Positions 1-64,000 of a stretch of 64,000 nucleotides of DNA are shown here, one piece after another. The number at the start of each line of letters is the position of its first letter. The first letter of the stretch is position 1. The position numbers and the translations under genes are program-made. The stretch covers positions 88,413 to 152,412 of the forward strand of contig JBJKVP010000006.1 of the NCBI GenBank assembly GCA_045562535.1. The letters are read 5' to 3'. The notes beneath the pieces were generated by a model. It was given only the letters and a program-made list of their open reading frames with translations, made no database searches and was not told the DNA's origin. The stretch is from Dehalococcoidia bacterium. Lineage in GTDB: Bacteria > Chloroflexota > Dehalococcoidia > UBA6926.

Positions 1-20
1 GAGGTCGACGTATATATAAA

Positions 21-1046
21 CTAGACTAAAGATTGGCTTAAATCAGCAAATTCTTGAAGTTTAGATAAGCCTTCACCAGAGTCTAAAATATGCTTTGCTT
101 TTTCCACACCTTCTTGTAGATTTTCGACATTTTCTGCAGCCATCAACGCCGCGGCAGAGTTTATCAAGACGAAATCTCTATAGGGCCCCTTTTCTCCCCT
201 TAAGGTCTCTAATAATATTCTTTTACTTGATTCTATTGTTCCAGATTGGATTTGATCGATGGTTACTAGTTTGAGGCCATAGTCTCGGGGATCAACTTCA
301 ATGATTTTAGTAGGGGTTCCGTCACTATATATACCCATAATAGATGGTCCGCATAGGCTAATTTCATCCATAGGCCCTTCTCCATGAACCACTATGGCTT
401 TTTTTGTTCCTAGATATTGAAGAGCATCTGTTATGACTGGAACGAGGTTAGGGCTAGGGACTCCTACTAATTGATGTCCTGCGTTAGCAGGGTTAGTTAA
501 AGGCCCTACGATATTAAATATGGTTCGTATTCCTATTTCGCGCCGCGCATCGTTTGTTAAACGCATGGCGGGGTGGAATATGAAAGCGTACATAAACCCT
601 ATGCCAATTTTGTTTATACACTCAGCTACCCCTTCCGGCCCTAGATCAATCTTCACTCCCATTGATTCAAGTAAATCACCAGAGCCACATTTCGAAGAAA
701 TGGCTCTCCCACCGTGTTTTGCGACTCTAATTTGGGCTGAAGCTGCAACTATCGCGGAAGCAGTGGAAACGTTAAAGGTTTCGGAGCCATCTCCACCAGT
801 GCCACAAGTGTCTAATAAATTCATTGGATCACTGATTTCAGGAGTTAATGATTTTTCGCGCATGACCATTGCCAAACCAGATATTTCGTCCGAGGTTTCC
901 CCCTTCATTCGAAGTGCTACTAAGAATGATGCTGTCTGTGCATTTGTTGCAGATCCGTTCATTATTGATTCAGCTGCTTCTACCATCTGCTTTTGGCTTA
1001 AAGACTTTCCTTGAAGTAAATGATCAATGCATTCTTTTATTTCCAT
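21..1046 (-). CDS. trpD: anthranilate phosphoribosyltransferase
   Basis: ORF 21..1079 with TrpD signature LLDTCGTGGDGSETFNVSTA and TrpD-like sequence over its full length. Start placed at ATG 1046 (MEIKECIDHL, GAGG 6 nt upstream) rather than the upstream ATG at 1079. Confidence 0.9.
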   Translation of the reverse strand: MEIKECIDHLLQGKSLSQKQMVEAAESIMNGSATNAQTASFLVALRMKGETSDEISGLAMVMREKSLTPEISDPMNLLDTCGTGGDGSETFNVSTASAIVAASAQIRVAKHGGRAISSKCGSGDLLESMGVKIDLGPEGVAECINKIGIGFMYAFIFHPAMRLTNDARREIGIRTIFNIVGPLTNPANAGHQLVGVPSPNLVPVITDALQYLGTKKAIVVHGEGPMDEISLCGPSIMGIYSDGTPTKIIEVDPRDYGLKLVTIDQIQSGTIESSKRILLETLRGEKGPYRDFVLINSAAALMAAENVENLQEGVEKAKHILDSGEGLSKLQEFADLSQSLV

Positions 1047-1166
1047 AACTGACCTCGATTTTCTTCGCCTGTACTCCATCTAATTGGGAATAGAGGATTA
1101 AAAATGGCGTATTTAGTATACTCCGTTTACTCTTCATAAATATGATTTTTTTTAAAGAGGTGAATT

Positions 1167-1970
1167 TTGAAGGTAGGAATTGTTGGTATTGGCTCAATAG
1201 GCGGTAAAGTTGCAAAAGAATTAGATAACGGAAAGATCCCTGGTATTGAACTGGTAGCTCTTTCTGCAAGAAATAAAGATCGCTTAGAAACTTTTTCGAA
1301 AGAACTTAGTAGTCCTGTTGAGATAGGAGATTTAAACAGCTGGGTTACCGGCTGTGATTTGGTTATCGAAGCTTCTGGTGCAGCGACTGTCGATGAGATA
1401 GTTCGCACTTCAATATCTAATGGAAAAGATGTAATGATTTTAAGTGTCGGAGCGTTAATTGAGAACGAACGATTGATGAAAGTAGCTCAAGAAGCTAATA
1501 AACGAATTCATATTCCATCAGGGGCTATAGCTGGGTTAGACGGAATCAAAGCAGCGGCACTAAGCGAGATACAAGAAGTTAAAATAATTAATCGAAAACC
1601 ACCAAGTGCGTTGATGGGAGCTCCAGGGGCAGATATTGCTCCAGTAAACCTAGATTCGATAACCAAACCCTATACATTATTTTCTGGTACCGTTGCTGAA
1701 GGGTACCGATTGTTTCCAGCAAATGTGAATGTCGCCGTAGCTGTCAGCTTAGCTGGCATAGGCGTAGAGAAGACGAAAATGGAGGTAGTTGCTGACCCTG
1801 ATATTAGTGTAAATATACATGAAATCATGCTTGATTCTTCTATAGGCCGCATGCATCTTTACATTGAAGGAAAAGCATCAGATGAAAATCCGCGTACCAG
1901 TGCATCTACGCCCTTTTCAGTTTTATCGTATCTGAGACAGATGGTATCTACTATAAGAGTCGGTACTTAA
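1167..1970 (+). CDS. nadX: L-aspartate dehydrogenase
   Basis: 267 aa, TTG start with AAGAGG upstream. Rossmann N-terminus KVGIVGIGSIGG. Blocks PSGAIAGLDGIKAA, NRKPP, LFPANVNVAVAV and VADPDISVNIHEI match Thermotoga-type NadX as I recall it. Confidence 0.8.
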   Translation: MKVGIVGIGSIGGKVAKELDNGKIPGIELVALSARNKDRLETFSKELSSPVEIGDLNSWVTGCDLVIEASGAATVDEIVRTSISNGKDVMILSVGALIENERLMKVAQEANKRIHIPSGAIAGLDGIKAAALSEIQEVKIINRKPPSALMGAPGADIAPVNLDSITKPYTLFSGTVAEGYRLFPANVNVAVAVSLAGIGVEKTKMEVVADPDISVNIHEIMLDSSIGRMHLYIEGKASDENPRTSASTPFSVLSYLRQMVSTIRVGT

Positions 1971-1995
1971 TAAAATAATATTGCACTTGGTATAT

Positions 1996-3756
1996 TTAAG
2001 GTCTTTTGAGTCTCACATCTATTATTGCTGATATGCCGTTTCGCGTTTGTGATAGACCTCTCTTTATTGCATCCTTGATTTCGTTTGGATCTTCTATGGT
2101 TTCTCCATATGCTCCGGATGCTTTGGCTAAGTCGGCATAGTTGGGTGATGGGGATATATCTAACCCAGGAAAAGTATTTATGCGCTTCGCCGCACTTTCT
2201 GGGTAAAATTTTTGTAAAGACCGCCGAGTAGAAAAGTGCTCACTGTTATTAAAAATTATTGTTAAAAACGGTGTTTGGTATTTCATGGAAGCCCATATAG
2301 CAGAAGTGGGTGCTCCATAAACAAATGCTCCATCGCCGACTAAAGCTATAACATCTTTCTCTGGTGCAGCTAACTTCACTCCTACAGCTGCACCTATTGC
2401 CCATCCAAGACTAGCACCACCACTAACTAGAAAGTCGCCATTTGCGTTTCGTGGCAATATATTATGCACTCGAGGTCTATTAGTGACCGTTTCCTCTAAA
2501 ATAATACTATTCTCTGGTAATTCTTCTGCGATGCACCGTATTAACCATTTTGGGTCGATGGGATTCTCTTCGGATAACTTTATATCTTCCTGTAGAAGAC
2601 GGGTTTGCCTTACTTCGTTATTTCGCTTTGTTTCAGCTTTTCTGACAGTGATTTTCTCCTGGTCATCTTCGTCCATGTTTTTTTGTAAGGATTCTAAGAG
2701 TTGATCCAGAGCTTTTGAAGAATCTGCTTGTAGAACAATATTCGCAGGGAACAATAGGAGGGGCATCGATTCTTTGACTGGCTCGATATCTATAGAAGCA
2801 ATATAAGCCTCATCTTTGGGATGAGCCTCTGCAGGTATCCAAGGTACGTCACAGTCTATTATTAGGATCATATCAGCGTTTTCTATGTGTTGTTCTGAGC
2901 TCATCCCTACCCAGGCTGGATGATCACTAGGAAAACCAAAACTTGTTGGAGTTGTTGTAACTTGAACGCCACAAATATCTGCGATTTTCTCTAATGAAGA
3001 GACTGAAACTTTGTTTCGTCCCGACCGACCCACGATAATAAGTGGGGAATCTGCTTCGAGCATTTTTCGAGCTATTTTGTCGATCGATTCTTGATCAGCT
3101 TGAGGAGTTATAGACATAGGATGTTTATTGGGTGATGGGAATTTTACACTACTAATTTTTTGCATCAAAGATTCTCTTGGTACAACTAAGTATACTGGCC
3201 CCGCAGGTTCGTTAGTTGCAACCTGCAAAGCTCGATTTATAACCACGCCCGTTGTTTCTGCGTTCCGTAGTTCATAATCCCATTTCGTGAAGGTTCTCAC
3301 TATTCCAGCTTGATCTCTTTGCTCTTGTATCCAGTGTATGGGGAGGTCTCGCCCTCCAGGAACTTCGTTAAGGAAAGTTAGAGGAGATCTCCCCGCTACT
3401 ATTAACATGGCAGCGCGCGATCGTTGCGCATTGTGTAGGGCACCACCTAATTGAGCTGTTCCAGCATCAACGTGAACTAGCACGGCTTGTGGTTTACCGG
3501 TAATTTGATAATATCCATGTGCTGCTGAAAGCCCCATAGATTCGTCAAGACACAAAATAACTTCCGGTACTTTTTCTCCACTCTCAATTTTTCTTGCTAG
3601 TGCTTCTTGAACAGGGAATGTGTCAGTACCAGAATTGATGAATATATATTCGACCCCGTACATTATCAGTGCTTCAACAAAGGCATCTGCGCCTTCATCT
3701 ACATGAACATCTATATAAGTTGAAGAAATGCTTTTCTTATCATCCATATTAACCAA
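1996..3756 (-). CDS. thiamine-diphosphate-dependent enzyme, acetolactate-synthase large-subunit-like (specific reaction unknown)
   Basis: 586 aa with a three-domain TPP-enzyme layout. C-terminal TPP motif GGASLGWAIGAAVGVKLAAPEKDVIALVGDGAFVYG...NN. No small-subunit gene is adjacent. Confidence 0.7.
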   Translation of the reverse strand: MVNMDDKKSISSTYIDVHVDEGADAFVEALIMYGVEYIFINSGTDTFPVQEALARKIESGEKVPEVILCLDESMGLSAAHGYYQITGKPQAVLVHVDAGTAQLGGALHNAQRSRAAMLIVAGRSPLTFLNEVPGGRDLPIHWIQEQRDQAGIVRTFTKWDYELRNAETTGVVINRALQVATNEPAGPVYLVVPRESLMQKISSVKFPSPNKHPMSITPQADQESIDKIARKMLEADSPLIIVGRSGRNKVSVSSLEKIADICGVQVTTTPTSFGFPSDHPAWVGMSSEQHIENADMILIIDCDVPWIPAEAHPKDEAYIASIDIEPVKESMPLLLFPANIVLQADSSKALDQLLESLQKNMDEDDQEKITVRKAETKRNNEVRQTRLLQEDIKLSEENPIDPKWLIRCIAEELPENSIILEETVTNRPRVHNILPRNANGDFLVSGGASLGWAIGAAVGVKLAAPEKDVIALVGDGAFVYGAPTSAIWASMKYQTPFLTIIFNNSEHFSTRRSLQKFYPESAAKRINTFPGLDISPSPNYADLAKASGAYGETIEDPNEIKDAIKRGLSQTRNGISAIIDVRLKRP

Positions 3757-3814
3757 CTCCTATAAAATCGAACCTGTAAACATCATACCATTCGCTACAA
3801 TCCGTCAATTAATA

Positions 3815-3891
<77 letters not shown>

Positions 3892-3991
3892 ACATTGGTT
3901 ATATTAAACCTATAATTGGGTAATTCCTATTGGTACTTATATTATCTATGCCCCAGATGTTCCATGTACCTTATCGATGTTAAGAGCTCTT

Positions 3992-4762
3992 TTATAAGAC
4001 TCCTTGAATTATCAGGCGTGATCCCATCACCAGAAAAGCAACCAAAAGAATTTTACGGAATGTATCTTGTGGTACCTTCTTTCGTATTAATTCTCCTATT
4101 CTGAATCCTATTAGTGTAATTATTAAACCTATTAGTGACTGTAGAGCTGTCTCAATGTTTAAAATGCCCGATATAAATAACCCGAGTGCTAAAGGTAAAG
4201 ACCCTGATAAAAATAAGAAACCCGTGATACTAATAAATTCATCTCTCGAATAGTTCTTGCTTATCAAATACATGACTACAGGCGGAGCCCAAATTGAACT
4301 TAACCCTCCTAGTATTCCTGCGCTTAAACCAAGGGGAACATGCCATTTATAACTGCTACCTACGGGCATTTTTATGCCAAACATTGTTTGTAACGAGAAA
4401 ATTACCATGGCAAATCCTATTGTCATGGTTAATAAAGATTGGGGGTACGAGGTTATAAACATTGAAGTAATTAAAATACTTATCATTATTGATAGCGAAA
4501 AATACTTATACGTAATCGCGACCCTTAAGGGGTTTGGGGATCGAATATATTGGGCAAAATTTGTCACGAAGATTGGGATTGTTAGTAAAGGTATTGCGGC
4601 TGTAGGTTCCATTACTAGTGTGAGTAGAGCCATTACAGTTGTTGGTAACCCCATACCAAGGAATCCTTTTATGATTCCTGCGACTAGAAACGTTGATATT
4701 AAAAAGACGAGTATTACAGGGTTTGCAGTGGGCAAGAATAGGTTTAGATATTCCATGTCCAA
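3992..4762 (-). CDS. TauE/SafE (TSUP, DUF81) family anion/sulfite-type permease
   Basis: 256 aa, about 8 TM segments, Gly-rich helices (GIIKGFLGMGLP, GILGGLSSIWAPP) typical of the TSUP family. TTG start with GGAGAG upstream. Confidence 0.7.
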   Translation of the reverse strand: MDMEYLNLFLPTANPVILVFLISTFLVAGIIKGFLGMGLPTTVMALLTLVMEPTAAIPLLTIPIFVTNFAQYIRSPNPLRVAITYKYFSLSIMISILITSMFITSYPQSLLTMTIGFAMVIFSLQTMFGIKMPVGSSYKWHVPLGLSAGILGGLSSIWAPPVVMYLISKNYSRDEFISITGFLFLSGSLPLALGLFISGILNIETALQSLIGLIITLIGFRIGELIRKKVPQDTFRKILLVAFLVMGSRLIIQGVL

Positions 4763-4790
4763 TTTATCTCTCCAAAACTAAAATATCGAA

Positions 4791-4829
4791 TCCGAAGACC
4801 GATGCTCTAAACCGCTGAGCTACGGGGGC
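4791..4829 (-). pseudogene. tRNA-Arg 5'-half fragment (positions 1 to end of anticodon loop only)
   Basis: Reverse complement is GCCCCCGTAGCTCAGCGGTTTAGAGCATCGGTCTTCGGA, 37/39 identical to 3853-3891. The following sequence (TTCGATATTTTAG...) has no anticodon-stem partner or T-arm. Confidence 0.75.
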
Positions 4830-4951
4830 CCCGATTTCTGCTTAATTATCCTATAATGTTTTTGACGTGATGAACAATATTTATCCGTAGCTTTTTTCGT
4901 AGCTATTGATATCAGGTGCAATATTTTTGGCAAATCTTAGATGGAGGGGAA

Positions 4952-5938
4952 ATGGCCATTTTAGTGACCGGTGGGACCGGATTTATAGGTAGCAACATTA
5001 TAAAAACTCTTGCTAGAAAAGGCCATAGCATTGTTTCTTTTGATCTGGTTTCTCCAGACCAACTGATGCAGAGCTATCTTGAACCTTGGCAAGATCAGAT
5101 CCAATATGTTCAAGGCGATATTCTAAAAGAGCAAGACCTTGAAAAAATAACAGACTTGGGTATTACTAAGATTGTGCATGCAGCTGTATTCACTGGAATC
5201 CTCCCTAAAATTGAAAGTGCTCAGGCTCGTTCAATCGTAAATATTAATGTTTTAGGGACCACTAATTTACTTGAACTAGCTCGAAAGATATCTCTGGAAA
5301 GGTTTTTATATATTAGCTCGGGAGCGGTATATGGAACAGGCAGGTCACCGGATGAGATTTTACATGAGGAGAGCCAGGTAAACCCTGATAATCTTTACTC
5401 TATGACTAAGTATGCGAGTGAACTACTTACAAAAAGGTATAGCGAACTTTTCGACTTTAATAGTGTGAGTGTTCGGCTAAGTGGACCATACGGACCTATG
5501 GAAAAAATTACTGGGCATAGAGTGAATCAATCTCTGATCAAAAATTGGGTTGGCCAGGCATTAAGAGGGGAACCTATAGAAATAGATGATCAATCCATAA
5601 AGTATGAAGCGACGTATGTTATGGATATTGCTGAAGGTATTGCTGCAATATTAGATTCTCCCTCACTTTCTTATGATGTTTATAACAATGCTTCAGGAAA
5701 ACAAAGTACATTTGGGGAAATACTAATGGTGCTGAAGGAATTATGCCCTGGATTAGAGGTAAAAGAAGTTTTGTTTGCTGAAGAACTTCATGCTATGCCA
5801 AAAGGGAGAGATAATTTGACTGATATAACTAGACTTAAGGAAGATGTGGGGTTTGTACCCCAATTTGGGCTTAACGAGGGAATAGCAGATTATCTTGAAT
5901 GGCACCGAACTTATAAAATAGCGGGAACTACTTTTTAA
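4952..5938 (+). CDS. NAD-dependent epimerase/dehydratase (extended SDR)
   Basis: ILVTGGTGFIGSNI Rossmann motif and catalytic YSMTK (YxxxK). Start moved to ATG 4952 (GGAGGGG upstream) within ORF 4916..5938. Confidence 0.8.
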   Translation: MAILVTGGTGFIGSNIIKTLARKGHSIVSFDLVSPDQLMQSYLEPWQDQIQYVQGDILKEQDLEKITDLGITKIVHAAVFTGILPKIESAQARSIVNINVLGTTNLLELARKISLERFLYISSGAVYGTGRSPDEILHEESQVNPDNLYSMTKYASELLTKRYSELFDFNSVSVRLSGPYGPMEKITGHRVNQSLIKNWVGQALRGEPIEIDDQSIKYEATYVMDIAEGIAAILDSPSLSYDVYNNASGKQSTFGEILMVLKELCPGLEVKEVLFAEELHAMPKGRDNLTDITRLKEDVGFVPQFGLNEGIADYLEWHRTYKIAGTTF

Positions 5939-5948
5939 GTTACATATT

Positions 5949-6434
5949 TTAGTTCTTGATTAACTTGGTTATGGAAACAGCATCTGGTTGTGCTCCTGTT
6001 TGTCGCCATAATTCATTTCCTTTCTCATCAAAGACTAAAACTGCAGGGACAAGTTGGATTTCATAATCCTCTCTAATTTTTCTGCCAGACTCAGTATTGA
6101 TGTCTACTCGAATAAACTGAGCTTTAGACTCCAGTTCTTTTTCTAGCCGGTCCAAGAGCGGCTTGGCTGAAAGGCATCCTAGTCAACGATTTGAATAAAA
6201 TGAAACTACCACCTTATCGCCCCCTCCAACGAGGGTTTCAAAATCTTGGGATTTTTGTAGGGAACTACTGTTGCTGCTTAAACTGATTTGAAGAAAACTT
6301 AAGCTTACTATAGCAATCAATAGGATGCCCCATTTCCAAATACTTCCTCCATCTAATTTCAACAATACAATAACGATGAACGCGATAATGAAACCAGAAA
6401 CTATCAGGAACGAATTTTCGTTAAGCGTATTCAT
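5949..6434 (-). CDS. membrane-anchored thioredoxin-fold protein with in-frame TGA (6183-6185) at the first position of the CxxC motif; candidate selenoprotein (U-L-G-C), or a pseudogene
   Basis: ORF fragments 6183..6434 and 5949..6155 are in the same frame, separated by TGA plus 9 sense codons. The joined protein has 2 TM helices followed by VVVSFYSNR-[TGA]-LGCLSAKPLL...FIRVDI...QLVPAVLVFDEKG. That is a thioredoxin/TlpA-like layout with a cis-Pro motif. The downstream fragment has only a TTG 'start' and no SD. Confidence 0.55.
6152..6166 (-). promoter_or_regulatory. hairpin CCAAG-CCGCU-CUUGG beginning 16 nt after the in-frame UGA (possible bacterial SECIS upper stem)
   Basis: Perfect 5-bp inverted repeat with a 5-nt loop containing G. 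The loop G lies 26 nt from the U of UGA. The stem is short, so this is weak evidence on its own. Confidence 0.3.
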
Positions 6435-6448
6435 AATGAATTTGGATT

Positions 6449-6691
6449 TTATCGATTATTACTGTTGTTATTTTCAGCAATGACATCGAGTAAAGCTAGA
6501 GCAGCGGCTTGAATTTGTGCCTCCATCTCAACATGTGTATCCCCATGCTCTTCTCTTCCATGACGATCTCGAGCATGAGCGAAAGGATCATATGTAGGGC
6601 TCTGAGGTTCTAAACGTTGCTGGTTTGCCTGTGTTTGTGCAAAGAGAAATTCCTTAAACTTTAGTTCTAATTCTTTTCTGGATAATGTCAT
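6449..6691 (-). CDS. hypothetical small protein (80 aa, His/Glu-rich centre HARDRHGREEHGDTHVEME)
   Basis: ORF lies directly upstream of, and on the same strand as, the thioredoxin-fold gene. I recognise no family. Confidence 0.4.
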   Translation of the reverse strand: MTLSRKELELKFKEFLFAQTQANQQRLEPQSPTYDPFAHARDRHGREEHGDTHVEMEAQIQAAALALLDVIAENNNSNNR

Positions 6692-6751
6692 AAGTGCTCT
6701 CCTTTTTACATTTATATTTGTTGTGTATAAAAAAGTTTTAATTCAAAAGGG

Positions 6752-6827
6752 GGTGGGCGATGGGATTCGAACCCACGATCACCAGAGCCACAATCTGGAG
6801 CCTTAAACCAGCTTGGCCACGCCCACC
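6752..6827 (-). tRNA. tRNA-His (anticodon GUG) with encoded G-1, no encoded CCA
   Basis: Reverse complement is G-GTGGGCGTGGCCAAGCTGGTTTAAGGCTCCAGATTGTGGCTCTGGTGATCGTGGGTTCGAATCCCATCGCCCAC-C. Anticodon loop TTGTGGC. Confidence 0.9.
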
Positions 6828-6942
6828 GCGATATAATTACATAGACGTAAGGCGTTTCTCAGTCTAACAATGGTTTAAATAGGGAGCAACAGTAAATTTT
6901 TTTTAACCATGCCCTTATAATCAAAACAACCAACAGTTCAGA

Positions 6943-8040
6943 ATGTTTTTGAATAAACAGGGGGTTAACTTGGTAGAATCCACAAATGGTAGATTAACAA
7001 ACGCATTAAACATTATAAAAGATAAGGATATTCAATCGGGTGTTCTAATCCTATCTGGGGTAGAACCTTTCCAAGTAGACCCAAGAGTTTCAACCTATAT
7101 CGAGTTGCCGCTTACACATAACAACACGGAACACGTTATGAGTCGATATCCAACGCAATGGAGGATACAGCTCTTGAATGGCAAGGAAATCAAACAAGAT
7201 CATTTAACGAGAGAAACACTTAATACTAATAAATGGGATTTTATTCATATCCCAGCAGTTTCATGGGAAGACAACTACAAGGATATGCGTACTTTGATCG
7301 AAGTTATCAGAAAACTGCGTGCACCTGATGGCTGTCCATGGGATAGGTCTCAGACCCATGAAACCTTGGCACCTTATCTGTTGGAAGAGACGTACGAAGT
7401 ATTAGAAGAAATCGACAATGATAATTCTAAAGGGATTAAAGAAGAACTCGGAGATATATTGTTACAAGTTGTTTTACATTCTGATATCGCAGAGGAGTCT
7501 GGAAACTTTGATATTTTTGACGTCATAGACTCTTTGATAAAAAAACTTGTTTTTCGTCATCCACATGTTTTTGGTAATGACGATGTAGAAACACCTTCGG
7601 ATGCAGAAGAGAAATGGGAGTCAATAAAAAGTAAAGAAAGACAAGGAGCATCCATAATGGAGGGTCTTCCAAGAGAATTACCGGCCTTATTATATGCTCA
7701 GCGAATGCAAAATCGAGCATCTAATGTTGGATTTGATTGGGAAACGGTAACCGGAGTTTTGGATAAATTAGTAGAAGAAGTAGAGGAATACAGGCAAGCT
7801 ACCTCAGATGTCGATAAGACAAAAGAGTTTGGAGATATTATTTTTACGTTGGTTAATTTAGGGCGTCACTTGAAGATTGATGTAGAGAAATCCCTTAGAT
7901 CTTCAAACAACCGTTTTCTTGAAAGATTCAAATTAATGGAAGGGTTACTGGAACGCGATGGTCTTAGTATTCATGATACAGATGGGCGAAAATTAGAGGA
8001 ATATTGGGAGATCAGCAAAGGTATTCTAAATGAACCATAG
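6943..8040 (+). CDS. mazG: MazG nucleoside-triphosphate pyrophosphohydrolase (YabN-like, N-terminal domain truncated)
   Basis: Two MazG repeats (LRAPDGCPWDRSQTHETL..EETYEVLEEID..ELGDILLQVVLH and a second EEVEE..EFGDIIFTLVNL). The ~110-aa N-terminal extension resembles only the distal part of the methylase-like domain of Bacillus YabN. Start is uncertain. Confidence 0.8.
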   Translation: MFLNKQGVNLVESTNGRLTNALNIIKDKDIQSGVLILSGVEPFQVDPRVSTYIELPLTHNNTEHVMSRYPTQWRIQLLNGKEIKQDHLTRETLNTNKWDFIHIPAVSWEDNYKDMRTLIEVIRKLRAPDGCPWDRSQTHETLAPYLLEETYEVLEEIDNDNSKGIKEELGDILLQVVLHSDIAEESGNFDIFDVIDSLIKKLVFRHPHVFGNDDVETPSDAEEKWESIKSKERQGASIMEGLPRELPALLYAQRMQNRASNVGFDWETVTGVLDKLVEEVEEYRQATSDVDKTKEFGDIIFTLVNLGRHLKIDVEKSLRSSNNRFLERFKLMEGLLERDGLSIHDTDGRKLEEYWEISKGILNEP

Positions 8041-8154
8041 TTTCCTAATGGAATGATCAAGCGATTGTTTAGGAATTTACAAGTGTTCATTATTTAGTGT
8101 TAGAATGACTGGTCGCAAGTTTTACATTAATTTTTCTTTGAGTACTAATATCAT

Positions 8155-9417
8155 ATGACCTCCAATATCGAGTCGTCCGCTGAAGAAAGCCCCAAGGTAG
8201 GTGCATTCGAATCATTTAAGTCGTGGAACTATACTTATTTTTGGCTCGCTTCCTTATTGTCCATAACATCATTTTTTATGTTGATGATCGCAAGAGGCTG
8301 GCTTGTATTCGATATGACGGGATCTGCGAGTATGGTCGGCTATGTTTCAGCAGTCGCGCAGACTCCCTCTCTCGTTTTGTCGGTTTTTGGAGGGGTAATC
8401 GCTGACAGATTTGATCGCAAAAAAGTCCTATTATTGAATGAAGCCATTAATTTCACAATACTTCTAATTTTGGCCATTTTGGTGGCTACTGATGTCGTAG
8501 AGGTTTGGCATTTGATGCTACTTGGACTAATTAATGGTATTACTTTCTCTCTTGCTTTCCCTGCTCGCGCTGCCATTGTTCCAAGTTTAGTTCCACCCCG
8601 AAATATAGCTAATGCCGTCGCTTTATCTTCGATCATGTTTAGCGGAGCTCAGCTTATAGGTCCACCTATAGCAGGGTGGCTTATATTAGTTTCTCCTGCC
8701 ACAGCATTTTTTGCAGCATCAGGATTTGTTGGTGTAGGGATTCCTCTCTTTATGCTTCTTAAGGTTCGACAAAGCAATAATGGGTACTCCGCCGCAGATG
8801 CATCTGTATTGGAGAATATAAGAGAAGGGGTTAAATTTATAAGAGGTAATTCTCTTATATTAGGACTGATGGCACTTGGATTTTTTGTTGTTGTTTTTGG
8901 GTTACCCTATCAAACATTTCTCCCAGTTTTTGCTGAAGATATATTAAAAGTAGGCCCTGCCGGCCTAGGTTACCTAGCAGGTGCAGGAGGTATTGGAGCA
9001 ATAGCGGGGTCTCTATTAATAGCGGCCTATAATACAGTTAATCAGATGAAGGCGTTTCTTGTCGCTGGAGCAATAGGTTTAGGCGTATTCATTATTGGCT
9101 TTTCACTTTCTGTATCATTTGCTTTGTCCATGGTCCTATCCCTTCTAGCTGGATTGTTTTTCCAACTAGTGATGACAGGAAACTTTTCGTTAATCCAAGT
9201 TTTGGTCCCAGATCAATTACGAGGCAGAGTACTTAGCGTTCGGTTCATTGTGTTTGGTATGACTCCAGGTGGAATATTAGCAGTCGGTGTTGCGTCTGAA
9301 CAAATTGGTACTGCGTACGCAACAGCTGCTACCGGAATGATATGCCTTGCTGGAGTGATCCTGTGCTTATTGATTTTCCCTTCTTTATACAAAAAAGAAC
9401 GGAATATAATCGAGTAA
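8155..9417 (+). CDS. MFS transporter
   Basis: 420 aa, about 12 TM, loop motif GGVIADRFDRKKVLL. Confidence 0.8.
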   Translation: MTSNIESSAEESPKVGAFESFKSWNYTYFWLASLLSITSFFMLMIARGWLVFDMTGSASMVGYVSAVAQTPSLVLSVFGGVIADRFDRKKVLLLNEAINFTILLILAILVATDVVEVWHLMLLGLINGITFSLAFPARAAIVPSLVPPRNIANAVALSSIMFSGAQLIGPPIAGWLILVSPATAFFAASGFVGVGIPLFMLLKVRQSNNGYSAADASVLENIREGVKFIRGNSLILGLMALGFFVVVFGLPYQTFLPVFAEDILKVGPAGLGYLAGAGGIGAIAGSLLIAAYNTVNQMKAFLVAGAIGLGVFIIGFSLSVSFALSMVLSLLAGLFFQLVMTGNFSLIQVLVPDQLRGRVLSVRFIVFGMTPGGILAVGVASEQIGTAYATAATGMICLAGVILCLLIFPSLYKKERNIIE

Positions 9418-10677
9418 TTATTTCGGCATTTCTTGCGTTTGGGAAGTTAGCAGTATCACTTTAGGCAAAATTATTACTAAGACTGCTCCGATTGCACTTA
9501 ACACCCCAAATATCGCAAATCCCGGCGATAGATTATCATTGAAGAACGATGCTATCCATGTGAGCACTATAGGGGCTAACGAAAAAGCGAAGGAAGTCGC
9601 TGTCCATAATATTCCTTGGATTGCCCCGAAAGAGCGGCGCCCAAAGTACCCTGCTAATAGAGCCGGTTGTAACACTGTAATGGCACCAAACCCTGGTGCA
9701 AATGCGACTAAGAATATGATTAAAAGCCAGCCTAGATCCGGAGTCACAAAAGCAAAGATAATAATGCCCAACGCTTGTAGACTCAAAGCGAGAGTCGTTG
9801 CTTTACGTGGATCAATGGTATCTGCTAGCCATCCACCTCCAATGCGCCCTACTACTGTGATTATTGCCATAATCCCCACTGTGGATGCAGCAACAGATCT
9901 CGTAAATCCTACTGATTCCATAAAAGGGGACTGATAGATTTGTAGAGAGCCTATTGGCCAAAACGCCAACGAGAAAATACCAGCAATTGCCCAGAAAGTT
10001 TTTGATTTCATAGCTTGCAAGAAAAACAACCCCTCAACCTCTTCTTCAGTATCGGTTTTTCCTTGTATCCCGTCTTCGAACATACCGTAATCTTCAGGAC
10101 GACGCCTTAATATCATTGTTAGAGGTAAAATTATGATCCAAATAGCTATGGCCATTAATAGAAACGTGCTTCGCCATCCAAATTGGTTTATTAATATTAG
10201 AGATGGAGTTGTAAGTAACCCTCCTAACCCCAAACCTGCAGTGGTGATTCCTATAGCTCTTCCGCGAAATACGTTAAACCAGTTTGCTACGGAAGGGATG
10301 GCTCCACCCCATATAACGATAGGGCCTATACCTGCTAACGAAAGACCCAAGTAGAAGTGCCATATTTCTTGCATAAAACCCATGAGAGCAAATCCAAGTC
10401 CGCCGCAAATCATGCCAACGCCGACCACAAGTTTAGGTCCTCGTTTATCAAAAATATTTCCTGAAATTGGAGCAAGGATTGCTCCTACTATTCCAGCGAT
10501 AAGGAATGCTGGTCCGATATGATTTTCAATGGAGGCGATTTCGGCTTGCATGGGGGTAACAAATAATGTGAATGCCCAAAAGTAGAATCCGCTGTAGATG
10601 AAAGACATAACGAAAGCAGCTGCAACAATCCACCAACCATAAAATAAGCCAGTTTGGTTTTTCGCTCTATTTATCAA
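9418..10677 (-). CDS. MFS transporter (monocarboxylate/oxalate-formate-antiporter-like)
   Basis: 419 aa, 12 TM, N-terminus LFYGWWIVAAAF and motif GNIFDKRGPK. Paralogue of the next gene. Confidence 0.8.
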   Translation of the reverse strand: MINRAKNQTGLFYGWWIVAAAFVMSFIYSGFYFWAFTLFVTPMQAEIASIENHIGPAFLIAGIVGAILAPISGNIFDKRGPKLVVGVGMICGGLGFALMGFMQEIWHFYLGLSLAGIGPIVIWGGAIPSVANWFNVFRGRAIGITTAGLGLGGLLTTPSLILINQFGWRSTFLLMAIAIWIIILPLTMILRRRPEDYGMFEDGIQGKTDTEEEVEGLFFLQAMKSKTFWAIAGIFSLAFWPIGSLQIYQSPFMESVGFTRSVAASTVGIMAIITVVGRIGGGWLADTIDPRKATTLALSLQALGIIIFAFVTPDLGWLLIIFLVAFAPGFGAITVLQPALLAGYFGRRSFGAIQGILWTATSFAFSLAPIVLTWIASFFNDNLSPGFAIFGVLSAIGAVLVIILPKVILLTSQTQEMPK

Positions 10678-10718
10678 AATTTCATACCTCTCTTACTGTT
10701 GGATATAGGTTAATTAGG

Positions 10719-12020
10719 CTATTTACTTGTCAATATAGGTTGTGGTCTTTTGATTAGCATCGTGATTGGAGCTGCTAATAAAGTTAGGGCCGCAAATCCG
10801 AAGAAAAGCGGACTGTAAGATCCCGTAAGATCGAATACGATACTAGCGATTAAAGGGCTAAATGCAAAGCCAGCTTCACTAGACATGGAAAATAGCCCTT
10901 GTAGTGTTCCAAAAGAATATCTTCCAAATAAATATCCTTGAAGTGCTAACCTTGTCACTATCGTTCCACCAAACCCAATACTCCAAAAACATAAAAACAA
11001 CACCAATATCCATGGTTTATCTGCAGATATCATTGCCAGTATTAAAATTGCGATTGATTGGAGAACAAAAGCGACACTCGCTATAAGTTTCTTATTAAAT
11101 TTATCTGCTAGAAATCCAAAAAGGATTCTCCCAATTACTGTGCTAAGCGGCATGGCAGGCAGTAGCAAGGCGGCTGCCTGTCTCGAATATCCTACGTCTT
11201 CGAGGTATGGGGCCCAGTGGACTTGGAGAGCTGCGATAGTAAGGAATGCCAAGCTAGATCCTATTGCCATAAGCCAAAAAGCTTGTGTTCTTATAGCTTG
11301 AGAAGGGCTTAAATTCAGCTCGCCTTCGTCGTCGTGTTCCATGTCTGCATTACCCACCTGTAAAGGAGGGCTGTCAGACCCATCTGGATATAAACCATAA
11401 TTCTCCGGCCTATGGCGAATGAAAAACATGGCAAACGGGATAAGTATCCAAGCTATGACTCCTACATACATGAAAGCGGTACGCCATCCTACTTCTTGTA
11501 CTAGCCAGAAAAAAGGAGGAGACATTATCCCTGAAAGAGCGAACCCTAGACTGTAGAGACCTAGTGCCCGACCTTGTTTTTTTACAAACCAGTTTGCCAC
11601 TGCCGGTCCACTAGAAGACCATATGCAGACGGAACCAAGATTAGCTAAAGTGAAAGCAGCATAAAATGTTGGCAGCGTTGTTACGTTTGAAACTAAAACC
11701 AAACCAGCTCCCATTGCCGTCAGACCTACTGCAATTATCGGGCGAGGACCAACTCTGTCAAAAATATTTCCTAAGAAAGGTGCAAGAATTCCAGCTAGTA
11801 TTCCAATTATTGGGAAAACGCCTGTTACAACGGTTCTGCTCCAACCTGTTTCTTCGGTTAAAGGTAATATAACAACGGTGAAACCGTAGAATAAGACCCC
11901 CCCTTGAAACAGATTCAGCAAAACTGCTGCTATCGCAACCCACCATCCAAAGAAAATTTTATTGTTCGTCGTGGGATTATTGCCAATCATACTTGGAGTG
12001 CCAGTTTTCTCTGGAGCCAT
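10719..12020 (-). CDS. MFS transporter (paralogue of 9418..10677)
   Basis: 433 aa, IFFGWWVAIAAV, GNIFDRVGPR, RHRPENYGLYPDG (compare RRRPEDYGMFEDG in the neighbour). Confidence 0.8.
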   Translation of the reverse strand: MAPEKTGTPSMIGNNPTTNNKIFFGWWVAIAAVLLNLFQGGVLFYGFTVVILPLTEETGWSRTVVTGVFPIIGILAGILAPFLGNIFDRVGPRPIIAVGLTAMGAGLVLVSNVTTLPTFYAAFTLANLGSVCIWSSSGPAVANWFVKKQGRALGLYSLGFALSGIMSPPFFWLVQEVGWRTAFMYVGVIAWILIPFAMFFIRHRPENYGLYPDGSDSPPLQVGNADMEHDDEGELNLSPSQAIRTQAFWLMAIGSSLAFLTIAALQVHWAPYLEDVGYSRQAAALLLPAMPLSTVIGRILFGFLADKFNKKLIASVAFVLQSIAILILAMISADKPWILVLFLCFWSIGFGGTIVTRLALQGYLFGRYSFGTLQGLFSMSSEAGFAFSPLIASIVFDLTGSYSPLFFGFAALTLLAAPITMLIKRPQPILTSK

Positions 12021-12078
12021 CTATGAGCCCAGGTAGAGACTAGAAATATGTTGATACATTTAATAATCTAACGTTCTA

Positions 12079-12180
12079 CTAATTTTTCTTATCCGAGCCA
12101 TCTTTGTTTGATGCCATAAGCAACAAACCGCCTAAAACGCTTAGGATGATCCAGATAAATATTTTTAACCCTCTTGCCAT
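12079..12180 (-). CDS. possible 33-aa single-TM peptide (MARGLKIFIWIILSVLGGLLLMASNKDGSDKKN)
   Basis: ATG preceded by GGAGAG at 4 nt, with a hydrophobic core. Not in the ORF track because it is under 60 aa. Speculative. Confidence 0.25.
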   Translation of the reverse strand: MARGLKIFIWIILSVLGGLLLMASNKDGSDKKN

Positions 12181-12213
12181 TAGGCTCTCCTGTTCCTCGT
12201 TTCGTTTTATTAT

Positions 12214-12495
12214 TTAAGATCCACCGGCGATCGCGGGGATAATGATTAATTCATCCCCTTCAGATAAAGTCGTTTCCAATCCATCTATATATTGTATGTC
12301 ATTATCGTTTAAGAAAATCGAGATAAATGGATGAACATCCCCTGATTCATCATCTAATATACGCTCTTTAAATCCTGGGTATTGTAAATCTAGTATATCA
12401 AGTGCTTGGGTAACCGTTCCTTCAGGAATTTCGAGAGTCTCTTTGCCATCAGTTACCCGCCGGAGCGCAGTCGGGACTTTCATTAATACAGCCAT
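12214..12495 (-). CDS. MoaD/ThiS-family sulfur-carrier protein, CysO-like; C-terminus ...PAIAGG-S
   Basis: 93 aa, beta-grasp-like. Similar along its length to the mycobacterial CysO pattern (..TLEIPEGTV..L...YPGFKERILD....HPFISIFLNDNDI......L.EGDELIIIPAIAGG) as recalled. Confidence 0.7.
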   Translation of the reverse strand: MAVLMKVPTALRRVTDGKETLEIPEGTVTQALDILDLQYPGFKERILDDESGDVHPFISIFLNDNDIQYIDGLETTLSEGDELIIIPAIAGGS

Positions 12496-12503
12496 GATTT
12501 TCT

Positions 12504-12911
12504 CTAATCAGATTTCTTCAGGTCCAAAGACGCTGAATTTATGCAATAGCGTAGCCCGGTAGGTTGAGGCCCATCAGGAAATACATGCCCTAGGTGCGCA
12601 CCGCAATTCTTACAACTGATTTCTGTACGTTCCATTCCGAAAGATGTATCGGTTTCGGTTTCTATTGATTCTGAATCAATAGGCTTCCAAAAACTTGGCC
12701 ATCCACTACCAGAATCATATTTGGTATCTGATTTAAAAAGAGGGATTTCACAACATATGCAGTTATATACTCCGTCAGTTTTGGAGTCCCAGTAAATTCC
12801 AGTAAAAGGGGGTTCGGTCGCTTTTAACCTGGTTACTTGATACTGTTCCGGTGTAAGATTGGATTGATAATAACTGTCATCTTTTTCTAGCATTAAAGCC
12901 TCGTTTCTCAT
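12504..12911 (-). CDS. msrB: peptide-methionine (R)-S-oxide reductase
   Basis: GWPSF, two CxxC zinc pairs ([17 protein letters not shown]), catalytic RYCINS. Confidence 0.9.
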
Positions 12912-13056
12912 CCTACATTTATTGTGAAATGGTCTTCATCGGTAATAGGCGTTTACATAGAATACACTATATTTATGAAGCTCTACAAAAGTAATTCTAC
13001 AATATAATGGAATCCCATTCCATCGCTTGTAAAGCTGCCCTGTAAATAGAGAATCC

Positions 13057-14280
13057 TTAATAAATTTGTGGAAGTGGGGCCATCGATCTAATCCCTTGGA
13101 TCATTGATGTTCTTAGGAGGTAATCTCTTGTAAGGGCGTTATCTTTTGCCATTGCACGCATCTCGCCCTGTTTTTCCTCTCTTATTACGGGGTCTTTTTG
13201 CCGGATATTTTCTTCATTTTGAGCTGTCTGTGCTCGTATGAAATTTAAAGCTATTTTTCTTCTTTCTTCTGCGTAATGTTCCAGCAAGGGTTCATTAAGA
13301 GCATTTTTCCAGGACAAAGCTAATGCGTTACCTAGATAGAATGCGTCTTGAAGGCCTCCATTTAGCCCCATGCCTCCCAAGGGATTATTAACGTGAGCAG
13401 CATCTCCGGCAATGAAAACTCTTCCACTTCTGTAAGATGCTGCGACTCTCTGATGTACCCTGTATATATTTCGCCAAGTTATTGGATAAGGTACTTCTGT
13501 TTGATGTATTTTCTGATAGCGCTTTTGAGCAATTTCATCTAAAACAGCCGGATCTGGATCTGTATCAAAGATTGTTTCCTCTGGTTTAGTTGGGAATAAA
13601 ACACGCCAAAGGCCCGGCGATCGAAGTAGTACAAACCATTCTTCAGGATCGGAGACATAGTTTACATAAGCTAAATCTGGCATTATCTCTCTAAATTCGA
13701 AAGTAGTGAACGTAACTAAGTATCTTTCGGGATATGTCATGCCATCGAATGGAATGTTGACACTTGTTCTCACGGCACTTCGTGCTCCATCCGCCCCAAC
13801 AAGGTAGTCACAAATGACAGTATCTTCACCTTCAAGGTTGCGAAATTTTATTTCTACTTCGCCCTCTTTTGGATTTGCCGAGATCACTTCGTGGTTAAAA
13901 AGTATTTGGCAGTTGGGAAAAGATTTTAAACTGTCAAAAAGTAAAAGCACTAGAGCATATTGCTCGATTTGGAGTCTATATGGGAATGCGGTATCTTTTT
14001 TTAGGGCCTCCATATCGAATTCTGCAATTATTCCTTTTTCCTTATCACGAAGTTGGAATTTATCGGCTACTAACGCTTTTTTTGCTAGTTTCTCGGCTAT
14101 TCCTACTTCCCCAAGCATTTCTATTGTTGGAGGATGGAACGTCGAAGCTCTATATTCTTCGACTAAAGTAGGGGCGGATTCAAAAACAGTCACTGGCACA
14201 CCTTGTTGGGCAATTCGTAGTGCTGTCATTAGCCCGACAGCTCCGCCTCCTGCCACAACAATGCCTTCTATTTTACGCAT
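13057..14280 (-). CDS. FAD-dependent aromatic-ring/UbiH-type monooxygenase
   Basis: IVVAGGGAVGLMTALRIAQQG (GxGxxG), GADGARS, GDAAHVNNPLGGMGLNGGLQDA. Start moved to ATG 14280 (GGGGG upstream), which removes the overlap with the upstream gene. Confidence 0.8.
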   Translation of the reverse strand: MRKIEGIVVAGGGAVGLMTALRIAQQGVPVTVFESAPTLVEEYRASTFHPPTIEMLGEVGIAEKLAKKALVADKFQLRDKEKGIIAEFDMEALKKDTAFPYRLQIEQYALVLLLFDSLKSFPNCQILFNHEVISANPKEGEVEIKFRNLEGEDTVICDYLVGADGARSAVRTSVNIPFDGMTYPERYLVTFTTFEFREIMPDLAYVNYVSDPEEWFVLLRSPGLWRVLFPTKPEETIFDTDPDPAVLDEIAQKRYQKIHQTEVPYPITWRNIYRVHQRVAASYRSGRVFIAGDAAHVNNPLGGMGLNGGLQDAFYLGNALALSWKNALNEPLLEHYAEERRKIALNFIRAQTAQNEENIRQKDPVIREEKQGEMRAMAKDNALTRDYLLRTSMIQGIRSMAPLPQIY

Positions 14281-14302
14281 AACATGCCCCCAGTTGCTCT
14301 TT

Positions 14303-14698
14303 TTATTTTGATTGTTTTCTAGATTCCCAGTCCGCAAAGCATTCTTTCGCAACTTTGAATCCAGCGATGGCTCTTGGATGGCCTCCATATGGTGCGACTT
14401 GCATTATGGTTTCTATGATTTCCTCTTCTGTTATACCTTGAGTAAGAGCCCCTTTTATATGTAACCCTAGAGTGTACTCAATGCCTAAAGCTGCTAAAGT
14501 GCCTACGGTTACCAGCGTTCTTGTTTTAAGATCAAGCCCTGGGCGCGACCACAATTCTCCAAATACATACTCATCCGCATAACGAAAAAATGCTGGTGCG
14601 ACATCTTCAAATCCACTACGGATGCTTTCTGAGTATTCTCCGAATATTTCCTCTATTTTTTTTTGCCCACGCTCATATCTTTCGTCTGAAGTGGTCAT
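14303..14698 (-). CDS. carboxymuconolactone decarboxylase (CMD/AhpD-like) family protein
   Basis: 131 aa with FGELWSRPGLDLKTRTLVTVGTLAALG...EEEIIETIMQVAPYGGHPRA, typical of the PcaC-like CMD family. Confidence 0.8.
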   Translation of the reverse strand: MTTSDERYERGQKKIEEIFGEYSESIRSGFEDVAPAFFRYADEYVFGELWSRPGLDLKTRTLVTVGTLAALGIEYTLGLHIKGALTQGITEEEIIETIMQVAPYGGHPRAIAGFKVAKECFADWESRKQSK

Positions 14699-14752
14699 TA
14701 TTCCCTCCTATTTAAATATTACAATCAAATAATACAATTCTTTCAAATTATA

Positions 14753-15973
14753 TTATATGATAGCTCCTTCTTCTTTAAATTGGCCGATTTGTTCCCATGA
14801 GTAACCTGCTTGCAGGAGTTTTTCCTCAGTGTGTTGCCCGAGGATTGGCGCACCGGAGACTGGGTCGATGTCTTCCCCTGATATTTTAAATGGAACCTTG
14901 ATGATTTCTACTTCTTTTTCGTAGGAATTCTCAATAATAGAAGTATAATCGTTTGCTTTTATTTGCGGATCTATTATTGATTCATCAAGGGTTTGAACAG
15001 GTGCCCATATACAACCCTCTTCATCTAATTTAGCTCCCCATTCCGCTAATGATTTTGATAAGAATATTTCTGTAAGCTCTTGTATCAATTCAGTACTGTT
15101 TTTAGCTCTACCCATGGCAGTTGCGGAGCCAAACCGGGCACCCAAATTTTCTATACCAAGGGCATTACAAAAACCCGGCCAAAAACGGTCGGAATCAAAC
15201 ATGACTAATTGTATCCATTTGAGATCTTTTGTCCTATAAAAATTCGATAGTGGATTGTTAGTATGTTTCGGTGAGTGCTTTTTAACTGCCTTTTTATGCC
15301 TCATAGCTGCCGCGAAATCTAATCCAAGAACCCATAATCCTGAATGTAAAAGAGAGCACTCTATTTTCCTGCCTTTACCTGTTCGTTCTTTGTCTAATAA
15401 AGCCAAAGATATACTTGTGGTCAATGCTAGAGAAGTTACTTGATCTCCCATACCAGGCCTTTGTTGTGCAGGTGATTCTCCCTCGTTACCGATAGAACCC
15501 ATTATTCCTGACCTTGCCCAGAAAGCAGCATAATCAAATCCTAAACGATCTCTCTCTTCTCCTTTGGTTCCATAACCGGTTAGAGCCACATAGATTATTT
15601 GTGGATTTGCAGTCAAACAATCCTCGTAGGTTAGGTTGTATTTTGCCTGTCTTTCAGGAACCAGATTGGTTACTACTATATCTACGTCCTCAACTAATTT
15701 ACGAACTATTTCTTGTCCATAAGTGTTACCCAGATTTATACCAACGCTTTTTTTTCCTCTGTTCAGCTGTTCGAAAGATGTATTCTCATCGTCTGACTCA
15801 CTCGTTATGATCCCATCAGGCGTCACGTCTATGCTTCTCACAGGATCCCCAGTCTCTGGATGCTCAATCTTTGTAACCTCAGCACCAAGGTCCGCAAGAA
15901 TTGAACATGCTGATGGAGCAGCTACCCAGTTTGCGATTTCCAAAACTTTAATGCCTTTTAGCAGTTCTGACAT
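14753..15973 (-). CDS. family III CoA-transferase (CaiB/BaiF/Frc type)
   Basis: 406 aa with GIKVLEIANWVAAPSACSILADLGAEVTKIE. Catalytic-Asp region RPGMGDQVTS. Confidence 0.85.
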   Translation of the reverse strand: MSELLKGIKVLEIANWVAAPSACSILADLGAEVTKIEHPETGDPVRSIDVTPDGIITSESDDENTSFEQLNRGKKSVGINLGNTYGQEIVRKLVEDVDIVVTNLVPERQAKYNLTYEDCLTANPQIIYVALTGYGTKGEERDRLGFDYAAFWARSGIMGSIGNEGESPAQQRPGMGDQVTSLALTTSISLALLDKERTGKGRKIECSLLHSGLWVLGLDFAAAMRHKKAVKKHSPKHTNNPLSNFYRTKDLKWIQLVMFDSDRFWPGFCNALGIENLGARFGSATAMGRAKNSTELIQELTEIFLSKSLAEWGAKLDEEGCIWAPVQTLDESIIDPQIKANDYTSIIENSYEKEVEIIKVPFKISGEDIDPVSGAPILGQHTEEKLLQAGYSWEQIGQFKEEGAII

Positions 15974-16123
15974 ATAGCCCCCTATTTATTTATAACCCAT
16001 TCTGACACGCAAGTGTCCCATGCTTGAACCAAAAATCCTATTTTGGATAGTTTGTTCATAATAGCTCATCATTGTCATTATAATTAAAGAAACGATCACA
16101 CTAAAAGGGGTGTCGTATTTGAA

Positions 16124-17197
16124 ATGAAAGATAAGTTCGCTGGTACCTCCCAAGTATTCCCTGGGTATAACTTAATCATACCGAATGGTCCTATTCAAAG
16201 CATGGGTAGAAATGGGCTAGATAACAACGCTTATCTTATAGATATGCACGGTGAAGTTCGCCACAAATGGGAGGTTAGCTCAGGCCTAAAGTATGGAATG
16301 CTGCTACCTAATGGTAATTTATTGGCTAGAACCAGGGCTCCTAAACAGTTGTCAATGGGGATACCACCGCTTGCTGGGTCGAGTGCATCAATTATAGAAA
16401 TTGACTGGGATAGTAATCTTATATGGAACTACGAGCATAATTCACTGCACCATGATTTTTCCCGAATAAAAAATGGTAATACGATAGCCCTTTTATGGGA
16501 GCAAATTCCAGTTCATCTTGTATCAAATATAAAAGGCGGGGTACAGCCTGATAAAAAAAGCGAATTCATGTTTGGTGATGTCTTGAGAGAAATAGATTCT
16601 AAAGGCGAAATTGTTTGGGAATGGAGATCTTGGGAGCATTTAGATTTTGATAACCAGGTTATTTGTGAAATGGAAAAAAGAGATGAGTGGACACATGCAA
16701 ATTCGGTATTTGTAATGCCAGATAACAACATATTAGTGAGTCTCAGAAACACTAATACCATCATCATTATAGATAAGGTTACTGGAGATATAGTTTGGGA
16801 ATGGGGAAGCGATGTCTTGCAGCACCAACACGATGCTACTTTATTGGATGAAACAAAGATTTTGGTTCTTGATAATGCTACACATAAGAATCAAGGTGCC
16901 AGGGTTATGATTGTCGATATTTTGACCCGTAAGGTGATTTGGGAATACTCTGGACCAAAAGACCGACCATTTAAAGCACCTTACGCAGGATCAGTAGAAA
17001 GACTTCCAAATGGCAATTGGTTTATATGCCAAGGTTCCGAAGGTAAAATATTTGAAAGCGATGGATCGGGGAGCATATTATGGGAATATACTAACCCGTA
17101 TTTTATACCAAACCAGTCAGGACAGCTGAACAATGGGTTATTTAGAGTACATCGATACCCTGTAGACCATCCCATATTTCGAGATAAGAATTTGTAG
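16124..17197 (+). CDS. beta-propeller protein, arylsulfotransferase (ASST)-like (tentative)
   Basis: 357 aa, no signal peptide. Recurring blade motif hWE(W/Y) (LIWNYEH, IVWEWRSWEH, IVWEWGSD, VIWEYSG, ILWEYTNP). Family assignment is from memory of ASST-like repeats only. Confidence 0.4.
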   Translation: MKDKFAGTSQVFPGYNLIIPNGPIQSMGRNGLDNNAYLIDMHGEVRHKWEVSSGLKYGMLLPNGNLLARTRAPKQLSMGIPPLAGSSASIIEIDWDSNLIWNYEHNSLHHDFSRIKNGNTIALLWEQIPVHLVSNIKGGVQPDKKSEFMFGDVLREIDSKGEIVWEWRSWEHLDFDNQVICEMEKRDEWTHANSVFVMPDNNILVSLRNTNTIIIIDKVTGDIVWEWGSDVLQHQHDATLLDETKILVLDNATHKNQGARVMIVDILTRKVIWEYSGPKDRPFKAPYAGSVERLPNGNWFICQGSEGKIFESDGSGSILWEYTNPYFIPNQSGQLNNGLFRVHRYPVDHPIFRDKNL

Positions 17198-17252
17198 TAT
17201 CCCTGTCAACTTGTGGTTCGTTAAAGAAATCTTTTTTTCTGTAAAACCAGCG

Positions 17253-19688
17253 CTAACTAAGAGCTCCTTTCTTTTTTAAATTAGCAGTAGTTTTTTTTGA
17301 GAATCCTAATACTTCTTCAAACACGTATTGGTTATGTTCTCCCATTGCGGGGGCTGGATTGGTTGATGTCCCAGGGGTTTCTGATAAATGAACGTTCAGG
17401 CCTTGATGTTCTGTAAAGCCGAATTCTGGGTGGTCTATCTGAACAATTCCTTCGGCCCTAGATCGTAAATGCACGTCGTGATAAAGATCTTCTGCGTTCA
17501 TTACGGCGCTGGCGGGGACTCCTGCTTTTTGAAGGATCCTTGCTACGGTTGTTGCTGTGAACTGGTTTGTCCATTCATTTAATCGTTGATCTAGTGCCTC
17601 TTTATTAGCGACTCTGCTATCTATATTTGAATACTCCGTTTGTTCTGCCCAGCTGGGTGAACCGATAGCGGTCTTTAGATTTTCCCATTGTTCTTGATTT
17701 TGTATTGAGATTGCGCACCATGAGTCGTAGCCTACACAAGAATAAACATCATGAGGAGCAGCTTCGCTTGAGTTGTTGCCAACAGGTTTCGGAGGCCGCT
17801 GATTGTGAGTATAGTCAATTATTCCGACGCCCAGGAAATGCGCCATCGCTTCCAGTTGGGCTATTTCAATAAGTTGGCCACTACCTGTCCGATCTCGATA
17901 TTCCAATGCTCCAACGACTGACATGGCGCCCAATATCGCGGCAACGTAATCTGGGAATGGCATTTTCACCCTTGTGTCCAGCGGGCTACTTTCTGCACCC
18001 CAGAGGTGAGTGAGTCCGGTCATGCCCATTACTTGCTGTCCATAAGATCGGTATTCATGGATAGGACCAGAAGATCCCATTCCTGGCATTGATAGCATGA
18101 TAATATCTTCTTTATATTTTTTTACTTCGGAGTAACTAATCCCTAGTTTCTCCATAACTCCTGGCCTAAAATGCTCTATAATCACGTCACTCTTTTTAAC
18201 CAATTGGAAGAAAGTCTCTTTCCCCTCTTTGGTCCTGATGTCGATGGTGACACTGAGTTTATTTCTGTTCATATCAGTGTAATTAGTCCCCATTGTTCTT
18301 GGGTTCTCTAATCCTTCGGATTCTATTTTTATTACCTCTGCGCCAAAGAATCCTAGATACATTGCTCCAATAAATCCTGCATGCGCTCTTGTTAGATCTA
18401 TCACTCTTATACCTGTTAGAGGAGAATCTAAGGATGTTATGGGCGGTGTTTTTTTAGCTGATGCCGGTGTTTTTTTAATGGAAGCTTTTCCTCTTAACTG
18501 CTCTTTTATTTCTTTGGTATGTTCACCAATGGTTGGAGCTGGGCGTGACGCTTGCCACTTAGACTTTTCGTAGATTACAGGGGGTCCTGGTCTCTTAAAT
18601 TTTCCGATTACCGGATGATCTTCTTCGACTATGAACCCTCTTTCTTCTACGTGAGGGTGCTTAACAAACTCTTCCATTTTTAGTAGAGGGACTATAGGAA
18701 TTCCGCCTTTTTGCCCTTTTTCTACAAGTTCATCCCTGTTAACCTGTATCGCGAATTCTTGAACGAAAGAATCAATCATTTCTCTATTCTCAGTTCGAAC
18801 CTCTCGTTTTTGCCAAAGCGGGTCTGACAGAATGGGATGGTCAAGAACGTTTCGGGCGAGTCTTCCAAAATGCTCGTCTGAATAAACTGAGATATTTACG
18901 TATCCAGAATCGGCTGTGTGATAAGTGTTGACCGCACCAAAAGCAGTGTGAGAACCTTCCCTTCTAGTGATCATATCTAGATACTGGTATCTGGATATAT
19001 AGCTATTTTGAAGCCATAAAACAACCTCTTGCCTAGATACGTCTATGTGTTGTCCATTACCCGCAAGAATTGATTTTGCCCTAATAGCTAAGAGTGCTCC
19101 AAATGCTCCATGAATTGAGGCAAATTGAGACAAAAGCTCGAATGGGGCCATGCAGGGAGCAGCATTATCGTCACCGTTCGCATACATTATTCCCCCTGCT
19201 GCTGCTGCTATCAGTTCTCCGCCTACCCAACTTGCTTTTGGGCCAGACTGCCCGAAAGGAGTAATCGATATATATATTAGATTTGGGTTAAGATCGTGTA
19301 TGGTTTCATAATCTAACCCTAAAGTTTTCAGAAACCCTGGCTGAAAATCTTCGACTAGAATATCGGCTTGCTGAATCAAGTCGACCAAGACACTCCGGTC
19401 TTCATCCGAAGATGTGAAATCTAAAACAATACTCCTCTTACTTCTGTTTGCATTGATAAATGATAAGCTCCGTTCAGGGCCAGCAATATCTTCAGCAAAA
19501 GGGCCAATTGACCTTGAGGGGTCGCCCCCTGAAGGCTCTACCTTTATCACATCTGCGCCTAGATCACCTAAAGTCCTTGCGCACATTTGCGACAGGTGAC
19601 TAGTTAAATCTATAACGCTATATCCGTCCAGTATGGAAGTAGCGGTATTGGACTGCTGATCAATAGCCATGGTTATCTCATTTTCCAT
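17253..19688 (-). CDS. tandem-fused double family III CoA-transferase (two CaiB/BaiF modules in one 811-aa chain)
   Basis: Module 1: YSVIDLTSHLSQMCARTLGDLGADVIKVEP. K/P/T-rich linker: KKTPASAKKTPPITS. Module 2: IRVIDLTRAHAGFIGAMYLGFFGAEVIKIES. Its start overlaps the upstream gene's end by 16 nt. Confidence 0.8.
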   Translation of the reverse strand: MENEITMAIDQQSNTATSILDGYSVIDLTSHLSQMCARTLGDLGADVIKVEPSGGDPSRSIGPFAEDIAGPERSLSFINANRSKRSIVLDFTSSDEDRSVLVDLIQQADILVEDFQPGFLKTLGLDYETIHDLNPNLIYISITPFGQSGPKASWVGGELIAAAAGGIMYANGDDNAAPCMAPFELLSQFASIHGAFGALLAIRAKSILAGNGQHIDVSRQEVVLWLQNSYISRYQYLDMITRREGSHTAFGAVNTYHTADSGYVNISVYSDEHFGRLARNVLDHPILSDPLWQKREVRTENREMIDSFVQEFAIQVNRDELVEKGQKGGIPIVPLLKMEEFVKHPHVEERGFIVEEDHPVIGKFKRPGPPVIYEKSKWQASRPAPTIGEHTKEIKEQLRGKASIKKTPASAKKTPPITSLDSPLTGIRVIDLTRAHAGFIGAMYLGFFGAEVIKIESEGLENPRTMGTNYTDMNRNKLSVTIDIRTKEGKETFFQLVKKSDVIIEHFRPGVMEKLGISYSEVKKYKEDIIMLSMPGMGSSGPIHEYRSYGQQVMGMTGLTHLWGAESSPLDTRVKMPFPDYVAAILGAMSVVGALEYRDRTGSGQLIEIAQLEAMAHFLGVGIIDYTHNQRPPKPVGNNSSEAAPHDVYSCVGYDSWCAISIQNQEQWENLKTAIGSPSWAEQTEYSNIDSRVANKEALDQRLNEWTNQFTATTVARILQKAGVPASAVMNAEDLYHDVHLRSRAEGIVQIDHPEFGFTEHQGLNVHLSETPGTSTNPAPAMGEHNQYVFEEVLGFSKKTTANLKKKGALS

Positions 19689-20467
19689 TGAGGAGATCGT
19701 CGCTCCGTGAAAGCTAACGGCCCTTCTTTAGCATCTTCGCTGCCTAAAACTTTGGCAGATAATTCTTTAGAGAAGCGTTGTGAATTTTCAGGCGACATAC
19801 TTTTGCCCGTGTAAGCTATTTCTTTGATCGCCTGGACCGCAAGAGGTGCGCAGCTTTTTATTTGTTCAGCAATCCGCAAGCACGCTGCCATGACTTCCTC
19901 TCTATCTTCGACCACCTCTTGTATTAAACCTGATCGAAGCGCGTCTTCTGATGAGACTCTTTCCCCTGTCAACATTATTTTTAGTGCATCTCCTAGTGGC
20001 ATCATACGGGTCAGATAATGTAGTCCGTAACCTGGCATTATGCTCCACCTTGGCTCCGGCAGCCCAAACTGGGATTTTTTGCTAGCAACCCTTATGTCAC
20101 ATTGCATTGCTAATTCCAATCCTCCGGCTACACAAAACCCGTCGATGGCGGCTATTATTGGTTTCCATACACCTAAATCAGGAATATATTGGGACCCTAA
20201 GCTTGCTTCTGCAAAAGCTGATAACCCCTCTTCCTGCCTTTCGTTGACTTCCTTTAAGTCAGCTCCTGCTGAGAAGGCTTTTCCTCCTGCTCCAGTAACT
20301 ATGGCTACAAAAACTTCTGGGTCATTTTTGATTTCAATCCATGCATTATAAAGGCCTTCATTTACTGAGCTATTTAATGCGTTTAAAGCTTCGGGACGAT
20401 TAATGGTCACATACGCGATGTTGTCCTTCTTCTCATAGATTACGGTGTTATTTGTTGAGTTCGCCAT
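19673..20467 (-). CDS. enoyl-CoA hydratase/isomerase (crotonase) family
   Basis: 264 aa with VIYEKKDNIAYVTINRPEALNAL, GAGGKAFSAGADLKE, DGFCVAGGLELAMQCD. Confidence 0.85.
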   Translation of the reverse strand: MANSTNNTVIYEKKDNIAYVTINRPEALNALNSSVNEGLYNAWIEIKNDPEVFVAIVTGAGGKAFSAGADLKEVNERQEEGLSAFAEASLGSQYIPDLGVWKPIIAAIDGFCVAGGLELAMQCDIRVASKKSQFGLPEPRWSIMPGYGLHYLTRMMPLGDALKIMLTGERVSSEDALRSGLIQEVVEDREEVMAACLRIAEQIKSCAPLAVQAIKEIAYTGKSMSPENSQRFSKELSAKVLGSEDAKEGPLAFTERRSPQWKMR

Positions 20468-20509
20468 GATCTCCTCCTAATAATTTCCTTGCTATTCTAG
20501 TTCTTTCCA

Positions 20510-20586
20510 TGGTCGGGGCGCCCAGATTTGAACTGGGGACCTCCGCGTCCCGAACGCGGCGCGCTGCCGAACTGCGCTACGCCCCG
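20510..20586 (-). tRNA. tRNA-Pro (anticodon CGG), CCA encoded
   Basis: Reverse complement is CGGGGCGTAGCGCAGTTCGGCAGCGCGCCGCGTTCGGGACGCGGAGGTCCCCAGTTCAAATCTGGGCGCCCCGACCA. Anticodon loop TTCGGGA. Confidence 0.9.
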
Positions 20587-20782
20587 ATGATATATCAAAT
20601 GTAATGTAAATCTATAAGAACTTAGGCATTTCCTTCCAATAAGTTTTTACCATATCATACGAATAATATATATTTATTAAGTACGAAATCGTTTTTACGT
20701 AAGTTTAGAATAGAATACAGTAATAAAAGCTTTTACTCTAAATTGTTAAATATGTAATTAAAATATCTAAAGTTGGTAGTAG

Positions 20783-23700
20783 ATGGTAGATAATAATAGA
20801 CCTAAAACTCTCTCAACCCTGATTGGTGAACGCATTCTGGTATTGGATGGCGCAATGGGGACTACTATACAAGATTTGTCACTGACCCCCGAAGATTTTG
20901 GAGGCAGCGAGTATGAAGGATGCAACGAATTCTTGAACGTAACTCGACCAGAACTTATTCGCGGCATCCATAACAAATTTCTGGAAGCTGGAGCCGATAT
21001 AATTGAGACAAATAGTTTTGGAAGTACCCCTTTAGTTTTAGCCGAATATTCCCTTCAAGACCGCGCCGAAGAGATCAGCATGCTCGCAGCTAGTAATGCA
21101 GTTGAAGAAGCAAAGCAATTTTCTACAGTTGATAAGCCTCGGTTTGTAGCCGGCTCTATGGGGCCAACTACAAAAGCAATATCAGTCACAGGTGGCGTCT
21201 CTTGGGACGAATTAGTTGAGAGTTACCGAGTTCAAGCAAGAGGGCTTATAAGTGGAGGAGTAGATTTACTTTTATTGGAAACTTCGCAAGATACCCTCAA
21301 TGTGAAAGCGGGACTGGAAGGAATTGACAGAGCTTCAGCAGATACGTCCATTGATTTGCCTGTCGCTATTCAGTGCACTATAGAAACTATGGGCACTACT
21401 CTAGGAGGCCAAGATATTGAAGCGTTTTATACTTCAATATCTCACCGTAATTTGATCTGGGTTGGTTTAAATTGTGCAACTGGCCCAGAGTTTATGCGTG
21501 ATCACGTTAGGAGCCTAGCAGAGATTTCAAAATTCCCAGTTTCAGTAATTCCAAATGCAGGACTACCAGACGAGGATGGGGTTTATCATGAGACTCCCCA
21601 GAAGATGTCTGAAATCCTTGATTCTTTTCTTAAAGAAGGGTTGGTTAATATTGTTGGTGGATGCTGTGGGACAGGAACCAGCCATATTGATCAGATGTGC
21701 TTGTTGGTAAATAAGTATCATCCAAGAAGAATAAATTTTACGCCTGAGTCAAAGCTTTCAGGATTGGAAGCCGTCGTAGTTAATGATGATTCCAAACCAA
21801 TTCTTATAGGTGAGCGAACAAATGTGTTAGGTAGCAGAAAGTTTAAAAGGTTAATTTTAGAAGGTAAAATCGATGAAGCCTCTGAGATAGGACGCCACCA
21901 ACTACGGGGTGGGGCGCACTTGTTAGATGTATGCTTACAGGATCCTGACCGTGAAGAAACACAAGACATGATCGATTTCTTAGATGCGCTCACAAAGAAA
22001 ATAAAAGCCCCATTGGTGATTGATTCTACTAGTTCAGAGGTTATAGAAGAAGCACTAAAGCGAACCCCCGGAAAATCTTTGATAAATTCAGTAAATTTGG
22101 AAAACGGGGAAGAGCGCTTCGAACAAGTAGTCCCCTTAGCTAAGAGGTATGGAGCGGCGTTGGTTGTTGGGTGCATAGATGACGATCCAGACCAAGCGCA
22201 GGCAATAACTAAGGAGCGTAAACTGGAAATAGCAACACGTTCTTATACGCTACTCACTGAAAAATATGGGGTTTTACCAGAAGATATCTATTTTGACCCA
22301 TTAGTTTTCCCAATTGGAACAGGAGATAAAAATTATATTGGATCGGCAATTGAGACGATCGAAGCTATTAAAAACATAAAACAAGCTCTCCCTTTAGCAA
22401 AGACTATTCTAGGTATATCCAACGTATCCTTTGGGCTTCCTTCAGCAGGTCGCGAAATACTCAACGCTGTTATGCTTTATCACTGCGTTTCATCTGGACT
22501 TGATACAGCAATAGTGAATACTGAAAGCACCGAACGATATGCATCTATATCGGATGAAGAACGTAAACTTGCAGAGAATCTGATTTGGTGGGAAGGCGAT
22601 GATCCTATAGCAGAATTCGCCGATCATTTTAGAGAGCGAAAAGTTAAAATTGCCCCATCAGCTAATAAAAACCTAACCTTAGACGAGCGAATATCTGGAT
22701 GTATTATTGAAGGAACTAAAGAAGGACTTATACAAGACTTAGATGAGGCTCTTAAAAAATCATCGGCGTTGAATATTATCAATGGCCCTCTAATGGATGG
22801 AATGGACGAAGTCGGCAGACTATTCGCTGGGAATGAACTAATAGTGGCCGAAGTTTTACAATCCGCTGAGGTTATGAAAGCCGCGGTTGCCCACTTGGAA
22901 CCGTTTATGGAATCTGGTGAGTCAAATATAAGAGGAAGTGTGCTTTTAGCGACAGTAAAAGGGGATGTTCATGATATTGGGAAAAACCTTGTGGACATTA
23001 TGCTTTCAAATAACGGTTATAAAGTAATCAATCTTGGGATAAAAGTTTTGCCTCAGGAGCTAGTAAAGGCTTCTAAGGAAAATAACCCCGATATTATTGG
23101 TTTATCAGGGCTCTTAGTAAAATCAGCTCAAATGATGGTAGAGACAGTTAAAGATCTTAAAGAAGCCGGCATTGAGGTACCAGTATTGGTTGGCGGAGCT
23201 GCTTTGAGTAACAGATTTACCCGTCTTCGAATTGCACCTAACTATGGAGGCTTAGTTGCATACGCTCCAGATGCTATGGCAGGGCTTAGGATTGCTGGTG
23301 AAATACAGGATGAAGAGAAGAGAAAACAATTAGTAGTGCAAATAGATAAAGAGGCCGAGGAATTAGCTAAGCGCGCCCAGAGAGATGCGGAGCGTCGTAG
23401 CTCAGGCTTGGTAACAGAAAATAATAAAGGCTCTTCGGTAAAAGTACTTAGCCAAGTACCTGTCCCGCCAGATTTAAAGGGGCACACTATTAACGACTAC
23501 GATTTGAACAAGATTTTTTCTTATATAAACCCAACGATGCTTTACGTCCGGCACTTGGGGTTCAGAGGAAAATTTACGGAAAGATTAAACGAGGGAGACG
23601 CTAAAGCTTTAGAGCTTGCAGCTAAGGTATCAGCGGTCCAAGAAATAATGTTAAAAAGAGATGATATCCAAGCCAAAGCGGTCTATAAATTTTTTCCTGC

Positions 23701-24292
23701 AGAAGCGGCGGGCAATGATGTTAAGTTATTCACAAGTGATGGAACTAGCTCGACATTCAAATTTGGAAGACAAACGGCAGGAGACCATTTATGTTTATCT
23801 GATTATGTGTTGCCGCAACTATCAGATAAAACTGATTACACTGCTTTATTTGTTACCAATATTGGACCTGGTGTTCGAAATTTAGCAGAGGAATGGAATG
23901 AAAAAGGTGATTATTTAGCATCACATATATTGCAAGTGCTAGCATTAGAAGGTGCAGAAGCCTTTGCCGAGTTGCTACATCAGCAGATAAGAAGAATGTG
24001 GGGAATCTCAGATCCTGAGGACATCACTAAAGAGCAACTTTTTAAAGCGCAGTATCATGGGAAGAGATTCTCTTTTGGATATCCTGCATGTCCCAGGCTT
24101 GAAGATCAATTATTACTTTGGGAGTTATTAAATCCTACTGATAATATCGGCGTTCAGTTGACCGATGAATACATGATGGATCCTGAGGCATCTGTAAGTG
24201 CGATGGTATTTCATCACCCGGATGCAAAATATTTCAATTTAGGAGCGCAAGATATTGAGCTCCTTGAAAACAGGATAAAAGGAGAGAATTAG
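20783..24292 (+). CDS. metH: cobalamin-dependent methionine synthase
   Basis: 1169 aa with Hcy-binding, pterin-binding, B12-binding (GDVHDIGKN, DxHxxG) and AdoMet-activation modules in order. Confidence 0.95.
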   Translation: MVDNNRPKTLSTLIGERILVLDGAMGTTIQDLSLTPEDFGGSEYEGCNEFLNVTRPELIRGIHNKFLEAGADIIETNSFGSTPLVLAEYSLQDRAEEISMLAASNAVEEAKQFSTVDKPRFVAGSMGPTTKAISVTGGVSWDELVESYRVQARGLISGGVDLLLLETSQDTLNVKAGLEGIDRASADTSIDLPVAIQCTIETMGTTLGGQDIEAFYTSISHRNLIWVGLNCATGPEFMRDHVRSLAEISKFPVSVIPNAGLPDEDGVYHETPQKMSEILDSFLKEGLVNIVGGCCGTGTSHIDQMCLLVNKYHPRRINFTPESKLSGLEAVVVNDDSKPILIGERTNVLGSRKFKRLILEGKIDEASEIGRHQLRGGAHLLDVCLQDPDREETQDMIDFLDALTKKIKAPLVIDSTSSEVIEEALKRTPGKSLINSVNLENGEERFEQVVPLAKRYGAALVVGCIDDDPDQAQAITKERKLEIATRSYTLLTEKYGVLPEDIYFDPLVFPIGTGDKNYIGSAIETIEAIKNIKQALPLAKTILGISNVSFGLPSAGREILNAVMLYHCVSSGLDTAIVNTESTERYASISDEERKLAENLIWWEGDDPIAEFADHFRERKVKIAPSANKNLTLDERISGCIIEGTKEGLIQDLDEALKKSSALNIINGPLMDGMDEVGRLFAGNELIVAEVLQSAEVMKAAVAHLEPFMESGESNIRGSVLLATVKGDVHDIGKNLVDIMLSNNGYKVINLGIKVLPQELVKASKENNPDIIGLSGLLVKSAQMMVETVKDLKEAGIEVPVLVGGAALSNRFTRLRIAPNYGGLVAYAPDAMAGLRIAGEIQDEEKRKQLVVQIDKEAEELAKRAQRDAERRSSGLVTENNKGSSVKVLSQVPVPPDLKGHTINDYDLNKIFSYINPTMLYVRHLGFRGKFTERLNEGDAKALELAAKVSAVQEIMLKRDDIQAKAVYKFFPAEAAGNDVKLFTSDGTSSTFKFGRQTAGDHLCLSDYVLPQLSDKTDYTALFVTNIGPGVRNLAEEWNEKGDYLASHILQVLALEGAEAFAELLHQQIRRMWGISDPEDITKEQLFKAQYHGKRFSFGYPACPRLEDQLLLWELLNPTDNIGVQLTDEYMMDPEASVSAMVFHHPDAKYFNLGAQDIELLENRIKGEN

Positions 24293-24299
24293 ATATAGT

Positions 24300-25223
24300 A
24301 TGGGACAAAGTTACTACTATTACGAGGGAGTAAAGACATTTACCTCAAACCTGGATAAAAACCAGGTGGTGTACGGAGGTGTGCTTCCTATGGCGAAAAT
24401 GGCTACAGGGGATTGGGTTCGCCTTGTAATCTTCCCATTGATTTTGGACCAGGAAATAAAATCTTCTGGTAAATCAGTAAAAACAAAATACATTTTCTTG
24501 GTACCTGATTGGGATACTGATGAAGTACAGATTTTAGGATCGAATCGATTTTATTTGAAACCACATGGGAGAATATATAAATATCAATTAGATCCTGAAG
24601 GGTGTCATGAAAATAGATCGGATCACTGGGAATCTATTTTTCTAGAAGACGTTGCCGCCGCTACTGAAGGGCTTGAGAAAATTAACATAGAGTTAATTAG
24701 AGCTTCCTCACTATTATCTGAAACTTCGTTTTTAGATTTATTAAGGATAGCCTTGAATCAACCTGAGTCTATTATTGAACTGGCAGAGAAAATATTCGGC
24801 CCCAATGATTCTTCTAGAGAACCCTCTAGTTTGGCGGGCCCTGTTTGCAGAGAGTGTAAATATTCTGTAGGTGAAATGGAATATATTAAGGACTGGGATA
24901 GGATTCAATATTCCTGTTCGAGGTGTGGCAATGTTCAAGAAGCGGACATATCTGAGCAAGAGTATTGGGTACAATCCGAAGTTTTGGAATCAGCAGCTCT
25001 AGCGGTCATTGATCCAACACTAAAGATAATTAGAGAGAACGACGAATATTTAAATAGAGATTCAGTGATTGAGGGATTTATTGATAGCAATAATAAAGGC
25101 TGGTCAGATGACTTGGATAAAATGGTAGTCCCATTTGTCGATAGTGAAAGAGGTGGGCATAGCATCAAAGATTTGATGGAATTTGCTCGTGAGTGGGATA
25201 AACCTCATGCTGAACTAGCATAG
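24300..25223 (+). CDS. hypothetical protein with central CxxC...CxxC zinc-ribbon (CRECKYSV...CSRCGN)
   Basis: 307-aa ORF starting 8 nt after the metH stop. I recognise no family. Confidence 0.5.
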   Translation: MGQSYYYYEGVKTFTSNLDKNQVVYGGVLPMAKMATGDWVRLVIFPLILDQEIKSSGKSVKTKYIFLVPDWDTDEVQILGSNRFYLKPHGRIYKYQLDPEGCHENRSDHWESIFLEDVAAATEGLEKINIELIRASSLLSETSFLDLLRIALNQPESIIELAEKIFGPNDSSREPSSLAGPVCRECKYSVGEMEYIKDWDRIQYSCSRCGNVQEADISEQEYWVQSEVLESAALAVIDPTLKIIRENDEYLNRDSVIEGFIDSNNKGWSDDLDKMVVPFVDSERGGHSIKDLMEFAREWDKPHAELA

Positions 25224-25294
25224 AATTAATTGAGAATTGGAGTGGTATCAACTGCTACAATAGTCATGAAAATAAATCAATTATGGAGCGATAA

Positions 25295-27499
25295 ATGAAC
25301 GATGTTTCTCCAGAGATCCTTGCCGAACTATCTTTGACACAAGATGAGTACAAATTAATCCTGAAAAGTTTACAACGGACTCCAAATGAGCTTGAGTTAG
25401 GAATGTTTGGGATATTGTGGAGTGAACATTGTGGTTATAAACATTCAAAAAACCTACTTAGAACTTTCCCTAATACATCTCCAAGGGTTTTAATTGGCCC
25501 TGGTGAAGAGAATGCAGGCGCAGTTTCTATAGGAGACGGTCTGGCGGTAGTTATGAAAATCGAATCTCATAATCATCCGTCTGCTATCGAGCCGTATGAA
25601 GGAGCTGCTACGGGCGTTGGTGGGATTGTCAGAGATATTTTTAGTATGGGTGCGCGTCCTATTGCTTTGCTTAACGCTCTATTTTTTGGCCCACTTAATG
25701 AAAGCCCACGTAATGTTTTTCTTTTTGATGGAGTGGTTGCTGGTATTGGTGGATATGGGAATTGTATTGGCATACCCGATATAGGAGGTCAAGTCACCTT
25801 TGAACGCCCATATAATGGTAATCCATTGGTTAACGCAATGTGTGTTGGAATAGCACCAGAAGATGAACTTGTTAGAGCACAAACTGGGGGCAAAGGAAAC
25901 AGTTTGTTGCTTGTTGGAGCAGATACCGGTAGGGATGGGATACATGGCGCAACCTTTGCTTCCGTGGACTTAACTGCGGAATCCGAAGAACGGAAAACAG
26001 CGGTACAGGTCGGGAACCCTTTCTTGGAAAAAGTTTTGCTGGAAGCGTGCCTCGAGATAGCAAGTGAAGGTGCTTTGATTGGTATGCAAGATCTTGGAGC
26101 AGGAGGCCTGACAAGCGCAGTCATTGAGAGCGCAGCCAGTTCAGGTAGTGGGATTGATATTGATGTGGCACTTGTGCCAAGGAGCGAAGAAGGGATGACT
26201 CCCTACGAGATTATGTTATCTGAATCCCAAGAGCGCATGTTAATCGTTGTAAATGATGACCAATATCAATCCGCTAAAAAGATTTTTGAGAAATGGGATC
26301 TATCGTGCGTGAAGATCGGAACTGTAATCGATGGAGACACTGCAATAATTAGAGACTCTGGAGTTATTGTTGGTGAATTACCAATCAGCTCACTGGTGAA
26401 TGCTCCTGCCTACGACATTCAAGGACAAGAGGATACAAAAATCATAAATTTAAGGAATGAATCTTTAGAGACTTTAGATGAGCCAACCGATAGGAACCGT
26501 ACCCTATTGAAAATGCTAGATTATGGCAATATTGCGAGCAAGAAATCAGTTTACCGTCAATATGATCACCAGGTGGGCAATAATACCCTTATTGCCCCAG
26601 GAGCAGGAGATGCTGCTGTCATGAGGATAAAAGGCACGAAAAAGGGAATAGCGTTAACCGTAGATGTTAACCCTCTAGCCTGCTATTTAGACCCATATGT
26701 TGGCGGGGCTTTGGCAGTAATAGAGGCCGCTCGTAATATTTCATGCGTTGGTGCTACTCCCTTGGCTATCACCGACTGTTTAAATTTTGGAAACCCCGAA
26801 CGCCCAGAGATTGCTTATCAATTGACAGAAGCAATAAGAGGAATGGCAGATGCCTGTCGTGAATTGGAACTTCCAGTTATAAGCGGAAATGTTAGTTTAT
26901 ATAACGAATCGCAGGATGGAGCAATTTATCCAACCCCTACTGTAGGGATGGTTGGTTTGTTGGAAGATGTGGAACATAGAAACGGAGCTGGGTTTGTCTC
27001 AGAAGGAGATCAGATTTTCTTGCTCGGTAGGGAGAATTTGGAATCCCAAATACAAGATTTAGGTGGGTCTAGTTATTTATCTGTGATACATGGGAAAATA
27101 AGTGGTGCTCCACAATTAGATTTCAGTCTTGAGAAAAATGTCCAAGGATTTATTCGAGATGCGAGTAATAAAAATTTAATCAATTCAGCCCACGATGTTT
27201 CTGAAGGAGGTCTTATTGTTGCGATTGCTGAATCTTGCATAATGGGTAATATGGGAGCCTCAATCAGTGAACCCCTACCCAAAGAAGCTTCTTTGGATTC
27301 CTGCCTATTCGCTGAAACTCCTGGTAGGATCGTTGTTTCAGTTTCCCAAACTGTTGCCAATGAGTTCAAATCGCTTGCAATGGAGTCACAAATACCTATA
27401 TATTCTTTGGGTGTCGTAAGTGGGGACAAGCTCAAATGGGCTGGCACAATCGACGTTTCTCTCGAGAGCCTAAGGGAAGCTTGGGAAGAAGCACTTTAA
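25295..27499 (+). CDS. purL: phosphoribosylformylglycinamidine synthase subunit II
   Basis: 734 aa with LGMFGILWSEHCGYKHSK, ESHNHPSAIEPYEGAATGVGG and duplicated AIR-synthase-like domains. Confidence 0.95.
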   Translation: MNDVSPEILAELSLTQDEYKLILKSLQRTPNELELGMFGILWSEHCGYKHSKNLLRTFPNTSPRVLIGPGEENAGAVSIGDGLAVVMKIESHNHPSAIEPYEGAATGVGGIVRDIFSMGARPIALLNALFFGPLNESPRNVFLFDGVVAGIGGYGNCIGIPDIGGQVTFERPYNGNPLVNAMCVGIAPEDELVRAQTGGKGNSLLLVGADTGRDGIHGATFASVDLTAESEERKTAVQVGNPFLEKVLLEACLEIASEGALIGMQDLGAGGLTSAVIESAASSGSGIDIDVALVPRSEEGMTPYEIMLSESQERMLIVVNDDQYQSAKKIFEKWDLSCVKIGTVIDGDTAIIRDSGVIVGELPISSLVNAPAYDIQGQEDTKIINLRNESLETLDEPTDRNRTLLKMLDYGNIASKKSVYRQYDHQVGNNTLIAPGAGDAAVMRIKGTKKGIALTVDVNPLACYLDPYVGGALAVIEAARNISCVGATPLAITDCLNFGNPERPEIAYQLTEAIRGMADACRELELPVISGNVSLYNESQDGAIYPTPTVGMVGLLEDVEHRNGAGFVSEGDQIFLLGRENLESQIQDLGGSSYLSVIHGKISGAPQLDFSLEKNVQGFIRDASNKNLINSAHDVSEGGLIVAIAESCIMGNMGASISEPLPKEASLDSCLFAETPGRIVVSVSQTVANEFKSLAMESQIPIYSLGVVSGDKLKWAGTIDVSLESLREAWEEAL

Positions 27500-27564
27500 A
27501 AAAATATATTTAAACTCTATAATCATTTATTCCGTGAGCAGCAATTTAGGAGGCAGCAATAACG

Positions 27565-28248
27565 ATGAAGGTTGTTTTAATTCAAGAAGTAGAAAACCTG
27601 GGCATAGCCGGAGATATTAAAGATGTCAAAAGTGGATATGCACGGAACTACTTGTTGCCGGAAGAATTAGCAGTATTGGCGACGCCCCAAGAACTGGCAG
27701 CGGCAGGCGCCCGAAGAGAGCGTGAACTTGTACGGAGACAACAATTAAATGAAGAGATGGAATCAGTAGCGGCTTCTTTGATAGATCAATTATTAATGCC
27801 TGTTAAAGTCGGTGGAGCTGGTCAACTGTATGGCAGTGTTAGTGTGGCTGATATAGCTGAATCTATAAGCAATTTAGTAGGTGCAGATATTGATCGGAAA
27901 GCTATTAATCTTTCAGGTCCCATTCGAGAGCAAGGGCACCATGAAATTAGTGTGCGCTTTGCCCCAGATGTATTTGCGGAAATAACGGTAACGGTATTTG
28001 ATGATTCAATGGATCCGGTTCCGGGCCTTGACTTTAAATTTGAAGACGAGGAAGAAGAAGAAGAACCTACTTTCCAAGGAGCCATTGCGCAGATTGAAGC
28101 TGAAGAGAACGAAGCTGAAGAAAGCGAAACACCATCTGAAAACTTGCCCGACCAAATTGTTGATGATGAAACTATAAAAAGCGAATCAGAAGAAGACTCT
28201 GAAGACGAGTCTAACAGTACAGACGAAACAGAAGAATCAGAAAATTAA
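27565..28248 (+). CDS. rplI: 50S ribosomal protein L9 with ~80-aa acidic C-terminal extension
   Basis: MKVVLIQEVENLGIAGDIKDVKSGYARNYLLP is the canonical bL9 N-domain, with AGGAGG SD. The tail is EDEEEEEEP...SEEDSEDESNSTDETEESEN. Confidence 0.85.
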   Translation: MKVVLIQEVENLGIAGDIKDVKSGYARNYLLPEELAVLATPQELAAAGARRERELVRRQQLNEEMESVAASLIDQLLMPVKVGGAGQLYGSVSVADIAESISNLVGADIDRKAINLSGPIREQGHHEISVRFAPDVFAEITVTVFDDSMDPVPGLDFKFEDEEEEEEPTFQGAIAQIEAEENEAEESETPSENLPDQIVDDETIKSESEEDSEDESNSTDETEESEN

Positions 28249-28269
28249 GTTTCGGCACGAGGGTTAAGA

Positions 28270-29667
28270 TTGTATACAGAACAATTACCTCCTCATGATG
28301 ATCAAGCAGAAGAAGCTGTATTAGGCTCCTTGGTAATCGATAGTGAGTCCGTTCCAAGAGTTGCTGCAACACTAGTTCCGTCTGATTTTTTTCGACAAAA
28401 ACACTCCTGGATATTTGAAGCTTGCTTAGCCTTATTTTCTCGCAATGAACCTGTAAACCAGATTAGTTTGGCGGATGAATTAGCGAGGCAAAAAAGATTA
28501 GAGGAAATTGGAGGCTTGCAATTCCTCAGTTATTTAGTTACTAGTGTGCCAACCTCAGTTTACGTTGAACATTACGGGCAAGTTGTGAAAAGACTCTCGA
28601 TTATGCGGCAATTAATAAATGCCGGAGGCAAAATTGTAGATATTGGTTATAAAGCAGAAACCGACGAGGAAGATGCTCTGAGGAAAGCAGAAGACTTTAT
28701 CTATGAATTAAGAATGGGTCGGTCTGAGCGTGATCTAGTTTCCCTCCACCAAGCTTTAGATAAATATCTTGAGGATGATTTAAATAAGCAAGACGAGAAC
28801 ACCGCAGGCGTTACAACTGGCTTTGTTGATTTGGATCGATTATTGGGAGGATTTCAGCCTTCGGATTTAATAATACTTGCGGCACGACCTGGAGTAGGGA
28901 AGAGCGCCCTGGCTCTTAACATCGCGAAAGCCATTACTTCACAGAGGAACCCTGATGGGAAAAGAGGAGTGGTGGCTTTCTTCAGTATTGAGATGGCAAC
29001 AGAACAAATAGTTGAGAGATTATTAGCAGGAGAGTCAGGCATAGATACGAGACGTTTGCGCCAGTCTAAAGAATGGTCGGAGCAAGACGAAGCGAAAATA
29101 ATGGAAGCCGTTGGCCAATTAGCGGACCTCCCACTTTACTTAGATGACTCGCCCTTATTAGGTCTTGTTGAGCTACGATCAAAAGCCCGCCGTCTTTATT
29201 TAGAAGAGGGATTAGATTTGGTTGTTGTTGATTATTTGCAATTAATGAGCGGCAGTGGTGGATTCGGTGGCAATAGAGTTCAAGAAATCAGCGAGATTTC
29301 TAGATCACTGAAAGCACTGGCTCGGGATTTGAATGTCCCTGTTCTGGCCCTGTCACAGCTTTCTAGAGCTGTTGAAGGGAGACCTGGACATGAACCACTT
29401 CTTTCCGACCTTAGAGATAGTGGAAGCATTGAGCAAGATGCCGATGTAGTTATGTTTTTATATAGACCGGATGTTTATTTCACCGAAGAAGAATGGGAAA
29501 GACAGCACCCTGGTGAAGATTATCCAAGGGGAGTCGCTGACCTCATTGTAGCTAAACATAGAAATGGTCCATTGGGTAGACCACAGTTGGTTTTTCGAGA
29601 ACGAACTACTACTTTCGTTGATGCCGCCTTGCGAGACGGGCCTGCTCCGAACGTAGGAATGTTTTAA
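28270..29667 (+). CDS. dnaB: replicative DNA helicase
   Basis: 465 aa with PPHDDQAEEAVLGSLV, Walker A ARPGVGKSALALN, VVDYLQLM, LSQLSRAVE, SGSIEQDADVV. Confidence 0.95.
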   Translation: MYTEQLPPHDDQAEEAVLGSLVIDSESVPRVAATLVPSDFFRQKHSWIFEACLALFSRNEPVNQISLADELARQKRLEEIGGLQFLSYLVTSVPTSVYVEHYGQVVKRLSIMRQLINAGGKIVDIGYKAETDEEDALRKAEDFIYELRMGRSERDLVSLHQALDKYLEDDLNKQDENTAGVTTGFVDLDRLLGGFQPSDLIILAARPGVGKSALALNIAKAITSQRNPDGKRGVVAFFSIEMATEQIVERLLAGESGIDTRRLRQSKEWSEQDEAKIMEAVGQLADLPLYLDDSPLLGLVELRSKARRLYLEEGLDLVVVDYLQLMSGSGGFGGNRVQEISEISRSLKALARDLNVPVLALSQLSRAVEGRPGHEPLLSDLRDSGSIEQDADVVMFLYRPDVYFTEEEWERQHPGEDYPRGVADLIVAKHRNGPLGRPQLVFRERTTTFVDAALRDGPAPNVGMF

Positions 29668-29681
29668 TAGGTGAGCTATTT

Positions 29682-30383
29682 ATGAAAAAATCGAGACATA
29701 TACCTCAGCAGGGTGACCGTTTAGAAATCCCGGAACGGTTTTTTTCAGAAGTTCTTCCAACCACAACTAATATTCTAGAGCTAAAAACTAGCCTTATAAT
29801 TTTGAATGAAATTGGAATACGACAAAAAGAGAACCAATTTTTAACCTATGGGGATATAAAAAAATTAGAACAATTAGGGTCGCTTCAAACCACTGAAAAT
29901 CAGACTCTAATACAATTAATTGATATAACTCTAAAAAATTTAATCCAGTTGGGTGTGATATTCTCAAGGTTATCGGAGGTTGCAAAAGCAGATTCCGAAG
30001 AAATATATTTCTTAGATGATTTGGAAGGCCGCAAACTTTCTGACAATCTTAATTTTGGTATTGTCTCTCCAAAAGCAACAATAGATAATCCAAAGAGAAG
30101 CACTACAATATTTGACCTTTATGAAAACGTTATTGGAATGATCCCGGGAGCGCAAATAGCACAAGAATTAATGGAAGCTGAAAAAACTTATCCAGCTCAA
30201 TGGCTACAAGATGCATTTGATGAGGCAGTGACTCAGGATGTAAGAAGGTGGGCCTATATAAGAGCCATATTAGCAAGCTGGAGCAATGGGGGTAGAGGGA
30301 ATTACGATGGAAAGACTGGGGGACGCAATTCAGAGAGCAGGTATCAATCCGGGAAATACGGGAAAATCGTCAGGTCAAAATGA
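29682..30383 (+). CDS. DnaD-domain replication initiation/helicase-loading protein
   Basis: 233 aa. C-terminal DnaD/DnaB_2-like block WLQDAFDEAVTQDVRRWAYIRAILASW. Lies between dnaB and the loader ATPase. Confidence 0.6.
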   Translation: MKKSRHIPQQGDRLEIPERFFSEVLPTTTNILELKTSLIILNEIGIRQKENQFLTYGDIKKLEQLGSLQTTENQTLIQLIDITLKNLIQLGVIFSRLSEVAKADSEEIYFLDDLEGRKLSDNLNFGIVSPKATIDNPKRSTTIFDLYENVIGMIPGAQIAQELMEAEKTYPAQWLQDAFDEAVTQDVRRWAYIRAILASWSNGGRGNYDGKTGGRNSESRYQSGKYGKIVRSK

Positions 30384-31692
30384 TCAGCGATCTTTTTTAA
30401 AAGATTCAGGTTCTCAAAAACCAGAATGTGATATTTGTAACGACACTGGGTGGGTACGCTACTCCGCAGAAGTAGATGCGCAAGAATTTGGTAAAATCTA
30501 TCCTTGTGAGCATCGCCGTGATGAAATCAAAAAAGCAAATTTCGAGCGGCTAGAGAAATATAGTAACCTTTCGCAATTTAAAGGGCTTACCTTTGAATTG
30601 ACTAAGGAAATTGGTGTTCGAGAAGACGCAACTAGCAAAGAAATGTTCCAGACGGCCTTTGAAGAGGCGAAGAAATTCGCTGAACAACCGGAAGGCTGGA
30701 TAGTTTTTGCTGGCCCTTCGGGAAGTGGTAAAACACATCTTGGTGCTGTTATTGCCCACGAGAGACTTAGTAGGGATTTCCCAGCTCTTTTTGTATTCAT
30801 TCCAGATTTCCTAGACCATTTAAGAGCTGCGTATGCTCCGGATTCAGAAGTTCAATATGATTCGCTTTTTCAACAAATCAAAGAAGCCCCTTTCTTGGTT
30901 CTTGACGACCTAGGCGCTCAATCTTCTACCACTTGGGCCCAAGAAAAACTTTTCCAAATATTGAACCACCGTTTCGTTTCAAAGATGCCCACAGTGATAA
31001 CTTTAGCAAAACCTCTAGGTGACCTTGAGCAACGGATTCAGAGTCGAGTGATGGATGTTAGTCATTCTCAATACTTACCGCTTGGAGTCGAAGACGGGAA
31101 ATGGAGTGGAAATGATGCTCTGGACCTCCCACTATTCAAAGAAATGACAGTAGCCTCGTTTGACCCAGCCCGACAAGGATCAGCCGAATTATCTTCTCCT
31201 CAAAAAGCAAGTTTAAAAATGGCTTATACCCTTGCTAAAAACTATGGTGAAACTCCAGAAGGTTGGCTAGTATTAATGGGCGAAAATGGTGTTGGCAAAA
31301 CACACCTAGCAGCTTCTATAGCTCACAGGGCTCGTTCAGATGGCCGTAGTGTTTTGTTTTTGGTAGTTCCTGATTTACTTGACCATTTGAGGTACACTTT
31401 TCGCCCGGATAGCGATGTTACTTATGATGAATTATTCGAAGAAATAAAACACGTGGACATGTTGGTTCTGGATGATTTAGGTGCACATGGCACTACATCG
31501 TGGGCCAAAGAGAAACTCTATCAGATAATTAACTACAGATATGTTGCACGGCTTCCTCTTGTAGTAACCACAAATTTGTCTTTAGATGAACTTGAAAGAT
31601 CAGAGCCAAGGATCGCTTCACGTTTGGCAGATACAAGATTTAGCGTACCTTTTCACATAGATGCCCCAAACTATGGGGTGACTCTAAGATAA
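30307..31692 (+). CDS. DnaC/DnaI-like helicase loader with internally duplicated AAA+ module
   Basis: N-terminal Cys/His cluster CDICNDTGWV...YPCEH, then two IstB/DnaC-like modules. Module 1: FAGPSGSGKTHLGAVIAHE...LVLDDLGAQSSTTWAQEKLFQILNHRF. Module 2: LMGENGVGKTHLAASIAHR...LVLDDLGAHGTTSWAKEKLYQIINYRY. Start at ATG 30307 (AGAGGGA upstream). Overlaps the previous gene by 77 nt. Confidence 0.7.
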   Translation: MERLGDAIQRAGINPGNTGKSSGQNDQRSFLKDSGSQKPECDICNDTGWVRYSAEVDAQEFGKIYPCEHRRDEIKKANFERLEKYSNLSQFKGLTFELTKEIGVREDATSKEMFQTAFEEAKKFAEQPEGWIVFAGPSGSGKTHLGAVIAHERLSRDFPALFVFIPDFLDHLRAAYAPDSEVQYDSLFQQIKEAPFLVLDDLGAQSSTTWAQEKLFQILNHRFVSKMPTVITLAKPLGDLEQRIQSRVMDVSHSQYLPLGVEDGKWSGNDALDLPLFKEMTVASFDPARQGSAELSSPQKASLKMAYTLAKNYGETPEGWLVLMGENGVGKTHLAASIAHRARSDGRSVLFLVVPDLLDHLRYTFRPDSDVTYDELFEEIKHVDMLVLDDLGAHGTTSWAKEKLYQIINYRYVARLPLVVTTNLSLDELERSEPRIASRLADTRFSVPFHIDAPNYGVTLR

Positions 31693-31715
31693 TTATGATC
31701 GTATGGTGAACAGTA

Positions 31716-32060
31716 ATGACACAAGAAAATGATCTTCAGCATTGTATTTTTTGCGAAATCATTGCCGGGAGGGAGCCCGCTGATGTGTGGTATCAAGACG
31801 AAGAATTTATTGTTTTCCGTAATCAGTTAAGATGGCTACCAGTCCAGCTTTTGCTGGTTCCTAAAAAACATATGACGCAGTCAGAACTATGGTCTGATAT
31901 TGGGAGAGCTGCGGAACTTGCCAACTCTCTTGGTAAAGAGTTCGCTCCTAATGGGTACAGACTACTGTCTAATTTTGGGCAAGATGGCATGCAATCCCAG
32001 CCCCACGCACATATTCACGTATTAGGAGGAACCCAACTTGGCATGTATGTTGGTGGCTAA
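31716..32060 (+). CDS. HIT-family nucleotide hydrolase/transferase
   Basis: 114 aa with CIFCEII and histidine triad QPHAHIHVLGG. Confidence 0.85.
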   Translation: MTQENDLQHCIFCEIIAGREPADVWYQDEEFIVFRNQLRWLPVQLLLVPKKHMTQSELWSDIGRAAELANSLGKEFAPNGYRLLSNFGQDGMQSQPHAHIHVLGGTQLGMYVGG

Positions 32061-32137
32061 TAGTTGGTAATGAGCCAATTAATGATCCAATAGGGATTGA
32101 CAGCTCTATAGATAGCAAGTAATCTTTCGTAAGGCTA

Positions 32138-32170
32138 CTGGTAAACACGAAAATTACCGGAGCTTTTTTT
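32138..32170 (+). terminator. putative Rho-independent terminator after the HIT gene
   Basis: CTGGTAA-(9 nt)-TTACCGG stem (7 bp including one G-U) followed by AGCTTTTTTT. Confidence 0.5.
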
Positions 32171-32207
32171 CTTGGTTGGATACTTTAATTTATTAGAGGT
32201 ATTAGTA

Positions 32208-32507
32208 GTGAACGAGGTAGATCCATCGGCTCTCACGGCAGCAGACTGGGACCAGGTGACCGTAACCTTATCGTTCATATGGGCCTTTTTTGGAGCACAA
32301 GTATCTGCTGCCCTTAATTTCGTGATGGCCCATGCGTTTATTCCCTCTCTAGTTACAACAGGCCACATTCCTAAATCTGCTAATAAAATCAGACCATTTT
32401 TTTATGGCGCTACAATTGCTTTCGGCATGGGTGCTGTTTGGTCTATGGTTAATGTAATAAATTCCTCTGAAGTACTAAGAAATATATATCCCCGTGTTTG
32501 GGTTTAG
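32208..32507 (+). CDS. small 2-TM membrane protein upstream of the ACIII cluster
   Basis: GTG at 32208 with AGAGGT upstream, inside ORF 32172..32507. Two hydrophobic helices. I recognise no family. Confidence 0.4.
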   Translation: MNEVDPSALTAADWDQVTVTLSFIWAFFGAQVSAALNFVMAHAFIPSLVTTGHIPKSANKIRPFFYGATIAFGMGAVWSMVNVINSSEVLRNIYPRVWV

Positions 32508-32528
32508 AACAGTAGAGTGTAAGAAAAA

Positions 32529-33062
32529 GTGAAAAAAAACCTAAAACCAATAATAGCTATAGCAGTTCTGCTTGGCGTCGTTGGTGTTTTACTTACCGTA
32601 GTTGCACCTAAGGCCGTCGCTTTTGTGTATCCGTTACCTGAAAACGAAGTAGTTTTCCCGCATGATTTTCATGCCGGTACTCTGGCCCTTGAATGCCAAT
32701 TCTGTCACACAGGTGCCGAGAACACTCGAGGGGCTAATGTGCCCGCTCTAGAACAGTGTATGTTTTGTCACAAGGTGGCGGGTTTGGAGAATCCAGAGGC
32801 AAAGAAGGTAAGAGTAGCTTGGGAATCTCAGGAACCCTTGAATTGGATTAGACAACACCGTTTACCTGACCATACTCATTTTAGGCATGAACCTCATATC
32901 ACCGCAGGATTTGAATGTTCTACGTGTCATGGAGACGTTGCGGCGATGAAACAAGTTGTCCAGGTGAAAACTGAAAAAGCTGGAGACCTCAAAATGGGAG
33001 ATTGCGTAGCTTGTCATAAGGAGAACGGAGCACCTCTTCAGTGTTCTACATGTCATAATTAG
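32529..33062 (+). CDS. actA: Alternative Complex III pentahaem cytochrome c subunit
   Basis: N-terminal TM anchor plus five CxxCH motifs (CQFCH, CMFCH, CSTCH, CVACH, CSTCH). First gene of the cluster. Confidence 0.8.
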   Translation: MKKNLKPIIAIAVLLGVVGVLLTVVAPKAVAFVYPLPENEVVFPHDFHAGTLALECQFCHTGAENTRGANVPALEQCMFCHKVAGLENPEAKKVRVAWESQEPLNWIRQHRLPDHTHFRHEPHITAGFECSTCHGDVAAMKQVVQVKTEKAGDLKMGDCVACHKENGAPLQCSTCHN

Positions 33063-33096
33063 ATAGTTAATATTTGTAAGGATTGGAAGGAATAAG

Positions 33097-35373
33097 ATGG
33101 ATCTCACTCGGCGAGACTTTTTGAGAGTAGCTGGAGCATCATCTGTTGCTGGCATATTGTTTGCGGGCTGTGCTATTCCTGAAAGAGAACTTATAAAACA
33201 AAGCCCAAGAGATATGCCTGAAGATTTAGCTACAGGTACAGAAGATTGGTACGCGACTCAATGCGGTATCTGCAATGAGCATCATGGAATCATCGTCCGA
33301 GTTTTAGAAGGACGAGCAAAGAAGATTGAAGGGAACCCAGATCACCCCACCAACCGAGGTCGACTATTGCCGACTTGCTTGAGTGGGGTTCAATCACTTT
33401 ACCATCCTGATCGGCTTACAACTCCTATGGCAGGGGATACTCCTATCAGTTGGGATGATGGAATGAAGAGGGTCGTCGATGCTTTTAATAGTAATAACTC
33501 TAAGAGGACACTTCTTATAACAGGCGCTGACACCACGCTTTTATCTCATGTGGTAGATGAATTTGTAGACGCTTCTGGAATCGAGCATATGGTTCTTGAA
33601 GATCTTGAAGATACTGTACTACGCAATGCCGTCAGCGATATTTTTGGCGAAGACGGGATTCCTCATTTTGATATCCAGAACGCTAAGACCGTTTTATCTA
33701 TAGGAGCAGACTTTTTAGAGTCATGGGTTGCACCCCTACAATACAGCAGAGCATATGGAGAATTTCGAAGCTCTGAAAATAGTGGGACAGGTGTCCGCGG
33801 CCACTTGATATATGCGGGCCCCAGATTTTCGATGACAGCTGCAAATGCCGATCAGTGGCTTCCTATTGCTCCAGGTCAGGAAAGTAATTTCGCTTTAAGC
33901 GTTGCCTACGTACTAATACGAGATAATTTAGCAGATGCATCAGTAGTGGATAAGATGACTAATGGCCGAGGGGCGACTGCGCTAGCTGCGTTTGCTCCAG
34001 AGACTATAGCTCCCCTCATAGGCGCTACCGAAGGTGTAATTTCGCCTAAGGATATCGAAGATGTAGCTAAGCATTTATCAGAAGAATCGCCCGGACTTGT
34101 TTTAGCAGGTGGCTCTGCGTCGGCTCAACAAAATGGTAACTTGAATATTAAGGCATCACTTTTAATTAATGCCCTACTTGGCAACATTGGAAAACAAGGT
34201 GGGATTCAATGGACCACAGACTCCCCTCTTAGAGAGCTGAATAATTTTAAAGCACCTAATACTTTTGCTGATTGGAAATCTGTAACTCAAAGGATGGACC
34301 AAGGCGAATTTGATTTAGTTTTAATTCATGGAGCCAACCCGGTGCACAATTTAGAAGTTCTTGATTTCAAAGATAAGCTATCTAAAGTTGGGTCAATTAT
34401 ATCTTTCTCTCCGATTATGGATGAAAGTGCAGAGCTGGCAAATTTGGTTCTACCTGATCAAAATTATTTGGAGACTTGGAATATTGGCGTTCCGAACCCA
34501 AACCCTGGGTACCCTGTATTGACACTTCAGCAACCGGTGGTTCCCGCATTACTTAATGAAGAAAATGAGATTGTCTACGATAATCGCCCATTTGGCGATA
34601 TTTTGACACACGTTGGTCAAGAACTTGGTTACAAATCGATCGCCTGGGAAAATATGGAAGATCTTGTGAAAACTAAAATGTCAGAGGTGCACAGGCGAAA
34701 TAGAGGAAGAGGCTCGATTCAAGGGGCGACTTTTGAGGCGTTTTGGGCAGGAGTGCTCCAGCGAGGTGGCTGGTGGGATACGAAAGCTCAGCAAACCAAT
34801 CTTGGGCCTGTTATAGCATCATTATCTGACACGGAACTTACTGTACAAAACAGCCCGACCGAAGCTGAGGATAGCGGTGTTTATCACCTTGTTCCTTTTG
34901 TTAGCGTGGGACTTGGTTCGGGGTCACAAAGCTATTTGCCGTGGCCGCAATCGACTCCCGACCCTGTGACTTCGGTAGTATGGGAGACTTGGGTAGAGGT
35001 TAATGCTCGTGAGGCGAAAAGACTTGGTTTGCGAGATGGGGACATAGTGAACGTTGAATCAGTAACTACTGGGGAGGAATCTTCAGTCATTCAGGCACCG
35101 GTTTATATACACCCTGGGATACCTCCTAATGTAGTGGGCATCCCTATGGGTAGAGGGCATACTGCATCAGGCAGATATGCAAAAGACTTTGGAACGAATG
35201 TAAGAAAACTTTTGTCCATCAGTGAAGTCGAAGGCACAGGAGCCCAGGCTTGGGGAGTTAGCAAGGTGACAATTAGTGGTACGGGCCAAAGGCTTCGATT
35301 ACCTCGTATGGAGGGTGGAATAACTGGTATGCAACTCGAAGGAACACATATTATTCAAGTTACGGGAAGTTAG
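33097..35373 (+). CDS. actB1: ACIII molybdopterin-oxidoreductase-like subunit (ActB, B1 part), Tat signal
   Basis: RRDFLRVAG twin-arginine motif followed by LFAGC. 758-aa Mo-bisPGD-enzyme-like fold. The N-terminal FeS motif is degenerate (CGICNEHH). Confidence 0.8.
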   Translation: MDLTRRDFLRVAGASSVAGILFAGCAIPERELIKQSPRDMPEDLATGTEDWYATQCGICNEHHGIIVRVLEGRAKKIEGNPDHPTNRGRLLPTCLSGVQSLYHPDRLTTPMAGDTPISWDDGMKRVVDAFNSNNSKRTLLITGADTTLLSHVVDEFVDASGIEHMVLEDLEDTVLRNAVSDIFGEDGIPHFDIQNAKTVLSIGADFLESWVAPLQYSRAYGEFRSSENSGTGVRGHLIYAGPRFSMTAANADQWLPIAPGQESNFALSVAYVLIRDNLADASVVDKMTNGRGATALAAFAPETIAPLIGATEGVISPKDIEDVAKHLSEESPGLVLAGGSASAQQNGNLNIKASLLINALLGNIGKQGGIQWTTDSPLRELNNFKAPNTFADWKSVTQRMDQGEFDLVLIHGANPVHNLEVLDFKDKLSKVGSIISFSPIMDESAELANLVLPDQNYLETWNIGVPNPNPGYPVLTLQQPVVPALLNEENEIVYDNRPFGDILTHVGQELGYKSIAWENMEDLVKTKMSEVHRRNRGRGSIQGATFEAFWAGVLQRGGWWDTKAQQTNLGPVIASLSDTELTVQNSPTEAEDSGVYHLVPFVSVGLGSGSQSYLPWPQSTPDPVTSVVWETWVEVNAREAKRLGLRDGDIVNVESVTTGEESSVIQAPVYIHPGIPPNVVGIPMGRGHTASGRYAKDFGTNVRKLLSISEVEGTGAQAWGVSKVTISGTGQRLRLPRMEGGITGMQLEGTHIIQVTGS

Positions 35374-35399
35374 ATAATTATGAATGGAGTGAGTGACAG

Positions 35400-36119
35400 A
35401 TGTCAGATGTAAAATGGGGAATGGTCGTCGATGTTGATAAATGCTCGGGATGCCAGGCATGTGTTATAGCCTGTATGGCAGAAAATAATATTCCAATTAA
35501 TTTAGACCGTGATTTTAAAGAGAATCGGTCGATTGCATGGATTCGCATAGAAAGATATTGGGAAGGCGAATATCCAGATGTAAAAGCAAGATTTTTACCG
35601 GTTTTGTGCCAGCATTGCGGGAATGCTCCTTGCGAGCCCGTTTGCCCAGTCTATGCAACATTCCATAATGATCAAGGTATGAACATCCAGGTTTATAATC
35701 GTTGTGTCGGCACCCGGTATTGCGCAAATAATTGCCCTTACCATGCTAGATATTTTAATTATCGTCGTCCCACTTGGCCAGAAACATACAATAACTACCT
35801 AAATCCAGATGTCACTGTCCGAGATCGAGGCATAATGGAAAAATGTAGTTTTTGTGTTCAAAGAATTAATGCTGCGACCCGAATTGCAAAACGAGATGGG
35901 AATGAAGATGCTATTGCAGGACTTCAGACCGCCTGTGCACAGGCGTGCCCAACCGATGCTCTGGTTTTTGGTAATCTTAATAATCCAGATAGCCAAGTAT
36001 CTCAGCTATACGATGACGAAAGGTCATACGTACTACAGGAATCCATAGGAACTCAGCCTAATATAAGGTATCTAAAGAAAATTGATGAACATGCTGCTGA
36101 AAAGGCACATGCTCACTAG
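35400..36119 (+). CDS. actB2: ACIII iron-sulfur subunit (ActB, B2 part)
   Basis: Ferredoxin-type Cys clusters CSGCQACVIAC, CQHCGNAPCEPVCP, CVGTRYCANNCP, CSFCVQRI, CAQACP. Confidence 0.85.
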   Translation: MSDVKWGMVVDVDKCSGCQACVIACMAENNIPINLDRDFKENRSIAWIRIERYWEGEYPDVKARFLPVLCQHCGNAPCEPVCPVYATFHNDQGMNIQVYNRCVGTRYCANNCPYHARYFNYRRPTWPETYNNYLNPDVTVRDRGIMEKCSFCVQRINAATRIAKRDGNEDAIAGLQTACAQACPTDALVFGNLNNPDSQVSQLYDDERSYVLQESIGTQPNIRYLKKIDEHAAEKAHAH

Positions 36120-36145
36120 AAAAAAAGGACGGAAAGAATACAAGA

Positions 36146-37549
36146 ATGCAAAATACTGATGGAAATGAAGTGGTAAATCCTGGGGCACCTGCGACCCAGG
36201 AAGATCTTACTCAAGAACTGCTCCATGACTCTCTTCAGACAGGATCTAGGATGCGCAAAGCATTGCTGATCTCTGGTGTGTTATCGATTCTTGGATTCGT
36301 AGGCCTTTTTATGCATTTTGCTAGCGGAACTAGCGACCATACAACCTGGAATTTTTATGCTGTTGTATATTTTTATGTATTTTCTGTGACCATGGGGATA
36401 CCTATGGCGAGCATTGGGCTGAGGATGGCGCGTGCGCAGTGGCGGCGCCCTACTAGTAGATCTGCGGAGCTATTTGCAATAGCTGGGCCAATTAATTTGA
36501 TATTCTTCATACCAATTTTATTGGTTGCTCCTCCAATTGAAGGAAGAAATAGCTTATGGATGGATTGGGCCCTTGCGCCGTGGTTCCCAGATATAATAAT
36601 GATGGTGTTATTAGTGGTGACAGGGTTAGCATTTTTGTATGTTTCGCTGCTTCCTGATTTAGCTAGCGTTAGAGATCATGGGACCGGGAGAGCCCAGAGG
36701 GTAGCAAAAACCTTGTCTAGAGACTGGAATGGAACGAAATCTCAGTGGTCGATTCATAAGTCGGCGTTAGGTATTTTAGGAGCGTTCTACATAACAGCAT
36801 ATGCTATGACTCATCTGGTTTTATCTACTGATTTTGCCATGACTTTGGTTCCTGGATGGAAGGACCCTATTTTCCCGGCATTTCATGCTGTTACAGGGAT
36901 CCAGATGGGTGCAGCCTTACTAATAGTTACTATGTACTTATTACGCCGTTTAGGTGGCCTCGGGAGATACTTCGAGCTAGAACAATTCTGGGGGTATAGT
37001 CGTTTACTACTTGCACTTAGTTTGTTTTATTTCTACTTCTGGTGGTGTGCTTTTATTTTATTCTGGTATGCTCGCTTACCACATGAGCAATCTGTAGTGG
37101 CATTGTTTATTTCCGGAGACTATGCTGATCCAAATGTTTTTACTAGGCCTCAGTTCTTAATGTTTGTGGGAGCCATAGGATTTTCCTTCATTCTCCCATT
37201 CCTTTTACTGATGTGGAATATTCTACGGCGTAGCATAGTTGCCCCTACGATTGTGGGTGTAATTGTGCTTATAGGTGGATTTTTCGATCGTATGAGATTA
37301 TACGCTAACTCTTGGTCTGTTGATCAGGTAGGCGGGCATGGGCTACATCACATACCAGAGGTGAATGCCCCGACAATTCCTGACCTTTTTGTATTGATTG
37401 GCATGGTGTCTTCTATACTATTCTTATACTTACTGGTTTCAAGAGTAGTTGGATTTGTGTCCTTATGGGAGACCAGACAAGCATTACTCTTAAGATTTGT
37501 TAAACCATGGGGCGTTGGCCACGCAAGCGTGGTAATTAAACCGGAATAA
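36146..37549 (+). CDS. NrfD/PsrC-like integral membrane subunit, divergent (ActF-like?)
   Basis: 467 aa, polytopic, with the NrfD-type region MARAQWRRPTSRSAELFAIAG. More divergent than the next gene. Confidence 0.65.
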   Translation: MQNTDGNEVVNPGAPATQEDLTQELLHDSLQTGSRMRKALLISGVLSILGFVGLFMHFASGTSDHTTWNFYAVVYFYVFSVTMGIPMASIGLRMARAQWRRPTSRSAELFAIAGPINLIFFIPILLVAPPIEGRNSLWMDWALAPWFPDIIMMVLLVVTGLAFLYVSLLPDLASVRDHGTGRAQRVAKTLSRDWNGTKSQWSIHKSALGILGAFYITAYAMTHLVLSTDFAMTLVPGWKDPIFPAFHAVTGIQMGAALLIVTMYLLRRLGGLGRYFELEQFWGYSRLLLALSLFYFYFWWCAFILFWYARLPHEQSVVALFISGDYADPNVFTRPQFLMFVGAIGFSFILPFLLLMWNILRRSIVAPTIVGVIVLIGGFFDRMRLYANSWSVDQVGGHGLHHIPEVNAPTIPDLFVLIGMVSSILFLYLLVSRVVGFVSLWETRQALLLRFVKPWGVGHASVVIKPE

Positions 37550-37614
37550 GGATTGGAGTGCAGAATTGATTTTGAATATTAATGGGGATTTAGAGGAGAT
37601 AGAAAGAGCGTAAC

Positions 37615-39006
37615 ATGCAAGATCGACCCACATTAACGCCTACACAGATCAACGACGAGTTACTGTGGCCTGTTTTCTCCTTTAGAAAACGGCACGCGGT
37701 AGCATTCATTCCGCCGATGATATTGTTAATGGGTGGCGTAGCAGCTGTTACTATCCTTATCTATCAAGGACTTTGGGTTACCGGACTGCAGAGGCCCGCC
37801 TTTTGGGGATTTTTCATTGTTAATTTCGTTTTCTGGATTGGGGTGAGCCACGCGGGGACTATGATTTCCGCAATATTGCGTTTGACCCAAGCAGAATGGA
37901 AGAGACCTATTACAAGAGCAGCTGAGGTCATGACAATATTTTCTTTGGTGACTTCATTATTACACCCTGTTATTCACGCCGGTAGACCTTGGCGGATTAT
38001 ATATTGGTTACTACCTTACGATTTTTCGAGAGGTATATGGCCTGACGTTCGGTCTCCTCTCGTTTGGGACCCAATAGCAATAACAACCTATTTAACAGGT
38101 AGCGTATTGTTCGTTTTCACAGCGTTGATACCAGATTTTGCATTGATTCGTGATCAGAGTACCGGACTTAGGAAGAAAATTTATGGGAGTTTGGCTTTCG
38201 GTTGGAGAGGGACTCCCAGACAATGGAAATTGCAAGGAATATTTGGAATATTGATGTCAGCACTGATTCTTCCAGTTTTCGTTTCGGTTCATAGTATAGT
38301 TTCTTGGGATTTCGCGGTCTCAGTCGTTCCTGCGTGGCACGTTACCGTTTATGCGCCATATTTTGTTATCGGTGCTGTTCATTCGGGAGTCTCCATGGTT
38401 TTGACATTGATGGCTCTTATGAGATGGATATTCAAATTAGAGAATTATATCTGGGAAGATCATTTTGACGCAGTTGGGAGACTTTTAATAGTAATCGCCA
38501 CCTTGTGGTTATTTTTCTTTTTCCTTGATTTTGCGTTCTCATTTTATACGAGAGAAGAGCAAGAGTTGGCAGTGATGGAAAGACGTCTTTTCGAATGGCC
38601 CTTTAATGCTATTACGGTGATCATGGTGTTCACTTCATATGTTATTCCTATACCATTGTGGTTAAGTAGGAGAGTACGAAGGAATATTCCATTGATGTTC
38701 TGGACATCTATACTTGTCAATATTGGTATGTGGCTAGAGAGATATTTCCTGATAATACCTGCGATCGAGCGCAAAAATGAGCTTACCTTCCTTTGGTCTA
38801 ATTATGTTCCGAGTTTGATTGAGAGCTTGGTAGTGTTGGCGTCCTTTGGTATGGTTGGCTTCTTGTTATTACTTTTTGCGAAAGTTGTTCCTTTGGTTCC
38901 TGCTTGGGAAGCGAAGGAGGGAGTAGTATTCAGAGAAGATGTCCAATTCGGAGAAGTAGTACTTCCCGGAATTATTAAAGAAACAGAAGAGGAAAATGTT
39001 TGGTAG
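37615..39006 (+). CDS. actC: NrfD/PsrC-like quinol-interacting membrane subunit (ActC-like)
   Basis: 463 aa with FWGFFIVNFVFWIGVSHAGTMISAILRLTQAEWKRPITRAAEVMTIF, typical of the NrfD family. Confidence 0.75.
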   Translation: MQDRPTLTPTQINDELLWPVFSFRKRHAVAFIPPMILLMGGVAAVTILIYQGLWVTGLQRPAFWGFFIVNFVFWIGVSHAGTMISAILRLTQAEWKRPITRAAEVMTIFSLVTSLLHPVIHAGRPWRIIYWLLPYDFSRGIWPDVRSPLVWDPIAITTYLTGSVLFVFTALIPDFALIRDQSTGLRKKIYGSLAFGWRGTPRQWKLQGIFGILMSALILPVFVSVHSIVSWDFAVSVVPAWHVTVYAPYFVIGAVHSGVSMVLTLMALMRWIFKLENYIWEDHFDAVGRLLIVIATLWLFFFFLDFAFSFYTREEQELAVMERRLFEWPFNAITVIMVFTSYVIPIPLWLSRRVRRNIPLMFWTSILVNIGMWLERYFLIIPAIERKNELTFLWSNYVPSLIESLVVLASFGMVGFLLLLFAKVVPLVPAWEAKEGVVFREDVQFGEVVLPGIIKETEEENVW

Positions 39007-39030
39007 TGGTCGTTGTTAAGGAGCTTCGAA

Positions 39031-39552
39031 ATGGCGGATAATAAAGATTTAATGGGTGTTTTTGCAGATACAGATACTGCGGCAGAGGGCGCTCGCCAAT
39101 TAAAGAGTGCTGGGTTTGTACAGGATGATTATGATGTTCTTACTGGCAACCCTTACCCCGAGGGAGCCTTTGGTGAGCATGTAAAACCGAATCGTCTGTT
39201 TGTCTTTGCTTTAGCGGGGGGCTTTGTTGGCTTTGCTATAGCATTCTTATTTACTGCAGCAACCCAAACTGCTTGGCCGTTAGTTACTGGCGGAAAACCA
39301 ATTCTGGCACTACCGGCAATGATGATAATTATGTATGAAATGACTTTGTTGTTTGCCATGATTTTCACCGTTACTGGTGTGATTTTTGAAAGTAGATTGC
39401 CTAGGCTTGGTGGCGAAGGACCTGTATACGACACAAGAATTACTTTGGGGTATATAGGTTTAATAGTCACTACTACTGAAGATCGCTTAGAAAAGGCAGA
39501 GGAAGCTTTTAAGGCGGCCGGTGCTGAGGATATAGTGAGGGAGTCATCCTAG
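39031..39552 (+). CDS. actD: ACIII subunit ActD (DUF3341-like)
   Basis: MADNKDLMGVFADTDTAAEGARQLKSAGF soluble head plus 2 TM. Start at ATG 39031 (AAGGAG upstream). Confidence 0.7.
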   Translation: MADNKDLMGVFADTDTAAEGARQLKSAGFVQDDYDVLTGNPYPEGAFGEHVKPNRLFVFALAGGFVGFAIAFLFTAATQTAWPLVTGGKPILALPAMMIIMYEMTLLFAMIFTVTGVIFESRLPRLGGEGPVYDTRITLGYIGLIVTTTEDRLEKAEEAFKAAGAEDIVRESS

Positions 39553-39554
39553 AA

Positions 39555-40232
39555 GTGAAACTACTTAATCAGCTGATGCAAAAACAGCGTTCAAATAAAC
39601 TATCCGTTGCTGGGAAAAAACGAGTGATGGCAGTATCTGCCGTGTTATTTTTTCTTCTAAGCGGGTGTTCTGTAGGAGCTTATCCGGTCGATAACTTCCA
39701 AGAGATGCATTATTCACAGGCAATTCGGAGACAAGAAATGCCTGTTATGTCAGCACCTAGCAATTCTATTGGATATCAAGGAGCTGGAGGTCCTGCTGCC
39801 GAAGTCAGCGTACCCCCGGCGTATGATTTGATGAAACAAGAAGATTTGATTTTAGTCACGGCTAACCCTGTTGTTTTGAACGACCTTGTGCGCGATGAAG
39901 GAGAACAATTATTTATCCGTAATTGCGCGGTTTGCCACGGTATGGAAGGGGATTTGCAAGGTGGTGCTGGTCCAGCACTCTTGGCGGCTTCTTTTGAAGC
40001 GGCAGGGGTTAACCCTCCTTTAGATTTAACCTTAGGCGAAACGAAAAATAGAACGGATGGAGATATCTTTGGAATACTGACTCATGGTCAAGGCTCTATA
40101 CCGGCGCCGTCTGATGCTGTTGATCCTGAGGTATGGTCTACATTGACGAGCATGCCCTCGTTTTCAAAATTACTTACAACTGAACAACGGTGGGCAATTG
40201 TTCACCACTTGAGAAAACTGCAAGGCTCTTAA
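39555..40232 (+). CDS. actE: ACIII monohaem cytochrome c subunit ActE, probable lipoprotein
   Basis: Lipobox FLLSGC. Single CAVCHG haem motif with distal TSMPSF Met candidate. Start ambiguous (GTG 39555 or ATG 39576). Confidence 0.7.
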   Translation: MKLLNQLMQKQRSNKLSVAGKKRVMAVSAVLFFLLSGCSVGAYPVDNFQEMHYSQAIRRQEMPVMSAPSNSIGYQGAGGPAAEVSVPPAYDLMKQEDLILVTANPVVLNDLVRDEGEQLFIRNCAVCHGMEGDLQGGAGPALLAASFEAAGVNPPLDLTLGETKNRTDGDIFGILTHGQGSIPAPSDAVDPEVWSTLTSMPSFSKLLTTEQRWAIVHHLRKLQGS

Positions 40233-41644
40233 ATAGCCTCAATGTTTTCAATTTGGTTAAGAGTATCTTCTTGTAATTTTACTAGTGCCGTACTCTGTTC
40301 CACAGGATAAATTTCTGGTGTATCAAGAGATTTATATGCATGGGTAATAGCTGAGAATTGATTCAAAAAATGTTGATTTAAATTTTCAAGAGTTGGATGA
40401 GGTCGCGTTAAATGTCCGTTTTCAAGTACTGTTTCAAGAAGAGGATGACTGCCCAAGTACTGAGTTTTATCCTCATCGTCTAAAGCAAGAGTGTCTTTCT
40501 TGTAGGCACCATTGTCTTGAGTAAATCTAAAAACCTGTTTTCTTCCTGCTAAGGTCTCTTTACCTTTGCTTAATTTCATCACAGGTTTATTTTCATATTC
40601 AACTAATTTATAGACGCAATCGATTGCAGGAGAGTCACTAGAGGTCGCCATCTTCGTCCCAATACCAAAACTGTCTATAGGTGCATTGGATTCCACAAGT
40701 TTGTTAATCATATATTCGTCGATATCTCCGCTAACAATGATTTTTACCTCGTGTAGCCCCGCGTCGTCTAACATCTTGCGGACTTCTTTTGAGATTAATC
40801 CGAAATCCCCACTATCGAGCCGTACCCCGTTAAGACTGTGGCCATTTTCCAGCATTTCCTTCGCAACTTTTATAGCATTTTGGGTTCCCTGTTCGGTATC
40901 AAAAGTATCAACTAAGAAAACACTTGTGTCAGGAAATGAACGGGCAAATGCCCTAAAAGCTTCTAATTCTGAGTCGAAACTAGTTATGAATGAGTGAGCC
41001 ATTGTGCCAGATATTTTTTGTGAATGTTTTGCCGCCCCATGGACATTCCCGGTACTTTGTATTCCCACTATTTTCCCGATACGAACAAGGGAATCAGCAG
41101 AATCAATACCGTGGGATCGCCTCGATCCAACTTCACTGATGGTACGACCTTTAGCGGCGTATATGGATCTCGCGGCTTTTGTCGCCAGCACTGTTTCTAG
41201 GTTAACTCTGTTTAGTAAGTAATTTTCGATTATTTGAGCTTCAATCAAGGGAGCTGTAATTTCAAGAACGGGTTCATTTGGAAAAAATACAGTCCCCTCT
41301 TGGATCGACCGTACTTGTCCAGTGAATTTTAATTCGCTGAGGTAATCCAAAAATTCCTTTTCAAAATGATTTAGCGAGGTGAGATAATCAATATCAGTAG
41401 AGTTAAATCCAAAATTTTGTAAATGATCTAATATATCTTCTAACCCGGCGAATACCATATAGCCCCTTGTAGGTGGGAATCTACGTATGAAAAGGCTGAA
41501 AGTTGACTGACCAATTCTGTCATTTTGCCAATAGGCTTGAGCCATAGTTAGTTGGTAAAAAGCTGCGAACAAACTTTTTGAAAATGTACCCTGATTGTTT
41601 TCCATTGCAGATATCTTCTTGTCCCAAACCTTGTGCAGTTTCAT
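40229..41644 (-). CDS. pncB: nicotinate phosphoribosyltransferase
   Basis: 471 aa with FYQLTMAQAYW, GTMAHSFI, RLDSGD, and a C-terminal domain typical of NAPRTase. Confidence 0.85.
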   Translation of the reverse strand: MKLHKVWDKKISAMENNQGTFSKSLFAAFYQLTMAQAYWQNDRIGQSTFSLFIRRFPPTRGYMVFAGLEDILDHLQNFGFNSTDIDYLTSLNHFEKEFLDYLSELKFTGQVRSIQEGTVFFPNEPVLEITAPLIEAQIIENYLLNRVNLETVLATKAARSIYAAKGRTISEVGSRRSHGIDSADSLVRIGKIVGIQSTGNVHGAAKHSQKISGTMAHSFITSFDSELEAFRAFARSFPDTSVFLVDTFDTEQGTQNAIKVAKEMLENGHSLNGVRLDSGDFGLISKEVRKMLDDAGLHEVKIIVSGDIDEYMINKLVESNAPIDSFGIGTKMATSSDSPAIDCVYKLVEYENKPVMKLSKGKETLAGRKQVFRFTQDNGAYKKDTLALDDEDKTQYLGSHPLLETVLENGHLTRPHPTLENLNQHFLNQFSAITHAYKSLDTPEIYPVEQSTALVKLQEDTLNQIENIEAI

Positions 41645-41736
41645 GTTTTTAAAAAGAAAAATTAGTGTTGCTTATAAAGAATTATAATTGCTCTTACTTG
41701 GGTAATGCAAAAAAGGTATTACCTAAGGTATGTTTA

Positions 41737-41982
41737 TTAGCTCGACTCGTTTAGTGAGCCTATGTATACCAAGGCGTTAAATGTTGTGAGAATGGTAAGG
41801 CCAATTAACACGCCTCCTATGATATCCATTCTTAAGTCCAGGCTTGAATATAGATAATTTCGTAACCACGCAGTTATTATTATTGAGTCAACTAGTATTA
41901 AAAAATCGAATATGGCAAGCCGAATTTTGGTTCCTGGGTTTCGGATAAATACCGCGTACAAAAATTCAAATGGATTACTCAT
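41737..41982 (-). CDS. small membrane protein (81 aa, 2-3 TM)
   Basis: ORF with hydrophobic helices. I recognise no family. Confidence 0.35.
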   Translation of the reverse strand: MSNPFEFLYAVFIRNPGTKIRLAIFDFLILVDSIIITAWLRNYLYSSLDLRMDIIGGVLIGLTILTTFNALVYIGSLNESS

Positions 41983-42076
41983 TAATTACCCTATTCAGTT
42001 TATATTTGAATGTATCCTATATATCCTCTATCTACAAGTCAAGTAACTAGTGGGTTTTGCCTGCAGGCCGATGGTG

Positions 42077-43069
42077 TTATAGAGAATCAGGATTCATGAC
42101 ATTCATAGGTGCACCTTTTAAATACGCTTGGATATTTGCGACAGATTCCCCGTAAAAAATATTGTAATTTTCTTTAGTTACATATCCCAGATGAGGTGTT
42201 AGTAATGTATTTTCCAAAGTTAGAAAAGGGTGGTTTCTCTCTAAAGGTTCTTCGTCAAACACGTCTAGTGCCGCTCCAGCTATCATTTGAGTTTGCAGTG
42301 CTTCTATAAGAGCATTTTCGTTAACAATGGGGCCCCTAGAAGTATTGATTAAGTACGCATTACTTTTCATAAGAGAGATTTCTTTTTTTTGTATGATGCC
42401 TTTTGAAGACGCATTTAGGGGGATATGAATACTAATAATATCTGAGTCACTAAAAAGAGTATCCTTAGATACCGATTTTGCTTGATATTCGTCTGCTCTT
42501 TTCTGCGTCATGTTAGGAGACCAAACTAATAGCTCCATGTCGAACAAAGGTGCGACTTTTGCAACGTCTTTTCCAACTCTTCCCAGCCCTATGAGCCCTA
42601 GTTTTTTCCCATCTAGACCAACCCCTATGCTCGTTTGCCATATACCTTCTCTTAATTTCTTGTCCTCAAGCGCTATGCTTCTTGTTAAGCTCAATATAAG
42701 ACCCCAAGTTAACTCGGCTGTAGAATGACCAGGAGCTCCGGTGTTACAAATCGTTATCCCCAGATTGGTTGCGGCCGCCATGTCTATATTAGATTGTCTG
42801 CCTCCAGTTGCTGCTATAAGGCGTAAGTTTGTAAGTTTTTCTAAAGTTGATTTAGTTAACCAGGTTCTTTCTCGCATAGTAACTAATATCTGAAAAGGTA
42901 GTAATTTACTAACTAACTCAGATTCACCTTCTATTCCGCTGTTAAATACGGTAACAGTTGTATTAGAAGGGAGATCTGACCAACCTCCAAAATCCAAACC
43001 AACATTTTGGTAATCGTCTAAAATTGCTATATTAATTTTATCTTCGCCTATATTGCCTTTTTGATGCAT
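42077..43069 (-). CDS. D-isomer-specific 2-hydroxyacid dehydrogenase
   Basis: 330 aa with KKLGLIGLGRVGKDVA NAD motif, NTSRGPIV, ALDVFDEEP, TPHLGY. Confidence 0.85.
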   Translation of the reverse strand: MHQKGNIGEDKINIAILDDYQNVGLDFGGWSDLPSNTTVTVFNSGIEGESELVSKLLPFQILVTMRERTWLTKSTLEKLTNLRLIAATGGRQSNIDMAAATNLGITICNTGAPGHSTAELTWGLILSLTRSIALEDKKLREGIWQTSIGVGLDGKKLGLIGLGRVGKDVAKVAPLFDMELLVWSPNMTQKRADEYQAKSVSKDTLFSDSDIISIHIPLNASSKGIIQKKEISLMKSNAYLINTSRGPIVNENALIEALQTQMIAGAALDVFDEEPLERNHPFLTLENTLLTPHLGYVTKENYNIFYGESVANIQAYLKGAPMNVMNPDSL

Positions 43070-43088
43070 GGTGCTAAAATCTCCAACT

Positions 43089-44000
43089 CTATAACGAATT
43101 TTTGAACCTAAAATACCTTAAAGTATTATATAACCGACGGTTTCTTCTTAGAAGGAATCTACGGTTTCGTAGAATTCTTTGATTTTGGATTACTTCTGAT
43201 TCTTGTATTTGGGTGTCTACTCCTAGCGCCGCATACGACGCTGCTATGAATCCTTTTCCTGAAAAAATTCTTCTGACAGAACCGATTGCAAAGGTAATCA
43301 GGCTTATAAGAAGAGTTAGCCTTAGAAGATCAATAAATGAAAAATCTGTTGGCATAGTTGAATCCACAATCGCGACTAGGAATTGAGCAGTAACTGATGA
43401 AGCTAATATTCCTGCACCAATCAATGCAAGCGCTAGGAAAGGGACGTTTCGGTTCCAAGAGAGGATGGCTGCAGATGTAACAACAGTTTGTACCACTAAT
43501 ATCAGGATTCGGACTATTTCTATGGGAATAGAAAAAGCTTGCTCTACTTGTCTTAATACTATCGGCAACCCTATGGTGGTACCCATTACGTATAGTAGTA
43601 CGAAAATGAAGGCATCACTCCATTGATTTTTTGCTATTGCGCCAGATATAATCGCCGTCAGTAGAGGCCCGAATATTGCTAAAGCTACTGTAGCGTTAGA
43701 ACTACTATCACTTATGTCTTTCGGCAATGTGTTTACAAGCAGAGCCTGTGTTGCGACGATGCCGAGTGCGATCCACGTATAACTCCATCTAGGAGCTCCT
43801 CGAGTTCCTAGGAAAAATGCAACCAAAAATAGTAACACATTTGCAATAATATAAGGTGGAGAGGACATGAGATCACTTTTAGTAGCTATCGACCATATAG
43901 ATCCTAAGAAGATGCCAGAAAATAAAATTAATATAGGAGCAAGTTCTCTTGTGATTGACTGTACTAGTGATCTTTGACGGTGATCGGAGCCCATTCTCAT
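43089..44000 (-). CDS. polytopic membrane protein with very basic C-terminal tail
   Basis: 303 aa, about 8 TM. The tail is RILRNRRFLLRRNRRLYNTLRYFRFKNSL. I recognise no family. Confidence 0.5.
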   Translation of the reverse strand: MRMGSDHRQRSLVQSITRELAPILILFSGIFLGSIWSIATKSDLMSSPPYIIANVLLFLVAFFLGTRGAPRWSYTWIALGIVATQALLVNTLPKDISDSSSNATVALAIFGPLLTAIISGAIAKNQWSDAFIFVLLYVMGTTIGLPIVLRQVEQAFSIPIEIVRILILVVQTVVTSAAILSWNRNVPFLALALIGAGILASSVTAQFLVAIVDSTMPTDFSFIDLLRLTLLISLITFAIGSVRRIFSGKGFIAASYAALGVDTQIQESEVIQNQRILRNRRFLLRRNRRLYNTLRYFRFKNSL

Positions 44001-44075
44001 TATTGAGATTCCTCCAGCATCCTATAATATTTACATATAATCATACATTAGAATTAGTAACAGGATGGTATTTAT

Positions 44076-45311
44076 TTGATTCAGTTAAAAATTATTCCGG
44101 CTTTACTTACAAATCAATCTCTTATATTTTTGTCTATCACTACTGCACTTATGACTACCGGGCAAGGCATAGCAGTGCCTATGGTCCCTCTTTTTGCAGA
44201 TACTTTTGGTATAACAGCAGCACAGATCGGTCTTGCTGTTAGCGCTTTTGGGTTTGCAAGGTTTATTACTAATATTCCCGCAGCCTTTGTTTCAGACCGA
44301 ATGGGAAGACGTTCTGTATTGATAGGTGGGGCTCTGATCGCAGCTGTTGGTAATGTGTTGTCGGGCTATGCACCATCCTTATTGCCGTTACTATTTTTTC
44401 GCTTTATTGCAGGAATTGGTTCTGCATCATTTATCACAGGTGGCATAGCGTTTATATCCGACGTCAGCAAAGTAGAAAATAGAGCTCGCATGATGAGTGT
44501 CTTCCAAGTAAGTTTTTTGGTTGGCATTAGTATAGGACCGGTACTGGGAGGCGTCATCGCTGAGATTTTTGGAATTAGAGCTCCTTTTTTGGCAATTGGA
44601 GTGGTTTCTATTCTCAGTGCTTTATGCACTTTTTTTCTAGTACCAGAAACAAAGAATTCAATTATATCTGAGGCCTCAATAGCATCAGAAGATACGCATA
44701 GAGGTACACTTAACTTTCTAAAAGGGTATGGTTTTCTTCTTAAGAAAGACTTATTACTCATCAGTCTGGCGTTCGCAGGGACCTTTTTCACCCGTGGAGG
44801 CGCATTTTTTACGCTTTTGCCATTAAAAGGGTCTCGTATACTCAAGATGTCTGAGGGACAAATTGGAGGTTTTTTAACACTGCCTTCTGTCTTTTCTTTA
44901 TTCATGCTTCCATTTGTGGGTATTTTTTCAGATAAACACGGACGTAAAACAGTTATAGTTCCGGGAATTGCACTTTTTGCAGTGTCTCTTTTTGTACTTG
45001 GCATAAGTAAAGAATGGATATTTTTTGGCGTTGGTGTGATTCTTTATGGTATTGCTCAAGGGCTAGAGGGACCTGCTCCAGTAGCATACGTGTCGGATGT
45101 TTCTAGTGAGGATAAGCAGGCAGTGGCGCAAAGTTTCGTTAGATCTATGGGTGATTTTTCTTTATTTTGTGCGCCGCCTATTATGGGATTTTTAACAGAC
45201 TTATTTGGCATTAACATAACTTTGTATGTTAACGCCAGTATAATGTTGTTTGTGGCTATAGTGTTTCTTGTTTTTGCGAGAGAACCAGTGCAGAAACGGG
45301 TTACAGGATAA
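44076..45311 (+). CDS. MFS transporter (drug/H+ antiporter-like)
   Basis: 411 aa, 12 TM, motif SDRMGRRSVLIGG. Confidence 0.8.
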   Translation: MIQLKIIPALLTNQSLIFLSITTALMTTGQGIAVPMVPLFADTFGITAAQIGLAVSAFGFARFITNIPAAFVSDRMGRRSVLIGGALIAAVGNVLSGYAPSLLPLLFFRFIAGIGSASFITGGIAFISDVSKVENRARMMSVFQVSFLVGISIGPVLGGVIAEIFGIRAPFLAIGVVSILSALCTFFLVPETKNSIISEASIASEDTHRGTLNFLKGYGFLLKKDLLLISLAFAGTFFTRGGAFFTLLPLKGSRILKMSEGQIGGFLTLPSVFSLFMLPFVGIFSDKHGRKTVIVPGIALFAVSLFVLGISKEWIFFGVGVILYGIAQGLEGPAPVAYVSDVSSEDKQAVAQSFVRSMGDFSLFCAPPIMGFLTDLFGINITLYVNASIMLFVAIVFLVFAREPVQKRVTG

Positions 45312-45367
45312 CTTATAACGTACCAGGATAAATACTGGAGGATGTAATAAATATGAGTAATGGTGGG

Positions 45368-45441
45368 TGGGGCATCCTGGATTCGAACCAGGGACCTCAG
45401 TCTTATCAGGACTGCGCTCTAACCAACTGAGCTAATGCCCC
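45368..45441 (-). tRNA. tRNA-Ile (anticodon GAU), stand-alone
   Basis: Reverse complement is GGGGCATTAGCTCAGTTGGTTAGAGCGCAGTCCTGATAAGACTGAGGTCCCTGGTTCGAATCCAGGATGCCCCA. Anticodon loop CTGATAA. Confidence 0.9.
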
Positions 45442-45500
45442 CTAGGAAACACGATCATCAGTGTATATTAAATAGTATATGAGTTAAATAGGACGGTTAA

Positions 45501-45533
45501 TATAGGCAGAATAGTGGTTCCGATAAAGTTGTT
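45501..45533. repeat. 33-bp direct repeat, copy 1 (TATAGGCAGAATAGTGGTTCCGATAAAGTTGTT)
   Basis: 32/33 identical to 46151-46183, in the same orientation, 650 bp apart. Confidence 0.9.
45509..45520. promoter_or_regulatory. degenerate Cheo/SOS-box-like site GAAT-AGTG-GTTC
   Basis: One mismatch from GAAC-N4-GTTC. Lies inside repeat copy 1, about 90 nt upstream of the small basic ORF. Confidence 0.3.
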
Positions 45534-45609
45534 ATTTTTAGATGTCTCCATGTTTTGGTATAAAAACACTCAGAAAATAGATGTATAAAATATAGAAAGG
45601 GAGGATTCG

Positions 45610-45675
45610 ATGAGTAAAGGTCGTGATGCAAAAAAAGCAGTCAAAAAACCTAAACAAGATAAGAAAAAAAAATAA
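45610..45675 (+). CDS. possible 21-aa Lys-rich peptide (MSKGRDAKKAVKKPKQDKKKK)
   Basis: ATG preceded by AAGGGAGG at optimal spacing. Too short for the ORF track. Function unknown. Confidence 0.3.
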   Translation: MSKGRDAKKAVKKPKQDKKKK

Positions 45676-45747
45676 TCGTGGGGACATTCGGATACTCAGT
45701 TATTTATAACTTCAGGCATATGCTCTAATGATGTCGATTAAGAGAGA

Positions 45748-46134
45748 GTGAGAATTGGAAAACTGATGGAAGAAGAAGAGAAGAGGAAAACCATACAGGA
45801 AATTGAAGAATTGATTGCTTCAGGTAAGTTAAGTGACTCTACCGGAAGAGATAGGTTTGGGGTTGCTAGCCTTCTGGTTGATGAGTTTTTGATGGACTTT
45901 ATTCAAGGAACCAATTCTGGAGAGTTTTCTGTAGATGAAATATTTAACGATTTGAACTTAAGTAAAGATTATTACGAAAAATTATGTGGCGAGATAAATG
46001 AAAAGGTTAATCCATTTGGTGACCCAAAACAGCTGGGTCATAATGCTACTAAGAAAATCATTTATAAAGCAATACTCACGATGGTATGGGAACAAGAGCT
46101 GCCAGATGGGAATGATCTTGAGGAGTTAAGGTAA
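45748..46134 (+). CDS. hypothetical acidic protein (122-128 aa)
   Basis: ORF between the two 33-bp repeats. Start is GTG 45748 or ATG 45766 (MEEEEKRK...). I recognise no family. Confidence 0.45.
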
Positions 46135-46150
46135 CAAGGGGATACATTAC

Positions 46151-46183
46151 TATAGGCAGAACAGTGGTTCCGATAAAGTTGTT
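46151..46183. repeat. 33-bp direct repeat, copy 2 (TATAGGCAGAACAGTGGTTCCGATAAAGTTGTT)
   Basis: See copy 1. Ends 50 nt before the uvrA ATG. Confidence 0.9.
46159..46170. promoter_or_regulatory. candidate LexA operator (Cheo box) GAAC-AGTG-GTTC upstream of uvrA
   Basis: Perfect GAAC-N4-GTTC palindrome 64-75 nt upstream of the uvrA start. uvrA is a classical SOS-regulon gene. Confidence 0.5.
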
Positions 46184-46233
46184 CCATGGTATTGTTGTAT
46201 GAGGGTAAGCTATATATTGGGGGATTTCTAAAA

Positions 46234-49146
46234 ATGCCGACACGGGCTATAAAAGTAAAAGGTGCTCGGGAGAATAACCTAAAAAATATCGATGTTGAAA
46301 TTCCGAGAGATCGCCTAGTAGTCATTACGGGGGTTTCAGGGTCTGGGAAAAGCTCTTTAGCTTTCGATACAATATATGCCGAAGGTCAAAGACGGTATGT
46401 AGAATCATTGTCTGCGTATGCACGGCAATTTTTGGGGCGTATGGAAAAACCTAATGTTGAATATATAGAAGGGCTATCTCCCGCAATATCCATTGACCAA
46501 AAGGGAGTTTCGCACAATCCTAGGTCCACTGTTGGCACTGTTACAGAAGTCTACGATTACCTTAGGCTTTTATTTGCAAGAATTGGTATACCGCATTGCC
46601 CTAACTGTGGGACAAAAATAGAAAGCCAAACTGTTCAACAGATAGCCGACGCAATACTATCTGTTCCCCAGGAAACTCGTTTAGTCTTGATGTCACCGAT
46701 GGTAACGAGGCGAAAAGGTGAACATCAAACTATATTTGACGAAGCAAAAAGGTCTGGGTTTGTTAGAGTCAGAGTGAATGGTGACATTTTGGATCTTTCA
46801 GACGAAATTAAGCTTAATAAACAGAAATGGCACACAATTGAGGTCGTAGTTGACCGCCTTGTCATTAATGACCAAATTGACGAGTTACGCTCTCGGCTGA
46901 CTGATTCTTTAGAGACCGCTCTCAAACTTGGAAATGGACTTATAAAAGTTCTTGATTCCGAAACGGGTGAGGAAAGTTTATTCAGCGAACATTTTGCGTG
47001 TGTAGAATGTGGTTATTCGATAGATGAAATCGAACCTCGGACATTTTCCTTTAACAATCCGCAAGGAGCTTGTTCGGATTGTACCGGATTAGGTTATAAA
47101 CTTGAGATAGAGCCCGACCTAGTAATACCCGATACAAATCTTAGTCTTGAAGAAGGGGCGATTTTGCCTTGGAAACGTTCTGGCACAATGGCTCCTTGGT
47201 ATTCGTCGATCTTGAGAGCCGCCTCTACTGCGTTTGACATAGATATAAAAACACCGTTATCAGAATTTAATGATGCCCAGATGGGCTGGCTTCTTTATGG
47301 CCAAGGTCTTGTCCGTGAGAATACTAAACTTGAAGTTAGGCATCGAACTCGAAGAGGCAGAGAAATTAAGTTCGATACTAATTTTGAAGGAGTGATTCCG
47401 AATTTAGCACGACGCCATAGGGAAACCTCATCGGATCATCAACGTAAAGAGATAGAGCGATTCATGGCGAAGAAGCCGTGTTTATCTTGTGGAGGCAAAC
47501 GCTTAAGCCCCGGAGCACTCGCAGTAACAATAGGAACAAATAATATTAATGAAATCACTGCACTTTCTATAGATTCGGCTAAATATTGGGTGGATGAATT
47601 ACAGACAAGCGACGGGTTTTTGTCTAGCCGGGAAGCCTTGATCGCCGCCCAAATTCTTAAAGAAATATCTTCACGATTACAATTTCTCACTAATGTTGGC
47701 CTTGAGTACTTAACGTTAGATCGTACGGCATCAACTTTATCTGGAGGGGAAGCCCAGAGAATACGCTTAGCAACTCAAATAGGCTCAGGTCTTGTGGGCG
47801 TATTATATATATGTGATGAGCCTTCTATTGGATTGCATCCTGTAGACAATTCTCGCCTGATAGAAACTTTGAAAACCCTACGTGATTTAGGTAATACCGT
47901 TATTGTCGTCGAACATGATGAAGCTCTTATGAGAGCAGCAGATCATATAATTGATATTGGTCCTGGAGCCGGAGAACATGGAGGTCAACTTGTTGCTCAG
48001 GGGAGAATTGAAAACATAACTAAATCGAAAGATTCCGTAACAGGTGCATACTTGAGTGGTGCCAGAAGTATCCCCACTCCTTCTTCACGGCGTACTCCAA
48101 AAACTGGCTATGAAATCAGTATAATCAATGCCCGTGAAAATAATTTAAAAAACATTAATGTTGATATTCCGCTTGGTCTTCTAACATGCGTGACAGGCGT
48201 GTCGGGATCTGGAAAGTCGAGTTTGGTATATGAAGTTTTGCATAAGAGGATGGCACAGAAATTATATAATGCTAAAGAGCTACCTGGCCTTTCTGATGGC
48301 ATCAATGGAATTGAACATGTCGACAAAGTTATAAATATAGATCAAGCTCCTATTGGGCGTACCCCTAGATCAAATCCTGCTACGTATACAGGGGCGTTTA
48401 CTCCGATTAGAGAATTATTTGCGTCAGTTCAGGAATCAAGAATTAGAGGATATAAACCGGGGCGTTTTTCTTTTAATGTCAAAGGTGGTAGATGTGAAAC
48501 GTGTCGAGGAGAAGGTTACCAAACTATAGAAATGCAATTCTTGCCCGACGTTACAGTACCTTGTGAAGTTTGTTCAGGGGCTCGGTATAATCGTGAGGCT
48601 TTGGAAATTAAATTCAAAGACCTATCCATCGCGAATGTCTTGGATTTGAGTGTTGACGAGGCTCTTCCAGTTTTCGAATCGATACCGAAAGTGTTCAATC
48701 GTTTGAAAACTATGGCGGATGTGGGACTAGGCTATATGCGTCTTGGGCAACCGGCTACAACACTTTCGGGAGGCGAAGCTCAAAGAGTAAAATTGGCTAC
48801 TGAGCTATCAAAAAGGGCTACAGGTAAGACATTATATATTTTAGATGAACCTACAACAGGGCTCTCTTTCTCGGACGCACACGCGTTGTTGGACGTTTTG
48901 CATCGACTAGTAGATCGAGGCAATACCGTTGTTCTTATAGAGCACCATTTAGATTTGATTAAAAATGCTGATTGGATTATTGATTTAGGTCCCGGGCCTG
49001 GAGATAGAGGTGGAGAAATAGTTGCTGAAGGACCTCCGGAGCTTATTATGGAAATTGGTAGCAGCTATACGGGTAAATACTTAAACGATGTTATAAAAAA
49101 GCAGGAAGAACCTGAAAGAAGTCAAGAGGTAGCACTTGCCGATTGA
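46234..49146 (+). CDS. uvrA: excinuclease ABC subunit A
   Basis: [46 protein letters not shown], with two ABC modules and zinc-finger Cys clusters. Start moved to ATG 46234 within ORF 46186..49146. Confidence 0.95.
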
Positions 49147-49210
49147 AAAACCCCAATGATTAGAATTGTTTATATGTTTTTATAATATAACAGGGACCAG
49201 GTGAGGTTGA

Positions 49211-49882
49211 TTGGTGTCACAGAACGACGGGATTTTCCAGGCACAAGAAATGGTGGGGGCTATAGATCTTGGTGCTTTACTCAATTTAACTATCGACCCT
49301 GTATTTGGTTATGTATTCATCTTGATTGGAATAGCCTTATGTCTTATTGGGTATATTTTATACCGATTTATGATTGCATTAACCGTAGCTGTAGCATCAG
49401 GGACGGCCTTTTTTATTTTTGGCCCGACTTTCGGATTGGAATCTGGGCCTTTATGGATGGCTGCAATCGGAGTCTTTTTAATGTTATTAATAGTAGGTTG
49501 GCTGCTATACCACACTGCGGTTTTTATTATAGGCCTCGCCGCAGGAGCGTCCGTAGGGGTCTGGTTTTGGTTATTAGGTGCGGGTGAATTTTCTCTAGTT
49601 CAAACAATTACAGATTTATCTATAAGAAGAAGTGATATGTTTGCTTTGATAGCTACTGCAGCTGTTCCAGGTATTGCGATAGGGATTGTCGCTGTATCCT
49701 GGGAGCGTCGTTTGATTACTCTCATTGCTGTCATATTAGGGGGGACATTTATTTCCTTTGGAATAAGACATAGCCAAATTGGCGACCCTATTTCTCAATG
49801 GGCCCCTATTATAGCTGGTTTAACTATGGGGCTCGGCTTGTTCCTAAATGGGCGCAGTAGAGAAAAGGGAAACGCTCAATGA
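49211..49882 (+). CDS. polytopic membrane protein (6-7 TM), function unknown
   Basis: 223-aa hydrophobic ORF. The alternative-frame ORF 49201..49587 is rejected. Confidence 0.5.
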   Translation: MVSQNDGIFQAQEMVGAIDLGALLNLTIDPVFGYVFILIGIALCLIGYILYRFMIALTVAVASGTAFFIFGPTFGLESGPLWMAAIGVFLMLLIVGWLLYHTAVFIIGLAAGASVGVWFWLLGAGEFSLVQTITDLSIRRSDMFALIATAAVPGIAIGIVAVSWERRLITLIAVILGGTFISFGIRHSQIGDPISQWAPIIAGLTMGLGLFLNGRSREKGNAQ

Positions 49883-49903
49883 TGTATTTGATAAAATCGA
49901 ATT

Positions 49904-50554
49904 ATGCGTAGCGATGAGAAGGTACCACTTTTTATTGGAACATTGAATCCAGCTAAAAGAGAGAGGCTTGCTGGATGCTTTTCTTCTTGGCAATTCCATT
50001 TAGACTTTCCTAGAGGTATTAAACTACACGAGATTCCAGAAGAAACAGGAGACACCCATAAATCTAATGCTGTGGAGAAAGCCAAACATTGGTCTTCTTG
50101 GGCAAGCGGACACGCGGTGTCCAGTGATGGAGGCTTACAAATTCCGATATTGAACAATAATTGGGACAGTGTGTATACTCATCGGTTTGCAGGCCCTGAT
50201 GCAAATGACCAAGATCGTATAGATGCTTTGCTCGAACGGATGTCTGAGTATAGTGATGATGAGCGTTCTGCTTATTGGGAAGAGTCGGTCGCGCTAGGAT
50301 ATAAGGGCCGATTAATCAAGGAATGGTCAGTAAAGAGTAAACTAGGAAGAATAGCTTTGAAGCCATCTGAAATTAAAATCCACGGGTTTTGGGCTGCAAG
50401 CATTTGGGTATTCCCAGATATTGGTAAATCTTATACTGAGCTAAATCAAAAGGAACTTCAAAAGATTGGGGATCCTTGGGTTAATATTAAGAATAAGATA
50501 AAAATGTGGATGGACAATGATGGATGGGATAGTACTGTACTTAGACTACGGTAA
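49904..50554 (+). CDS. divergent Ham1/RdgB (ITPase)-like protein
   Basis: Collinear with RdgB blocks as recalled: FIGTLNPAKRERL (ATGNxGKxxE), EETGDTHKSNAVEKAK (EETGxTFxENAxxKA), SSDGGLQIP (ADDSGL), AGPDANDQDRIDALLERM. The C-terminal FGYDPIF and SHR motifs are not conserved (FWAASIWVF, GDPW). Confidence 0.5.
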   Translation: MRSDEKVPLFIGTLNPAKRERLAGCFSSWQFHLDFPRGIKLHEIPEETGDTHKSNAVEKAKHWSSWASGHAVSSDGGLQIPILNNNWDSVYTHRFAGPDANDQDRIDALLERMSEYSDDERSAYWEESVALGYKGRLIKEWSVKSKLGRIALKPSEIKIHGFWAASIWVFPDIGKSYTELNQKELQKIGDPWVNIKNKIKMWMDNDGWDSTVLRLR

Positions 50555-51451
50555 GGAAGCCATACCTTTTTCTTTTTCGATCAGACCGTCTTTTACTAAA
50601 GTATTAATCAGTTTTTCAAACCATATTTTATCTGTATGGGCAGAATAATCGGGTTTTATTAGGGAACCTAGTTTATCAATTTCAATAGGATCAATACGGC
50701 CCCGGAGTTCTTCGACAATTCTACCTCTGTAAAATCGGTTCGAGCCAACAAAAGTAGGATTTGTTTTCTTAGAAGATGGTGTGCCCATCTTGGTATTGTT
50801 TTTCGTAAAAACAAATCTTATCGAGGCTGAACAATTCAGTACTATGGGGCATGATTCACAGCTAGGTTTTCGGGATGTGCAAACGGTTGCACCTAAATCC
50901 ATTAAGGCTTGATGCCAATCTGGCGTTTTTGTTTTTTCTGGGAGGTACTTGGTTGCAGTATCCCATGCTAATTTATCAGTATCAAAAGATGATCCGTGGT
51001 CGACCCTGCCGATAACGCGTTTGATATTTATGTCTACCACCGGGACTCTTAGTTTAAAAGCGAAATTAGCTATTGCTGAAGCCGTATAACGACCAATACC
51101 TGGAAGCGCAACTAGGGATTCGAGTGATTTGGGGACTTGCCCATTATGATTTTGAACAATGATTTGAGCAGTTCTATGTAGGTTAACTGCGCGTTTGTTA
51201 TATCCCATTCCAGACCACTCTCTAATCACTGTACTCTTCGAAGCTTGTGCTAAGGAATACACATCTGGGAACTGTCGAATAAAAGAATCGTATTTATCGA
51301 TAACTCTACTAACTTGTGTTTGCTGTAGCATGATTTCCGAGACTAATATTTTGTAAGGGTCGTTAGTTTCTCTCCAAGGCAATTTGCGTCCAACATCTTT
51401 GTACCAAGAAAGTAATTGTTTGTGGAAGTATGTGTGATTTTGTTCGGACAT
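50546..51451 (-). CDS. mutY: HhH-GPD adenine glycosylase, MutY-like (short form without obvious NUDIX-like domain)
   Basis: LLSWYKDVGRKLPWR, ILVSEIMLQQTQV, LPGIGRYTASAIANFAF, FeS loop CTSRKPSCESCPIVLNC. Confidence 0.75.
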   Translation of the reverse strand: MSEQNHTYFHKQLLSWYKDVGRKLPWRETNDPYKILVSEIMLQQTQVSRVIDKYDSFIRQFPDVYSLAQASKSTVIREWSGMGYNKRAVNLHRTAQIIVQNHNGQVPKSLESLVALPGIGRYTASAIANFAFKLRVPVVDINIKRVIGRVDHGSSFDTDKLAWDTATKYLPEKTKTPDWHQALMDLGATVCTSRKPSCESCPIVLNCSASIRFVFTKNNTKMGTPSSKKTNPTFVGSNRFYRGRIVEELRGRIDPIEIDKLGSLIKPDYSAHTDKIWFEKLINTLVKDGLIEKEKGMASLP

Positions 51452-51618
51452 AATTAATATTCATTATGCGAATTATGAAACAGATGATCAATAGGATAAA
51501 TTGAACAACTTAATATATATGGAAATTCGTATAAATAGGTTGACGTCTGAATATAGGGTTAAGTAGAATTACCGGGTTGGGGGATAATTGATCTTATTCT
51601 TCACAGAAGGAGAATTCA

Positions 51619-52794
51619 ATGACAGGGACATTAAAAGGAAAAGCGGCTTTGGTAGGGGTTGGTTGGACTCCTGCTCGTAGAAAATGGCCGGATAAAACAC
51701 AAAAAGGTATGCAGGCAGACGTTGCCGCGATGGCAATCAAGGATGCAGGATTGCGCCCAGAGGACATCGATGGTCTGGTTACAGAAGCACCCGGAGGGGA
51801 AGACGCCAACAACTGGCCAGCTATAATGTCCGATTATTTAGGAATTAAGCCTAATATGGCCAGCGGAGTCAACAATATGGGCGCTACCGGTACTACCGGA
51901 ATAGTTCTTGCGTCTACTTGGGTTTCCAGCGGTCTTGCTGAGACAGTTCTACTCGTTTTTGGAGGTAATCAAGGGACCCAACCCAGAGTTGCTCCTAGGC
52001 CTAATCCATTTGTGGATCCATATGGCCCAGTTGTTGCTGCAAACGGTTGGTATGCTCAGGTCGCACGTCGACACGCTTTCGAGTATGGAACTACAGACGA
52101 AATGAGATTTAAAGTAGCAGCTGATCAGAGATTTAACTCACAAGTGACCCCAGGATCTGCTTTTCTTGAGCAGCCGATTACGGTACAGGACGTTGCTGAT
52201 TCTCGATATGTTGCAGACCCTCTCAGATTGCTCGAATGTGTTATGCCTTGTGCCGGAGGTGGGGCAATGATTGTCACAACACCGGAAAAAGCTCGAGCGA
52301 TGAAAAACAAACCAGTTTACATGCTTGGAGCTGGCCATCATACAGATCATAATGATTTGAGTTGGGCAGACCGAATTACAAGGACACCAGCCGTTGTTTC
52401 TGCTCCTAGAGCGTTCAACATGGCAGGGCTCAGTCCGAAAGATATGGATTTCGCTCAGATCTATGATTGCTATACCATAACGGTTATGGTGACTCTCGAA
52501 GACGCTGGGTTTATGCCTAAAGGTGAGTCAGGACCTTGGTACCAAGAGACTGATACTACCTATAAGGGAGATTTCCCAGTTAATACGCACGGTGGCCAGT
52601 TGTCTTACGGACAGCAGGCAGGAAACACCGGCGGCTTCTCACAGCCTATGGAAGCAACTCTCCAATTAATGGGGCGTGGTGGCGAAAGACAAGTTAAGGA
52701 TGCAACAACAGGATTCGTGAATGGTTGAGGCGGCATTTTGAGCAAGTTTTGCTCAATAGTTCTTACCAATGATGAGTCTTTGGCTAATTCTTAG
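51619..52794 (+). CDS. thiolase-superfamily protein (SCP2/Ltp2-like, DUF35 partner) with in-frame TGA at 52726-52728; the conventional model ends at 52728
   Basis: 369-aa ORF with YDCY (HDCF-like) and NTHGGQLS motifs. Gly sits at the usual nucleophile position (NNMGATG). After the TGA the same frame continues GGILSKFCSIVLTNDESLANS-TAG, which looks like the normal thiolase C-terminal strand. The SD of the next gene follows. Confidence 0.6.
52738..52756 (+). promoter_or_regulatory. perfect 7-bp hairpin TTGAGCA-AGTTT-TGCTCAA starting 9 nt after the in-frame UGA (candidate bacterial SECIS)
   Basis: All seven pairs are Watson-Crick. The 5-nt loop AGUUU has G at loop position 2, 20 nt from the U of UGA. 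No U-tract follows, so it is not a typical terminator. Confidence 0.45.
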
Positions 52795-52821
52795 AATATA
52801 AGTTATTAAAGGAGTTTAATC

Positions 52822-53253
52822 ATGGCAGAACAAAAAGCACCTCAGAAGCCAGTTCCAATTGCTGACGCGGTTACCGCGCCTTTTTGGGAGGCTACTAAAG
52901 AAGGTAAATTGATGGTCCAGAGGGATATCGACAGCGGAAAGGTGTTCTTTTATCCAAGAGAGCGAAGCCCTTATACGCTATCAGATCGTCTTGAGTGGGT
53001 TGAAGTTAGTGGTAAAGCACGGATATATAGTTTTATCGTGGTGAGGCAGCCGGGCAACCCAGCTTTCACTCCAGATGTTCCTTATATCTATGCGATAATC
53101 CAGCTGGATGAAGGCCCTAGGATGAATGGTAATGTTAATGGTATTGACATAGAGGATGTTGAGATCGATATGCAAGTCGAAGTTTACTTCGAAGAGCGTG
53201 GAGATCAAATGATCCCGCAGTGGAAACCTGTAGGAGCACCAGATCCAAGTTAA
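52822..53253 (+). CDS. DUF35 OB-fold protein (thiolase/aldolase partner), zinc-ribbon cysteines absent
   Basis: 143 aa with APFWEATKEGKLMVQR...FFYPRE...EWVEVSGKARIYSFIVV, the DUF35 layout. The protein contains no Cys at all. AAGGAG SD. Confidence 0.75.
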   Translation: MAEQKAPQKPVPIADAVTAPFWEATKEGKLMVQRDIDSGKVFFYPRERSPYTLSDRLEWVEVSGKARIYSFIVVRQPGNPAFTPDVPYIYAIIQLDEGPRMNGNVNGIDIEDVEIDMQVEVYFEERGDQMIPQWKPVGAPDPS

Positions 53254-53297
53254 CTAATGGTCTATAAGGTGATAATAAACCTATAAGAAACAAAAAT

Positions 53298-53330
53298 TCT
53301 GCTGAGTCACAGTCTCGGCAGAATTTTTTT
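53298..53330 (+). terminator. Rho-independent terminator after the thiolase-like/DUF35 pair
   Basis: TCTGCTGAG-TCACAGT-CTCGGCAGA (9-bp stem including one G-U) followed by ATTTTTTT. Confidence 0.65.
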
Positions 53331-53365
53331 ATGCTTAATTACTTTATGTGTAAAGGAGATTCTAA

Positions 53366-53881
53366 ATGGATAATGTTGAAATTATTAAAACCCTAATGGA
53401 ACATGTGCGCCAATCTTTTCTAGACGTCATGGAAAATGTAGATCAAGAGGTTGCTGATTGGCTTCCCCCGGGAGAAGCTCATCCGATACGAATGAGTAAC
53501 CTGCATTGTTTATGGGCTGAAGATCGTTTTATAAATGTTTTTCTCCAAGAGGCTCCAACAATTTGGAGTGTTATTGGACTTGAGGAAAAAACTGGGTTGA
53601 TACCTGGAAGACTTCCCAGCGCGGAATGGGCCCGTTCTACGCCTATTGATATCAATCAACTTAGAGAAGTCTATATGCCCGCTCTTTTTGAAGGAACTGA
53701 TAAATATTTAGGTAGTTTAAAAGCCGATGATTTAGATAAGCCGGTGAAATCTGATGTTGCAGATTTAAATGGTCTAAAAGCTGGAGAAATATTGATTCGA
53801 TTTGCACTTCATAATGCTAACCATATAGGAGAGATCGCATCTCAAAAAGGGACGCAAGGTCTTAAGGGTTACAGCTTTTAG
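53366..53881 (+). CDS. DinB-family (DinB/YfiT-like four-helix-bundle) protein, copy 1
   Basis: 171 aa. N-terminal helix ...FLDVMENVDQEVADWLPPGEAHPI and C-terminal HNANHIGEIASQKG, typical of the DinB_2 style. Confidence 0.7.
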   Translation: MDNVEIIKTLMEHVRQSFLDVMENVDQEVADWLPPGEAHPIRMSNLHCLWAEDRFINVFLQEAPTIWSVIGLEEKTGLIPGRLPSAEWARSTPIDINQLREVYMPALFEGTDKYLGSLKADDLDKPVKSDVADLNGLKAGEILIRFALHNANHIGEIASQKGTQGLKGYSF

Positions 53882-53891
53882 GAGGACTCAG

Positions 53892-54425
53892 ATGGATGGC
53901 TTACACGTTATAAAAACATTGATCGTAAGGATGCATGAATCTTTTCTAGATGTTATGGAAAATGTGGATCAAGAGGTTGCTGATTGGCTTCCAACTGGAG
54001 AAGCTCATCCGATTCGAACGAGCGCTGCTCATATTTTGTGGGTGGAGGATGCCTTCGTTAACGCGGTGATAAGGGAATCGACTACAGTATGGGCTGACTT
54101 AGGGTTGCAAGAGAAAACAGGGATTCGCCCAGGCCCTATTCCTAATTTGGAATGGGCGCAGACTACCAAAATCGATATCGAAGAATTAAAGAAAGTATAC
54201 GTAAATGAGCTTTTTGAAAATACAGAGGCATATATAGGGAATTTGGACCCAAAAGACTTAAATCGAGATATTGATATTGAAGGGAAAGGCCGGGCTCTCA
54301 AGCGTGTTCTTATTGGAACCAGGGTTTCAGATATATTGCTTACTCTTTCAATTCACAGCGCTAACCATATAGGAGAGATCGCATCTCAAAAAGGGACTCA
54401 AGGTCTTCAAGGGTACAGTTTCTAG
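53892..54425 (+). CDS. DinB-family protein, copy 2 (tandem paralogue)
   Basis: 177 aa. Shares FLDVMENVDQEVADWLP.GEAHPIR and SANHIGEIASQKGTQGL.GYSF with copy 1. Confidence 0.7.
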   Translation: MDGLHVIKTLIVRMHESFLDVMENVDQEVADWLPTGEAHPIRTSAAHILWVEDAFVNAVIRESTTVWADLGLQEKTGIRPGPIPNLEWAQTTKIDIEELKKVYVNELFENTEAYIGNLDPKDLNRDIDIEGKGRALKRVLIGTRVSDILLTLSIHSANHIGEIASQKGTQGLQGYSF

Positions 54426-54493
54426 ATAAACATTTGGAGATAGGTACGGACACTTATAACTAATATAACCCTTATAAAACTGCAGGAGAATGC

Positions 54494-55348
54494 ATGTCAA
54501 GATTTGTACCGATTGATCCTATTCTTGAAAAAGGGTACAACGTACGCCTTTTGGCTGACGATTTTGAAGGCCTCATAAGTACTTGGGCAGCAAGGAGTGA
54601 GAAATTTCGAAGTACAGCTAATAGCTCACTTAACTGTCAATACGATGAAGGTGAAAAAAATAAACTAGATTTATTTCGTTCTGGTAAGCCCAATGCACCA
54701 TTATATGTATTTGTGCATGGTGGGTATTGGCAAGGAGGAGATAAGGCTTTTTATAGTTTCATTGCCGAGCCTTTTGTTAAATCTGGAATTGATGTTGCTA
54801 TAATCGGTTACCAATTATGCCCTGAATCAAGTATGACAGAGATCGTCAACCAAATTCGAACTGCATTAATATGGCTCTGGAAGAATTCTCGCGATTATGC
54901 TATTTCAAAGGATCGTATTAATATTTCTGGTCATTCCGCTGGTGGTCATATTACTGGCATGGTATTGGCTACAGATTGGCAACAAATCTCTTCGGATTTA
55001 CCGAAAAATCTTGTCAAAACAGGTATTCCAATTAGTGGACTATATCAACTAGAACCACTTAGAAAGACTAGCATTGCTGAGGCTCTTGGTTTGGATGACG
55101 CTGAAACGATGGCTTTGAGTCCACATTTTTTGGAACCCATAACCACAGCGCCAATTCTGGTAATTCTTGGCGAAGCCGAAACGCCAGCATTCCATTGGCA
55201 AACTGACCAGTTTATTGAGAAATGGAAACTTAACGAAGCACTCGTTGAATATCATTCCGAGCCTGGCGCTGATCATTTTGAGGTTATAGAGAGATTAGCT
55301 AGGGAAGACACTCAAATTTTTGATAGAATAAAAAGATGGATCTTGTAA
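54494..55348 (+). CDS. alpha/beta hydrolase, arylformamidase (kynurenine formamidase)/esterase-like
   Basis: 284 aa. Oxyanion region VFVHGGYWQGGDK and nucleophile elbow GHSAGGH. Confidence 0.7.
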   Translation: MSRFVPIDPILEKGYNVRLLADDFEGLISTWAARSEKFRSTANSSLNCQYDEGEKNKLDLFRSGKPNAPLYVFVHGGYWQGGDKAFYSFIAEPFVKSGIDVAIIGYQLCPESSMTEIVNQIRTALIWLWKNSRDYAISKDRINISGHSAGGHITGMVLATDWQQISSDLPKNLVKTGIPISGLYQLEPLRKTSIAEALGLDDAETMALSPHFLEPITTAPILVILGEAETPAFHWQTDQFIEKWKLNEALVEYHSEPGADHFEVIERLAREDTQIFDRIKRWIL

Positions 55349-55370
55349 TACATAGTGGTAGGAGAGCTTA

Positions 55371-56903
55371 ATGGTAAAAATTAGGTACTTTTTGGGGATG
55401 ATGGCTATAGCCTCTTTATTTATTTTTGTAGCGTGTGGAGGCGGAGAAACAAGTTCAAGTGAGACGGAGACTGTGAAACCTCAAGAAACGACCTCTACGG
55501 CATCTACAGAGGCACCTGCTCAAAAGGCAGAGGAGCCTAAGAAAGAAGAACCTAAGCCTGAGCCTAAGAAAGAAGAACCTAAGCCAGAACCTAAAAAAGA
55601 GGAGCCTAAGGCAGAACCTAAAAAAGAAGAGCCTAAGGCAGAACCTAAAAAAGAAGAGCCTAAACCAGAGCCCAAGGCAGAACCTAAGAAAGAAGAACCT
55701 AAACCAGATCCAGCTCAATATGCTGGACCAAATTTGGGCTTAAATACCAACAAGGTGTTCCCAATTCATGTACCAGCAGATGCAAGTGCTAAAGCAAGAC
55801 TGGTTAGCCTCGGTATTAACGTGCCCCAGACAGGCTCACTTGAGGAAGCGAATCATGAGTTTATGGCAGGATTAAATGTAGACCCAGGTTATAAAGAGCG
55901 TTGGGTGGAGCATCAGACCAGTATAAATAGCGTATTGGGAGCCTACCCGAACTTTATGATCATAGCTTATGATAAGAGTGGAACAGACGAAGATATTCAA
56001 GCAATTGGAAACCGACTTACCGAACTTCAATGGCCTGGTGACACTAATTCTAGTATGTATGTAGAGAACTGGACCGTTGATGCTCTGAACCAATACAAAA
56101 CGTGTCTTACTTCCGGTGACACAGGGGTAAGGAGAACGTCCACAAGCAACCCGCACAGTATGTGCATTATGGAATACCAAAAGTTTCGTGCCTATCGGTA
56201 CGATGCCGGTCTTCCGACAGCAAAAAATCACGCGCAATTAGCTATCCATGATGCCCATGAATATTTCCATCATTACCAGAAAGCCCATGCTCTGGAACGA
56301 GGGTTAGACCTTGCTTCAGATCCAGACAACCCTGAGACAACGGTACAAGCTCCAAGATGGTGGATAGAAGGAGCAGCGGTTAGTTTTTCCCATGCATGGT
56401 ATAAAGCTAACTGGGAGTCTCTATCATTTATGAAAGATCAAACAGTCATGTGGTATGGCCAAGAATACGATTTAGCGACTGCTAATATAGGTACTGTAGC
56501 CACAGCTCAAGATTTCAAAAACACAAAGAAACTAGTTAGAGGCGAGTTAGAAGGACATGAAATAGGTGCTGGTTGTACTTCAGACTGGAAACTACAAGAG
56601 AGTGAAGAAGACTCTGCAACGGAAACAAGGTGTTTCTCAAGTCTACAGGCTGTTGCTTATATGGCACATCTAACCTCATGGAAAACTGTTTGGATTGACA
56701 TACCCCAAGACTATTACGATCTCGGATTTTGGGGATCTTTTGAAAAGCATATAGGCATGGAAAAACAAGAATTCTATGACGCGTATAATAACCTCATGAC
56801 ATCTGGAGACGTAAACGATGCACCACCTGAAGGATGGACTGTTCCAGAAGGTGCAATATCAGAATATGCTGACTTTTTGAAAATAGTACCTGAGTCGGAT
56901 TGA
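55371..56903 (+). CDS. lipoprotein with KKEEPK(P/A)EP linker and HExxH...E (gluzincin-like) C-terminal domain, paralogue A
   Basis: Signal and lipobox YFLGMMAIASLFIFVAC-GGG, 6 linker repeats, HDAHEYFHH...WWIEGAAVSF. Confidence 0.65.
   Translation: MVKIRYFLGMMAIASLFIFVACGGGETSSSETETVKPQETTSTASTEAPAQKAEEPKKEEPKPEPKKEEPKPEPKKEEPKAEPKKEEPKAEPKKEEPKPEPKAEPKKEEPKPDPAQYAGPNLGLNTNKVFPIHVPADASAKARLVSLGINVPQTGSLEEANHEFMAGLNVDPGYKERWVEHQTSINSVLGAYPNFMIIAYDKSGTDEDIQAIGNRLTELQWPGDTNSSMYVENWTVDALNQYKTCLTSGDTGVRRTSTSNPHSMCIMEYQKFRAYRYDAGLPTAKNHAQLAIHDAHEYFHHYQKAHALERGLDLASDPDNPETTVQAPRWWIEGAAVSFSHAWYKANWESLSFMKDQTVMWYGQEYDLATANIGTVATAQDFKNTKKLVRGELEGHEIGAGCTSDWKLQESEEDSATETRCFSSLQAVAYMAHLTSWKTVWIDIPQDYYDLGFWGSFEKHIGMEKQEFYDAYNNLMTSGDVNDAPPEGWTVPEGAISEYADFLKIVPESD
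55530..55712 (+). repeat. in-frame 27-nt tandem repeat array (about 6 units, KKEEPK[P/A]EP)
   Basis: Direct reading of the sequence. Units are cct aag aaa gaa ga[a/g] cct aag [cc/gc]a ga[a/g]. Confidence 0.9.
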
Positions 56904-56948
56904 GAAATATAATTATGGCTTGAGCAGCCGATAGGAGAGTTAAGTTTA

Positions 56949-58460
56949 ATGGTAAAAGCTAAGTACTTTTTGGGGATGATGGCTATAGCCTCTTTATTTA
57001 TTTTTGTAGCGTGTGGAGGCGGAGAAACAAGTTCTAGTGAGGCGGAGAGTCCGAAACCTCAGGAAACGACCTCTACGGCATCTACAGAGGCACCTGCCCA
57101 AAAGGCAGAGGAGCCAAAGAAAGAAGAACCTAAGCCAGAGCCTAAGAAAGAAGAGCCTAAGCCAGAACCTAAGAAAGAAGAACCTAAGCCAGAGCCTAAG
57201 AAAGAAGAGCCTAAGCCAGAACCTAAGAAAGAAGAACCTAAACCAGAACCGACACCTGCGCCTATTATTCTTCCAAGCGCTGACCTTTTTACTAATTTCT
57301 CGGCATGTGGTTGGGATTCAAGTTATGCGATTGATAACGGCTCGCTGTTTCTTTCATCGACTGAAACCCCAGGGAGTAAATCTGTTGGGAATTTAAATCT
57401 TGATTTCATACCTTCTATGGTTGGGCAGACACATTCTAATCTTAAAAATCAAACGTTAGGTTTTGCTTTCCATGACTATACCAGAACAGAAATAGATATA
57501 AATAAGTCAATACATATGGTAGCTATACCTGCAGGGAAAACGCCATTTAAGTTGGATTTAAACATAGCTGTGTCAGGGAAAGGATCAGATGGTAACTCAT
57601 GTTCGACTACAATAACGGAACAATTTACCCGTAGCGATGATTTTTATCCTAGCGCAGAACTGTCTATACCCAGCAACGCTATACCCGATAAAGACAAATA
57701 TAAGCCATTTTCAATTCCTGCACCTACAGCTCAAGCTTTATTCTTAGCTACATCGCAGAGTAACTACGACGATAATTATGGAAAAGTCCGCGTAAATAAT
57801 ACTGAAGGTTACTTTGTAAAGAAGCCCCCGAGCACTCTAAGAGTGGGTCTTTTTGGAGACGTCAAATCTGATGACTATGAAACAATTCGTGATTATATCG
57901 AAGTCCTCGCAGTGGTAGCTCCTGATTTAGACATAGCTTGGGCAAATAATATTTCAGAAGTCACGTTTCCGATGCATTTGCTTTCATGCACTGAGCTCAT
58001 AAATGAGACTATCGACCAGTATTGCAATACGTCCGGCCCATCTGGCGGATTTTCGGATCAGTGGGGCTCGGGTAATCTCGCGACAGGTTGGGGTTTCATT
58101 CGTGTATCAGATCAGGCTATGGGATCCAGACATACGTTAACCCATGAGTTGGGACATGCTGTGGGTCTTTGGCATTCTGGAGTTGGCAGTAGTAGCATGG
58201 GGCCACCCAATAACCAGGCTGGTCACTGGGCTGCTCATGATTTAATGGTTGTCGCTTTAGTTAATAATTCTGGTGTGGTATCAGGTCAAACCCGTGAAGA
58301 AATTAGAGTTGCATTTAATATAGCGAATGATGAATTACAAGGCTTTATTGACAATCCTGCTACATTGTCAAATGCACCTGATCCTGTTTGGGTTGAGCTT
58401 GGAGATAAGCTTAAGGCCCAATTCAATAGCTCATCAATGGGGAAACGGTTAGGAAGATAA
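56949..58460 (+). CDS. lipoprotein with KKEEPKPEP linker and metzincin-type zinc-protease motif, paralogue B
   Basis: Same leader as A and C, 5 linker repeats. C-terminal HTLTHELGHAVGLWH (HExxHxxGxxH) followed by SSSMGPP. Confidence 0.7.
   Translation: MVKAKYFLGMMAIASLFIFVACGGGETSSSEAESPKPQETTSTASTEAPAQKAEEPKKEEPKPEPKKEEPKPEPKKEEPKPEPKKEEPKPEPKKEEPKPEPTPAPIILPSADLFTNFSACGWDSSYAIDNGSLFLSSTETPGSKSVGNLNLDFIPSMVGQTHSNLKNQTLGFAFHDYTRTEIDINKSIHMVAIPAGKTPFKLDLNIAVSGKGSDGNSCSTTITEQFTRSDDFYPSAELSIPSNAIPDKDKYKPFSIPAPTAQALFLATSQSNYDDNYGKVRVNNTEGYFVKKPPSTLRVGLFGDVKSDDYETIRDYIEVLAVVAPDLDIAWANNISEVTFPMHLLSCTELINETIDQYCNTSGPSGGFSDQWGSGNLATGWGFIRVSDQAMGSRHTLTHELGHAVGLWHSGVGSSSMGPPNNQAGHWAAHDLMVVALVNNSGVVSGQTREEIRVAFNIANDELQGFIDNPATLSNAPDPVWVELGDKLKAQFNSSSMGKRLGR
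57108..57251 (+). repeat. in-frame 27-nt tandem repeat array (5 units, alternating two synonymous variants = 54-nt super-period)
   Basis: Direct reading of the sequence. Confidence 0.9.
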
Positions 58461-58481
58461 ATTCAAAGATAGGAGAGTTAA

Positions 58482-59903
58482 ATGATAACCTCTAGGTACT
58501 TTTTGGGGATGATGGCTATAGCCTCTTTATTTATTTTTGTAGCGTGTGGAGGCGGAGAAACGAGTTCTAGTGAGACTGAGACTGTGAAACCTCAAGAAAC
58601 GACCTCTACGGCATCTACAGAGGCACCTGCCCAAAAGGCAGAGGAGCCTAAGAAAGAAGAGCCTAAGGCAGAACCTAAAAAAGAAGAACCTAAGGCAGAA
58701 CCTAAGAAAGAAGAACCTAAACCAGAACCTAAGAAAGAAGAGCCTAAACCAGAACCAGAACCGCTTGCGCCATATGCGGGACTTGCAGTAACTTGTGAGG
58801 ACAAGACTACTCATACCTATTGCATATCTCCAGACCTAGCGACCCCTCCAGACGGTAAGCCTACCGATCCCTGGGGTACTAAACTTGATTATTCACCTGA
58901 GATATTCTGTGGTTCTGATGTAAGCGACAGGACTTGTCTTTGGTATGCAAAAAGCGTTGTCGCGACATTCCAGGAGTACGGTCTATATGCTCCTACTGAA
59001 TACTGGGTAGTCGGTGCAGATGTTGAAGCAAATCAAGTAGGTCTTGCCGGAGTTTACTGTGATCGTCGTGTAGCGAGAGACCAGGTTTGGGGGAAGAATC
59101 AAGAGCAATGTCTGGCTGATGAAAATGATCCCAATGGCTATAAAATGGAATTTTACAGGAAACTGAGTCACGGAGTTATAAACGAGGGTAATAATGGGAA
59201 CTCTGCAGCTTTGAGCGGTGACGCTCCAAATGGCTATATGAAGTATTACGCATCAGTGTCGCCTGGCTTCCATTTTCTCGATGTGGGCATTCCTATTGGG
59301 CCTGGGACGCGACATGGTGGGATATCAGGAGAAGTTGACCAGAAAATTGTTTTCCATGAGGGCTACCATTCCTTCCAAGGAGGCCACATCTTGACTATGG
59401 ATGACTATAGTACACCAGAAGATGAACGAAGCGCTGTAAGAGGCCCGACCTGGTGGAATGAGGGTTCAGCTGAGTGGATGGCGTATGTTGGAATGTTCTC
59501 AGCGTTGGAAAATCGTAAATTAGACCTTGTAACCACGGAACTGGGTATCGACTCTAAATTTTCTTTCGAAAAGGAAATGTCGGAAAAGATGAGACAAGGT
59601 AAGCTGAATATGGAGCGGAATTGCCCTGGTCAGGGGATCAAAGATCTTAGTTACTCCAATGCATGTTACTCAATGGGTAATCCAGTCGTCTATGAACTCG
59701 GTGCTTGGGCCGTTGCCTACCTACATGACAAGAAAGGTTCAGCCTTTAGCGCGGAATTTTATGCACAACTTGAAGAATTGGGTTGGGAAGGCGCATTTGT
59801 GGCGACCTTCGGAATCTCATCTGAAGACTTCTATGTTGAGTTTGATGAATTTCTTAAGCTACCTCTGAGTGAACAAATGGCTATATTGCCTGATTATGCA
59901 TAA
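58482..59903 (+). CDS. lipoprotein with KKEEPK(A/P)EP linker and HExxH...E (gluzincin-like) domain, paralogue C
   Basis: Same leader, 4 linker repeats, VFHEGYHSF...PTWWNEGSAEWMAY. The C-terminal FG.S.E.FY..F block is shared with A. Confidence 0.65.
   Translation: MITSRYFLGMMAIASLFIFVACGGGETSSSETETVKPQETTSTASTEAPAQKAEEPKKEEPKAEPKKEEPKAEPKKEEPKPEPKKEEPKPEPEPLAPYAGLAVTCEDKTTHTYCISPDLATPPDGKPTDPWGTKLDYSPEIFCGSDVSDRTCLWYAKSVVATFQEYGLYAPTEYWVVGADVEANQVGLAGVYCDRRVARDQVWGKNQEQCLADENDPNGYKMEFYRKLSHGVINEGNNGNSAALSGDAPNGYMKYYASVSPGFHFLDVGIPIGPGTRHGGISGEVDQKIVFHEGYHSFQGGHILTMDDYSTPEDERSAVRGPTWWNEGSAEWMAYVGMFSALENRKLDLVTTELGIDSKFSFEKEMSEKMRQGKLNMERNCPGQGIKDLSYSNACYSMGNPVVYELGAWAVAYLHDKKGSAFSAEFYAQLEELGWEGAFVATFGISSEDFYVEFDEFLKLPLSEQMAILPDYA
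58641..58763 (+). repeat. in-frame 27-nt tandem repeat array (about 4 units)
   Basis: Direct reading of the sequence. Confidence 0.9.
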
Positions 59904-59914
59904 AGGGTGGCTTG

Positions 59915-61264
59915 ATGGAAAGAGAATCGTCGGTCAATAAACTGTATCCTTTTCTTAGTTTTGTTCTACTCACGGTTTTTATTGCTTGTTCAAGTCCTGA
60001 CGTTGCGGATGACGAGAGTTCGCCTACATCAACGATACCAGTAGTAGAAGATAGCGCTAAACAATCTGACGGGGAACGATCAAGAAAAGAAACAGATGGT
60101 TCATCCGGCGACCGTTCGGGAAGATACCCAGAAGTGAAGCCGGCCAACGAATTTGTACCACAGAAGGTAATAGACCGATATCCCGTGTGGGCAGAAAACT
60201 GTACAGGAAGCGGCCCTGTGATGTTTACTAATTCACCGATGAGAATTGAAGATATCAAAAATCTTACTCCCTACGGCCAAGTGGTAGGAGGGCATGTTAC
60301 ACCAATAGATCACATGTATTTTGAACCCAAAGACAGATCTTTAGGAAGAGATGTTTATGAGGTGAGAGCGATTCAAGATGCAATAATCTTTGATCTTTCC
60401 TCAAGAGATTTTAATGAAGCCAACGAAACAAAATTACGTGAATTCCGGGTTGATATGGCACATACATGTACCTTTTCTAGTTATCTTGATCTCCTTACAT
60501 CTCTGACCCCAGAGCTTGAAAAAGAATGGGCTAAGTCTGAAGGGGGTAGAACAGGTCCTTGGAAAGGAATTTCCGTTAAAGCAGGTCAACTAATTGGATA
60601 TATTGGTGCTCAAACTCTGGACTTTGGGGTTTACGATTACGGGATTGAACTTCCTGGCTTCATTAACCCTTCTGCTTACGCAATGAGAGAACCTTGGAAA
60701 ATCCATACAGTAGATCCTTTCCAGTACTTCCCCACAGAAATTCGAGAAGCTTTGCTTAAGAAAATGATTAGAGATGCTGAACCACGGGCGGGGAAAATTG
60801 ATTACGATGTAGACGGTACGATATCCGGCAATTGGTTTCAGCAAGGAACAGATTGGTACAACGGTATTGATCAGCGTAAATATTGGGACGGGCACTTATC
60901 AGTTGCACCCCATGAAATAGATCCTACTTTATGGAGGATTGGGGTGGGCTCCCTGGATACTGAGGATAACAACTTTATTATATTCGGTGACCAAACTCCG
61001 CTTGAAGTTAATGTTAATTTAGAGCCTGTAACTTATGAACTCCGAAGATATTGGGTTAATATACCAGCCAAACCTGACAAGCGATGGTGGCAAGAACCTT
61101 ACGATGAAACAGATGTATATGGGGTATACATTGCTCCAGAAACTGTTGGTTATGTTTTGATCGCATTGGAAGACGAACGATTACTTCGGGCAGAAGTGTT
61201 TTTGGGCAAAGCTAAAGAGGAGATTCTTGGGTTTACTAGCGATGCTCGTTTATACGAAAGATAA
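59915..61264 (+). CDS. lipoprotein, uncharacterised family (PIDHMYF ... AGQLIGYIGAQTLDFGVYDY)
   Basis: Lipobox LLTVFIAC-SS, acidic/Ser-rich spacer. ATG 59915 (AAGGGTGG upstream). Paralogous motifs occur in 62480..63505 and 63516..64000. Confidence 0.55.
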   Translation: MERESSVNKLYPFLSFVLLTVFIACSSPDVADDESSPTSTIPVVEDSAKQSDGERSRKETDGSSGDRSGRYPEVKPANEFVPQKVIDRYPVWAENCTGSGPVMFTNSPMRIEDIKNLTPYGQVVGGHVTPIDHMYFEPKDRSLGRDVYEVRAIQDAIIFDLSSRDFNEANETKLREFRVDMAHTCTFSSYLDLLTSLTPELEKEWAKSEGGRTGPWKGISVKAGQLIGYIGAQTLDFGVYDYGIELPGFINPSAYAMREPWKIHTVDPFQYFPTEIREALLKKMIRDAEPRAGKIDYDVDGTISGNWFQQGTDWYNGIDQRKYWDGHLSVAPHEIDPTLWRIGVGSLDTEDNNFIIFGDQTPLEVNVNLEPVTYELRRYWVNIPAKPDKRWWQEPYDETDVYGVYIAPETVGYVLIALEDERLLRAEVFLGKAKEEILGFTSDARLYER

Positions 61265-62464
61265 ATGGGAACACAGAAATTGAATGCAGATGTGATCGTT
61301 ATCGGTGCTGGCATAGTGGGGTGTTCGGCCGCTCTCCATCTTGCGGAGGCAGGTATTTCTACCTTGGTATTGGAGAAAGGTGAAATCTCTGGTGAAGCTT
61401 CAGGGGTGAACATGGGAGGGCTTGGAGGAGCAGGTTGGGGCAAATCCCCCTCACTCCAAGAACATTTGACAATGGGCAGTTTGGATATTTTTAAAAGGCT
61501 CCAAAACGAGCTGGGATATGATCTTGAGTTTCGTCAGTCTGGCTCTTTTACGGCCGTCCATAATGAGGTGCAATACGCCTACGTTAAAGAACAAATACTG
61601 GAAGGGCAAAACAACGGGTTCAATCTTGAACTAATGAGTTCATATGAAGCGAGAGCACTAGAACCTGAGCTGAGTCCAGATATGCTTGGATATGTATATA
61701 GTCGTTTCAGAGGACAGGCTGATCCTTTAAAAACTACTCGGGCGTTCGGGCAAGCCGCGATTCAGGCGGGCGCGACCATAGAAACGGGTACCGAAGTCAC
61801 GTCGATGAAGCCACAGAACAAGGCGTGGAAATTAGAGACTAACAAGGGTTCCTTCGAGTCTGGATCTGTTATTTTTGCGGCTGGAGCGTGGAGTAAAGTA
61901 CTTGGGAAAATGGTTGGGGTAGAAATCCCAATTGAACCAGTGGTTGGTCAGATGTGGTCTACGGAACCTCTTCCTCCGAGAATTTTTGGAACGATTGGCT
62001 CATTTGAATCGCGGTTCCATTGGAGCAAAAATTTATATGCAGACATAGGAGCGCCTCCTGAACTAACCCATTCAAACGGCCAACGTTTGACAAGACATCT
62101 CTACGGCAGGCAAAGGAAAAGCGGTGAAATTATATTCGGTGGTGATAGAAGAAATGTTGGCTTCAACAAGACCATTGAAAGCTCCGGAATTGACGTCAAC
62201 AAAGGACATGCCACAGAGATACTACCGCTACTTATTGATCTTCCTATCGTGACTACTTGGGCAGGCCTCATGCCATTCTCAATGGATGGGCATCCGATCA
62301 TTGGAAGGGTGCCAAATAATGAAAATTTATTCATCGCAACCGGTTTGGCATCCTCAGGTTTCGGAAGAGGGCCAGGCGCTGGTATGTTAATAGCAGACCT
62401 GGTTGCAAAAGGGATTGCTAATCCTGTTTTACACGAGTCTGATTTGGCCCGATTTGCTGATTGA
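61265..62464 (+). CDS. FAD-dependent oxidoreductase, DAO family (glycine/D-amino-acid/sarcosine-oxidase-like)
   Basis: DVIVIGAGIVGCSAALHLAEAG dinucleotide motif, 399 aa, no signal peptide. Its ATG directly abuts the TAA of the preceding gene. Confidence 0.8.
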   Translation: MGTQKLNADVIVIGAGIVGCSAALHLAEAGISTLVLEKGEISGEASGVNMGGLGGAGWGKSPSLQEHLTMGSLDIFKRLQNELGYDLEFRQSGSFTAVHNEVQYAYVKEQILEGQNNGFNLELMSSYEARALEPELSPDMLGYVYSRFRGQADPLKTTRAFGQAAIQAGATIETGTEVTSMKPQNKAWKLETNKGSFESGSVIFAAGAWSKVLGKMVGVEIPIEPVVGQMWSTEPLPPRIFGTIGSFESRFHWSKNLYADIGAPPELTHSNGQRLTRHLYGRQRKSGEIIFGGDRRNVGFNKTIESSGIDVNKGHATEILPLLIDLPIVTTWAGLMPFSMDGHPIIGRVPNNENLFIATGLASSGFGRGPGAGMLIADLVAKGIANPVLHESDLARFAD

Positions 62465-62479
62465 GTTACGAAGCGCTAC

Positions 62480-63505
62480 TTAATTTTGCTCCACTGTACT
62501 CTTTAAACAGCCCGGAGCTACCATACTTGACTCGTCGTATGCTATCTCTTGTTCATGCACTATTTCATATTTTGCCATCAAATCAACTACGGCTGCTTGT
62601 ATCTGTGACTCAACTGGCTTAGCCAGACTGAGAGTAGGGCAATAACTTACTGTATTAATCGATCTAGTTTCATAATTTTCGATGTATTGAAATAAAGTGA
62701 TTTCAGTACGGCCATTAATTTTTGTACCATTCTCCATCCAGTTTCCTATATAACCAATAGCATCTCCAGCTTTAACCTCGGTACCGATTTCTACGTTGAC
62801 GCCATCGATTTGTAATGATTTATCACAGCGAATCGGGGCAGCTCCTTCCCTATCACAATCAATACTTACGATATGGTCAATGCTTACCCCCCAAGAAGAA
62901 TGTAAGGTAGGAGAGATTATGATCTCCCAATCATCTTGTACATATCCATCTGAAGGTTGCCATGTTAATTGAGTAATTAGTCCATCAATTGGAGCAACTA
63001 CTACCGTCTCTGCCGGGCCTCTGAACTCGAAAGTTGGATTGGCATAATTGTATGATTGCCCGCTCCTACTCATCCGTTTTTGACTCGCTCCAAATTCAAT
63101 AAATATTGGTAATGTTAGGCTGGTATCAAAAAGTAAATCTCCAAAAGTTCCGTCCGCCTCGTTGTAAGGTCCCAGATTCATTATTCCTAGATTATGTAAT
63201 TTAGGCATTTCTGAATTATCATATTTTTGATACTGGCCTTGTGCTTTTGCTGCCTCTGATGTGGCATTTGGCGCACATGCCATCTCTGTGCATACTAAAA
63301 CACCCATATTGGGACTTTCTTCCATACATGTACACTGGTTACAAAAATTAGAGCCTGTGTCGTTACCAGACCATCCGGCTTCTACAACCTCTCCTCCACT
63401 TAAAGTACAATTCTTTGGGGTTTCCTTAACTACTTCTGTACTTGTGCTACAACCCACCACTAGAAGCATTAATCCTGCTAAGAATATATATGTTAGATAT
63501 CTCAT
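62480..63505 (-). CDS. lipoprotein with Cys-rich N-terminal module, same uncharacterised family
   Basis: Start at ATG 63505 (MRYLTYIFLAGLMLLVVGC-STS lipobox). Contains CTLSGGEVVEAGWSGNDTGSNFCNQCTCMEESPNMGVLVCTEMAC, then SIDHIVS and AGDAIGYIG. Confidence 0.55.
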   Translation of the reverse strand: MRYLTYIFLAGLMLLVVGCSTSTEVVKETPKNCTLSGGEVVEAGWSGNDTGSNFCNQCTCMEESPNMGVLVCTEMACAPNATSEAAKAQGQYQKYDNSEMPKLHNLGIMNLGPYNEADGTFGDLLFDTSLTLPIFIEFGASQKRMSRSGQSYNYANPTFEFRGPAETVVVAPIDGLITQLTWQPSDGYVQDDWEIIISPTLHSSWGVSIDHIVSIDCDREGAAPIRCDKSLQIDGVNVEIGTEVKAGDAIGYIGNWMENGTKINGRTEITLFQYIENYETRSINTVSYCPTLSLAKPVESQIQAAVVDLMAKYEIVHEQEIAYDESSMVAPGCLKSTVEQN

Positions 63506-63515
63506 GCGGCTTCCC

Positions 63516-64000
63516 CTAAGATTTTGGTATTTCACAGAAGTCACTGGAACTGACTGCTTTTCCTTCAAGTAGTTTTTGCGTCTCAGCACCGAATAGGTTG
63601 GCCCAACATATTCCGTGGCTAGCTGTTGCAGCGTACTGAGGGAAATCTCTCTCCATTATCTCTGATACATTATTTTTCTCACGCAAATCATAGACCCCGA
63701 AGTCTAAATAAGTATTGGTGGAATGCCCTATGGCGTACCCCAATACCTCTCCCGACTCTACGAAGTATTGGCCATCTGGCATGAAGGTTTCCCTTGAATC
63801 ATTTACTAGCACTGGTACGCTTGCAGTGATTTCGGACCATCGGTCAGTGATTTGGGCAATATGATCTATCATGATTTTTATTCCGCAAGGATGATGAAAA
63901 TGAAGCTTGACCTGCTCTTCATCTGTAGAAGTTTTTCCATGAACGGAGTAGTCCTGCAGCCGACGGCTTGCAGCATATAGACTGAATCCTTCAGCAGGAA
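63516..64000 (-). CDS. partial CDS (N-terminus off-window), paralogue of the two lipoproteins above
   Basis: The frame stays open from 64000 down to the TAG at 63516, and the ORF-track ATG at 63872 is internal. Contains MIDHIAQ and GEVLGYAIGHSTNTYLDFGVYDL. Confidence 0.5.
   Translation of the reverse strand, partial: PAEGFSLYAASRRLQDYSVHGKTSTDEEQVKLHFHHPCGIKIMIDHIAQITDRWSEITASVPVLVNDSRETFMPDGQYFVESGEVLGYAIGHSTNTYLDFGVYDLREKNNVSEIMERDFPQYAATASHGICWANLFGAETQKLLEGKAVSSSDFCEIPKS

What the first reader, a model, noticed from the sequence alone, without database searches (positions are those of the whole stretch)
5949..6434. In-frame TGA at the first Cys of a thioredoxin-fold redox motif (U-L-G-C): candidate membrane-anchored selenoprotein
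ORF fragments 6183..6434 and 5949..6155 (minus strand) are in the same frame, separated only by TGA (6183-6185) and 9 sense codons. The joined translation is two N-terminal TM helices, then ...GGGDKVVVSFYSNR-[TGA]-LGCLSAKPLLDRLEKELESKAQFIRVDINTESGRKIREDYEIQLVPAVLVFDEKGNELWRQTG... This is the beta1 / CxxC / alpha1 / beta2 / cis-Pro(VPA) / beta3 order of thioredoxin, TlpA and ResA-like proteins. The TGA falls exactly where the first Cys of CxxC belongs, and the resolving Cys is retained. The downstream fragment has only a TTG 'start' and no SD. The upstream fragment alone would end one residue before the active site. A hairpin CCAAG-CCGCU-CUUGG (6166-6152) begins 16 nt after the TGA. TGA is a genuine stop elsewhere in the window (uvrA, 49882, 56903, 62464), so this is site-specific: Sec recoding, a fresh nonsense mutation, or an assembly error.
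Basis: partly seen in the sequence, partly recalled or inferred. Interest (0 to 1): 0.8.

Follow-up and report, generated by a model that had tools for sequence, protein, structure and literature searches.

The report
Membrane-anchored thioredoxin-fold selenoprotein gene
The in-frame TGA almost certainly encodes selenocysteine at the active site of a small membrane-anchored thioredoxin-like enzyme of a marine Dehalococcoidia bacterium; the finding is real, but it is a well-known kind of marine selenoprotein that gene callers routinely split or mistranslate.

Summary
A 161-codon minus-strand gene (6434..5949) carries one in-frame TGA (6185-6183).

- **Active-site position:** the TGA sits where the first Cys of the thioredoxin CxxC motif belongs.
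- **Conserved TGA:** five orthologous loci (79-83% aa identity; four distinct sequences) have TGA at the same codon. So do ten more loci (nine distinct genes, about 30% identity). None has TGG. This excludes an assembly error or a fresh nonsense mutation.
- **Cys homologues:** at least 30 full-length homologues have Cys at that column.
- **Downstream translation:** the downstream part is under purifying selection in the same frame.
- **SECIS-like hairpin:** nt 23-41 after the U of UGA (window 6163-6145) form a hairpin in all 15 Sec-form genes compared. Six of seven pairs show compensatory change. Two Cys-form genes lack it.
- **Fold:** an AlphaFold model (pLDDT 92.9) shows two transmembrane helices plus a classical thioredoxin fold.
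- **Not shown:** no selA, selB, selD or tRNA-Sec lies in this window, and the rest of the genome could not be searched.

UxxC thioredoxin-like selenoproteins have been known from marine metagenomes since 2005, so this is a new member of a known kind.

The parts
5949..6434 (-). Complete selenoprotein gene: 161 codons plus TAA stop (5951-5949), ATG start at 6434-6432
   Evidence: Searches give the frame. Searches show orthologues collinear over the full length with pN/pS 0.10-0.43 on both sides of the TGA.
6357..6413 (-). Transmembrane helix 1 (about residues 8-26), preceded by the family motif N-x-x-S-F
   Evidence: AlphaFold model has helix 8-26 at pLDDT about 96. The segment is hydrophobic in 40 family members.
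6279..6344 (-). Transmembrane helix 2 (about residues 31-52). The short loop before it carries the Lys/Arg residues.
   Evidence: AlphaFold model has helix 31-52.
5952..6254 (-). Thioredoxin-fold domain (residues 61-161)
   Evidence: Pfam PF00085 covers residues 61-151, E=1.5e-9. PDB thioredoxins match at E=3.6e-8. Foldseek gives TM 0.75-0.83 (normalised by target) and rmsd about 2 A to classical thioredoxins.
6183..6185 (-). In-frame TGA, codon 84: predicted selenocysteine, the attacking residue of the U-L-G-C redox motif at the N-terminus of helix alpha1
   Evidence: TGA is conserved in 15 fetched related loci (13 distinct sequences). Cys occupies this column in at least 30 full-length homologues. 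It aligns to the first Cys of WCGPC.
6174..6176 (-). TGC, codon 87: resolving Cys of the UxxC motif
   Evidence: Invariant in the alignment of 40 family members.
6145..6163 (-). Conserved SECIS-like hairpin: nt 23-29 pair with nt 35-41 (U of UGA = 1). The loop is 6156-6152 (CUUGG here, NGUUN in most relatives). It is built from the codons AAG CCG CUC UUG GAC CGG CUA (K-P-L-L-D-R-L).
   Evidence: RNAalifold finds this helix unprompted. 89.5% of cells are paired against 20-43% when the partner is slid; 6 of 7 pairs show compensatory change; the covariation score exceeds 500/500 shuffles. Energy is -7.5 kcal/mol in the window. Two Cys-form genes lack it.
6152..6166 (-). It overlaps the conserved hairpin and is mutually exclusive with it.
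   Evidence: -4.5 kcal/mol. It is disrupted in L001 and L003 (C21A, G33A) and absent from more distant members.
6045..6047 (-). CCT, codon 130: cis-Pro of the thioredoxin active-site loop (V-P-A)
   Evidence: Invariant in 40 family members. It aligns to the cis-Pro of thioredoxin.

Best explanation
The gene encodes one 161-residue polypeptide. Its UGA codon 84 is decoded as selenocysteine.

**Decoding (inferred by analogy with E. coli fdhF):** while translating, the ribosome meets UGA. An mRNA hairpin 20 nt further on (nt 23-41, window 6163-6145) is bound by the Sec-specific elongation factor SelB carrying Sec-tRNA(Sec). Sec is inserted instead of termination.

**Product:** a classical thioredoxin domain whose attacking Cys is replaced by Sec (U-L-G-C, with the resolving Cys and cis-Pro kept). 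Two N-terminal helices tether it to the membrane as a hairpin. The positive-inside rule suggests, weakly, that the domain faces outward.

**Likely role:** a membrane-tethered thiol/selenol-disulfide oxidoreductase. Its substrate and its electron donor are unknown.

**Shown here:** the conserved TGA, the Sec/Cys pairing, coding selection downstream, the conserved covarying hairpin specific to Sec forms, and the fold.

**Inferred, not shown:** actual Se insertion, SelB binding, topology and substrate.
For: 1. **TGA at the same codon.** It is present in five orthologous loci from independent assemblies (L001-L005; four distinct sequences, 79-83% aa identity, pS up to 0.8). It is also present in ten loci of more distant members (L006-L014; nine distinct genes, about 30% identity). 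Public catalogues show these as 'W', yet all ten loci fetched are TGA and none is TGG.
2. **Cys at the column.** In the 40-member family alignment the column holds only Cys (30) or TGA (10). Of 66 motif-bearing hits, 38 have Cys, 12 have TGA and 15 are fragments that begin 1-2 residues after it.
3. **Downstream translation.** The downstream frame is under purifying selection, pN/pS 0.21-0.43. The nine codons between the TGA and the TTG show almost only synonymous changes. The TTG is TTA in L001, L003 and L005, so re-initiation is not possible there.
4. **Hairpin at nt 23-41.** RNAalifold predicts it independently. With 15 sequences, 89.5% of cells pair against 20-43% in slid controls; 6 of 7 pairs show compensatory changes; the covariation score is 0.498 against 0.236+-0.035 (0/500 shuffles reach it). 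Local folding gives -4.3 to -10.2 kcal/mol in 12 Sec forms, against 0.0 and -0.7 in two Cys forms.
5. **Rare codons held in the stem.** The stem uses rare synonymous codons (CGG 8.4% of Arg, AAG 27% of Lys, CTA 14.5% of Leu), and these are invariant in the close orthologues.
6. **Arg/Gly column.** Arg or Gly occupies the stem-forming column in 26/27 Sec forms against 19/38 Cys forms, p=3.7e-5.
7. **Site specificity.** In L010 the same gene ends at a TGA stop while its codon-84 TGA is internal. In the window, 6 of 46 long ORFs end in TGA.
8. **Fold.** Pfam, PDB sequence search, AlphaFold2 pLDDT 92.9 with Sec at the N-terminus of alpha1, and Foldseek hits to classical thioredoxins.
9. **Lineage.** The window is collinear at 86-88% nt identity with a Dehalococcoidia MAG. 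The BSepDB paper lists Dehalococcoidia MAGs with 46-49 selenoprotein genes (PMC13326102).
Against: - No selA, selB, selD or tRNA-Sec was found in the 64 kb window or in the fetched flanks. The rest of the genome could not be searched.
- In the window's own clade the apical loop lacks the G31-U32 seen in the other members: it is CUUGG in the window and CUUAG in L001 and L003. The stem there carries one or two internal mismatches (C28/C36; C27/C37).
- Synonymous sites in the 45 nt after the TGA are no more conserved overall than in the rest of the gene.
- Full-length MFE folds of the 60-100 nt after the TGA are not better than shuffles, z = +0.6 to -1.0.
- Part of the stem's conservation could come from the conserved K-P...D-R-L peptide. 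Only two Cys-form DNAs were available as a control.
- No Rfam model matches, although bacterial SECIS elements are not well modelled there.
- There is no protein-level or selenium evidence.
Confidence: 0.9

Rival explanations
1. UGA codon 84 is read through as a standard amino acid (Trp, Cys or Gly). This would happen by near-cognate or suppressor decoding helped by local context, without the Sec machinery.
For: No Sec machinery was seen in the window. Public gene callers translate the codon as W. The loop of the window clade lacks the G-U seen in the other members.
Against: - No family member has TGG at the column; all ten 'W' loci checked are TGA.
- The only sense alternative found is Cys, the isosteric partner of Sec and the catalytic nucleophile.
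- A hairpin specific to the TGA forms, with compensatory changes, sits in the bacterial SECIS register.
- TGA is a real stop in the window and in the same gene in L010.
- Dehalococcoidia are reported to be rich in selenoproteins (PMC13326102).
Confidence: 0.05
2. The gene is genuinely split. It would give an 83-residue two-helix membrane peptide that ends one residue before the active site, plus a separately initiated C-terminal fragment.
For: Standard ORF calling gives exactly these two pieces. Public catalogues hold them as separate proteins, P0002 and P0003.
Against: - The TTG start of the downstream piece is TTA in three orthologues.
- The nine codons upstream of it, which hold the resolving Cys, change almost only synonymously.
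- A thioredoxin fold without beta1 and the active-site turn would not fold.
- The AlphaFold model of the joined chain is confident throughout.
- Cys-form homologues are single chains.
Confidence: 0.02
3. The TGA is a sequencing or assembly error, or a recent inactivating mutation (pseudogene).
For: None beyond the bare presence of a stop codon.
Against: The same TGA appears in independent assemblies from ENA, JGI and GTDB sources, at synonymous divergence up to 0.8, with purifying selection on both halves.
Confidence: 0.01

Closest known systems
Marine 'Thioredoxin' / 'Trx-like 1 (COG0526)' UxxC selenoproteins of the Sargasso Sea and GOS selenoproteomes (Zhang, Fomenko & Gladyshev 2005, PMC1088965; Zhang & Gladyshev 2008, PMC2398784)
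   Same: - Thioredoxin fold, with Sec replacing the first Cys of CxxC, and many Cys homologues.
- A bacterial SECIS-type hairpin just downstream of the UGA.
- Three Sargasso entries (AACY01000927, AACY01011298, AACY01037136) have the same ...YSDY-U-L-G-C... motif, an N-terminal hydrophobic stretch, and a hairpin in exactly the same register (nt 23-41, loop AGUUR).
- BLASTP of the window protein against AACY01011298 gives E=9e-11.
- Cys homologues of the window family carry COG0526 / 'thiol-disulfide isomerase/thioredoxin' labels.
   Different: - Only 22% identity to those Sargasso sequences.
- They lack the K-P...D-R-L motif, and their stem sequence is entirely different (AAUUCAU/AUGAAUU).
- The window family is centred on Chloroflexota/Dehalococcoidia and has a defined two-helix anchor.
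- I could not check the GOS Trx-like 1/2/3 sequence sets, because that part of Dataset S1 is cut off in the held copy.
Classical thioredoxin (TrxA; PF00085, TIGR01068)
   Same: Same fold, with best structural matches at TM 0.75-0.83 and rmsd about 2 A. The active site sits at the N-terminus of alpha1, and the cis-Pro loop is present.
   Different: - It scores 51.7 bits against the TIGR01068 cut-off of 96.8.
- The motif is U-L-G-C rather than C-G-P-C, and the Trp before the active site is missing.
- It has a two-helix membrane anchor, whereas TrxA is soluble and cytoplasmic.
Membrane-anchored extracytoplasmic thiol-disulfide oxidoreductases (TlpA, ResA, CcmG/DsbE; cyanobacterial TxlA/slr1796)
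   Same: A thioredoxin-fold redox domain tethered to the membrane. Charge distribution suggests the domain may face outward. There are weak HMM hits to TlpA, ResA, DsbD-gamma and slr1796 models.
   Different: - Two transmembrane helices instead of one anchor or a lipobox.
- The Redoxin/AhpC-TSA type HMMs are below threshold.
- The fold search ranks classical thioredoxins first, not TlpA or ResA.
- There is no cytochrome c maturation gene nearby, and the neighbourhood differs between family members.
E. coli fdhF SECIS / bacterial SECIS consensus (from my own knowledge of Zinoni/Heider/Bock and of Zhang & Gladyshev's bSECISearch model)
   Same: A stem-loop inside the coding sequence a short distance 3' of UGA. 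It has a small apical loop, usually containing G-U, and the loop lies about 27-31 nt after the UGA.
   Different: The stem starts 20 nt after the UGA rather than immediately. The loop of the window clade is CUUGG/CUUAG rather than containing G-U at its 5' side. SelB binding is untested.

Membership tests
Bacterial selenoprotein gene (Sec-encoding UGA) | In-frame UGA conserved at the same codon in at least two different homologous sequences | tested here: met
   15 fetched related loci (13 distinct sequences) plus 3 Sargasso sequences all carry TGA at the column.
Bacterial selenoprotein gene (Sec-encoding UGA) | Homologues with Cys aligned to the UGA (Sec/Cys pair) | tested here: met
   30 of 40 aligned full-length members have Cys and the other 10 have TGA. 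Two Cys forms were checked at DNA level: TGC and TGT.
Bacterial selenoprotein gene (Sec-encoding UGA) | Sequence downstream of the UGA is translated in the same frame | tested here: met
   pN/pS is 0.21-0.43 downstream. The putative restart codon is not conserved.
Bacterial selenoprotein gene (Sec-encoding UGA) | SECIS stem-loop shortly downstream of the UGA, with a small apical loop containing G | tested here: met
   The helix at nt 23-29/35-41 is conserved with compensatory changes at 6 of 7 pairs. The loop is NGUUN in most members. In the window it is CUUGG, which contains G but not G-U at the usual place. Cys forms lack it.
Bacterial selenoprotein gene (Sec-encoding UGA) | selA, selB, selD and tRNA-Sec present in the same genome | not testable with these tools
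   None is present in the 64 kb window or the fetched flanks. The literature reports selenoprotein-rich Dehalococcoidia MAGs (PMC13326102).
Bacterial selenoprotein gene (Sec-encoding UGA) | Selenium actually incorporated at the site | not testable with these tools
   This needs 75Se labelling or mass spectrometry.
Thioredoxin superfamily (Pfam PF00085) | HMM match above the gathering threshold | tested here: met
   38.2 bits against 23.5, E=1.5e-9.
Thioredoxin superfamily (Pfam PF00085) | beta-alpha-beta-alpha-beta-beta-alpha fold, with the CxxC-type motif at the N-terminus of alpha1 and a cis-Pro loop | tested here: met
   AlphaFold2 pLDDT 92.9. Elements are E75-80, H85-101, E106-111, H115-123, E131-135, E141-146 and H152-160. 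Foldseek gives TM up to 0.83 to thioredoxins. C87 and P130 are invariant.
Canonical thioredoxin TrxA (NCBIfam TIGR01068 equivalog) | Score above the curated equivalog cut-off | tested here: not met
   51.7 bits against a cut-off of 96.8. No NCBIfam model, including the selenoprotein-specific ones, reaches its cut-off.
TlpA/ResA/CcmG-type membrane-anchored oxidoreductases | Redoxin/AhpC-TSA-type domain match and a single N-terminal anchor | tested here: not met
   Redoxin scores 16.9 bits against a cut-off of 26.6. TlpA and ResA models are far below their cut-offs. There are two transmembrane helices. Structural neighbours are classical thioredoxins.
Sargasso/GOS 'Thioredoxin / Trx-like 1 (COG0526)' UxxC selenoproteins | UxxC motif in a COG0526-type thioredoxin domain, with sequence similarity to deposited members | tested here: met
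   U-L-G-C motif. Cys homologues are labelled COG0526/K03671. BLASTP against AACY01011298 gives E=9e-11 with the same motif and the same SECIS register. Assignment to the GOS sub-groups Trx-like 1, 2 or 3 could not be checked.

The most novel reading that the evidence does not exclude
This would be a distinct family that no curated model covers. It is centred on Chloroflexota: a thioredoxin held by a two-helix hairpin, with an outward-facing Sec/Cys active site. Its SECIS hairpin is written into the K-P...R-L codons, so the RNA requirement visibly constrains the protein: Arg/Gly is fixed in Sec forms and free in Cys forms. On this reading it is a clean natural example of a SECIS shaping an amino-acid sequence, and a possible extracytoplasmic selenoenzyme in an aerobic marine bacterium.
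Probability: 0.3. Interest if true: 0.45.

Novelty: new member of a known kind. Interest (0 to 1): 0.3.

Why it matters
**Annotation.** The gene is mis-annotated wherever I found it. It appears either as two short ORFs (P0002 and P0003) or as a 'Trp' protein produced by code-4 gene calling on short contigs (P0001, P0006, P0007 and others). Neither Pfam nor NCBIfam has a model specific to the family. Recognising it adds one entry to the selenoproteome of marine Dehalococcoidia and gives a simple signature for finding the rest: [YQ]S-x-x-U-x-x-C-x-x-x-K-P-x-x-D-R-L plus a hairpin at +23..+41.

**Biology.** It is one more case of Sec replacing the attacking Cys of a thioredoxin-fold oxidoreductase, which has been the commonest theme in marine selenoproteomes since 2005. 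A specialist would not be surprised.

**Modest extra interest.** Two points stand out: the membrane hairpin anchor, with a possibly outward-facing Sec, and the clear coupling between the SECIS stem and the Arg codon.

Tried and rejected
- **Word-index protein search:** the joined protein found only one relative. The exhaustive phmmer search was needed to see the family.
- **Whole-stretch RNA folding:** MFE folds of the 60-100 nt after the TGA gave unremarkable z-scores and inconsistent structures. With only the four close orthologues, RNAalifold gave a weak consensus without covariation. The hairpin became clear only with distant members.
rejected as the functional element because it is not conserved.
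- **Rfam:** no SECIS match in gathering or permissive mode.
- **Sec machinery:** 40 of the 46 long ORFs of the window were scanned against Pfam, and none is selA, selB or selD. The AIRS-domain protein at 25295-27499 is purL-like, not selD. ARAGORN found no tRNA-Sec in the window or the loci.
- **Other selenoprotein candidates in the window:** none found.
- **GOS sub-family assignment (Trx-like 1/2/3):** searching the paper's sequence supplement failed because the held file is cut before those sections. The 'new' GOS families in Dataset S2 contain no U[VIL][AG]C motif.
- **TlpA/ResA-like assignment:** considered and rejected.
- **Reassigned genetic code (table 4 or 25):** considered and rejected.
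- **Promoter and terminator scan around the gene:** uninformative.
- **One DNA look-up (P0072):** returned no DNA.

Full report
**Observation.**
On the minus strand, ORF fragments 6183..6434 (ATG, 83 aa) and 5949..6155 (TTG, 68 aa) share one frame. They are separated by TGA at 6185-6183 and nine sense codons. The joined 161-residue product matches Pfam Thioredoxin (PF00085, E=1.5e-9, 38.2 bits against a cut-off of 23.5). In phmmer alignments to solved thioredoxins, the TGA falls on the first Cys of WCGPC and V-P-A falls on the cis-Pro loop. TGA is a genuine stop elsewhere: 6 of 46 long ORFs end in TGA. No other frame in the window has a TGA with a redox-type motif outside a long ORF.

**Is the TGA real and maintained?**
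The only close hit of a word-indexed search was a 161-aa metagenome 'protein' with W at the column. Its DNA has TGA there, because the gene caller had used a TGA=Trp code on a 526-bp contig. Scans of genome and metagenome collections returned four more orthologous loci. One is from a Dehalococcoidia MAG (JAPYRO010000006.1). All have TGA at the same codon.

L003 and L004 are identical in this gene, as are L001 and L005, so these five loci give four distinct sequences. Against the window they are 79-83% identical in protein, with synonymous divergence of 0.2-0.8. Both halves are under purifying selection: pN/pS is 0.10-0.17 upstream and 0.21-0.43 downstream. That TTG is TTA in three of the loci, so a restart is not available. 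An assembly error, a fresh nonsense mutation and a split gene are therefore excluded for practical purposes.

**The family.**
An exhaustive phmmer search of 1.84 billion representatives gave 590 hits. The best full-length ones, at about 30% identity, share the architecture: a short N-terminus with N-Q-Y-S-F, two hydrophobic helices, then [YQ]S-x-x-[C/'W']-x-x-C-x-x-x-K-P-x-V-D-x-L-E...V-P-T-F.

In a 40-member alignment the column holds only Cys (30) or 'W' (10). S81, C87 and P130 are invariant. I fetched DNA for ten 'W' loci, representing nine distinct genes. All have TGA and none has TGG. Two Cys forms have TGC and TGT. Fifteen further hits are 73-83-aa fragments that begin one or two residues after the column. 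These are probably the downstream halves of other TGA-split genes. In L010 the gene's true stop is itself TGA, while its codon-84 TGA is internal, so the recoding is site-specific.

Sources name the Cys homologues 'thioredoxin family protein [Dehalococcoidia bacterium]', 'thiol-disulfide isomerase/thioredoxin' or COG0526/K03671.

**The RNA element.**
Folding the whole 60-100 nt after the TGA is uninformative. With the 12 Sec-form genes aligned by codon and without gaps, RNAalifold predicts a single helix: nt 23-29 pair with nt 35-41, counting the U of UGA as 1. In the window this is 6163-6157 pairing with 6151-6145. It is formed by the codons AAG CCG CUC UUG GAC CGG CUA.

The 2005 Sargasso Sea selenoproteome supplement lists three 'Thioredoxin' selenoprotein genes with the same ...YSDY-U-L-G-C... 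motif (AACY01000927, AACY01011298, AACY01037136; PMC1088965). They have a hairpin in exactly the same register but with an entirely different stem (AAUUCAU/AUGAAUU) and the loop AGUUR.

With all 15 sequences the counts are as follows:
- 89.5% of cells are paired, against 20-43% when the 3' partner is slid by 1-3 nt.
- 6 of 7 pairs show changes on both sides.
- The covariation score is 0.498, against 0.236+-0.035 in shuffles (0/500 reach it).

Local folding gives -4.3 to -10.2 kcal/mol for the 12 Sec forms, and 0.0 and -0.7 for the two Cys forms.

The 3' arm depends on an xGG Arg codon. In the window's close orthologues the rare codons CGG (8.4% of Arg), AAG (27% of Lys) and CTA (14.5% of Leu) are invariant. 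At protein level, Arg or Gly occupies that column in 26/27 Sec forms but only 19/38 Cys forms (Fisher p=3.7e-5).

There are caveats. The window clade has one or two internal mismatches in the stem. Its loop is CUUGG/CUUAG rather than NGUUN. Only two Cys-form DNAs were available as a control. Part of the conservation could come from the conserved peptide.

It exists only in the window and L002.

**The protein.**
AlphaFold2 on the 40-member alignment gives pLDDT 92.9 and pTM 0.83. It shows helices 8-26 and 31-52 as a hairpin, then alpha0, beta1 (75-80), alpha1 (85-101, starting right after residue 84), beta2, alpha2, beta3 (after P130), beta4 and alpha3. Foldseek against the PDB ranks classical thioredoxins first (TM 0.75-0.83 normalised by target, rmsd about 2 A), not TlpA or ResA. 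No NCBIfam model reaches its cut-off: thioredoxin TIGR01068 scores 51.7 against 96.8, and the selenoprotein-specific models are far below.

Lys and Arg cluster in the short loop between the two helices, and the segment after helix 2 is acidic. By the positive-inside rule this suggests an outward-facing domain. That is an inference only.

Gene neighbourhoods differ among family members: CrcB, an acetyltransferase, YajQ, and here a tRNA-His plus an 80-aa ORF upstream and a convergent epimerase. The context therefore gives no functional clue.

**Lineage and machinery.**
The window is collinear over more than 15 kb, at 86-88% nt identity, with the Dehalococcoidia MAG contig. It has about 41% G+C. 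It carries an alternative complex III cluster, metH, purL, dnaB and uvrA. None of the 40 long ORFs scanned is selA, selB or selD, and no tRNA-Sec was found. At 64 kb this is not informative, and the rest of the genome could not be searched.

From the literature:
- The BSepDB paper lists Dehalococcoidia MAGs with 46-49 selenoprotein genes (PMC13326102).
- Thioredoxin-like UxxC proteins (Trx-like 1, COG0526) are the third most abundant selenoprotein family in GOS (PMC2398784).

**Verdict.**
This is a selenocysteine-encoding UGA in a membrane-anchored thioredoxin-fold oxidoreductase. It has a family-specific SECIS-type hairpin. Confidence is about 0.9.

It meets the three bioinformatic criteria used in the field: a conserved TGA, Sec/Cys pairs and a SECIS-like structure (PMC1088965). 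Two things remain unshown: the Sec machinery in this genome, and selenium in the protein.

It is a new member of a well-known kind. Distant relatives with the same motif and the same hairpin register were already listed as 'Thioredoxin' selenoproteins in 2005. Interest is modest.

Noticed in passing
window 3848-4829 (tRNA-Arg 3815-3891; ORF 3992..4762, minus strand): A 44-nt direct repeat brackets a 938-bp segment. One copy (3848-3891) is the 5' part of tRNA-Arg(tcg); the other (4786-4829) is 91% identical. The segment carries a single TauE/SafE-family (sulfite exporter) gene. It is absent from the otherwise collinear relatives L002 and L003. This looks like a one-gene insertion next to a tRNA gene, or its loss by recombination in the relatives. 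No integrase was seen.
   Followed up: partly
L001, L006-L014 (public metagenome gene calls P0001, P0006, P0007, P0010, P0012, P0018, P0019, P0021, P0025): Public protein catalogues show the Sec codon as Trp, because short contigs were called with a TGA=Trp code. In L010 this also runs the product through the true TGA stop and adds a spurious 20-residue tail. Such 'W' forms could be mistaken for real Trp variants.
   Followed up: yes
window 32529-40232: There is a cluster for an alternative complex III (Act) type respiratory module. It comprises a multihaem cytochrome c7-like protein, a molybdopterin oxidoreductase-like subunit, a 4Fe-4S protein, an NrfD-like membrane subunit, ActD and a c-type cytochrome. 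This is consistent with an aerobic marine Dehalococcoidia of SAR202 type.
   Followed up: no
window, 46 long ORFs: TGA is the rarest stop codon: TAA 24, TAG 16, TGA 6. I did not test whether this relates to heavy use of Sec in the lineage.
   Followed up: no
window 55371-61264 and 62480-63589: Four consecutive large ORFs (510, 503, 473 and 450 aa), plus a 369-aa ORF on the minus strand, have no Pfam match at E<=1e-8.
   Followed up: no
window 6449-6691 (minus strand): An 80-aa ORF with no Pfam match lies between tRNA-His (6749-6827) and the selenoprotein gene, and ends 14 nt before its ATG. Its C-terminal end is visibly conserved in the sequence read upstream of the gene in L002, and the whole region aligns with L002, L003 and L005. 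It is not found next to more distant family members.
   Followed up: partly

Follow-up and report, generated by a model that had tools for sequence, protein, structure and literature searches.

Two genes in a 64,000-nucleotide stretch of DNA (the window) are each interrupted by one in-frame TGA, and a comparison of their homologues makes it very probable that both codons specify selenocysteine (Sec) in a Dehalococcoidia genome that decodes specific UGAs as Sec. At the level of sequence, this reading draws on the conservation of the TGA, on a continuation that bears the marks of translation, on structured RNA behind the codon, and on active-site locations assigned by homology; from these we infer the identity of the inserted residue as Sec. 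A coding-region hairpin shortly past the UGA of both genes would recruit SelB with Sec-tRNA(Sec), and the ribosome would insert Sec and read on to a TAA or TAG stop. ORF translation places both TGAs exactly where the original prediction had put them, and its description of the two genes as unrelated and on opposite strands holds.

A thioredoxin-like gene with UGA in the CxxC motif

The features of the first gene, all on the minus strand, are as follows:
5949..6434, minus strand: candidate membrane-anchored thioredoxin-like selenoprotein gene, 161 codons including Sec84, with one internal TGA
5949-5951, minus strand: its stop codon, TAA
6183..6185, minus strand: UGA read as Sec84, first residue of a U-L-G-C motif, at the nucleophilic Cys position of CxxC
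6174..6176, minus strand: codon of Cys87, the resolving Cys of UxxC, whose column does not vary in the family alignment
6145..6163, minus strand: candidate bacterial SECIS hairpin, AGCCG / loop CUCUUGGAC / CGGCU, with a 9-nt loop

In the frame running from 6434 to 5949, the TGA is the only internal stop (context VVVSFYSNR-*-LGCLSAKP), and SNR-U-LG-C stands where a CxxC would be expected. In the predicted protein, a Trx domain comes after hydrophobic helices at the N terminus, and the match to Pfam Thioredoxin (PF00085, E=1.5e-9, residues 61-151) runs across the TGA. Full-length homologues are about 160 aa long and carry either CxxC or a TGA at the site. Among 25 marine metagenome homologues at 30-99% identity, 24 have TGA at this codon and one locus (L107) has TGC; Cys forms among the representatives include CVAC, CLGC, and CLVC.

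The hairpin stem begins 19 nt 3' of the UGA. In a codon-register alignment of 21 family sequences (A6), 91% of stem cells are paired, compared with 7-52% when the partner columns are slid. The stem partly covaries, with compensatory changes at 3 of 6 pairs, among them a UA<->GC exchange that couples the third position of a Pro codon to the first position of an Arg codon. The window loop has no G at its first two positions, so that the consensus bSECIS model is only partly matched, and the hairpin on its own reaches only -6.5 kcal/mol.

The closest known systems are the Trx-like 1-3 families of the GOS selenoproteome (PMC2398784), marine bacterial proteins with UxxC. As in this gene, they combine the thioredoxin fold with Sec as the first residue of CxxC, Cys homologues are plentiful, a hairpin follows the UGA within the coding region, and members are distributed across marine metagenomes. 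The window subfamily differs in its N-terminal transmembrane helices and in the signature YSN[YLF]-U-xx-C-LSAKPxVDRLE, and none of the selenoprotein-specific NCBIfam models scores above its own cut-off for this protein. Judged by sequence, the gene most likely belongs to an already well-known kind of marine selenoprotein, a UxxC thiol-disulfide oxidoreductase in which Sec would take the place of the attacking Cys.

A thiolase-like gene with UGA in the CxG loop

The second gene and its neighbor lie on the plus strand:
51619..52794, plus strand: candidate thiolase-fold (Sal/SLP-like) selenoprotein gene, 391 codons including Sec370
52792-52794, plus strand: its stop codon, TAG
52726..52728, plus strand: UGA of the N-G-U-G-G motif, read as Sec370, at the position of the Cys in the CxG catalytic loop of thiolases
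52729..52791, plus strand: 21 codons after Sec370 (GGILSKFCSIVLTNDESLANS), aligned to the stretch past the CxG loop
52738..52756, plus strand: candidate bacterial SECIS hairpin, UUGAGCAA / GUU / UUGCUCAA
52462..52473, plus strand: Y282-D283-C284-Y285 motif, invariant in alignment A2, with the Cys codon TGC at 52468-52470
52822..53253, plus strand: DUF35-type partner gene (Zn-ribbon and OB-fold, ChsH2 C-terminal type; Pfam OB_ChsH2_C 4.2e-23, zf-ChsH2 3e-4)

The TGA is again the sole internal stop of the frame (context TTGFVNG-*-GGILSKFCSIVL). Pfam Thiolase_C_1 (PF22691, E=3.5e-47, residues 239-383) spans it, and the alignment to the best solved relative, CtSal (PDB 9MYR, E=1.7e-84), passes the UGA to residue 382. 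Homology mapping places Sec370 two residues ahead of the oxyanion-hole glycine, with three sources for the CxG correspondence: CtSal Thr389-Gly390-Gly391, in which the Gly391 NH lies in the oxyanion hole; the NGG of thiolase-like proteins aligned to CxG; and Cys413/Gly415 of human T2 thiolase. The GGILSKFCSIVLTNDESLANS extension aligns with GGVMSEQGALIL of 9MYR and with GGVLSSAGTAI of 4U4E; in thiolases that stretch joins strands C-beta-4 and C-beta-5, and by this alignment the 21 codons should supply C-beta-5.

All 43 homologous gene copies that stop at the Sec370 codon, which come from other genomes (mostly Dehalococcoidia MAGs), do so with TGA, never with TAA or TAG. The continuation is homologous in frame over 45-99% protein identity and from 42% to about 62% GC. 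Sixteen codons past the TGA are open in frame in all 39 distinct Sec-type genes, compared with 15 and 30 in the other two frames, and the extension runs for 16-21 codons to a final stop that is TAA or TAG in 39/39 and never TGA. The comparison with relatives that had been proposed thus finds the TGA and its conserved downstream sequence kept in both families (24/25 Trx; 43/43 thiolase), and the predicted in-frame continuation and downstream hairpin are present at both loci.

The thiolase hairpin has 8 bp and a triloop starting G-U, lies 17 nt from UGA to loop, and fits the published bSECIS model in each of its four constraints; its free energy is -7.6 kcal/mol alone and -9.8 in context. In a codon-register, 16-sequence subset of the family (alignment A3), compensatory changes occur at 8/10 pairs, 82% of stem cells are paired versus 24-51% when slid, and none of 500 shuffles reaches the observed stem score. 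Every one of the 43 copies carries a hairpin past the UGA, an element that is missing or weaker in the non-Sec homologues. Many loops in the family have G at the third position, and the elements are therefore not all canonical.

The original prediction placed both TGAs at Cys-type positions. This is borne out for the Trx CxxC, where Cys forms exist; for the thiolase it stands only relative to classical thiolases and fails for the closest full-length homologues. The Sec370 column (site 2) is occupied by N, S, T, or I in full-length homologues, the nearest of which have Asn, Thr, or Ser, and the only Cys form found there is a divergent protein (P0274) with a degenerate FCDFY motif. Such a set of non-Sec relatives is unusual for a selenoprotein.

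A second position, YDCY (site 1), corresponds by homology to the catalytic Tyr/Cys dyad of Sal-type aldolases; Tyr302 and Cys304 of CtSal are essential by mutagenesis (PMC12329534). The window gene retains Cys284 there. Of the 43 Sec-type relatives, 24 have a further TGA in place of this Cys codon (YD-U-Y), and a separate hairpin lies 3' of it. Predicted folding is stronger in the UGA forms at both sites (site 2, +6..+42: -12.7 kcal/mol in Sec-type versus -7.6 in non-Sec homologues, p=5e-9; site 1: -11.7 versus -7.3 kcal/mol, p=9e-8), with p-values that overstate independence because the sequences compared are kin. The forms with Sec at site 2 all fall into one deep clade of an NJ tree, which holds in addition a single nested Asn form (L032), and Cys and Sec alternate at site 1 inside this clade. 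Alternation of UGA with Cys, here and at the Trx CxxC, is a signature of Sec.

TGA as a stop codon and other readings of the two UGAs

A greedy ORF set tiling the window holds 51 ORFs, with 28 TAA, 18 TAG, and 5 TGA stops, one of the last being the in-frame TGA of the thiolase-like gene. TGA is thus a genuine but rare stop (4 of 50 genes), as predicted from at least four TGA-ended genes:
46186-49146: genuine TGA-stop gene
49211-49882: genuine TGA-stop gene
55371-56903: genuine TGA-stop gene
61265-62464: genuine TGA-stop gene
Beyond the TGA, only 12, 2, and 13 codons are open in 46186-49146, 55371-56903, and 61265-62464 (the three of the four measured), and in three of the four the next gene starts 16-55 nt past the stop. 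Some metagenome gene callers gave Trp at these TGAs (e.g., P0121 and P0273), as genome-wide reassignment (code 4 or 25) would have it; these four genes speak against that reading, as does a six-frame scan of the window, in which the remaining long genes are free of internal TGA, as had been claimed, and no further TGA-split pair stood out. Both TGAs turn up again at the homologous codon in dozens of assemblies made independently in different projects. This excludes a sequencing or assembly artefact and favors the selenium-utilizing trait of the original prediction over a systematic artefact. We regard reassignment and artefact as effectively refuted.

It is very unlikely that the TGAs are ordinary stops, with the Trx gene split or dead, the thiolase-like protein functional at 369 aa, the similarity downstream left over from a decaying sequence, and the hairpin serving ahead of the DUF35 gene as terminator or attenuator. 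The 369-aa product is what gene callers and GenBank annotate, and the called ORF does have the thiolase hairpin at its 3' end; the supposed remnant, however, stays open and homologous for 16-21 codons in 39 distinct genes at up to about 55% protein divergence and ends in TAA or TAG, the codon at the stop position is TGA without exception, and the stem is AU-rich, is followed by no clean U-run, and covaries within coding sequence. Truncation would also cost the thiolase strand C-beta-5 and the oxyanion-hole Gly, going by alignment to solved homologues and thiolase loop nomenclature, and would cut the Trx domain ahead of CxxC, without an active site. Read-through as Trp, Cys, Arg, or Gly by a near-cognate or suppressor tRNA, with the hairpins as generic stimulators, is improbable too, if somewhat less so. 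It would accord with scans of the window and short flanks that see no selA, selB, selC, or selD, with the Asn/Thr/Ser of site 2 homologues, and with several hairpins that depart from the bSECIS loop rule, but at the Trx CxxC and the thiolase YDCY, two catalytic positions, it is Cys codons in particular with which UGA alternates, the hairpin spacing is SECIS-like, and the lineage is documented as selenoprotein-rich (PMC13326102).

Probable selenium use in the lineage and a possible thiolase reactive center

As had been predicted, the window holds no sel gene or tRNA-Sec: ARAGORN and Rfam scans of it found no tRNA-Sec (ARAGORN reports four tRNAs, for Arg, His, Pro, and Ile, three of them matched by Rfam), and a Pfam scan of 50 window ORFs plus three products of the two loci found no SelA, SelB, or SelD domain. 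An AIRS protein at 25295-27499 was rejected as SelD, being PurL-like with the FGAR-AT linker present. We infer that selA, selB, selC, and selD are present in the genome, whose best explanation is a marine member of the Dehalococcoidia (Chloroflexota). The window thiolase product is GenBank MFL2640624.1, from a Dehalococcoidia MAG, and BSepDB lists Dehalococcoidia MAGs with 46-49 selenoprotein genes (PMC13326102). That GenBank entry ends at 369 aa, a truncation that bears out the prediction of selenoproteins split by gene callers.

The thiolase-like gene is closest to CtSal, the bile-acid side-chain aldolase of Comamonas testosteroni (PDB 9MYR, PMC12329534), and to the Trypanosoma SCP2-thiolase-like protein (SLP). 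CtSal and the window protein share a thiolase fold with Gly in place of the nucleophilic Cys, YDCY with its catalytic Tyr and Cys, counterparts of Gln347 and Gln352, and the oxyanion-hole Gly, and each has a DUF35 partner. They differ in that CtSal has Thr389 at the Sec370 position, its side-chain oxyanion residue Gln161 is Ala141 in the window protein, and its DUF35 domain forms one protein with a MaoC hydratase, in contrast to the free-standing DUF35 protein of the window (143 aa). The DUF35-type gene at 52822..53253 is probably co-transcribed with the thiolase-like gene; a homologue lies directly 3' of 35/43 Sec-type genes. The TcLtp2-ChsH2(DUF35) steroid aldolase (PDB 6OK1) also pairs a thiolase-like protein lacking the nucleophilic Cys with a DUF35 partner and shares the Tyr of Y-D-x-F/Y; its similarity is lower (E=2.4e-37), and it uses YDHF and Tyr344; the window protein has YDCY instead and nothing equivalent to Tyr344. 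The genes around the thiolase-like gene include none of a steroid pathway.

The window protein shares its fold with the classical Cys-His-Cys thiolases of Z. ramigera and human (T2), and its Sec370-Gly-Gly falls in their C-x-G catalytic loop, which supplies the acid/base through its Cys and oxyanion hole 2 through its Gly NH. Unlike them, it lacks the CxS nucleophile (MGATG), has Gln332 for the GHP histidine and YDCY for the NEAF loop, and therefore cannot act via a Cys89-type acyl-enzyme. A thiolase-type selenoprotein was not found in a 2026 review table, NCBIfam, or the searchable literature; as none of these sources gives it as a selenoprotein, the gene most likely represents a new selenoprotein family. 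Its product would be a thiolase-fold protein of the Sal/SLP-like aldolase branch, without the nucleophilic Cys, with the YDCY dyad kept and a DUF35 partner adjoining. Sec370, on the loop where true thiolases have their acid/base Cys, would sit beside the catalytic Cys284, and the two may form a reactive center for C-C bond cleavage or formation in an acyl-CoA substrate, in which Sec370 could act as nucleophile or proton shuttle and might join Cys284 in a Se-S bond.

In-frame TGA codons in the window

Two genes of the window carry a TGA inside an otherwise open frame, as the original prediction had it, and in each case this TGA is the sole internal stop. They are listed here with the gene that adjoins the second of them.

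6434..5949, minus strand: thioredoxin (Trx)-like gene, a 161-codon frame broken by TGA 6183-6185 alone
51619..52794, plus strand: thiolase-like gene, a 391-codon frame broken by TGA 52726-52728 alone and then ended by TAG
52822-53253, plus strand: DUF35 gene, 28 nt past the thiolase-like stop codon

The 51 ORFs that tile the window (a greedy set) end in TAA 28 times, in TAG 18 times and in TGA five times. One of the five TGA ends is the thiolase site; the other four, at 49146, 49882, 56903 and 62464, look genuine, with 2-13 further open codons after three of them and the next gene starting within 16-55 nt for three. Because genuine TGA stops occur in the window, a genome-wide change in the meaning of TGA is excluded, in agreement with the original prediction.

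The same prediction placed no sel gene or tRNA-Sec in the window, and the ARAGORN, Rfam and Pfam scans all came back negative. ARAGORN returned four ordinary tRNAs, three of which were matched by Rfam, which found nothing on the window beyond tRNAs; Pfam detected no SelA, SelB or SelD domain in 50 window ORFs and three products of the two loci. An AIRS protein at 25295-27499 is PurL-like. Neither the window nor ∼825 kb of fetched loci holds selA, selB, selC or selD, and ARAGORN found no tRNA-Sec in 112 fetched sequences. A six-frame scan of the window for further TGA-split genes gave antisense and overlap noise alone, and a TGA at 12936-12938, 27 nt upstream of the MsrB start, was dismissed as lying outside the complete SelR domain. 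The Sec trait is nevertheless known in the class Dehalococcoidia, since BSepDB lists Dehalococcoidia MAGs with 46-49 selenoprotein genes (PMC13326102).

Two other regions of the window are recorded here as side observations. An operon resembling alternative complex III (32529-40232) encodes a multihaem cytochrome c7, a molybdopterin-oxidoreductase-like subunit with no in-frame TGA, a 4Fe-4S protein, a 467-aa ORF without a Pfam match, NrfD, ActD and a cytochrome c. At 14753-20467, an enoyl-CoA hydratase adjoins two genes for family III CoA-transferases, of which one encodes a fused double of 811 aa; this arrangement suggests an acyl-CoA metabolism cluster.

The Trx-like gene reads ...VVVSFYSNR, the stop, and then LGCLSAKPLLDRLE...; Pfam Thioredoxin (PF00085, 1.5e-9) crosses the stop, and TIGR01068 matches the product at 7.8e-14, under its equivalog cut-off. 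U84-L-G-C87 aligns with CxxC, placing the C/U-x-x-C at the N-terminus of helix 1. A word-index protein search with the product gave a single homologue (79% identity), whose contig has TGA at the same codon, called Trp under code 4. An exhaustive HMMER search returned a family of ∼160-aa proteins with N-terminal hydrophobic helices followed by a Trx domain, present as CxxC forms, as "WxxC" forms (TGA called Trp) and as ∼75-aa fragments starting just past the TGA. The metagenome scan yielded 26 loci, 25 of them covering the codon, which is TGA in 24 (30-99% identity) and TGC in one; the family signature is YSN[YLF]-U-x-x-C-LSAKPxVDRLE. A hairpin, AGCC(NN)-loop-(N'N')GGCU, starts 19 nt past the UGA and is paired in 91% of cells on the natural codon alignment versus 7-52% when the partner columns are slid, with compensatory changes in three of the six pairs. 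One covarying pair joins the third position of a Pro codon to the first position of an Arg codon (CCU/AGG versus CCG/CGG), a change that coding for protein does not by itself explain. In most relatives the apical loop is a C-G-closed GU[GU], which fits the published bacterial SECIS (bSECIS) model (PMC13188914). Among marine selenoproteins, Trx-like proteins of the UxxC type are one of the commonest groups (PMC2398784). With its conserved UGA, Cys homologues and bSECIS, the gene is an ordinary member of a known selenoprotein kind, as the Sec trait itself is ordinary; its product would serve a UxxC redox function at the membrane.

UGA codons and hairpins in the thiolase-like family

The thiolase-like frame reads ...TTGFVNG, TGA (the candidate Sec370 codon, here site 2) and then GGILSKFCSIVLTNDESLANS before its TAG, and Pfam Thiolase_C_1 spans residues 239-383, across the stop. 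Of the best 120 protein matches, 35 stop exactly at ...VN[GT]; as called, these products have 363-374 aa, apart from P0033, which has 390 aa owing to a longer N-terminus. The full-length matches in this set run past the same point as N-GGIMSEQ... (77) or S-GG... (6). The DNA of two relatives, one of them far more GC-rich and 53% identical, has the TGA followed by a homologous in-frame tail. A genome scan with one genome per species then gave 80 loci, with five earlier loci added for the copy count. A stop occupies site 2 in 43 gene copies, referred to below as Sec-type, and it is TGA in all 43; their hosts are Dehalococcoidia, SAR202, other Chloroflexota and one Actinomycetota MAG. Complete Dehalococcoidia chromosomes with Sec-type copies are OZ242019.1, OZ242203.1, OZ220693.1, OZ242191.1 and OZ253453.1. 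Among the 39 distinct Sec-type sequences, the 16 codons past the TGA are open in every one, versus 15 and 30 for the other two frames. Their post-TGA tails are 16-21 codons long, mostly 18, end in TAA or TAG but never in TGA, and are homologous to the C-termini of the full-length proteins. A conserved UGA and a homologous continuation are both found for the thiolase-like gene.

Site 2 is nearly devoid of Cys counterparts. When a search was biased towards Cys at this position, its best 120 matches contained one Cys form, P0274 (VNGCGG; locus L111, 8-370), which has FCDFY instead of YDCY and GGELAG instead of GGQLS. By these motifs P0274 looks like a divergent or degenerating paralogue and would be no simple Cys orthologue. 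The remaining non-Sec relatives have Asn, Ser or Thr, and one Asn form from the same search, P0272, has a C-terminal tail like that of the Sec clade. In a neighbor-joining tree, computed without support values, every form with Sec at site 2 falls into one deep clade, in which an Asn revertant (L032) is nested and the Cys of the YDCY motif (site 1) switches between Cys and Sec.

A hairpin follows each site-2 UGA, its sequence varying by subclade and its register slightly shifted. Over +6..+42 the mean folding energy is -12.7 kcal/mol in the Sec-type genes versus -7.6 in 40 non-Sec homologues (Mann-Whitney p=5e-9) at similar GC (0.62 versus 0.59), and the shuffle z-scores of the same interval are -1.35 and +0.11, respectively. 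Single-sequence folding of the 91 nt past each window UGA was uninformative, with z-scores near 0. An attempt to place all thiolase homologues in one common SECIS register failed, the stems lying in several (i+j of 44 in 14 sequences, 48 in 11, 42 in four and a few others). Covariation was counted on 16 distinct sequences, mainly of register 44, aligned without gaps in codon register; in this subset, compensatory changes occur in 8 of 10 stem pairs, 82% of cells are paired versus 24-51% in slid controls, and none of 500 shuffles reached the observed covariation. The bSECIS model asks for a loop of 3-9 nt, an upper stem of 4-16 bp, a G in the first two loop positions, 16-37 nt from UGA to loop and an MFE <= -7.5 kcal/mol (PMC13188914). 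The window hairpin, with an 8-bp stem, a GUU loop, 17 nt from UGA to loop and -7.6 kcal/mol, falls within all of these constraints, and some relatives in the family have the G at loop position 3.

Many relatives, but not the window gene, have a second near-perfect hairpin, GUCCUCGGGUCCGAGGAC, ∼30-50 nt past the second UGA (loci L008, L010, L011, L014-L018, L021, L023, L029, L033 and others). It spans the L-G-S-E-D codons, with which the extension past the UGA closes, and may act as a terminator, as an extended SECIS base or in some other way.

In 24 of the 43 Sec-type genes a second TGA, the only stop found there, takes the place of the YDCY Cys (Y-D-U-Y), 85-87 codons before the site-2 UGA (loci L010, at 4829-4831, L011, L013, L014, L019, L020, L022, L023, L026-L029, L031, L033, L035, L041, L052 and L071 among them). 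The window gene has TGC at 52468-52470 and is hence a Cys form, as is common at site 1. A hairpin lies at site 1 as well, exemplified by AUCCUCGAGGC-CGUGU-GCCUCGAAGAU (-12.9 kcal/mol), and folds at -11.7 kcal/mol in the TGA forms versus -7.3 in 54 Cys forms (p=9e-8). In Y-D-U-Y/YDCY, Sec and Cys form a classical pair at a Cys whose catalytic role is proven by experiment, and we consider this the strongest single argument for Sec decoding in this family. Across the Trx-like and thiolase-like families, Sec/Cys alternation is seen at two of the three recoded positions. Two UGAs in one gene also explain many 79-aa "hypothetical proteins" in the databases, where the inter-UGA segments are filed as 59-81-aa entries from SAR202, Dehalococcoidia and Nitrospinae MAGs.

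At 52474-52490 the window gene has an AU-rich hairpin of 7 bp (ACCAUAA-CGG-UUAUGGU). It lies 3 nt, or one UAU codon, past the Cys284 codon, at the place of the first SECIS-like hairpin in the Y-D-U-Y relatives. At -5.7 kcal/mol over 36 nt it is weak; it may have been left by a former Sec codon or may match by chance.

Active site and relation to CtSal

The best solved relative of the thiolase-like protein is PDB 9MYR (E=1.7e-84, HMMER), the bile-acid side-chain aldolase of Comamonas testosteroni (CtSal) with a bound DUF35 domain (PMC12329534). Tyr302 and Cys304 of YDCY are indispensable to CtSal, in which the Cys is flanked by Gln347 and Gln352 and the oxyanion hole is formed in part by the main-chain NH of Gly391 (PMC12329534). 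Residues were mapped through the HMMER alignment and a 24-residue tag offset, which was checked on four residues.

Residues of the thiolase-like protein and their CtSal equivalents
Y282 / C284: Tyr302 / Cys304
Q327 / Q332: Gln347 / Gln352
G372: Gly391
Sec370: Thr389

In the CxG loop of thiolases, residue 1 is the acid/base Cys and residue 3 the oxyanion-hole Gly (Cys378/Gly380 in Z. ramigera thiolase, Cys413/Gly415 in human T2), and structure-based alignment equates CxG with NGG in thiolase-like proteins. Given the CtSal, NGG and T2 equivalences, U370-G-G is the CxG loop, with Sec at the position of the catalytic Cys. A motif-only alignment would put Sec370 at the "x" of CxG; this was rejected by the CtSal numbering, with Gly391 in the oxyanion hole, and is also ruled out by the NGG and T2 equivalences. 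Because the loop connects strands C-beta-4 and C-beta-5, the 21 post-Sec residues should supply C-beta-5; from a product ended at the UGA, this strand and the oxyanion-hole Gly would, on this alignment, both be missing. In the 363-374-aa products as called, the stretch that aligns to the last core strand is absent.

With CtSal and the SLP proteins the thiolase-like protein shares Y282-D-C284-Y285, the two Gln, the Gly-NH oxyanion hole, a Gly in place of the nucleophilic Cys (MGATG) and a DUF35 partner, so that it has the sequence features of a Sal/SLP-type thiolase-like aldolase except for CtSal Gln161, which aligns with Ala141. The features of a classical thiolase (EC 2.3.1.9 / 2.3.1.16) are not found: the nucleophilic Cys of CxS is that Gly, NEAF is YDCY, GHP is GQQ (His replaced by Gln), and CxG alone of the four is occupied, by Sec. 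The protein is therefore no true thiolase, and the public name "acetyl-CoA acetyltransferase" is unlikely to be right.

A DUF35 gene lies directly downstream in 35 of the 43 Sec-type copies, the window copy included. The other neighbors of the window copy (an HhH-GPD glycosylase, two DinB paralogues and an esterase) give no clue to a pathway. The DinB genes, directly past the thiolase-like/DUF35 pair at 53366-53881 and 53892-54425, are tandem DinB_2 superfamily paralogues with 54% identity. Farther on, three tandem lipoprotein-like genes (55371-56903, 56949-58460 and 58482-59903), none with a Pfam match, encode a signal peptide with the lipobox FVACGGG as well as a linker rich in PKKEEP. Over the first 50-78 residues they are 88-94% identical, versus <= ∼21% for the rest, as if divergent domains had a common or converted leader.

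We propose that Sec would be inserted at the UGA in a SelB-dependent manner and that the protein may act, with its DUF35 partner, as a Sal-like acyl-CoA C-C lyase or condensing enzyme, in which Sec370 would have the Tyr282/Cys284 dyad and the oxyanion hole for the thioester as neighbors. The pKa of a selenol is 5.2 versus 8.3 for the Cys thiol (PMC13188914), so that Sec would be a weak general acid/base. This low pKa and the members with both Sec residues lead us to prefer, as speculation, a nucleophilic or Se-S/Se-Se redox-linked role to a simple proton relay.

Annotation and significance of the thiolase-like family

The selenium reading of the two sites drew support from the conserved TGA, the translated continuation, the structured RNA and the active-site location by homology; the observation itself holds, and the selenium interpretation is very probably correct. 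From these comparisons, the thiolase-like gene appears to belong to a widespread, so far undescribed selenoprotein family. The family would be unusual in its non-redox fold, in having as many as two Sec residues in the active site, and in that its non-Sec relatives have Asn or Thr instead of Cys. The fuller reading, which we favor with some reserve, is that marine and subsurface Dehalococcoidia, SAR202 included, have a large family of thiolase-fold selenoenzymes that has gone unannotated. These would be Sal/SLP-like C-C lyases with one or two active-site Sec residues, one at the CxG loop and, in about half, a second at the YDCY Cys.

No thiolase, acetyltransferase, aldolase or SCP-type entry occurs in a 2026 review table of prokaryotic selenoprotein families, in the GOS selenoproteome (PMC2398784) or in the deep-Sep and BSepDB papers, and NCBIfam release 20 has no selenoprotein-specific model for the family. 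A full-text search for selenoprotein or selenocysteine with thiolase found no such entry, an absence of evidence from a limited literature set. In the public record, the 369-aa ORF of the window (51619-52728) is identical to GenBank MFL2640624.1, annotated as a truncated "thiolase family protein", and its DUF35 protein to MFL2640625.1, both under "MAG: Dehalococcoidia bacterium". All called products and fetched copies of the Sec type end at the UGA, namely 35 of the 120 best matches, 68 of 120 in another search and the 43 fetched copies; the products are named "acetyl-CoA acetyltransferase" or "thiolase family protein" at 363-374 aa in every record examined, and in every one of these the family is wrongly annotated. 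Gene callers truncate or split the Sec genes, and pipelines that pair Cys with TGA would be expected to miss site 2, since its constant Sec is almost without Cys counterparts.

The great majority of the selenoproteins known from prokaryotes are redox enzymes that have Cys homologues. In the present family Sec lies in the catalytic loops of an enzyme of acyl-CoA C-C bond chemistry, and at one site it swaps with Asn or Thr and not with Cys. If true, the thiolase superfamily would have its first selenoprotein, and Sec a rare use outside the oxidoreductases; if confirmed, this would widen the range of Sec uses and expose a blind spot of search methods built on Cys/Sec pairs. Dehalococcoidia, SAR202 among them, are candidates for the degradation of recalcitrant alicyclic organic matter, and the nearest characterized enzymes cleave steroid side chains; we infer that a selenium-dependent version in these bacteria would tie selenium supply to the turnover of this carbon.

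What the first reader, a model, noticed from the sequence alone, without database searches (positions are those of the whole stretch)
51619..52794. In-frame TGA at the CxG-loop position of a thiolase-superfamily protein, followed by a perfect 7-bp hairpin: candidate selenocysteine-containing thiolase/aldolase
The 369-codon ORF stops at TGA 52726-52728, but the same frame continues for 21 more sense codons (GGILSKFCSIVLTNDESLANS) to TAG at 52792-52794. The SD of the DUF35 partner gene follows.
Aligned by eye to the classical thiolase C-terminus (GLATL-C-IGGGMGVAMCIES), the local sequence TGFVNG-[TGA]-GGILSKFCSIVLT puts the TGA on the Cys of the CxG motif and restores the terminal beta-strand. 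Truncation at the TGA would delete that strand.
Nine nt after the TGA lies a perfect hairpin TTGAGCA-AGTTT-TGCTCAA (52738-52756). Its loop G is 20 nt from the UGA and no U-tract follows. That geometry resembles bacterial SECIS elements and not a terminator.
The usual N-terminal nucleophile position appears to be Gly (NNMGATG) while an HDCF-like YDCY is present. This resembles Ltp2-type retro-aldolases that pair with DUF35, so the chemistry may not be thiolysis.
I am not aware of a described Sec-containing member of this superfamily. That needs a literature and database check.
Basis: partly seen in the sequence, partly recalled or inferred. Interest (0 to 1): 0.85.

Follow-up and report, generated by a model that had tools for sequence, protein, structure and literature searches.

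The report
Selenocysteine-containing thiolase-like aldolase in Dehalococcoidia
The "stop" codon in this marine Dehalococcoidia thiolase-like gene is almost certainly read as selenocysteine in the enzyme's catalytic loop, revealing an apparently undescribed selenoprotein family that databases annotate as truncated and that standard Sec/Cys-pair searches would be expected to miss.

Summary
ORF 51619-52728 ends at TGA, and the frame continues for 21 codons to TAG 52792-94. An 8-bp hairpin (52738-52756) puts its loop G 20 nt after the U of UGA.

In 40 homologous loci (43-85% identical, almost all Dehalococcoidia MAGs) the same column is always TGA, never TAA or TAG. A conserved 17-21-codon tail follows, ending in TAA or TAG. 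A hairpin follows at the same offset; it covaries, is stronger than synonymous recoding predicts, and is absent as a class from Asn/Thr/Ser-type homologues.

Eighteen of these genes carry a second TGA, with its own hairpin, at the Cys of the YDCY motif. That residue is the experimentally proven catalytic Cys304 of the closest solved relative, the bile-acid retro-aldolase CtSal. This is a classic Sec/Cys pair.

By published structure-based equivalence (NGG = CxG), the window's TGA sits at the classical thiolase Cys378 position, two residues before the oxyanion-hole Gly.

TGA is a normal stop elsewhere in the window. A thioredoxin-like gene in the window has a conserved TGA at UxxC. Dehalococcoidia are documented as selenoprotein-rich.

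Not shown: Sec machinery in this genome, and any protein-level evidence. No literature or NCBIfam record of a Sec thiolase-family protein was found.

The parts
51540..51569 (+). Promoter-like site (TTGACG-18-TAGAAT) upstream of the gene pair
   Evidence: This is a consensus match only (10 of 12) and is not above the shuffle expectation.
51619..52725 (+). Thiolase-like (Sal/Ltp2-type) coding sequence upstream of the UGA, codons 1-369
   Evidence: PF22691 Thiolase_C_1, E 2.5e-47. Hits 9myr CtSal at E 1.7e-84. Identical to NCBI MFL2640624.1, which is annotated as the truncated form.
51880..51882 (+). Gly88 codon at the position of the classical thiolase nucleophile Cys (CxS loop)
   Evidence: Alignment. 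CtSal has Gly89 at the same position (PMC12329534).
52462..52473 (+). Y282-D-C284-Y motif (TAT GAT TGC TAT), the catalytic Tyr/Cys dyad of Sal-type aldolases. The Cys codon is TGA in 18 homologues.
   Evidence: CtSal Tyr302/Cys304 mutagenesis in PMC12329534.
52726..52728 (+). In-frame UGA, the proposed selenocysteine codon (residue 370). It is the first position of the U-G-G loop, equivalent to the classical CxG motif.
   Evidence: TGA at this exact column in 35 of 80 genome loci plus 5 close orthologues, and never TAA or TAG. NGG = CxG equivalence from PMC3406046. It lies 2 residues before the oxyanion-hole Gly (PMC12329534).
52729..52791 (+). 21-codon C-terminal tail (GGILSKFCSIVLTNDESLANS), the terminal beta-strand of the thiolase fold
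   Evidence: Aligns to GGIMSEQCSLVLG of full-length homologues and to residues 414-425 of 9myr. Conserved in orthologues despite synonymous changes, and conservation stops at the TAA/TAG.
52738..52756 (+). SECIS-like hairpin UUGAGCAA-GUU-UUGCUCAA: 8 bp, with the loop G 20 nt after the U of UGA
   Evidence: The core is invariant in orthologues. Covariation shown. Synonymous-shuffle z -2.3 for the group against 0.06 for sense homologues. Matches the published definition of a 6-8 bp stem with a loop G about 20 nt downstream (PMC4605307).
52792..52794 (+). True stop codon (TAG) of the full 391-residue protein
   Evidence: The true stop is TAA or TAG in 40 of 40 TGA-type homologues.
52809..52814 (+). 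Shine-Dalgarno sequence (AAGGAG) of the DUF35 partner gene
   Evidence: it lies 7 nt before ATG 52822.
52822..53253 (+). DUF35 partner: a Zn-ribbon plus OB-fold protein of 143 aa
   Evidence: PF01796 E 4e-23 and PF12172. Present downstream in 35 of 40 TGA-type loci. Identical to NCBI MFL2640625.1.
53292..53328 (+). Intrinsic-terminator-like hairpin (15-bp stem plus T-run) that closes the two-gene operon
5949..6434 (-). Second candidate selenoprotein in the window: a membrane-anchored thioredoxin-like protein with an in-frame TGA (6185-6183) at the first Cys of CxxC (SFYSNR-U-LGC). It supports a Sec-decoding trait in this genome.
   Evidence: The Pfam Thioredoxin match spans the TGA, as does TIGR01068. 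An orthologue at 79% identity keeps the TGA.

Best explanation
The gene encodes a 391-residue selenoprotein, not a 369-residue protein.

Recoding (inferred). During translation, UGA 52726-28 is recoded as selenocysteine by the bacterial SelB/tRNA-Sec system. That system is recruited by the hairpin at 52738-56, which acts as a SECIS element inside the coding sequence. Translation then continues through the last beta-strand of the thiolase fold to TAG 52792.

The enzyme (shown by homology). It is a Sal/Ltp2-type, DUF35-partnered member of the thiolase superfamily. It has lost the N-terminal nucleophile Cys (Gly88). It keeps the Tyr282/Cys284 dyad, the Gln327/Gln332 pair and the oxyanion-hole glycine of the bile-acid retro-aldolase CtSal.

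Position of Sec370 (shown by alignment plus published structures). Sec370 is the first residue of the U-G-G loop. This is the structural equivalent of the classical thiolase C-x-G loop, whose Cys378 is the catalytic base. It lies two residues before the oxyanion-hole Gly.

Catalytic role (inferred). Sec370 sits beside Cys284 at the alpha-carbon of the bound acyl-CoA. It works with Cys284 as a selenol/thiol pair, either as a proton shuttle or as a reversible Se-S couple, during retro-aldol (or related) C-C cleavage of a beta-hydroxyacyl-CoA.

In 18 relatives Cys284 is itself replaced by Sec, giving a Sec/Sec active site. The family is widespread and paralogous in Dehalococcoidia.
For: (1) The codon is TGA at this exact column in 35 of 80 genome loci and in 5 close syntenic orthologues, at 43-85% protein identity, and is never TAA or TAG. 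A conserved 17-21-codon in-frame tail follows, ending in TAA or TAG in 40 of 40. All 65 members of the window protein's 90% cluster end at GFVNG.

(2) Hairpin after the TGA.
- 41 of 41 TGA-type sequences have a stem of at least 6 bp, against 13 of 41 sense-type. Mean dG is -10.2 against -4.1, Mann-Whitney p 1e-11.
- Mean z against synonymous-codon shuffles is -2.28, against +0.06 for sense-type.
- The apical loop starts at +19 to +23 in all 33 distinct sequences, and 29 of 33 have GU in the loop.
- 7 of 9 stem pairs show compensatory double changes. 0 of 500 shuffles reach the observed value on all five measures. The covariation score is 0.39 against 0.13 or less when the partner strand is slid.
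- The geometry matches the published bacterial SECIS description: a 6-8 bp stem with a conserved loop G about 20 nt downstream of UGA (PMC4605307).

(3) A second in-frame TGA lies at the YDCY Cys in 18 loci. It has its own stem-loop (apical loop at +21; dG -11.6 against -6.0 for Cys-codon genes; p 2.5e-6 and 6e-9). That Cys is the mutagenesis-proven catalytic Cys304 of CtSal (PMC12329534).

(4) Column mapping. CtSal reads S387-G388-T389-G390-G391, with Gly391 forming the oxyanion hole (PMC12329534). The NGG motif equals CxG 378-380 in a structure-based alignment (PMC3406046).

(5) TGA is an ordinary stop in 5 other long ORFs of the window, so this is not a code change.

(6) A thioredoxin-like gene in the window has a conserved TGA at UxxC.

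(7) Dehalococcoidia MAGs are among the most selenoprotein-rich bacteria, with 46-49 genes (PMC13326102).
Against: - No selA, selB, selC or selD was found in the 64-kb window or in about 600 kb of related loci. Machinery in this genome is therefore unverified.
- Close sense-codon homologues have Asn, Thr or Ser at the column, not Cys. Family-wide the column is variable, and Cys occurs in only 2 of 150 representatives. This is atypical for selenoproteins.
- The window hairpin on its own is only marginally significant.
- A few Asn-type genes also form a hairpin at this position.
- The thioredoxin-like gene shows no clear conserved SECIS.
- There is no proteomic or selenium-labelling evidence.
- The catalytic role of Sec370 is pure inference. 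No coordinates were available to measure its distance to Cys284.
Confidence: 0.82

Rival explanations
1. SECIS-like or hairpin-stimulated read-through inserts a standard amino acid rather than Sec. Candidates are Cys via an opal-decoding tRNA-Cys with a SelB-like factor, or Trp/Arg by near-cognate decoding. The protein would still be full length but would contain no selenium.
For: The evidence shows recoding, not the identity of the inserted residue. No Sec machinery was located. Sense homologues at the loop column are not Cys. From my own knowledge, not checked here: Cys-inserting variants of the Sec system have been described in some bacteria.
Against: The second TGA replaces a catalytic Cys. 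There would be no reason to maintain TGA plus a hairpin if the outcome were simply Cys. The hairpin geometry and the GU loop fit SelB recognition. The class is documented as Sec-rich.
Confidence: 0.08
2. The TGA is a genuine stop and the functional protein has 369 residues. The downstream hairpin and sequence would serve another purpose, such as mRNA stability, attenuation or termination, or translational coupling to the DUF35 gene.
For: Public annotation calls it this way. A lax scan labels the hairpin terminator-like in the window. Sec recoding in bacteria is incomplete, about 30-40% in E. coli (PMC4513850), so some truncated product is likely in any case.
Against: The tail is conserved at the amino-acid level, in frame, and matches the family's terminal beta-strand, which is present in the crystal structure of CtSal. 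The stop is always TGA, while the real terminators after the tail are always TAA or TAG. No U-run follows the hairpin in orthologues. The 18 genes with TGA at YDCY would lose 25% of the protein, including the active-site loops.
Confidence: 0.03
3. The gene is a pseudogene, a sequencing or assembly error, or reflects a genome-wide TGA reassignment (code 4 or 25).
For: One gene caller translated the thioredoxin orthologue with TGA as Trp.
Against: The same TGA appears in 65 cluster members from many samples and in about 40 diverged species. TGA terminates UvrA and 4 other long ORFs in the window. Only two genes in 64 kb have an in-frame TGA with coding sequence on both sides.
Confidence: 0.01

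Closest known systems
CtSal-ShyDUF35, the bile-acid C5 side-chain retro-aldolase of Comamonas testosteroni (PDB 9MYR; PMC12329534)
   Same: It is the best solved-structure hit (E 1.7e-84). Shared features: Gly at the nucleophile position, a YDCY Tyr/Cys dyad, two Gln residues in NTHGGQLSxGQ, a G-x-G-G loop with an oxyanion-hole Gly, and a DUF35 partner.
   Different: CtSal has Thr389 where the window has UGA. Its DUF35 is the C-terminal domain of a MaoC hydratase (Shy), whereas here DUF35 is a free-standing 143-aa protein with no hydratase nearby. The substrate here is unknown; no steroid-degradation genes are in the window. Identity is only about 40-45%.
TcLtp2-ChsH2DUF35, the steroid C3 side-chain aldolase (PDB 6OK1)
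   Same: It has the same fold and the same DUF35 partnership, lacks a nucleophile Cys, and has a catalytic Tyr in a YDxF motif (PMC12329534).
   Different: Ltp2 uses YDHF plus a second Tyr344. The window protein has YDCY and Gln at that position, so it is Sal-like rather than Ltp2-like. The relationship is more distant (E 2.4e-37, and the alignment stops before the C-terminal loop).
Classical biosynthetic/degradative thiolase (Zoogloea ramigera; CxS, NEAF, GHP and CxG loops)
   Same: Same superfamily. The UGA occupies the Cys378 position of the CxG loop, which is the catalytic base, two residues before the oxyanion-hole Gly (PMC3406046).
   Different: There is no Cys89 nucleophile (Gly88). NEAF is replaced by YDCY and GHP by GQ. 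Thiolysis through an N-terminal acyl-Cys intermediate is therefore impossible.
Canonical bacterial selenoproteins with an in-ORF SECIS (for example FdhF of E. coli)
   Same: An in-frame UGA is followed directly by a 6-8 bp hairpin with a loop G(U) about 20 nt downstream (PMC4605307). The element lies inside the coding sequence. The Sec is in an active site.
   Different: Nearly all known selenoproteins have Cys homologues at the Sec site and are oxidoreductases (PMC12013277). At the loop site here, sense homologues have Asn, Thr or Ser, and the scaffold is a C-C lyase/thiolase fold. Up to two Sec residues, far apart in sequence, converge on one active site.
MsTLP1 / TbSLP thiolase-like proteins (NGG loop, YSCF/YDCF motifs)
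   Same: They show the same pattern of degenerate thiolase fingerprints. The NGG loop is the sense-codon counterpart of UGG (PMC3406046).
   Different: They have no DUF35 partner, carry extra C-terminal domains, have no recoded codon, and their function is unknown.

Membership tests
Thiolase superfamily, Thiolase_C_1 (PF22691) / SCP2-thiolase-like branch | Significant match to the family profile across both halves of the fold, including the terminal strand | tested here: met
   PF22691 E 2.5e-47, covering residues 239-383 and so spanning the UGA. PDB hits are 9myr, 4u4e, 7yvy, 6ok1 and 6hsj.
Sal/Ltp2-type DUF35-partnered retro-aldolases | Gly in place of the thiolase nucleophile Cys | tested here: met
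   Gly88 in NNMGATG. The position is conserved as Gly family-wide. CtSal has Gly89 (PMC12329534).
Sal/Ltp2-type DUF35-partnered retro-aldolases | Catalytic Tyr plus Cys in a YDCY motif (Sal type), with two stabilising Gln residues | tested here: met
   Y282-D-C284-Y, and Q327/Q332 aligned to CtSal Gln347/Gln352.
Sal/Ltp2-type DUF35-partnered retro-aldolases | Partner DUF35 (Zn-ribbon plus OB fold) protein or domain | tested here: met
   The adjacent gene 52822-53253 matches PF01796 and PF12172. It is conserved downstream in 35 of 40 TGA-type loci.
Sal/Ltp2-type DUF35-partnered retro-aldolases | DUF35 fused to, or next to, a MaoC hydratase within a steroid side-chain degradation cluster | tested here: not met
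   The DUF35 is free-standing. The neighbours are DNA-repair, DinB and hydrolase genes. I therefore do not file it as an orthologue of Sal or Ltp2.
Sal/Ltp2-type DUF35-partnered retro-aldolases | Retro-aldol cleavage of a beta-hydroxyacyl-CoA | not testable with these tools
   Requires an enzyme assay.
Bacterial SECIS-dependent selenoproteins | In-frame UGA conserved as UGA among orthologues, with coding conservation on both sides | tested here: met
Bacterial SECIS-dependent selenoproteins | Stem-loop immediately downstream: a 6-8 bp stem with a loop G about 20 nt from the UGA | tested here: met
   Definition from PMC4605307.
Bacterial SECIS-dependent selenoproteins | Cys in the Sec position in homologues (a Sec/Cys pair) | tested here: inconclusive
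   At the loop site, close homologues have Asn, Thr or Ser, and Cys occurs in only 2 of 150 distant representatives and in classical thiolases (PMC3406046). At the YDCY site in 18 homologues there is a clear Sec/Cys pair.
Bacterial SECIS-dependent selenoproteins | selA, selB, selD and tRNA-Sec in the same genome | not testable with these tools
   None were found in the window or in the fetched loci, and whole genomes could not be read. Indirect support: a second UxxC TGA gene in the window, and Dehalococcoidia listed as Sec-rich (PMC13326102).
Bacterial SECIS-dependent selenoproteins | Selenium in the mature protein | not testable with these tools
   Needs mass spectrometry or 75Se labelling.
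Classical (Cys-His-Cys) thiolases | CxS nucleophile Cys, NEAF Asn, GHP His and CxG Cys | tested here: not met
   The window has Gly88, YDCY, G-Q and U-G-G respectively. Every NCBIfam thiolase model scores far below its cut-off.

The most novel reading that the evidence does not exclude
This would be the first selenoenzyme of the thiolase superfamily: a carbon-carbon bond-cleaving enzyme whose active site was rebuilt around a Cys-Sec pair, or a Sec-Sec pair in 18 relatives. In this reading Sec re-occupies the ancestral CxG catalytic position and may act as the missing nucleophile (a selenoester acyl-enzyme intermediate) or as a redox-gated switch. The loop-site Sec has no Cys counterpart among orthologues, so it would mark a class of selenoproteins that Sec/Cys-pair searches cannot see. 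Marine Dehalococcoidia selenoproteomes, and the selenium dependence of their organic-matter degradation, would then be underestimated.
Probability: 0.2. Interest if true: 0.92.

Novelty: new variant of a known kind. Interest (0 to 1): 0.8.

Why it matters
- It adds a non-oxidoreductase C-C lyase scaffold to the short list of enzyme folds that use selenocysteine. The Sec sits at positions whose catalytic roles are already defined by mutagenesis and crystal structures, so the comparison of Sec against Cys, Asn and Thr can be tested directly.
- The usual discovery rule, that Sec aligns with Cys in homologues, fails at one of the two sites. This implies a blind spot in selenoproteome surveys.
- NCBI currently annotates these genes as truncated or fragmented proteins. 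Dozens of Dehalococcoidia genomes carry several such paralogues.
- It links selenium availability to acyl-CoA catabolism in an abundant group of ocean heterotrophs.

Tried and rejected
- Rfam at gathering thresholds found only tRNAs, with no SECIS family hit.
- ARAGORN found no tRNA-Sec in the window or in 43 loci. Regex searches for SelD and SelB motifs found nothing. Pfam annotation of 44 further window ORFs found no sel genes; the only AIRS hit is PurL.
No coordinates were available, so the distance between residues 370 and 284 could not be measured.
- MAFFT re-imposed the codon register on loop-centred hairpins, which showed that the stems sit in shifted registers between clades. Covariation was therefore counted only within one register group.
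- A scan of locus flanks for further TGA-interrupted genes was too noisy in GC-rich DNA to use.
- The thioredoxin homologue search returned a single hit, and no convincing conserved SECIS was found for that gene.
- The BSepDB family table, Haft & Tolstoy 2025 and Harijan 2013 could not be read. The claim that the family is undescribed therefore rests on full-text searches and on NCBIfam.
- Rejected on the evidence: a code 4/25 reassignment, a pseudogene or sequencing error, and an intrinsic terminator.
Full report
**1. Observation**

- An ORF starting at ATG 51619 runs for 369 codons to TGA 52726-28.
- The same frame continues GGILSKFCSIVLTNDESLANS to TAG 52792-94.
- AAGGAG (52809-14) and ATG 52822 start a DUF35 gene (PF01796 and PF12172).
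- Nine nucleotides after the TGA lies UUGAGCAA-GUU-UUGCUCAA (52738-56). This is an 8-bp stem, and the loop G is 20 nt from the U of UGA.
- The protein matches Thiolase_C_1 (E 2.5e-47), and the match runs across the TGA to residue 383.
- Gly88 replaces the thiolase nucleophile, and Y282-D-C284-Y is present.

On its own the hairpin is only marginally unusual (z -1.8 against synonymous recoding; z -0.6 for the wider region). A lax scan even calls it terminator-like, because UAGUUCUU follows it.

**2. Comparative evidence that the TGA is translated**

A protein search gave two length classes. About 40 of the 120 hit clusters end exactly at the TGA column (...FVNG...FVNT...MVNG). The rest continue as ...VNG-N-GGIMSEQCSLVLG.

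I then fetched DNA for 80 genomic relatives, mostly Dehalococcoidia MAGs.
- 35 have TGA at that column and none has TAA or TAG. Each is followed in frame by a conserved tail such as GGTASEMCSLVLGSEDTL.
- The 45 sense-type loci carry Asn (AAC/AAT), Thr or Ser.
- Five close orthologues (76-85% identity, with the same UvrA-Ham1-HhH_GPD-thiolase-DUF35 synteny) keep the TGA and the tail despite synonymous differences. Similarity ends at their TAA or TAG.
- Tails are 17-21 codons long, and the true terminator is TAA or TAG in 40 of 40. A DUF35 gene follows in 35 of 40.
- All 65 members of the window protein's 90% cluster end at GFVNG. The window protein is NCBI MFL2640624.1, annotated as a 369-aa "thiolase family protein [Dehalococcoidia bacterium]".

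TGA terminates UvrA and four other long ORFs in the window (24 TAA, 16 TAG, 6 TGA). The genetic code is therefore standard, and the recoding is site-specific.

**3. The hairpin is a selected RNA element specific to TGA-type genes**

- All 41 TGA-type sequences have a contiguous stem of at least 6 bp just downstream (mean dG -10.2). Only 13 of 41 sense-type sequences do (mean -4.1; p 1e-11).
- Against synonymous-codon shuffles that keep the peptide and codon usage, TGA-type genes average z = -2.28 and sense-type +0.06.
- In all 33 distinct sequences the apical loop begins at +19 to +23. In 29 it contains GU.
- There are at least 14 different stem sequences. The stems sit in slightly shifted registers between clades.
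- Within the largest same-register group, 7 of 9 pairs show compensatory double changes. No shuffle out of 500 reaches the observed value on any measure. Sliding the partner strand drops the covariation score from 0.39 to 0.13 or less.

This is the published generalisation for bacterial SECIS elements: a 6-8 bp stem with a conserved loop G about 20 nt downstream of the UGA (PMC4605307).

**4. A second TGA at a proven catalytic cysteine**

Eighteen TGA-type loci have another in-frame TGA, at the Cys of YDCY (FAEFYD-TGA-YTIL).

Across 86 loci, the pair (YDxY residue, loop residue) is distributed as follows:

| YDxY / loop | Loci |
|---|---|
| C/N | 38 |
| C/U (the window's type) | 23 |
| U/U | 18 |
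| C/T | 3 |
| S/S | 4 |
| U/N | 0 |

Each first-site TGA is followed by a stem-loop with the apical loop CGUGA or CGUGU at +21. Its dG is -11.6, against -6.0 for Cys-codon genes (p 2.5e-6 and 6e-9). Database fragments that end at residue 283 confirm the pattern. L067 holds two tandem U/U paralogues, and several genomes hold more than one TGA-type paralogue.

This Cys is Cys304 of CtSal, where C304A, C304S and C304H variants are all inactive (PMC12329534). A TGA/Cys pair at a catalytic cysteine is the classic signature of selenocysteine.

**5. What the protein is, and where residue 370 sits**

The closest solved structure is 9MYR (E 1.7e-84). This is CtSal, a DUF35-bound retro-aldolase that cleaves bile-acid side chains using Tyr302 and Cys304. 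Gln347 and Gln352 stabilise the thiolate, and an oxyanion hole is formed by Gln161 and the backbone N of Gly391 (PMC12329534).

The window protein conserves all of these: Y282, C284, Q327, Q332 and the G-x-G-G loop.

Correcting for the 24-residue numbering offset of the PDB chain, the loop reads S387-G388-T389-G390-G391. The UGA column is therefore Thr389, two residues before the oxyanion Gly. This is the same spacing as Cys378-x-Gly380 in classical thiolases.

[quoted passage not shown] NGG is exactly what the sense-type homologues have here.

Family-wide the column is variable. Cys occurs in only 2 of 150 representatives, and both of those lack the YDCY Cys.

**6. Does the organism decode Sec?**

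Direct evidence is missing. There is no tRNA-Sec and no sel gene in the window or in the fetched loci.

The indirect evidence is substantial.
- A membrane-anchored thioredoxin-like gene in the window (6434-5949, minus strand) has TGA at the first Cys of CxxC. The Thioredoxin profile spans it, and a 79%-identical orthologue keeps the TGA.
- BSepDB lists Dehalococcoidia MAGs with 49 and 46 selenoprotein genes among the ten richest bacteria (PMC13326102).

**7. Mechanism**

Shown:
- site-specific conservation of UGA;
- a covarying SECIS-like hairpin;
- a conserved downstream frame;
- an active-site location, by homology.

Inferred:
- SelB and tRNA-Sec insert Sec at residue 370.
- The full 391-residue protein pairs with the DUF35 protein.
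- Sec370 and Cys284 flank the alpha-carbon of the acyl-CoA. They act together during retro-aldol-type C-C cleavage, either as a proton shuttle or as a reversible selenenylsulfide.
- Functional coupling of the two positions is suggested by three patterns. U at YDCY occurs only together with U in the loop. The nested Ser/Ser lineage lost both residues. The rare Cys-in-loop relatives lack the YDCY Cys.

The substrate is unknown. The window has CoA-transferases and an enoyl-CoA hydratase 30 kb away, but no steroid-degradation cluster.

**8. Rivals**

- A standard residue inserted by read-through, or by a Cys-inserting variant of the Sec system, cannot be excluded (about 0.08).
- True termination is very unlikely. 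The tail is conserved in frame, only TGA is used at the column, and the YDCY TGAs would truncate the protein by a quarter (about 0.03).
- Pseudogene, sequencing error and code change are refuted.

**9. Novelty**

- Full-text searches for selenoprotein with thiolase found nothing relevant.
- Four selenoproteome reviews or resources and two discovery papers contain no mention of thiolase, acetyltransferase or aldolase families.
- NCBIfam (June 2026) has no dedicated model, and all its hits fall below cut-off.
- NCBI annotates the gene as truncated.
- Current pipelines require Sec/Cys pairs (PMC12013277, PMC2398784), which would explain why the C/U type has been missed.
- Caveat: BSepDB's family table and Haft & Tolstoy 2025 could not be read.

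**Verdict**

This is a real and well-supported new selenoprotein family within a known enzyme superfamily. It uses the known bacterial SECIS mechanism, but the Sec placement is unusual. Confidence that the UGA is recoded as Sec is about 0.8-0.85. Confidence in the proposed catalytic role is much lower, about 0.4.

Noticed in passing
window 5949-6434 (-), TGA at 6185-6183: A membrane-anchored thioredoxin-like gene is split by an in-frame TGA at the first Cys of CxxC (SFYSNR-U-LGC). The Thioredoxin profile spans the TGA, and a 79%-identical orthologue (L088) keeps it. A gene caller translated that orthologue with TGA as Trp. No convincing conserved SECIS hairpin was found.
   Followed up: partly
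L006, L007, L009, L010, L015, L016, L018, L019, L022-L025, L027, L029, L031, L037, L048, L067 (about 255 nt upstream of the loop TGA): Eighteen homologues have a second in-frame TGA at the Cys of the YDCY catalytic motif, each with its own stem-loop (apical loop CGUGA or CGUGU at +21). It occurs only in genes that also have the loop TGA.
   Followed up: yes
L067 about 1600-2830 and 3001-4190: Two tandem paralogues sit side by side, and both are of the double-TGA (U/U) type. Several genomes carry two TGA-type paralogues at distant sites: OZ242019.1 (L002 and L031), OZ219871.1 (L038 and L050) and UBA6926 (L008 and L016).
   Followed up: partly
TGA-type loci, +32 to +52 after the loop TGA (for example L011-L017, L021, L031, L048): Many homologues have a second, perfectly palindromic hairpin, GUCCUCG-GGUC-CGAGGAC, which encodes VLGSED. 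The window clade lacks it. Its role is unknown; it could be a second SelB site or could stabilise the SECIS.
   Followed up: no
L068, L069, L072, L078 (Asn-type), +13 to +35 after the AAC codon: Some Asn-type genes also form an 8-9 bp hairpin (AUGAGCGAG-CAGGU-CUCGCUCAU) at the SECIS position. It may be a relic of a former Sec codon, or a pre-adaptation created by the MSEQxSL peptide.
   Followed up: no
L054, L059, L061, L071 (and P0061, P0083, P0092, P0096, P0100, P0107): A lineage nested inside the TGA clade has Ser at both active-site positions (YDSY/F and G-S-GG) and uses TCN codons. This suggests the two positions are gained and lost together.
   Followed up: partly
window 55371-56903 and 56949-58460 (+): Two tandem paralogous genes share an identical signal/lipobox-like N-terminus and long (KKEEPKPEP)n repeats. 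Neither has a Pfam match. The second ends with a zincin-like HELGHAVGLWH motif.
   Followed up: no
window 53366-53881 and 53892-54425 (+): Two tandem DinB_2-superfamily paralogues lie immediately downstream of the thiolase-DUF35 operon.
   Followed up: no
window 32529-40232 (+): An alternative-complex-III-like cluster (multihaem cytochrome c, molybdopterin-family subunit, 4Fe-4S protein, NrfD-like protein, ActD, cytochrome c) indicates an aerobic respiratory lifestyle.
   Followed up: no
window 14753-20467 (-): Three family-III CoA-transferase domains (one gene carries two) sit next to an enoyl-CoA hydratase and close to an FAD monooxygenase and MFS transporters. This is possible acyl-CoA catabolic context, 30 kb from the selenoprotein gene.
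   Followed up: no
L037 (-) around 5100: A response-regulator-like ORF is interrupted by an in-frame TGA (MLVEDEGTV-TGA-DAVIEATNGLEAL) at a position that is not normally Cys. It could be a pseudogene, an error or another recoding site.
   Followed up: no
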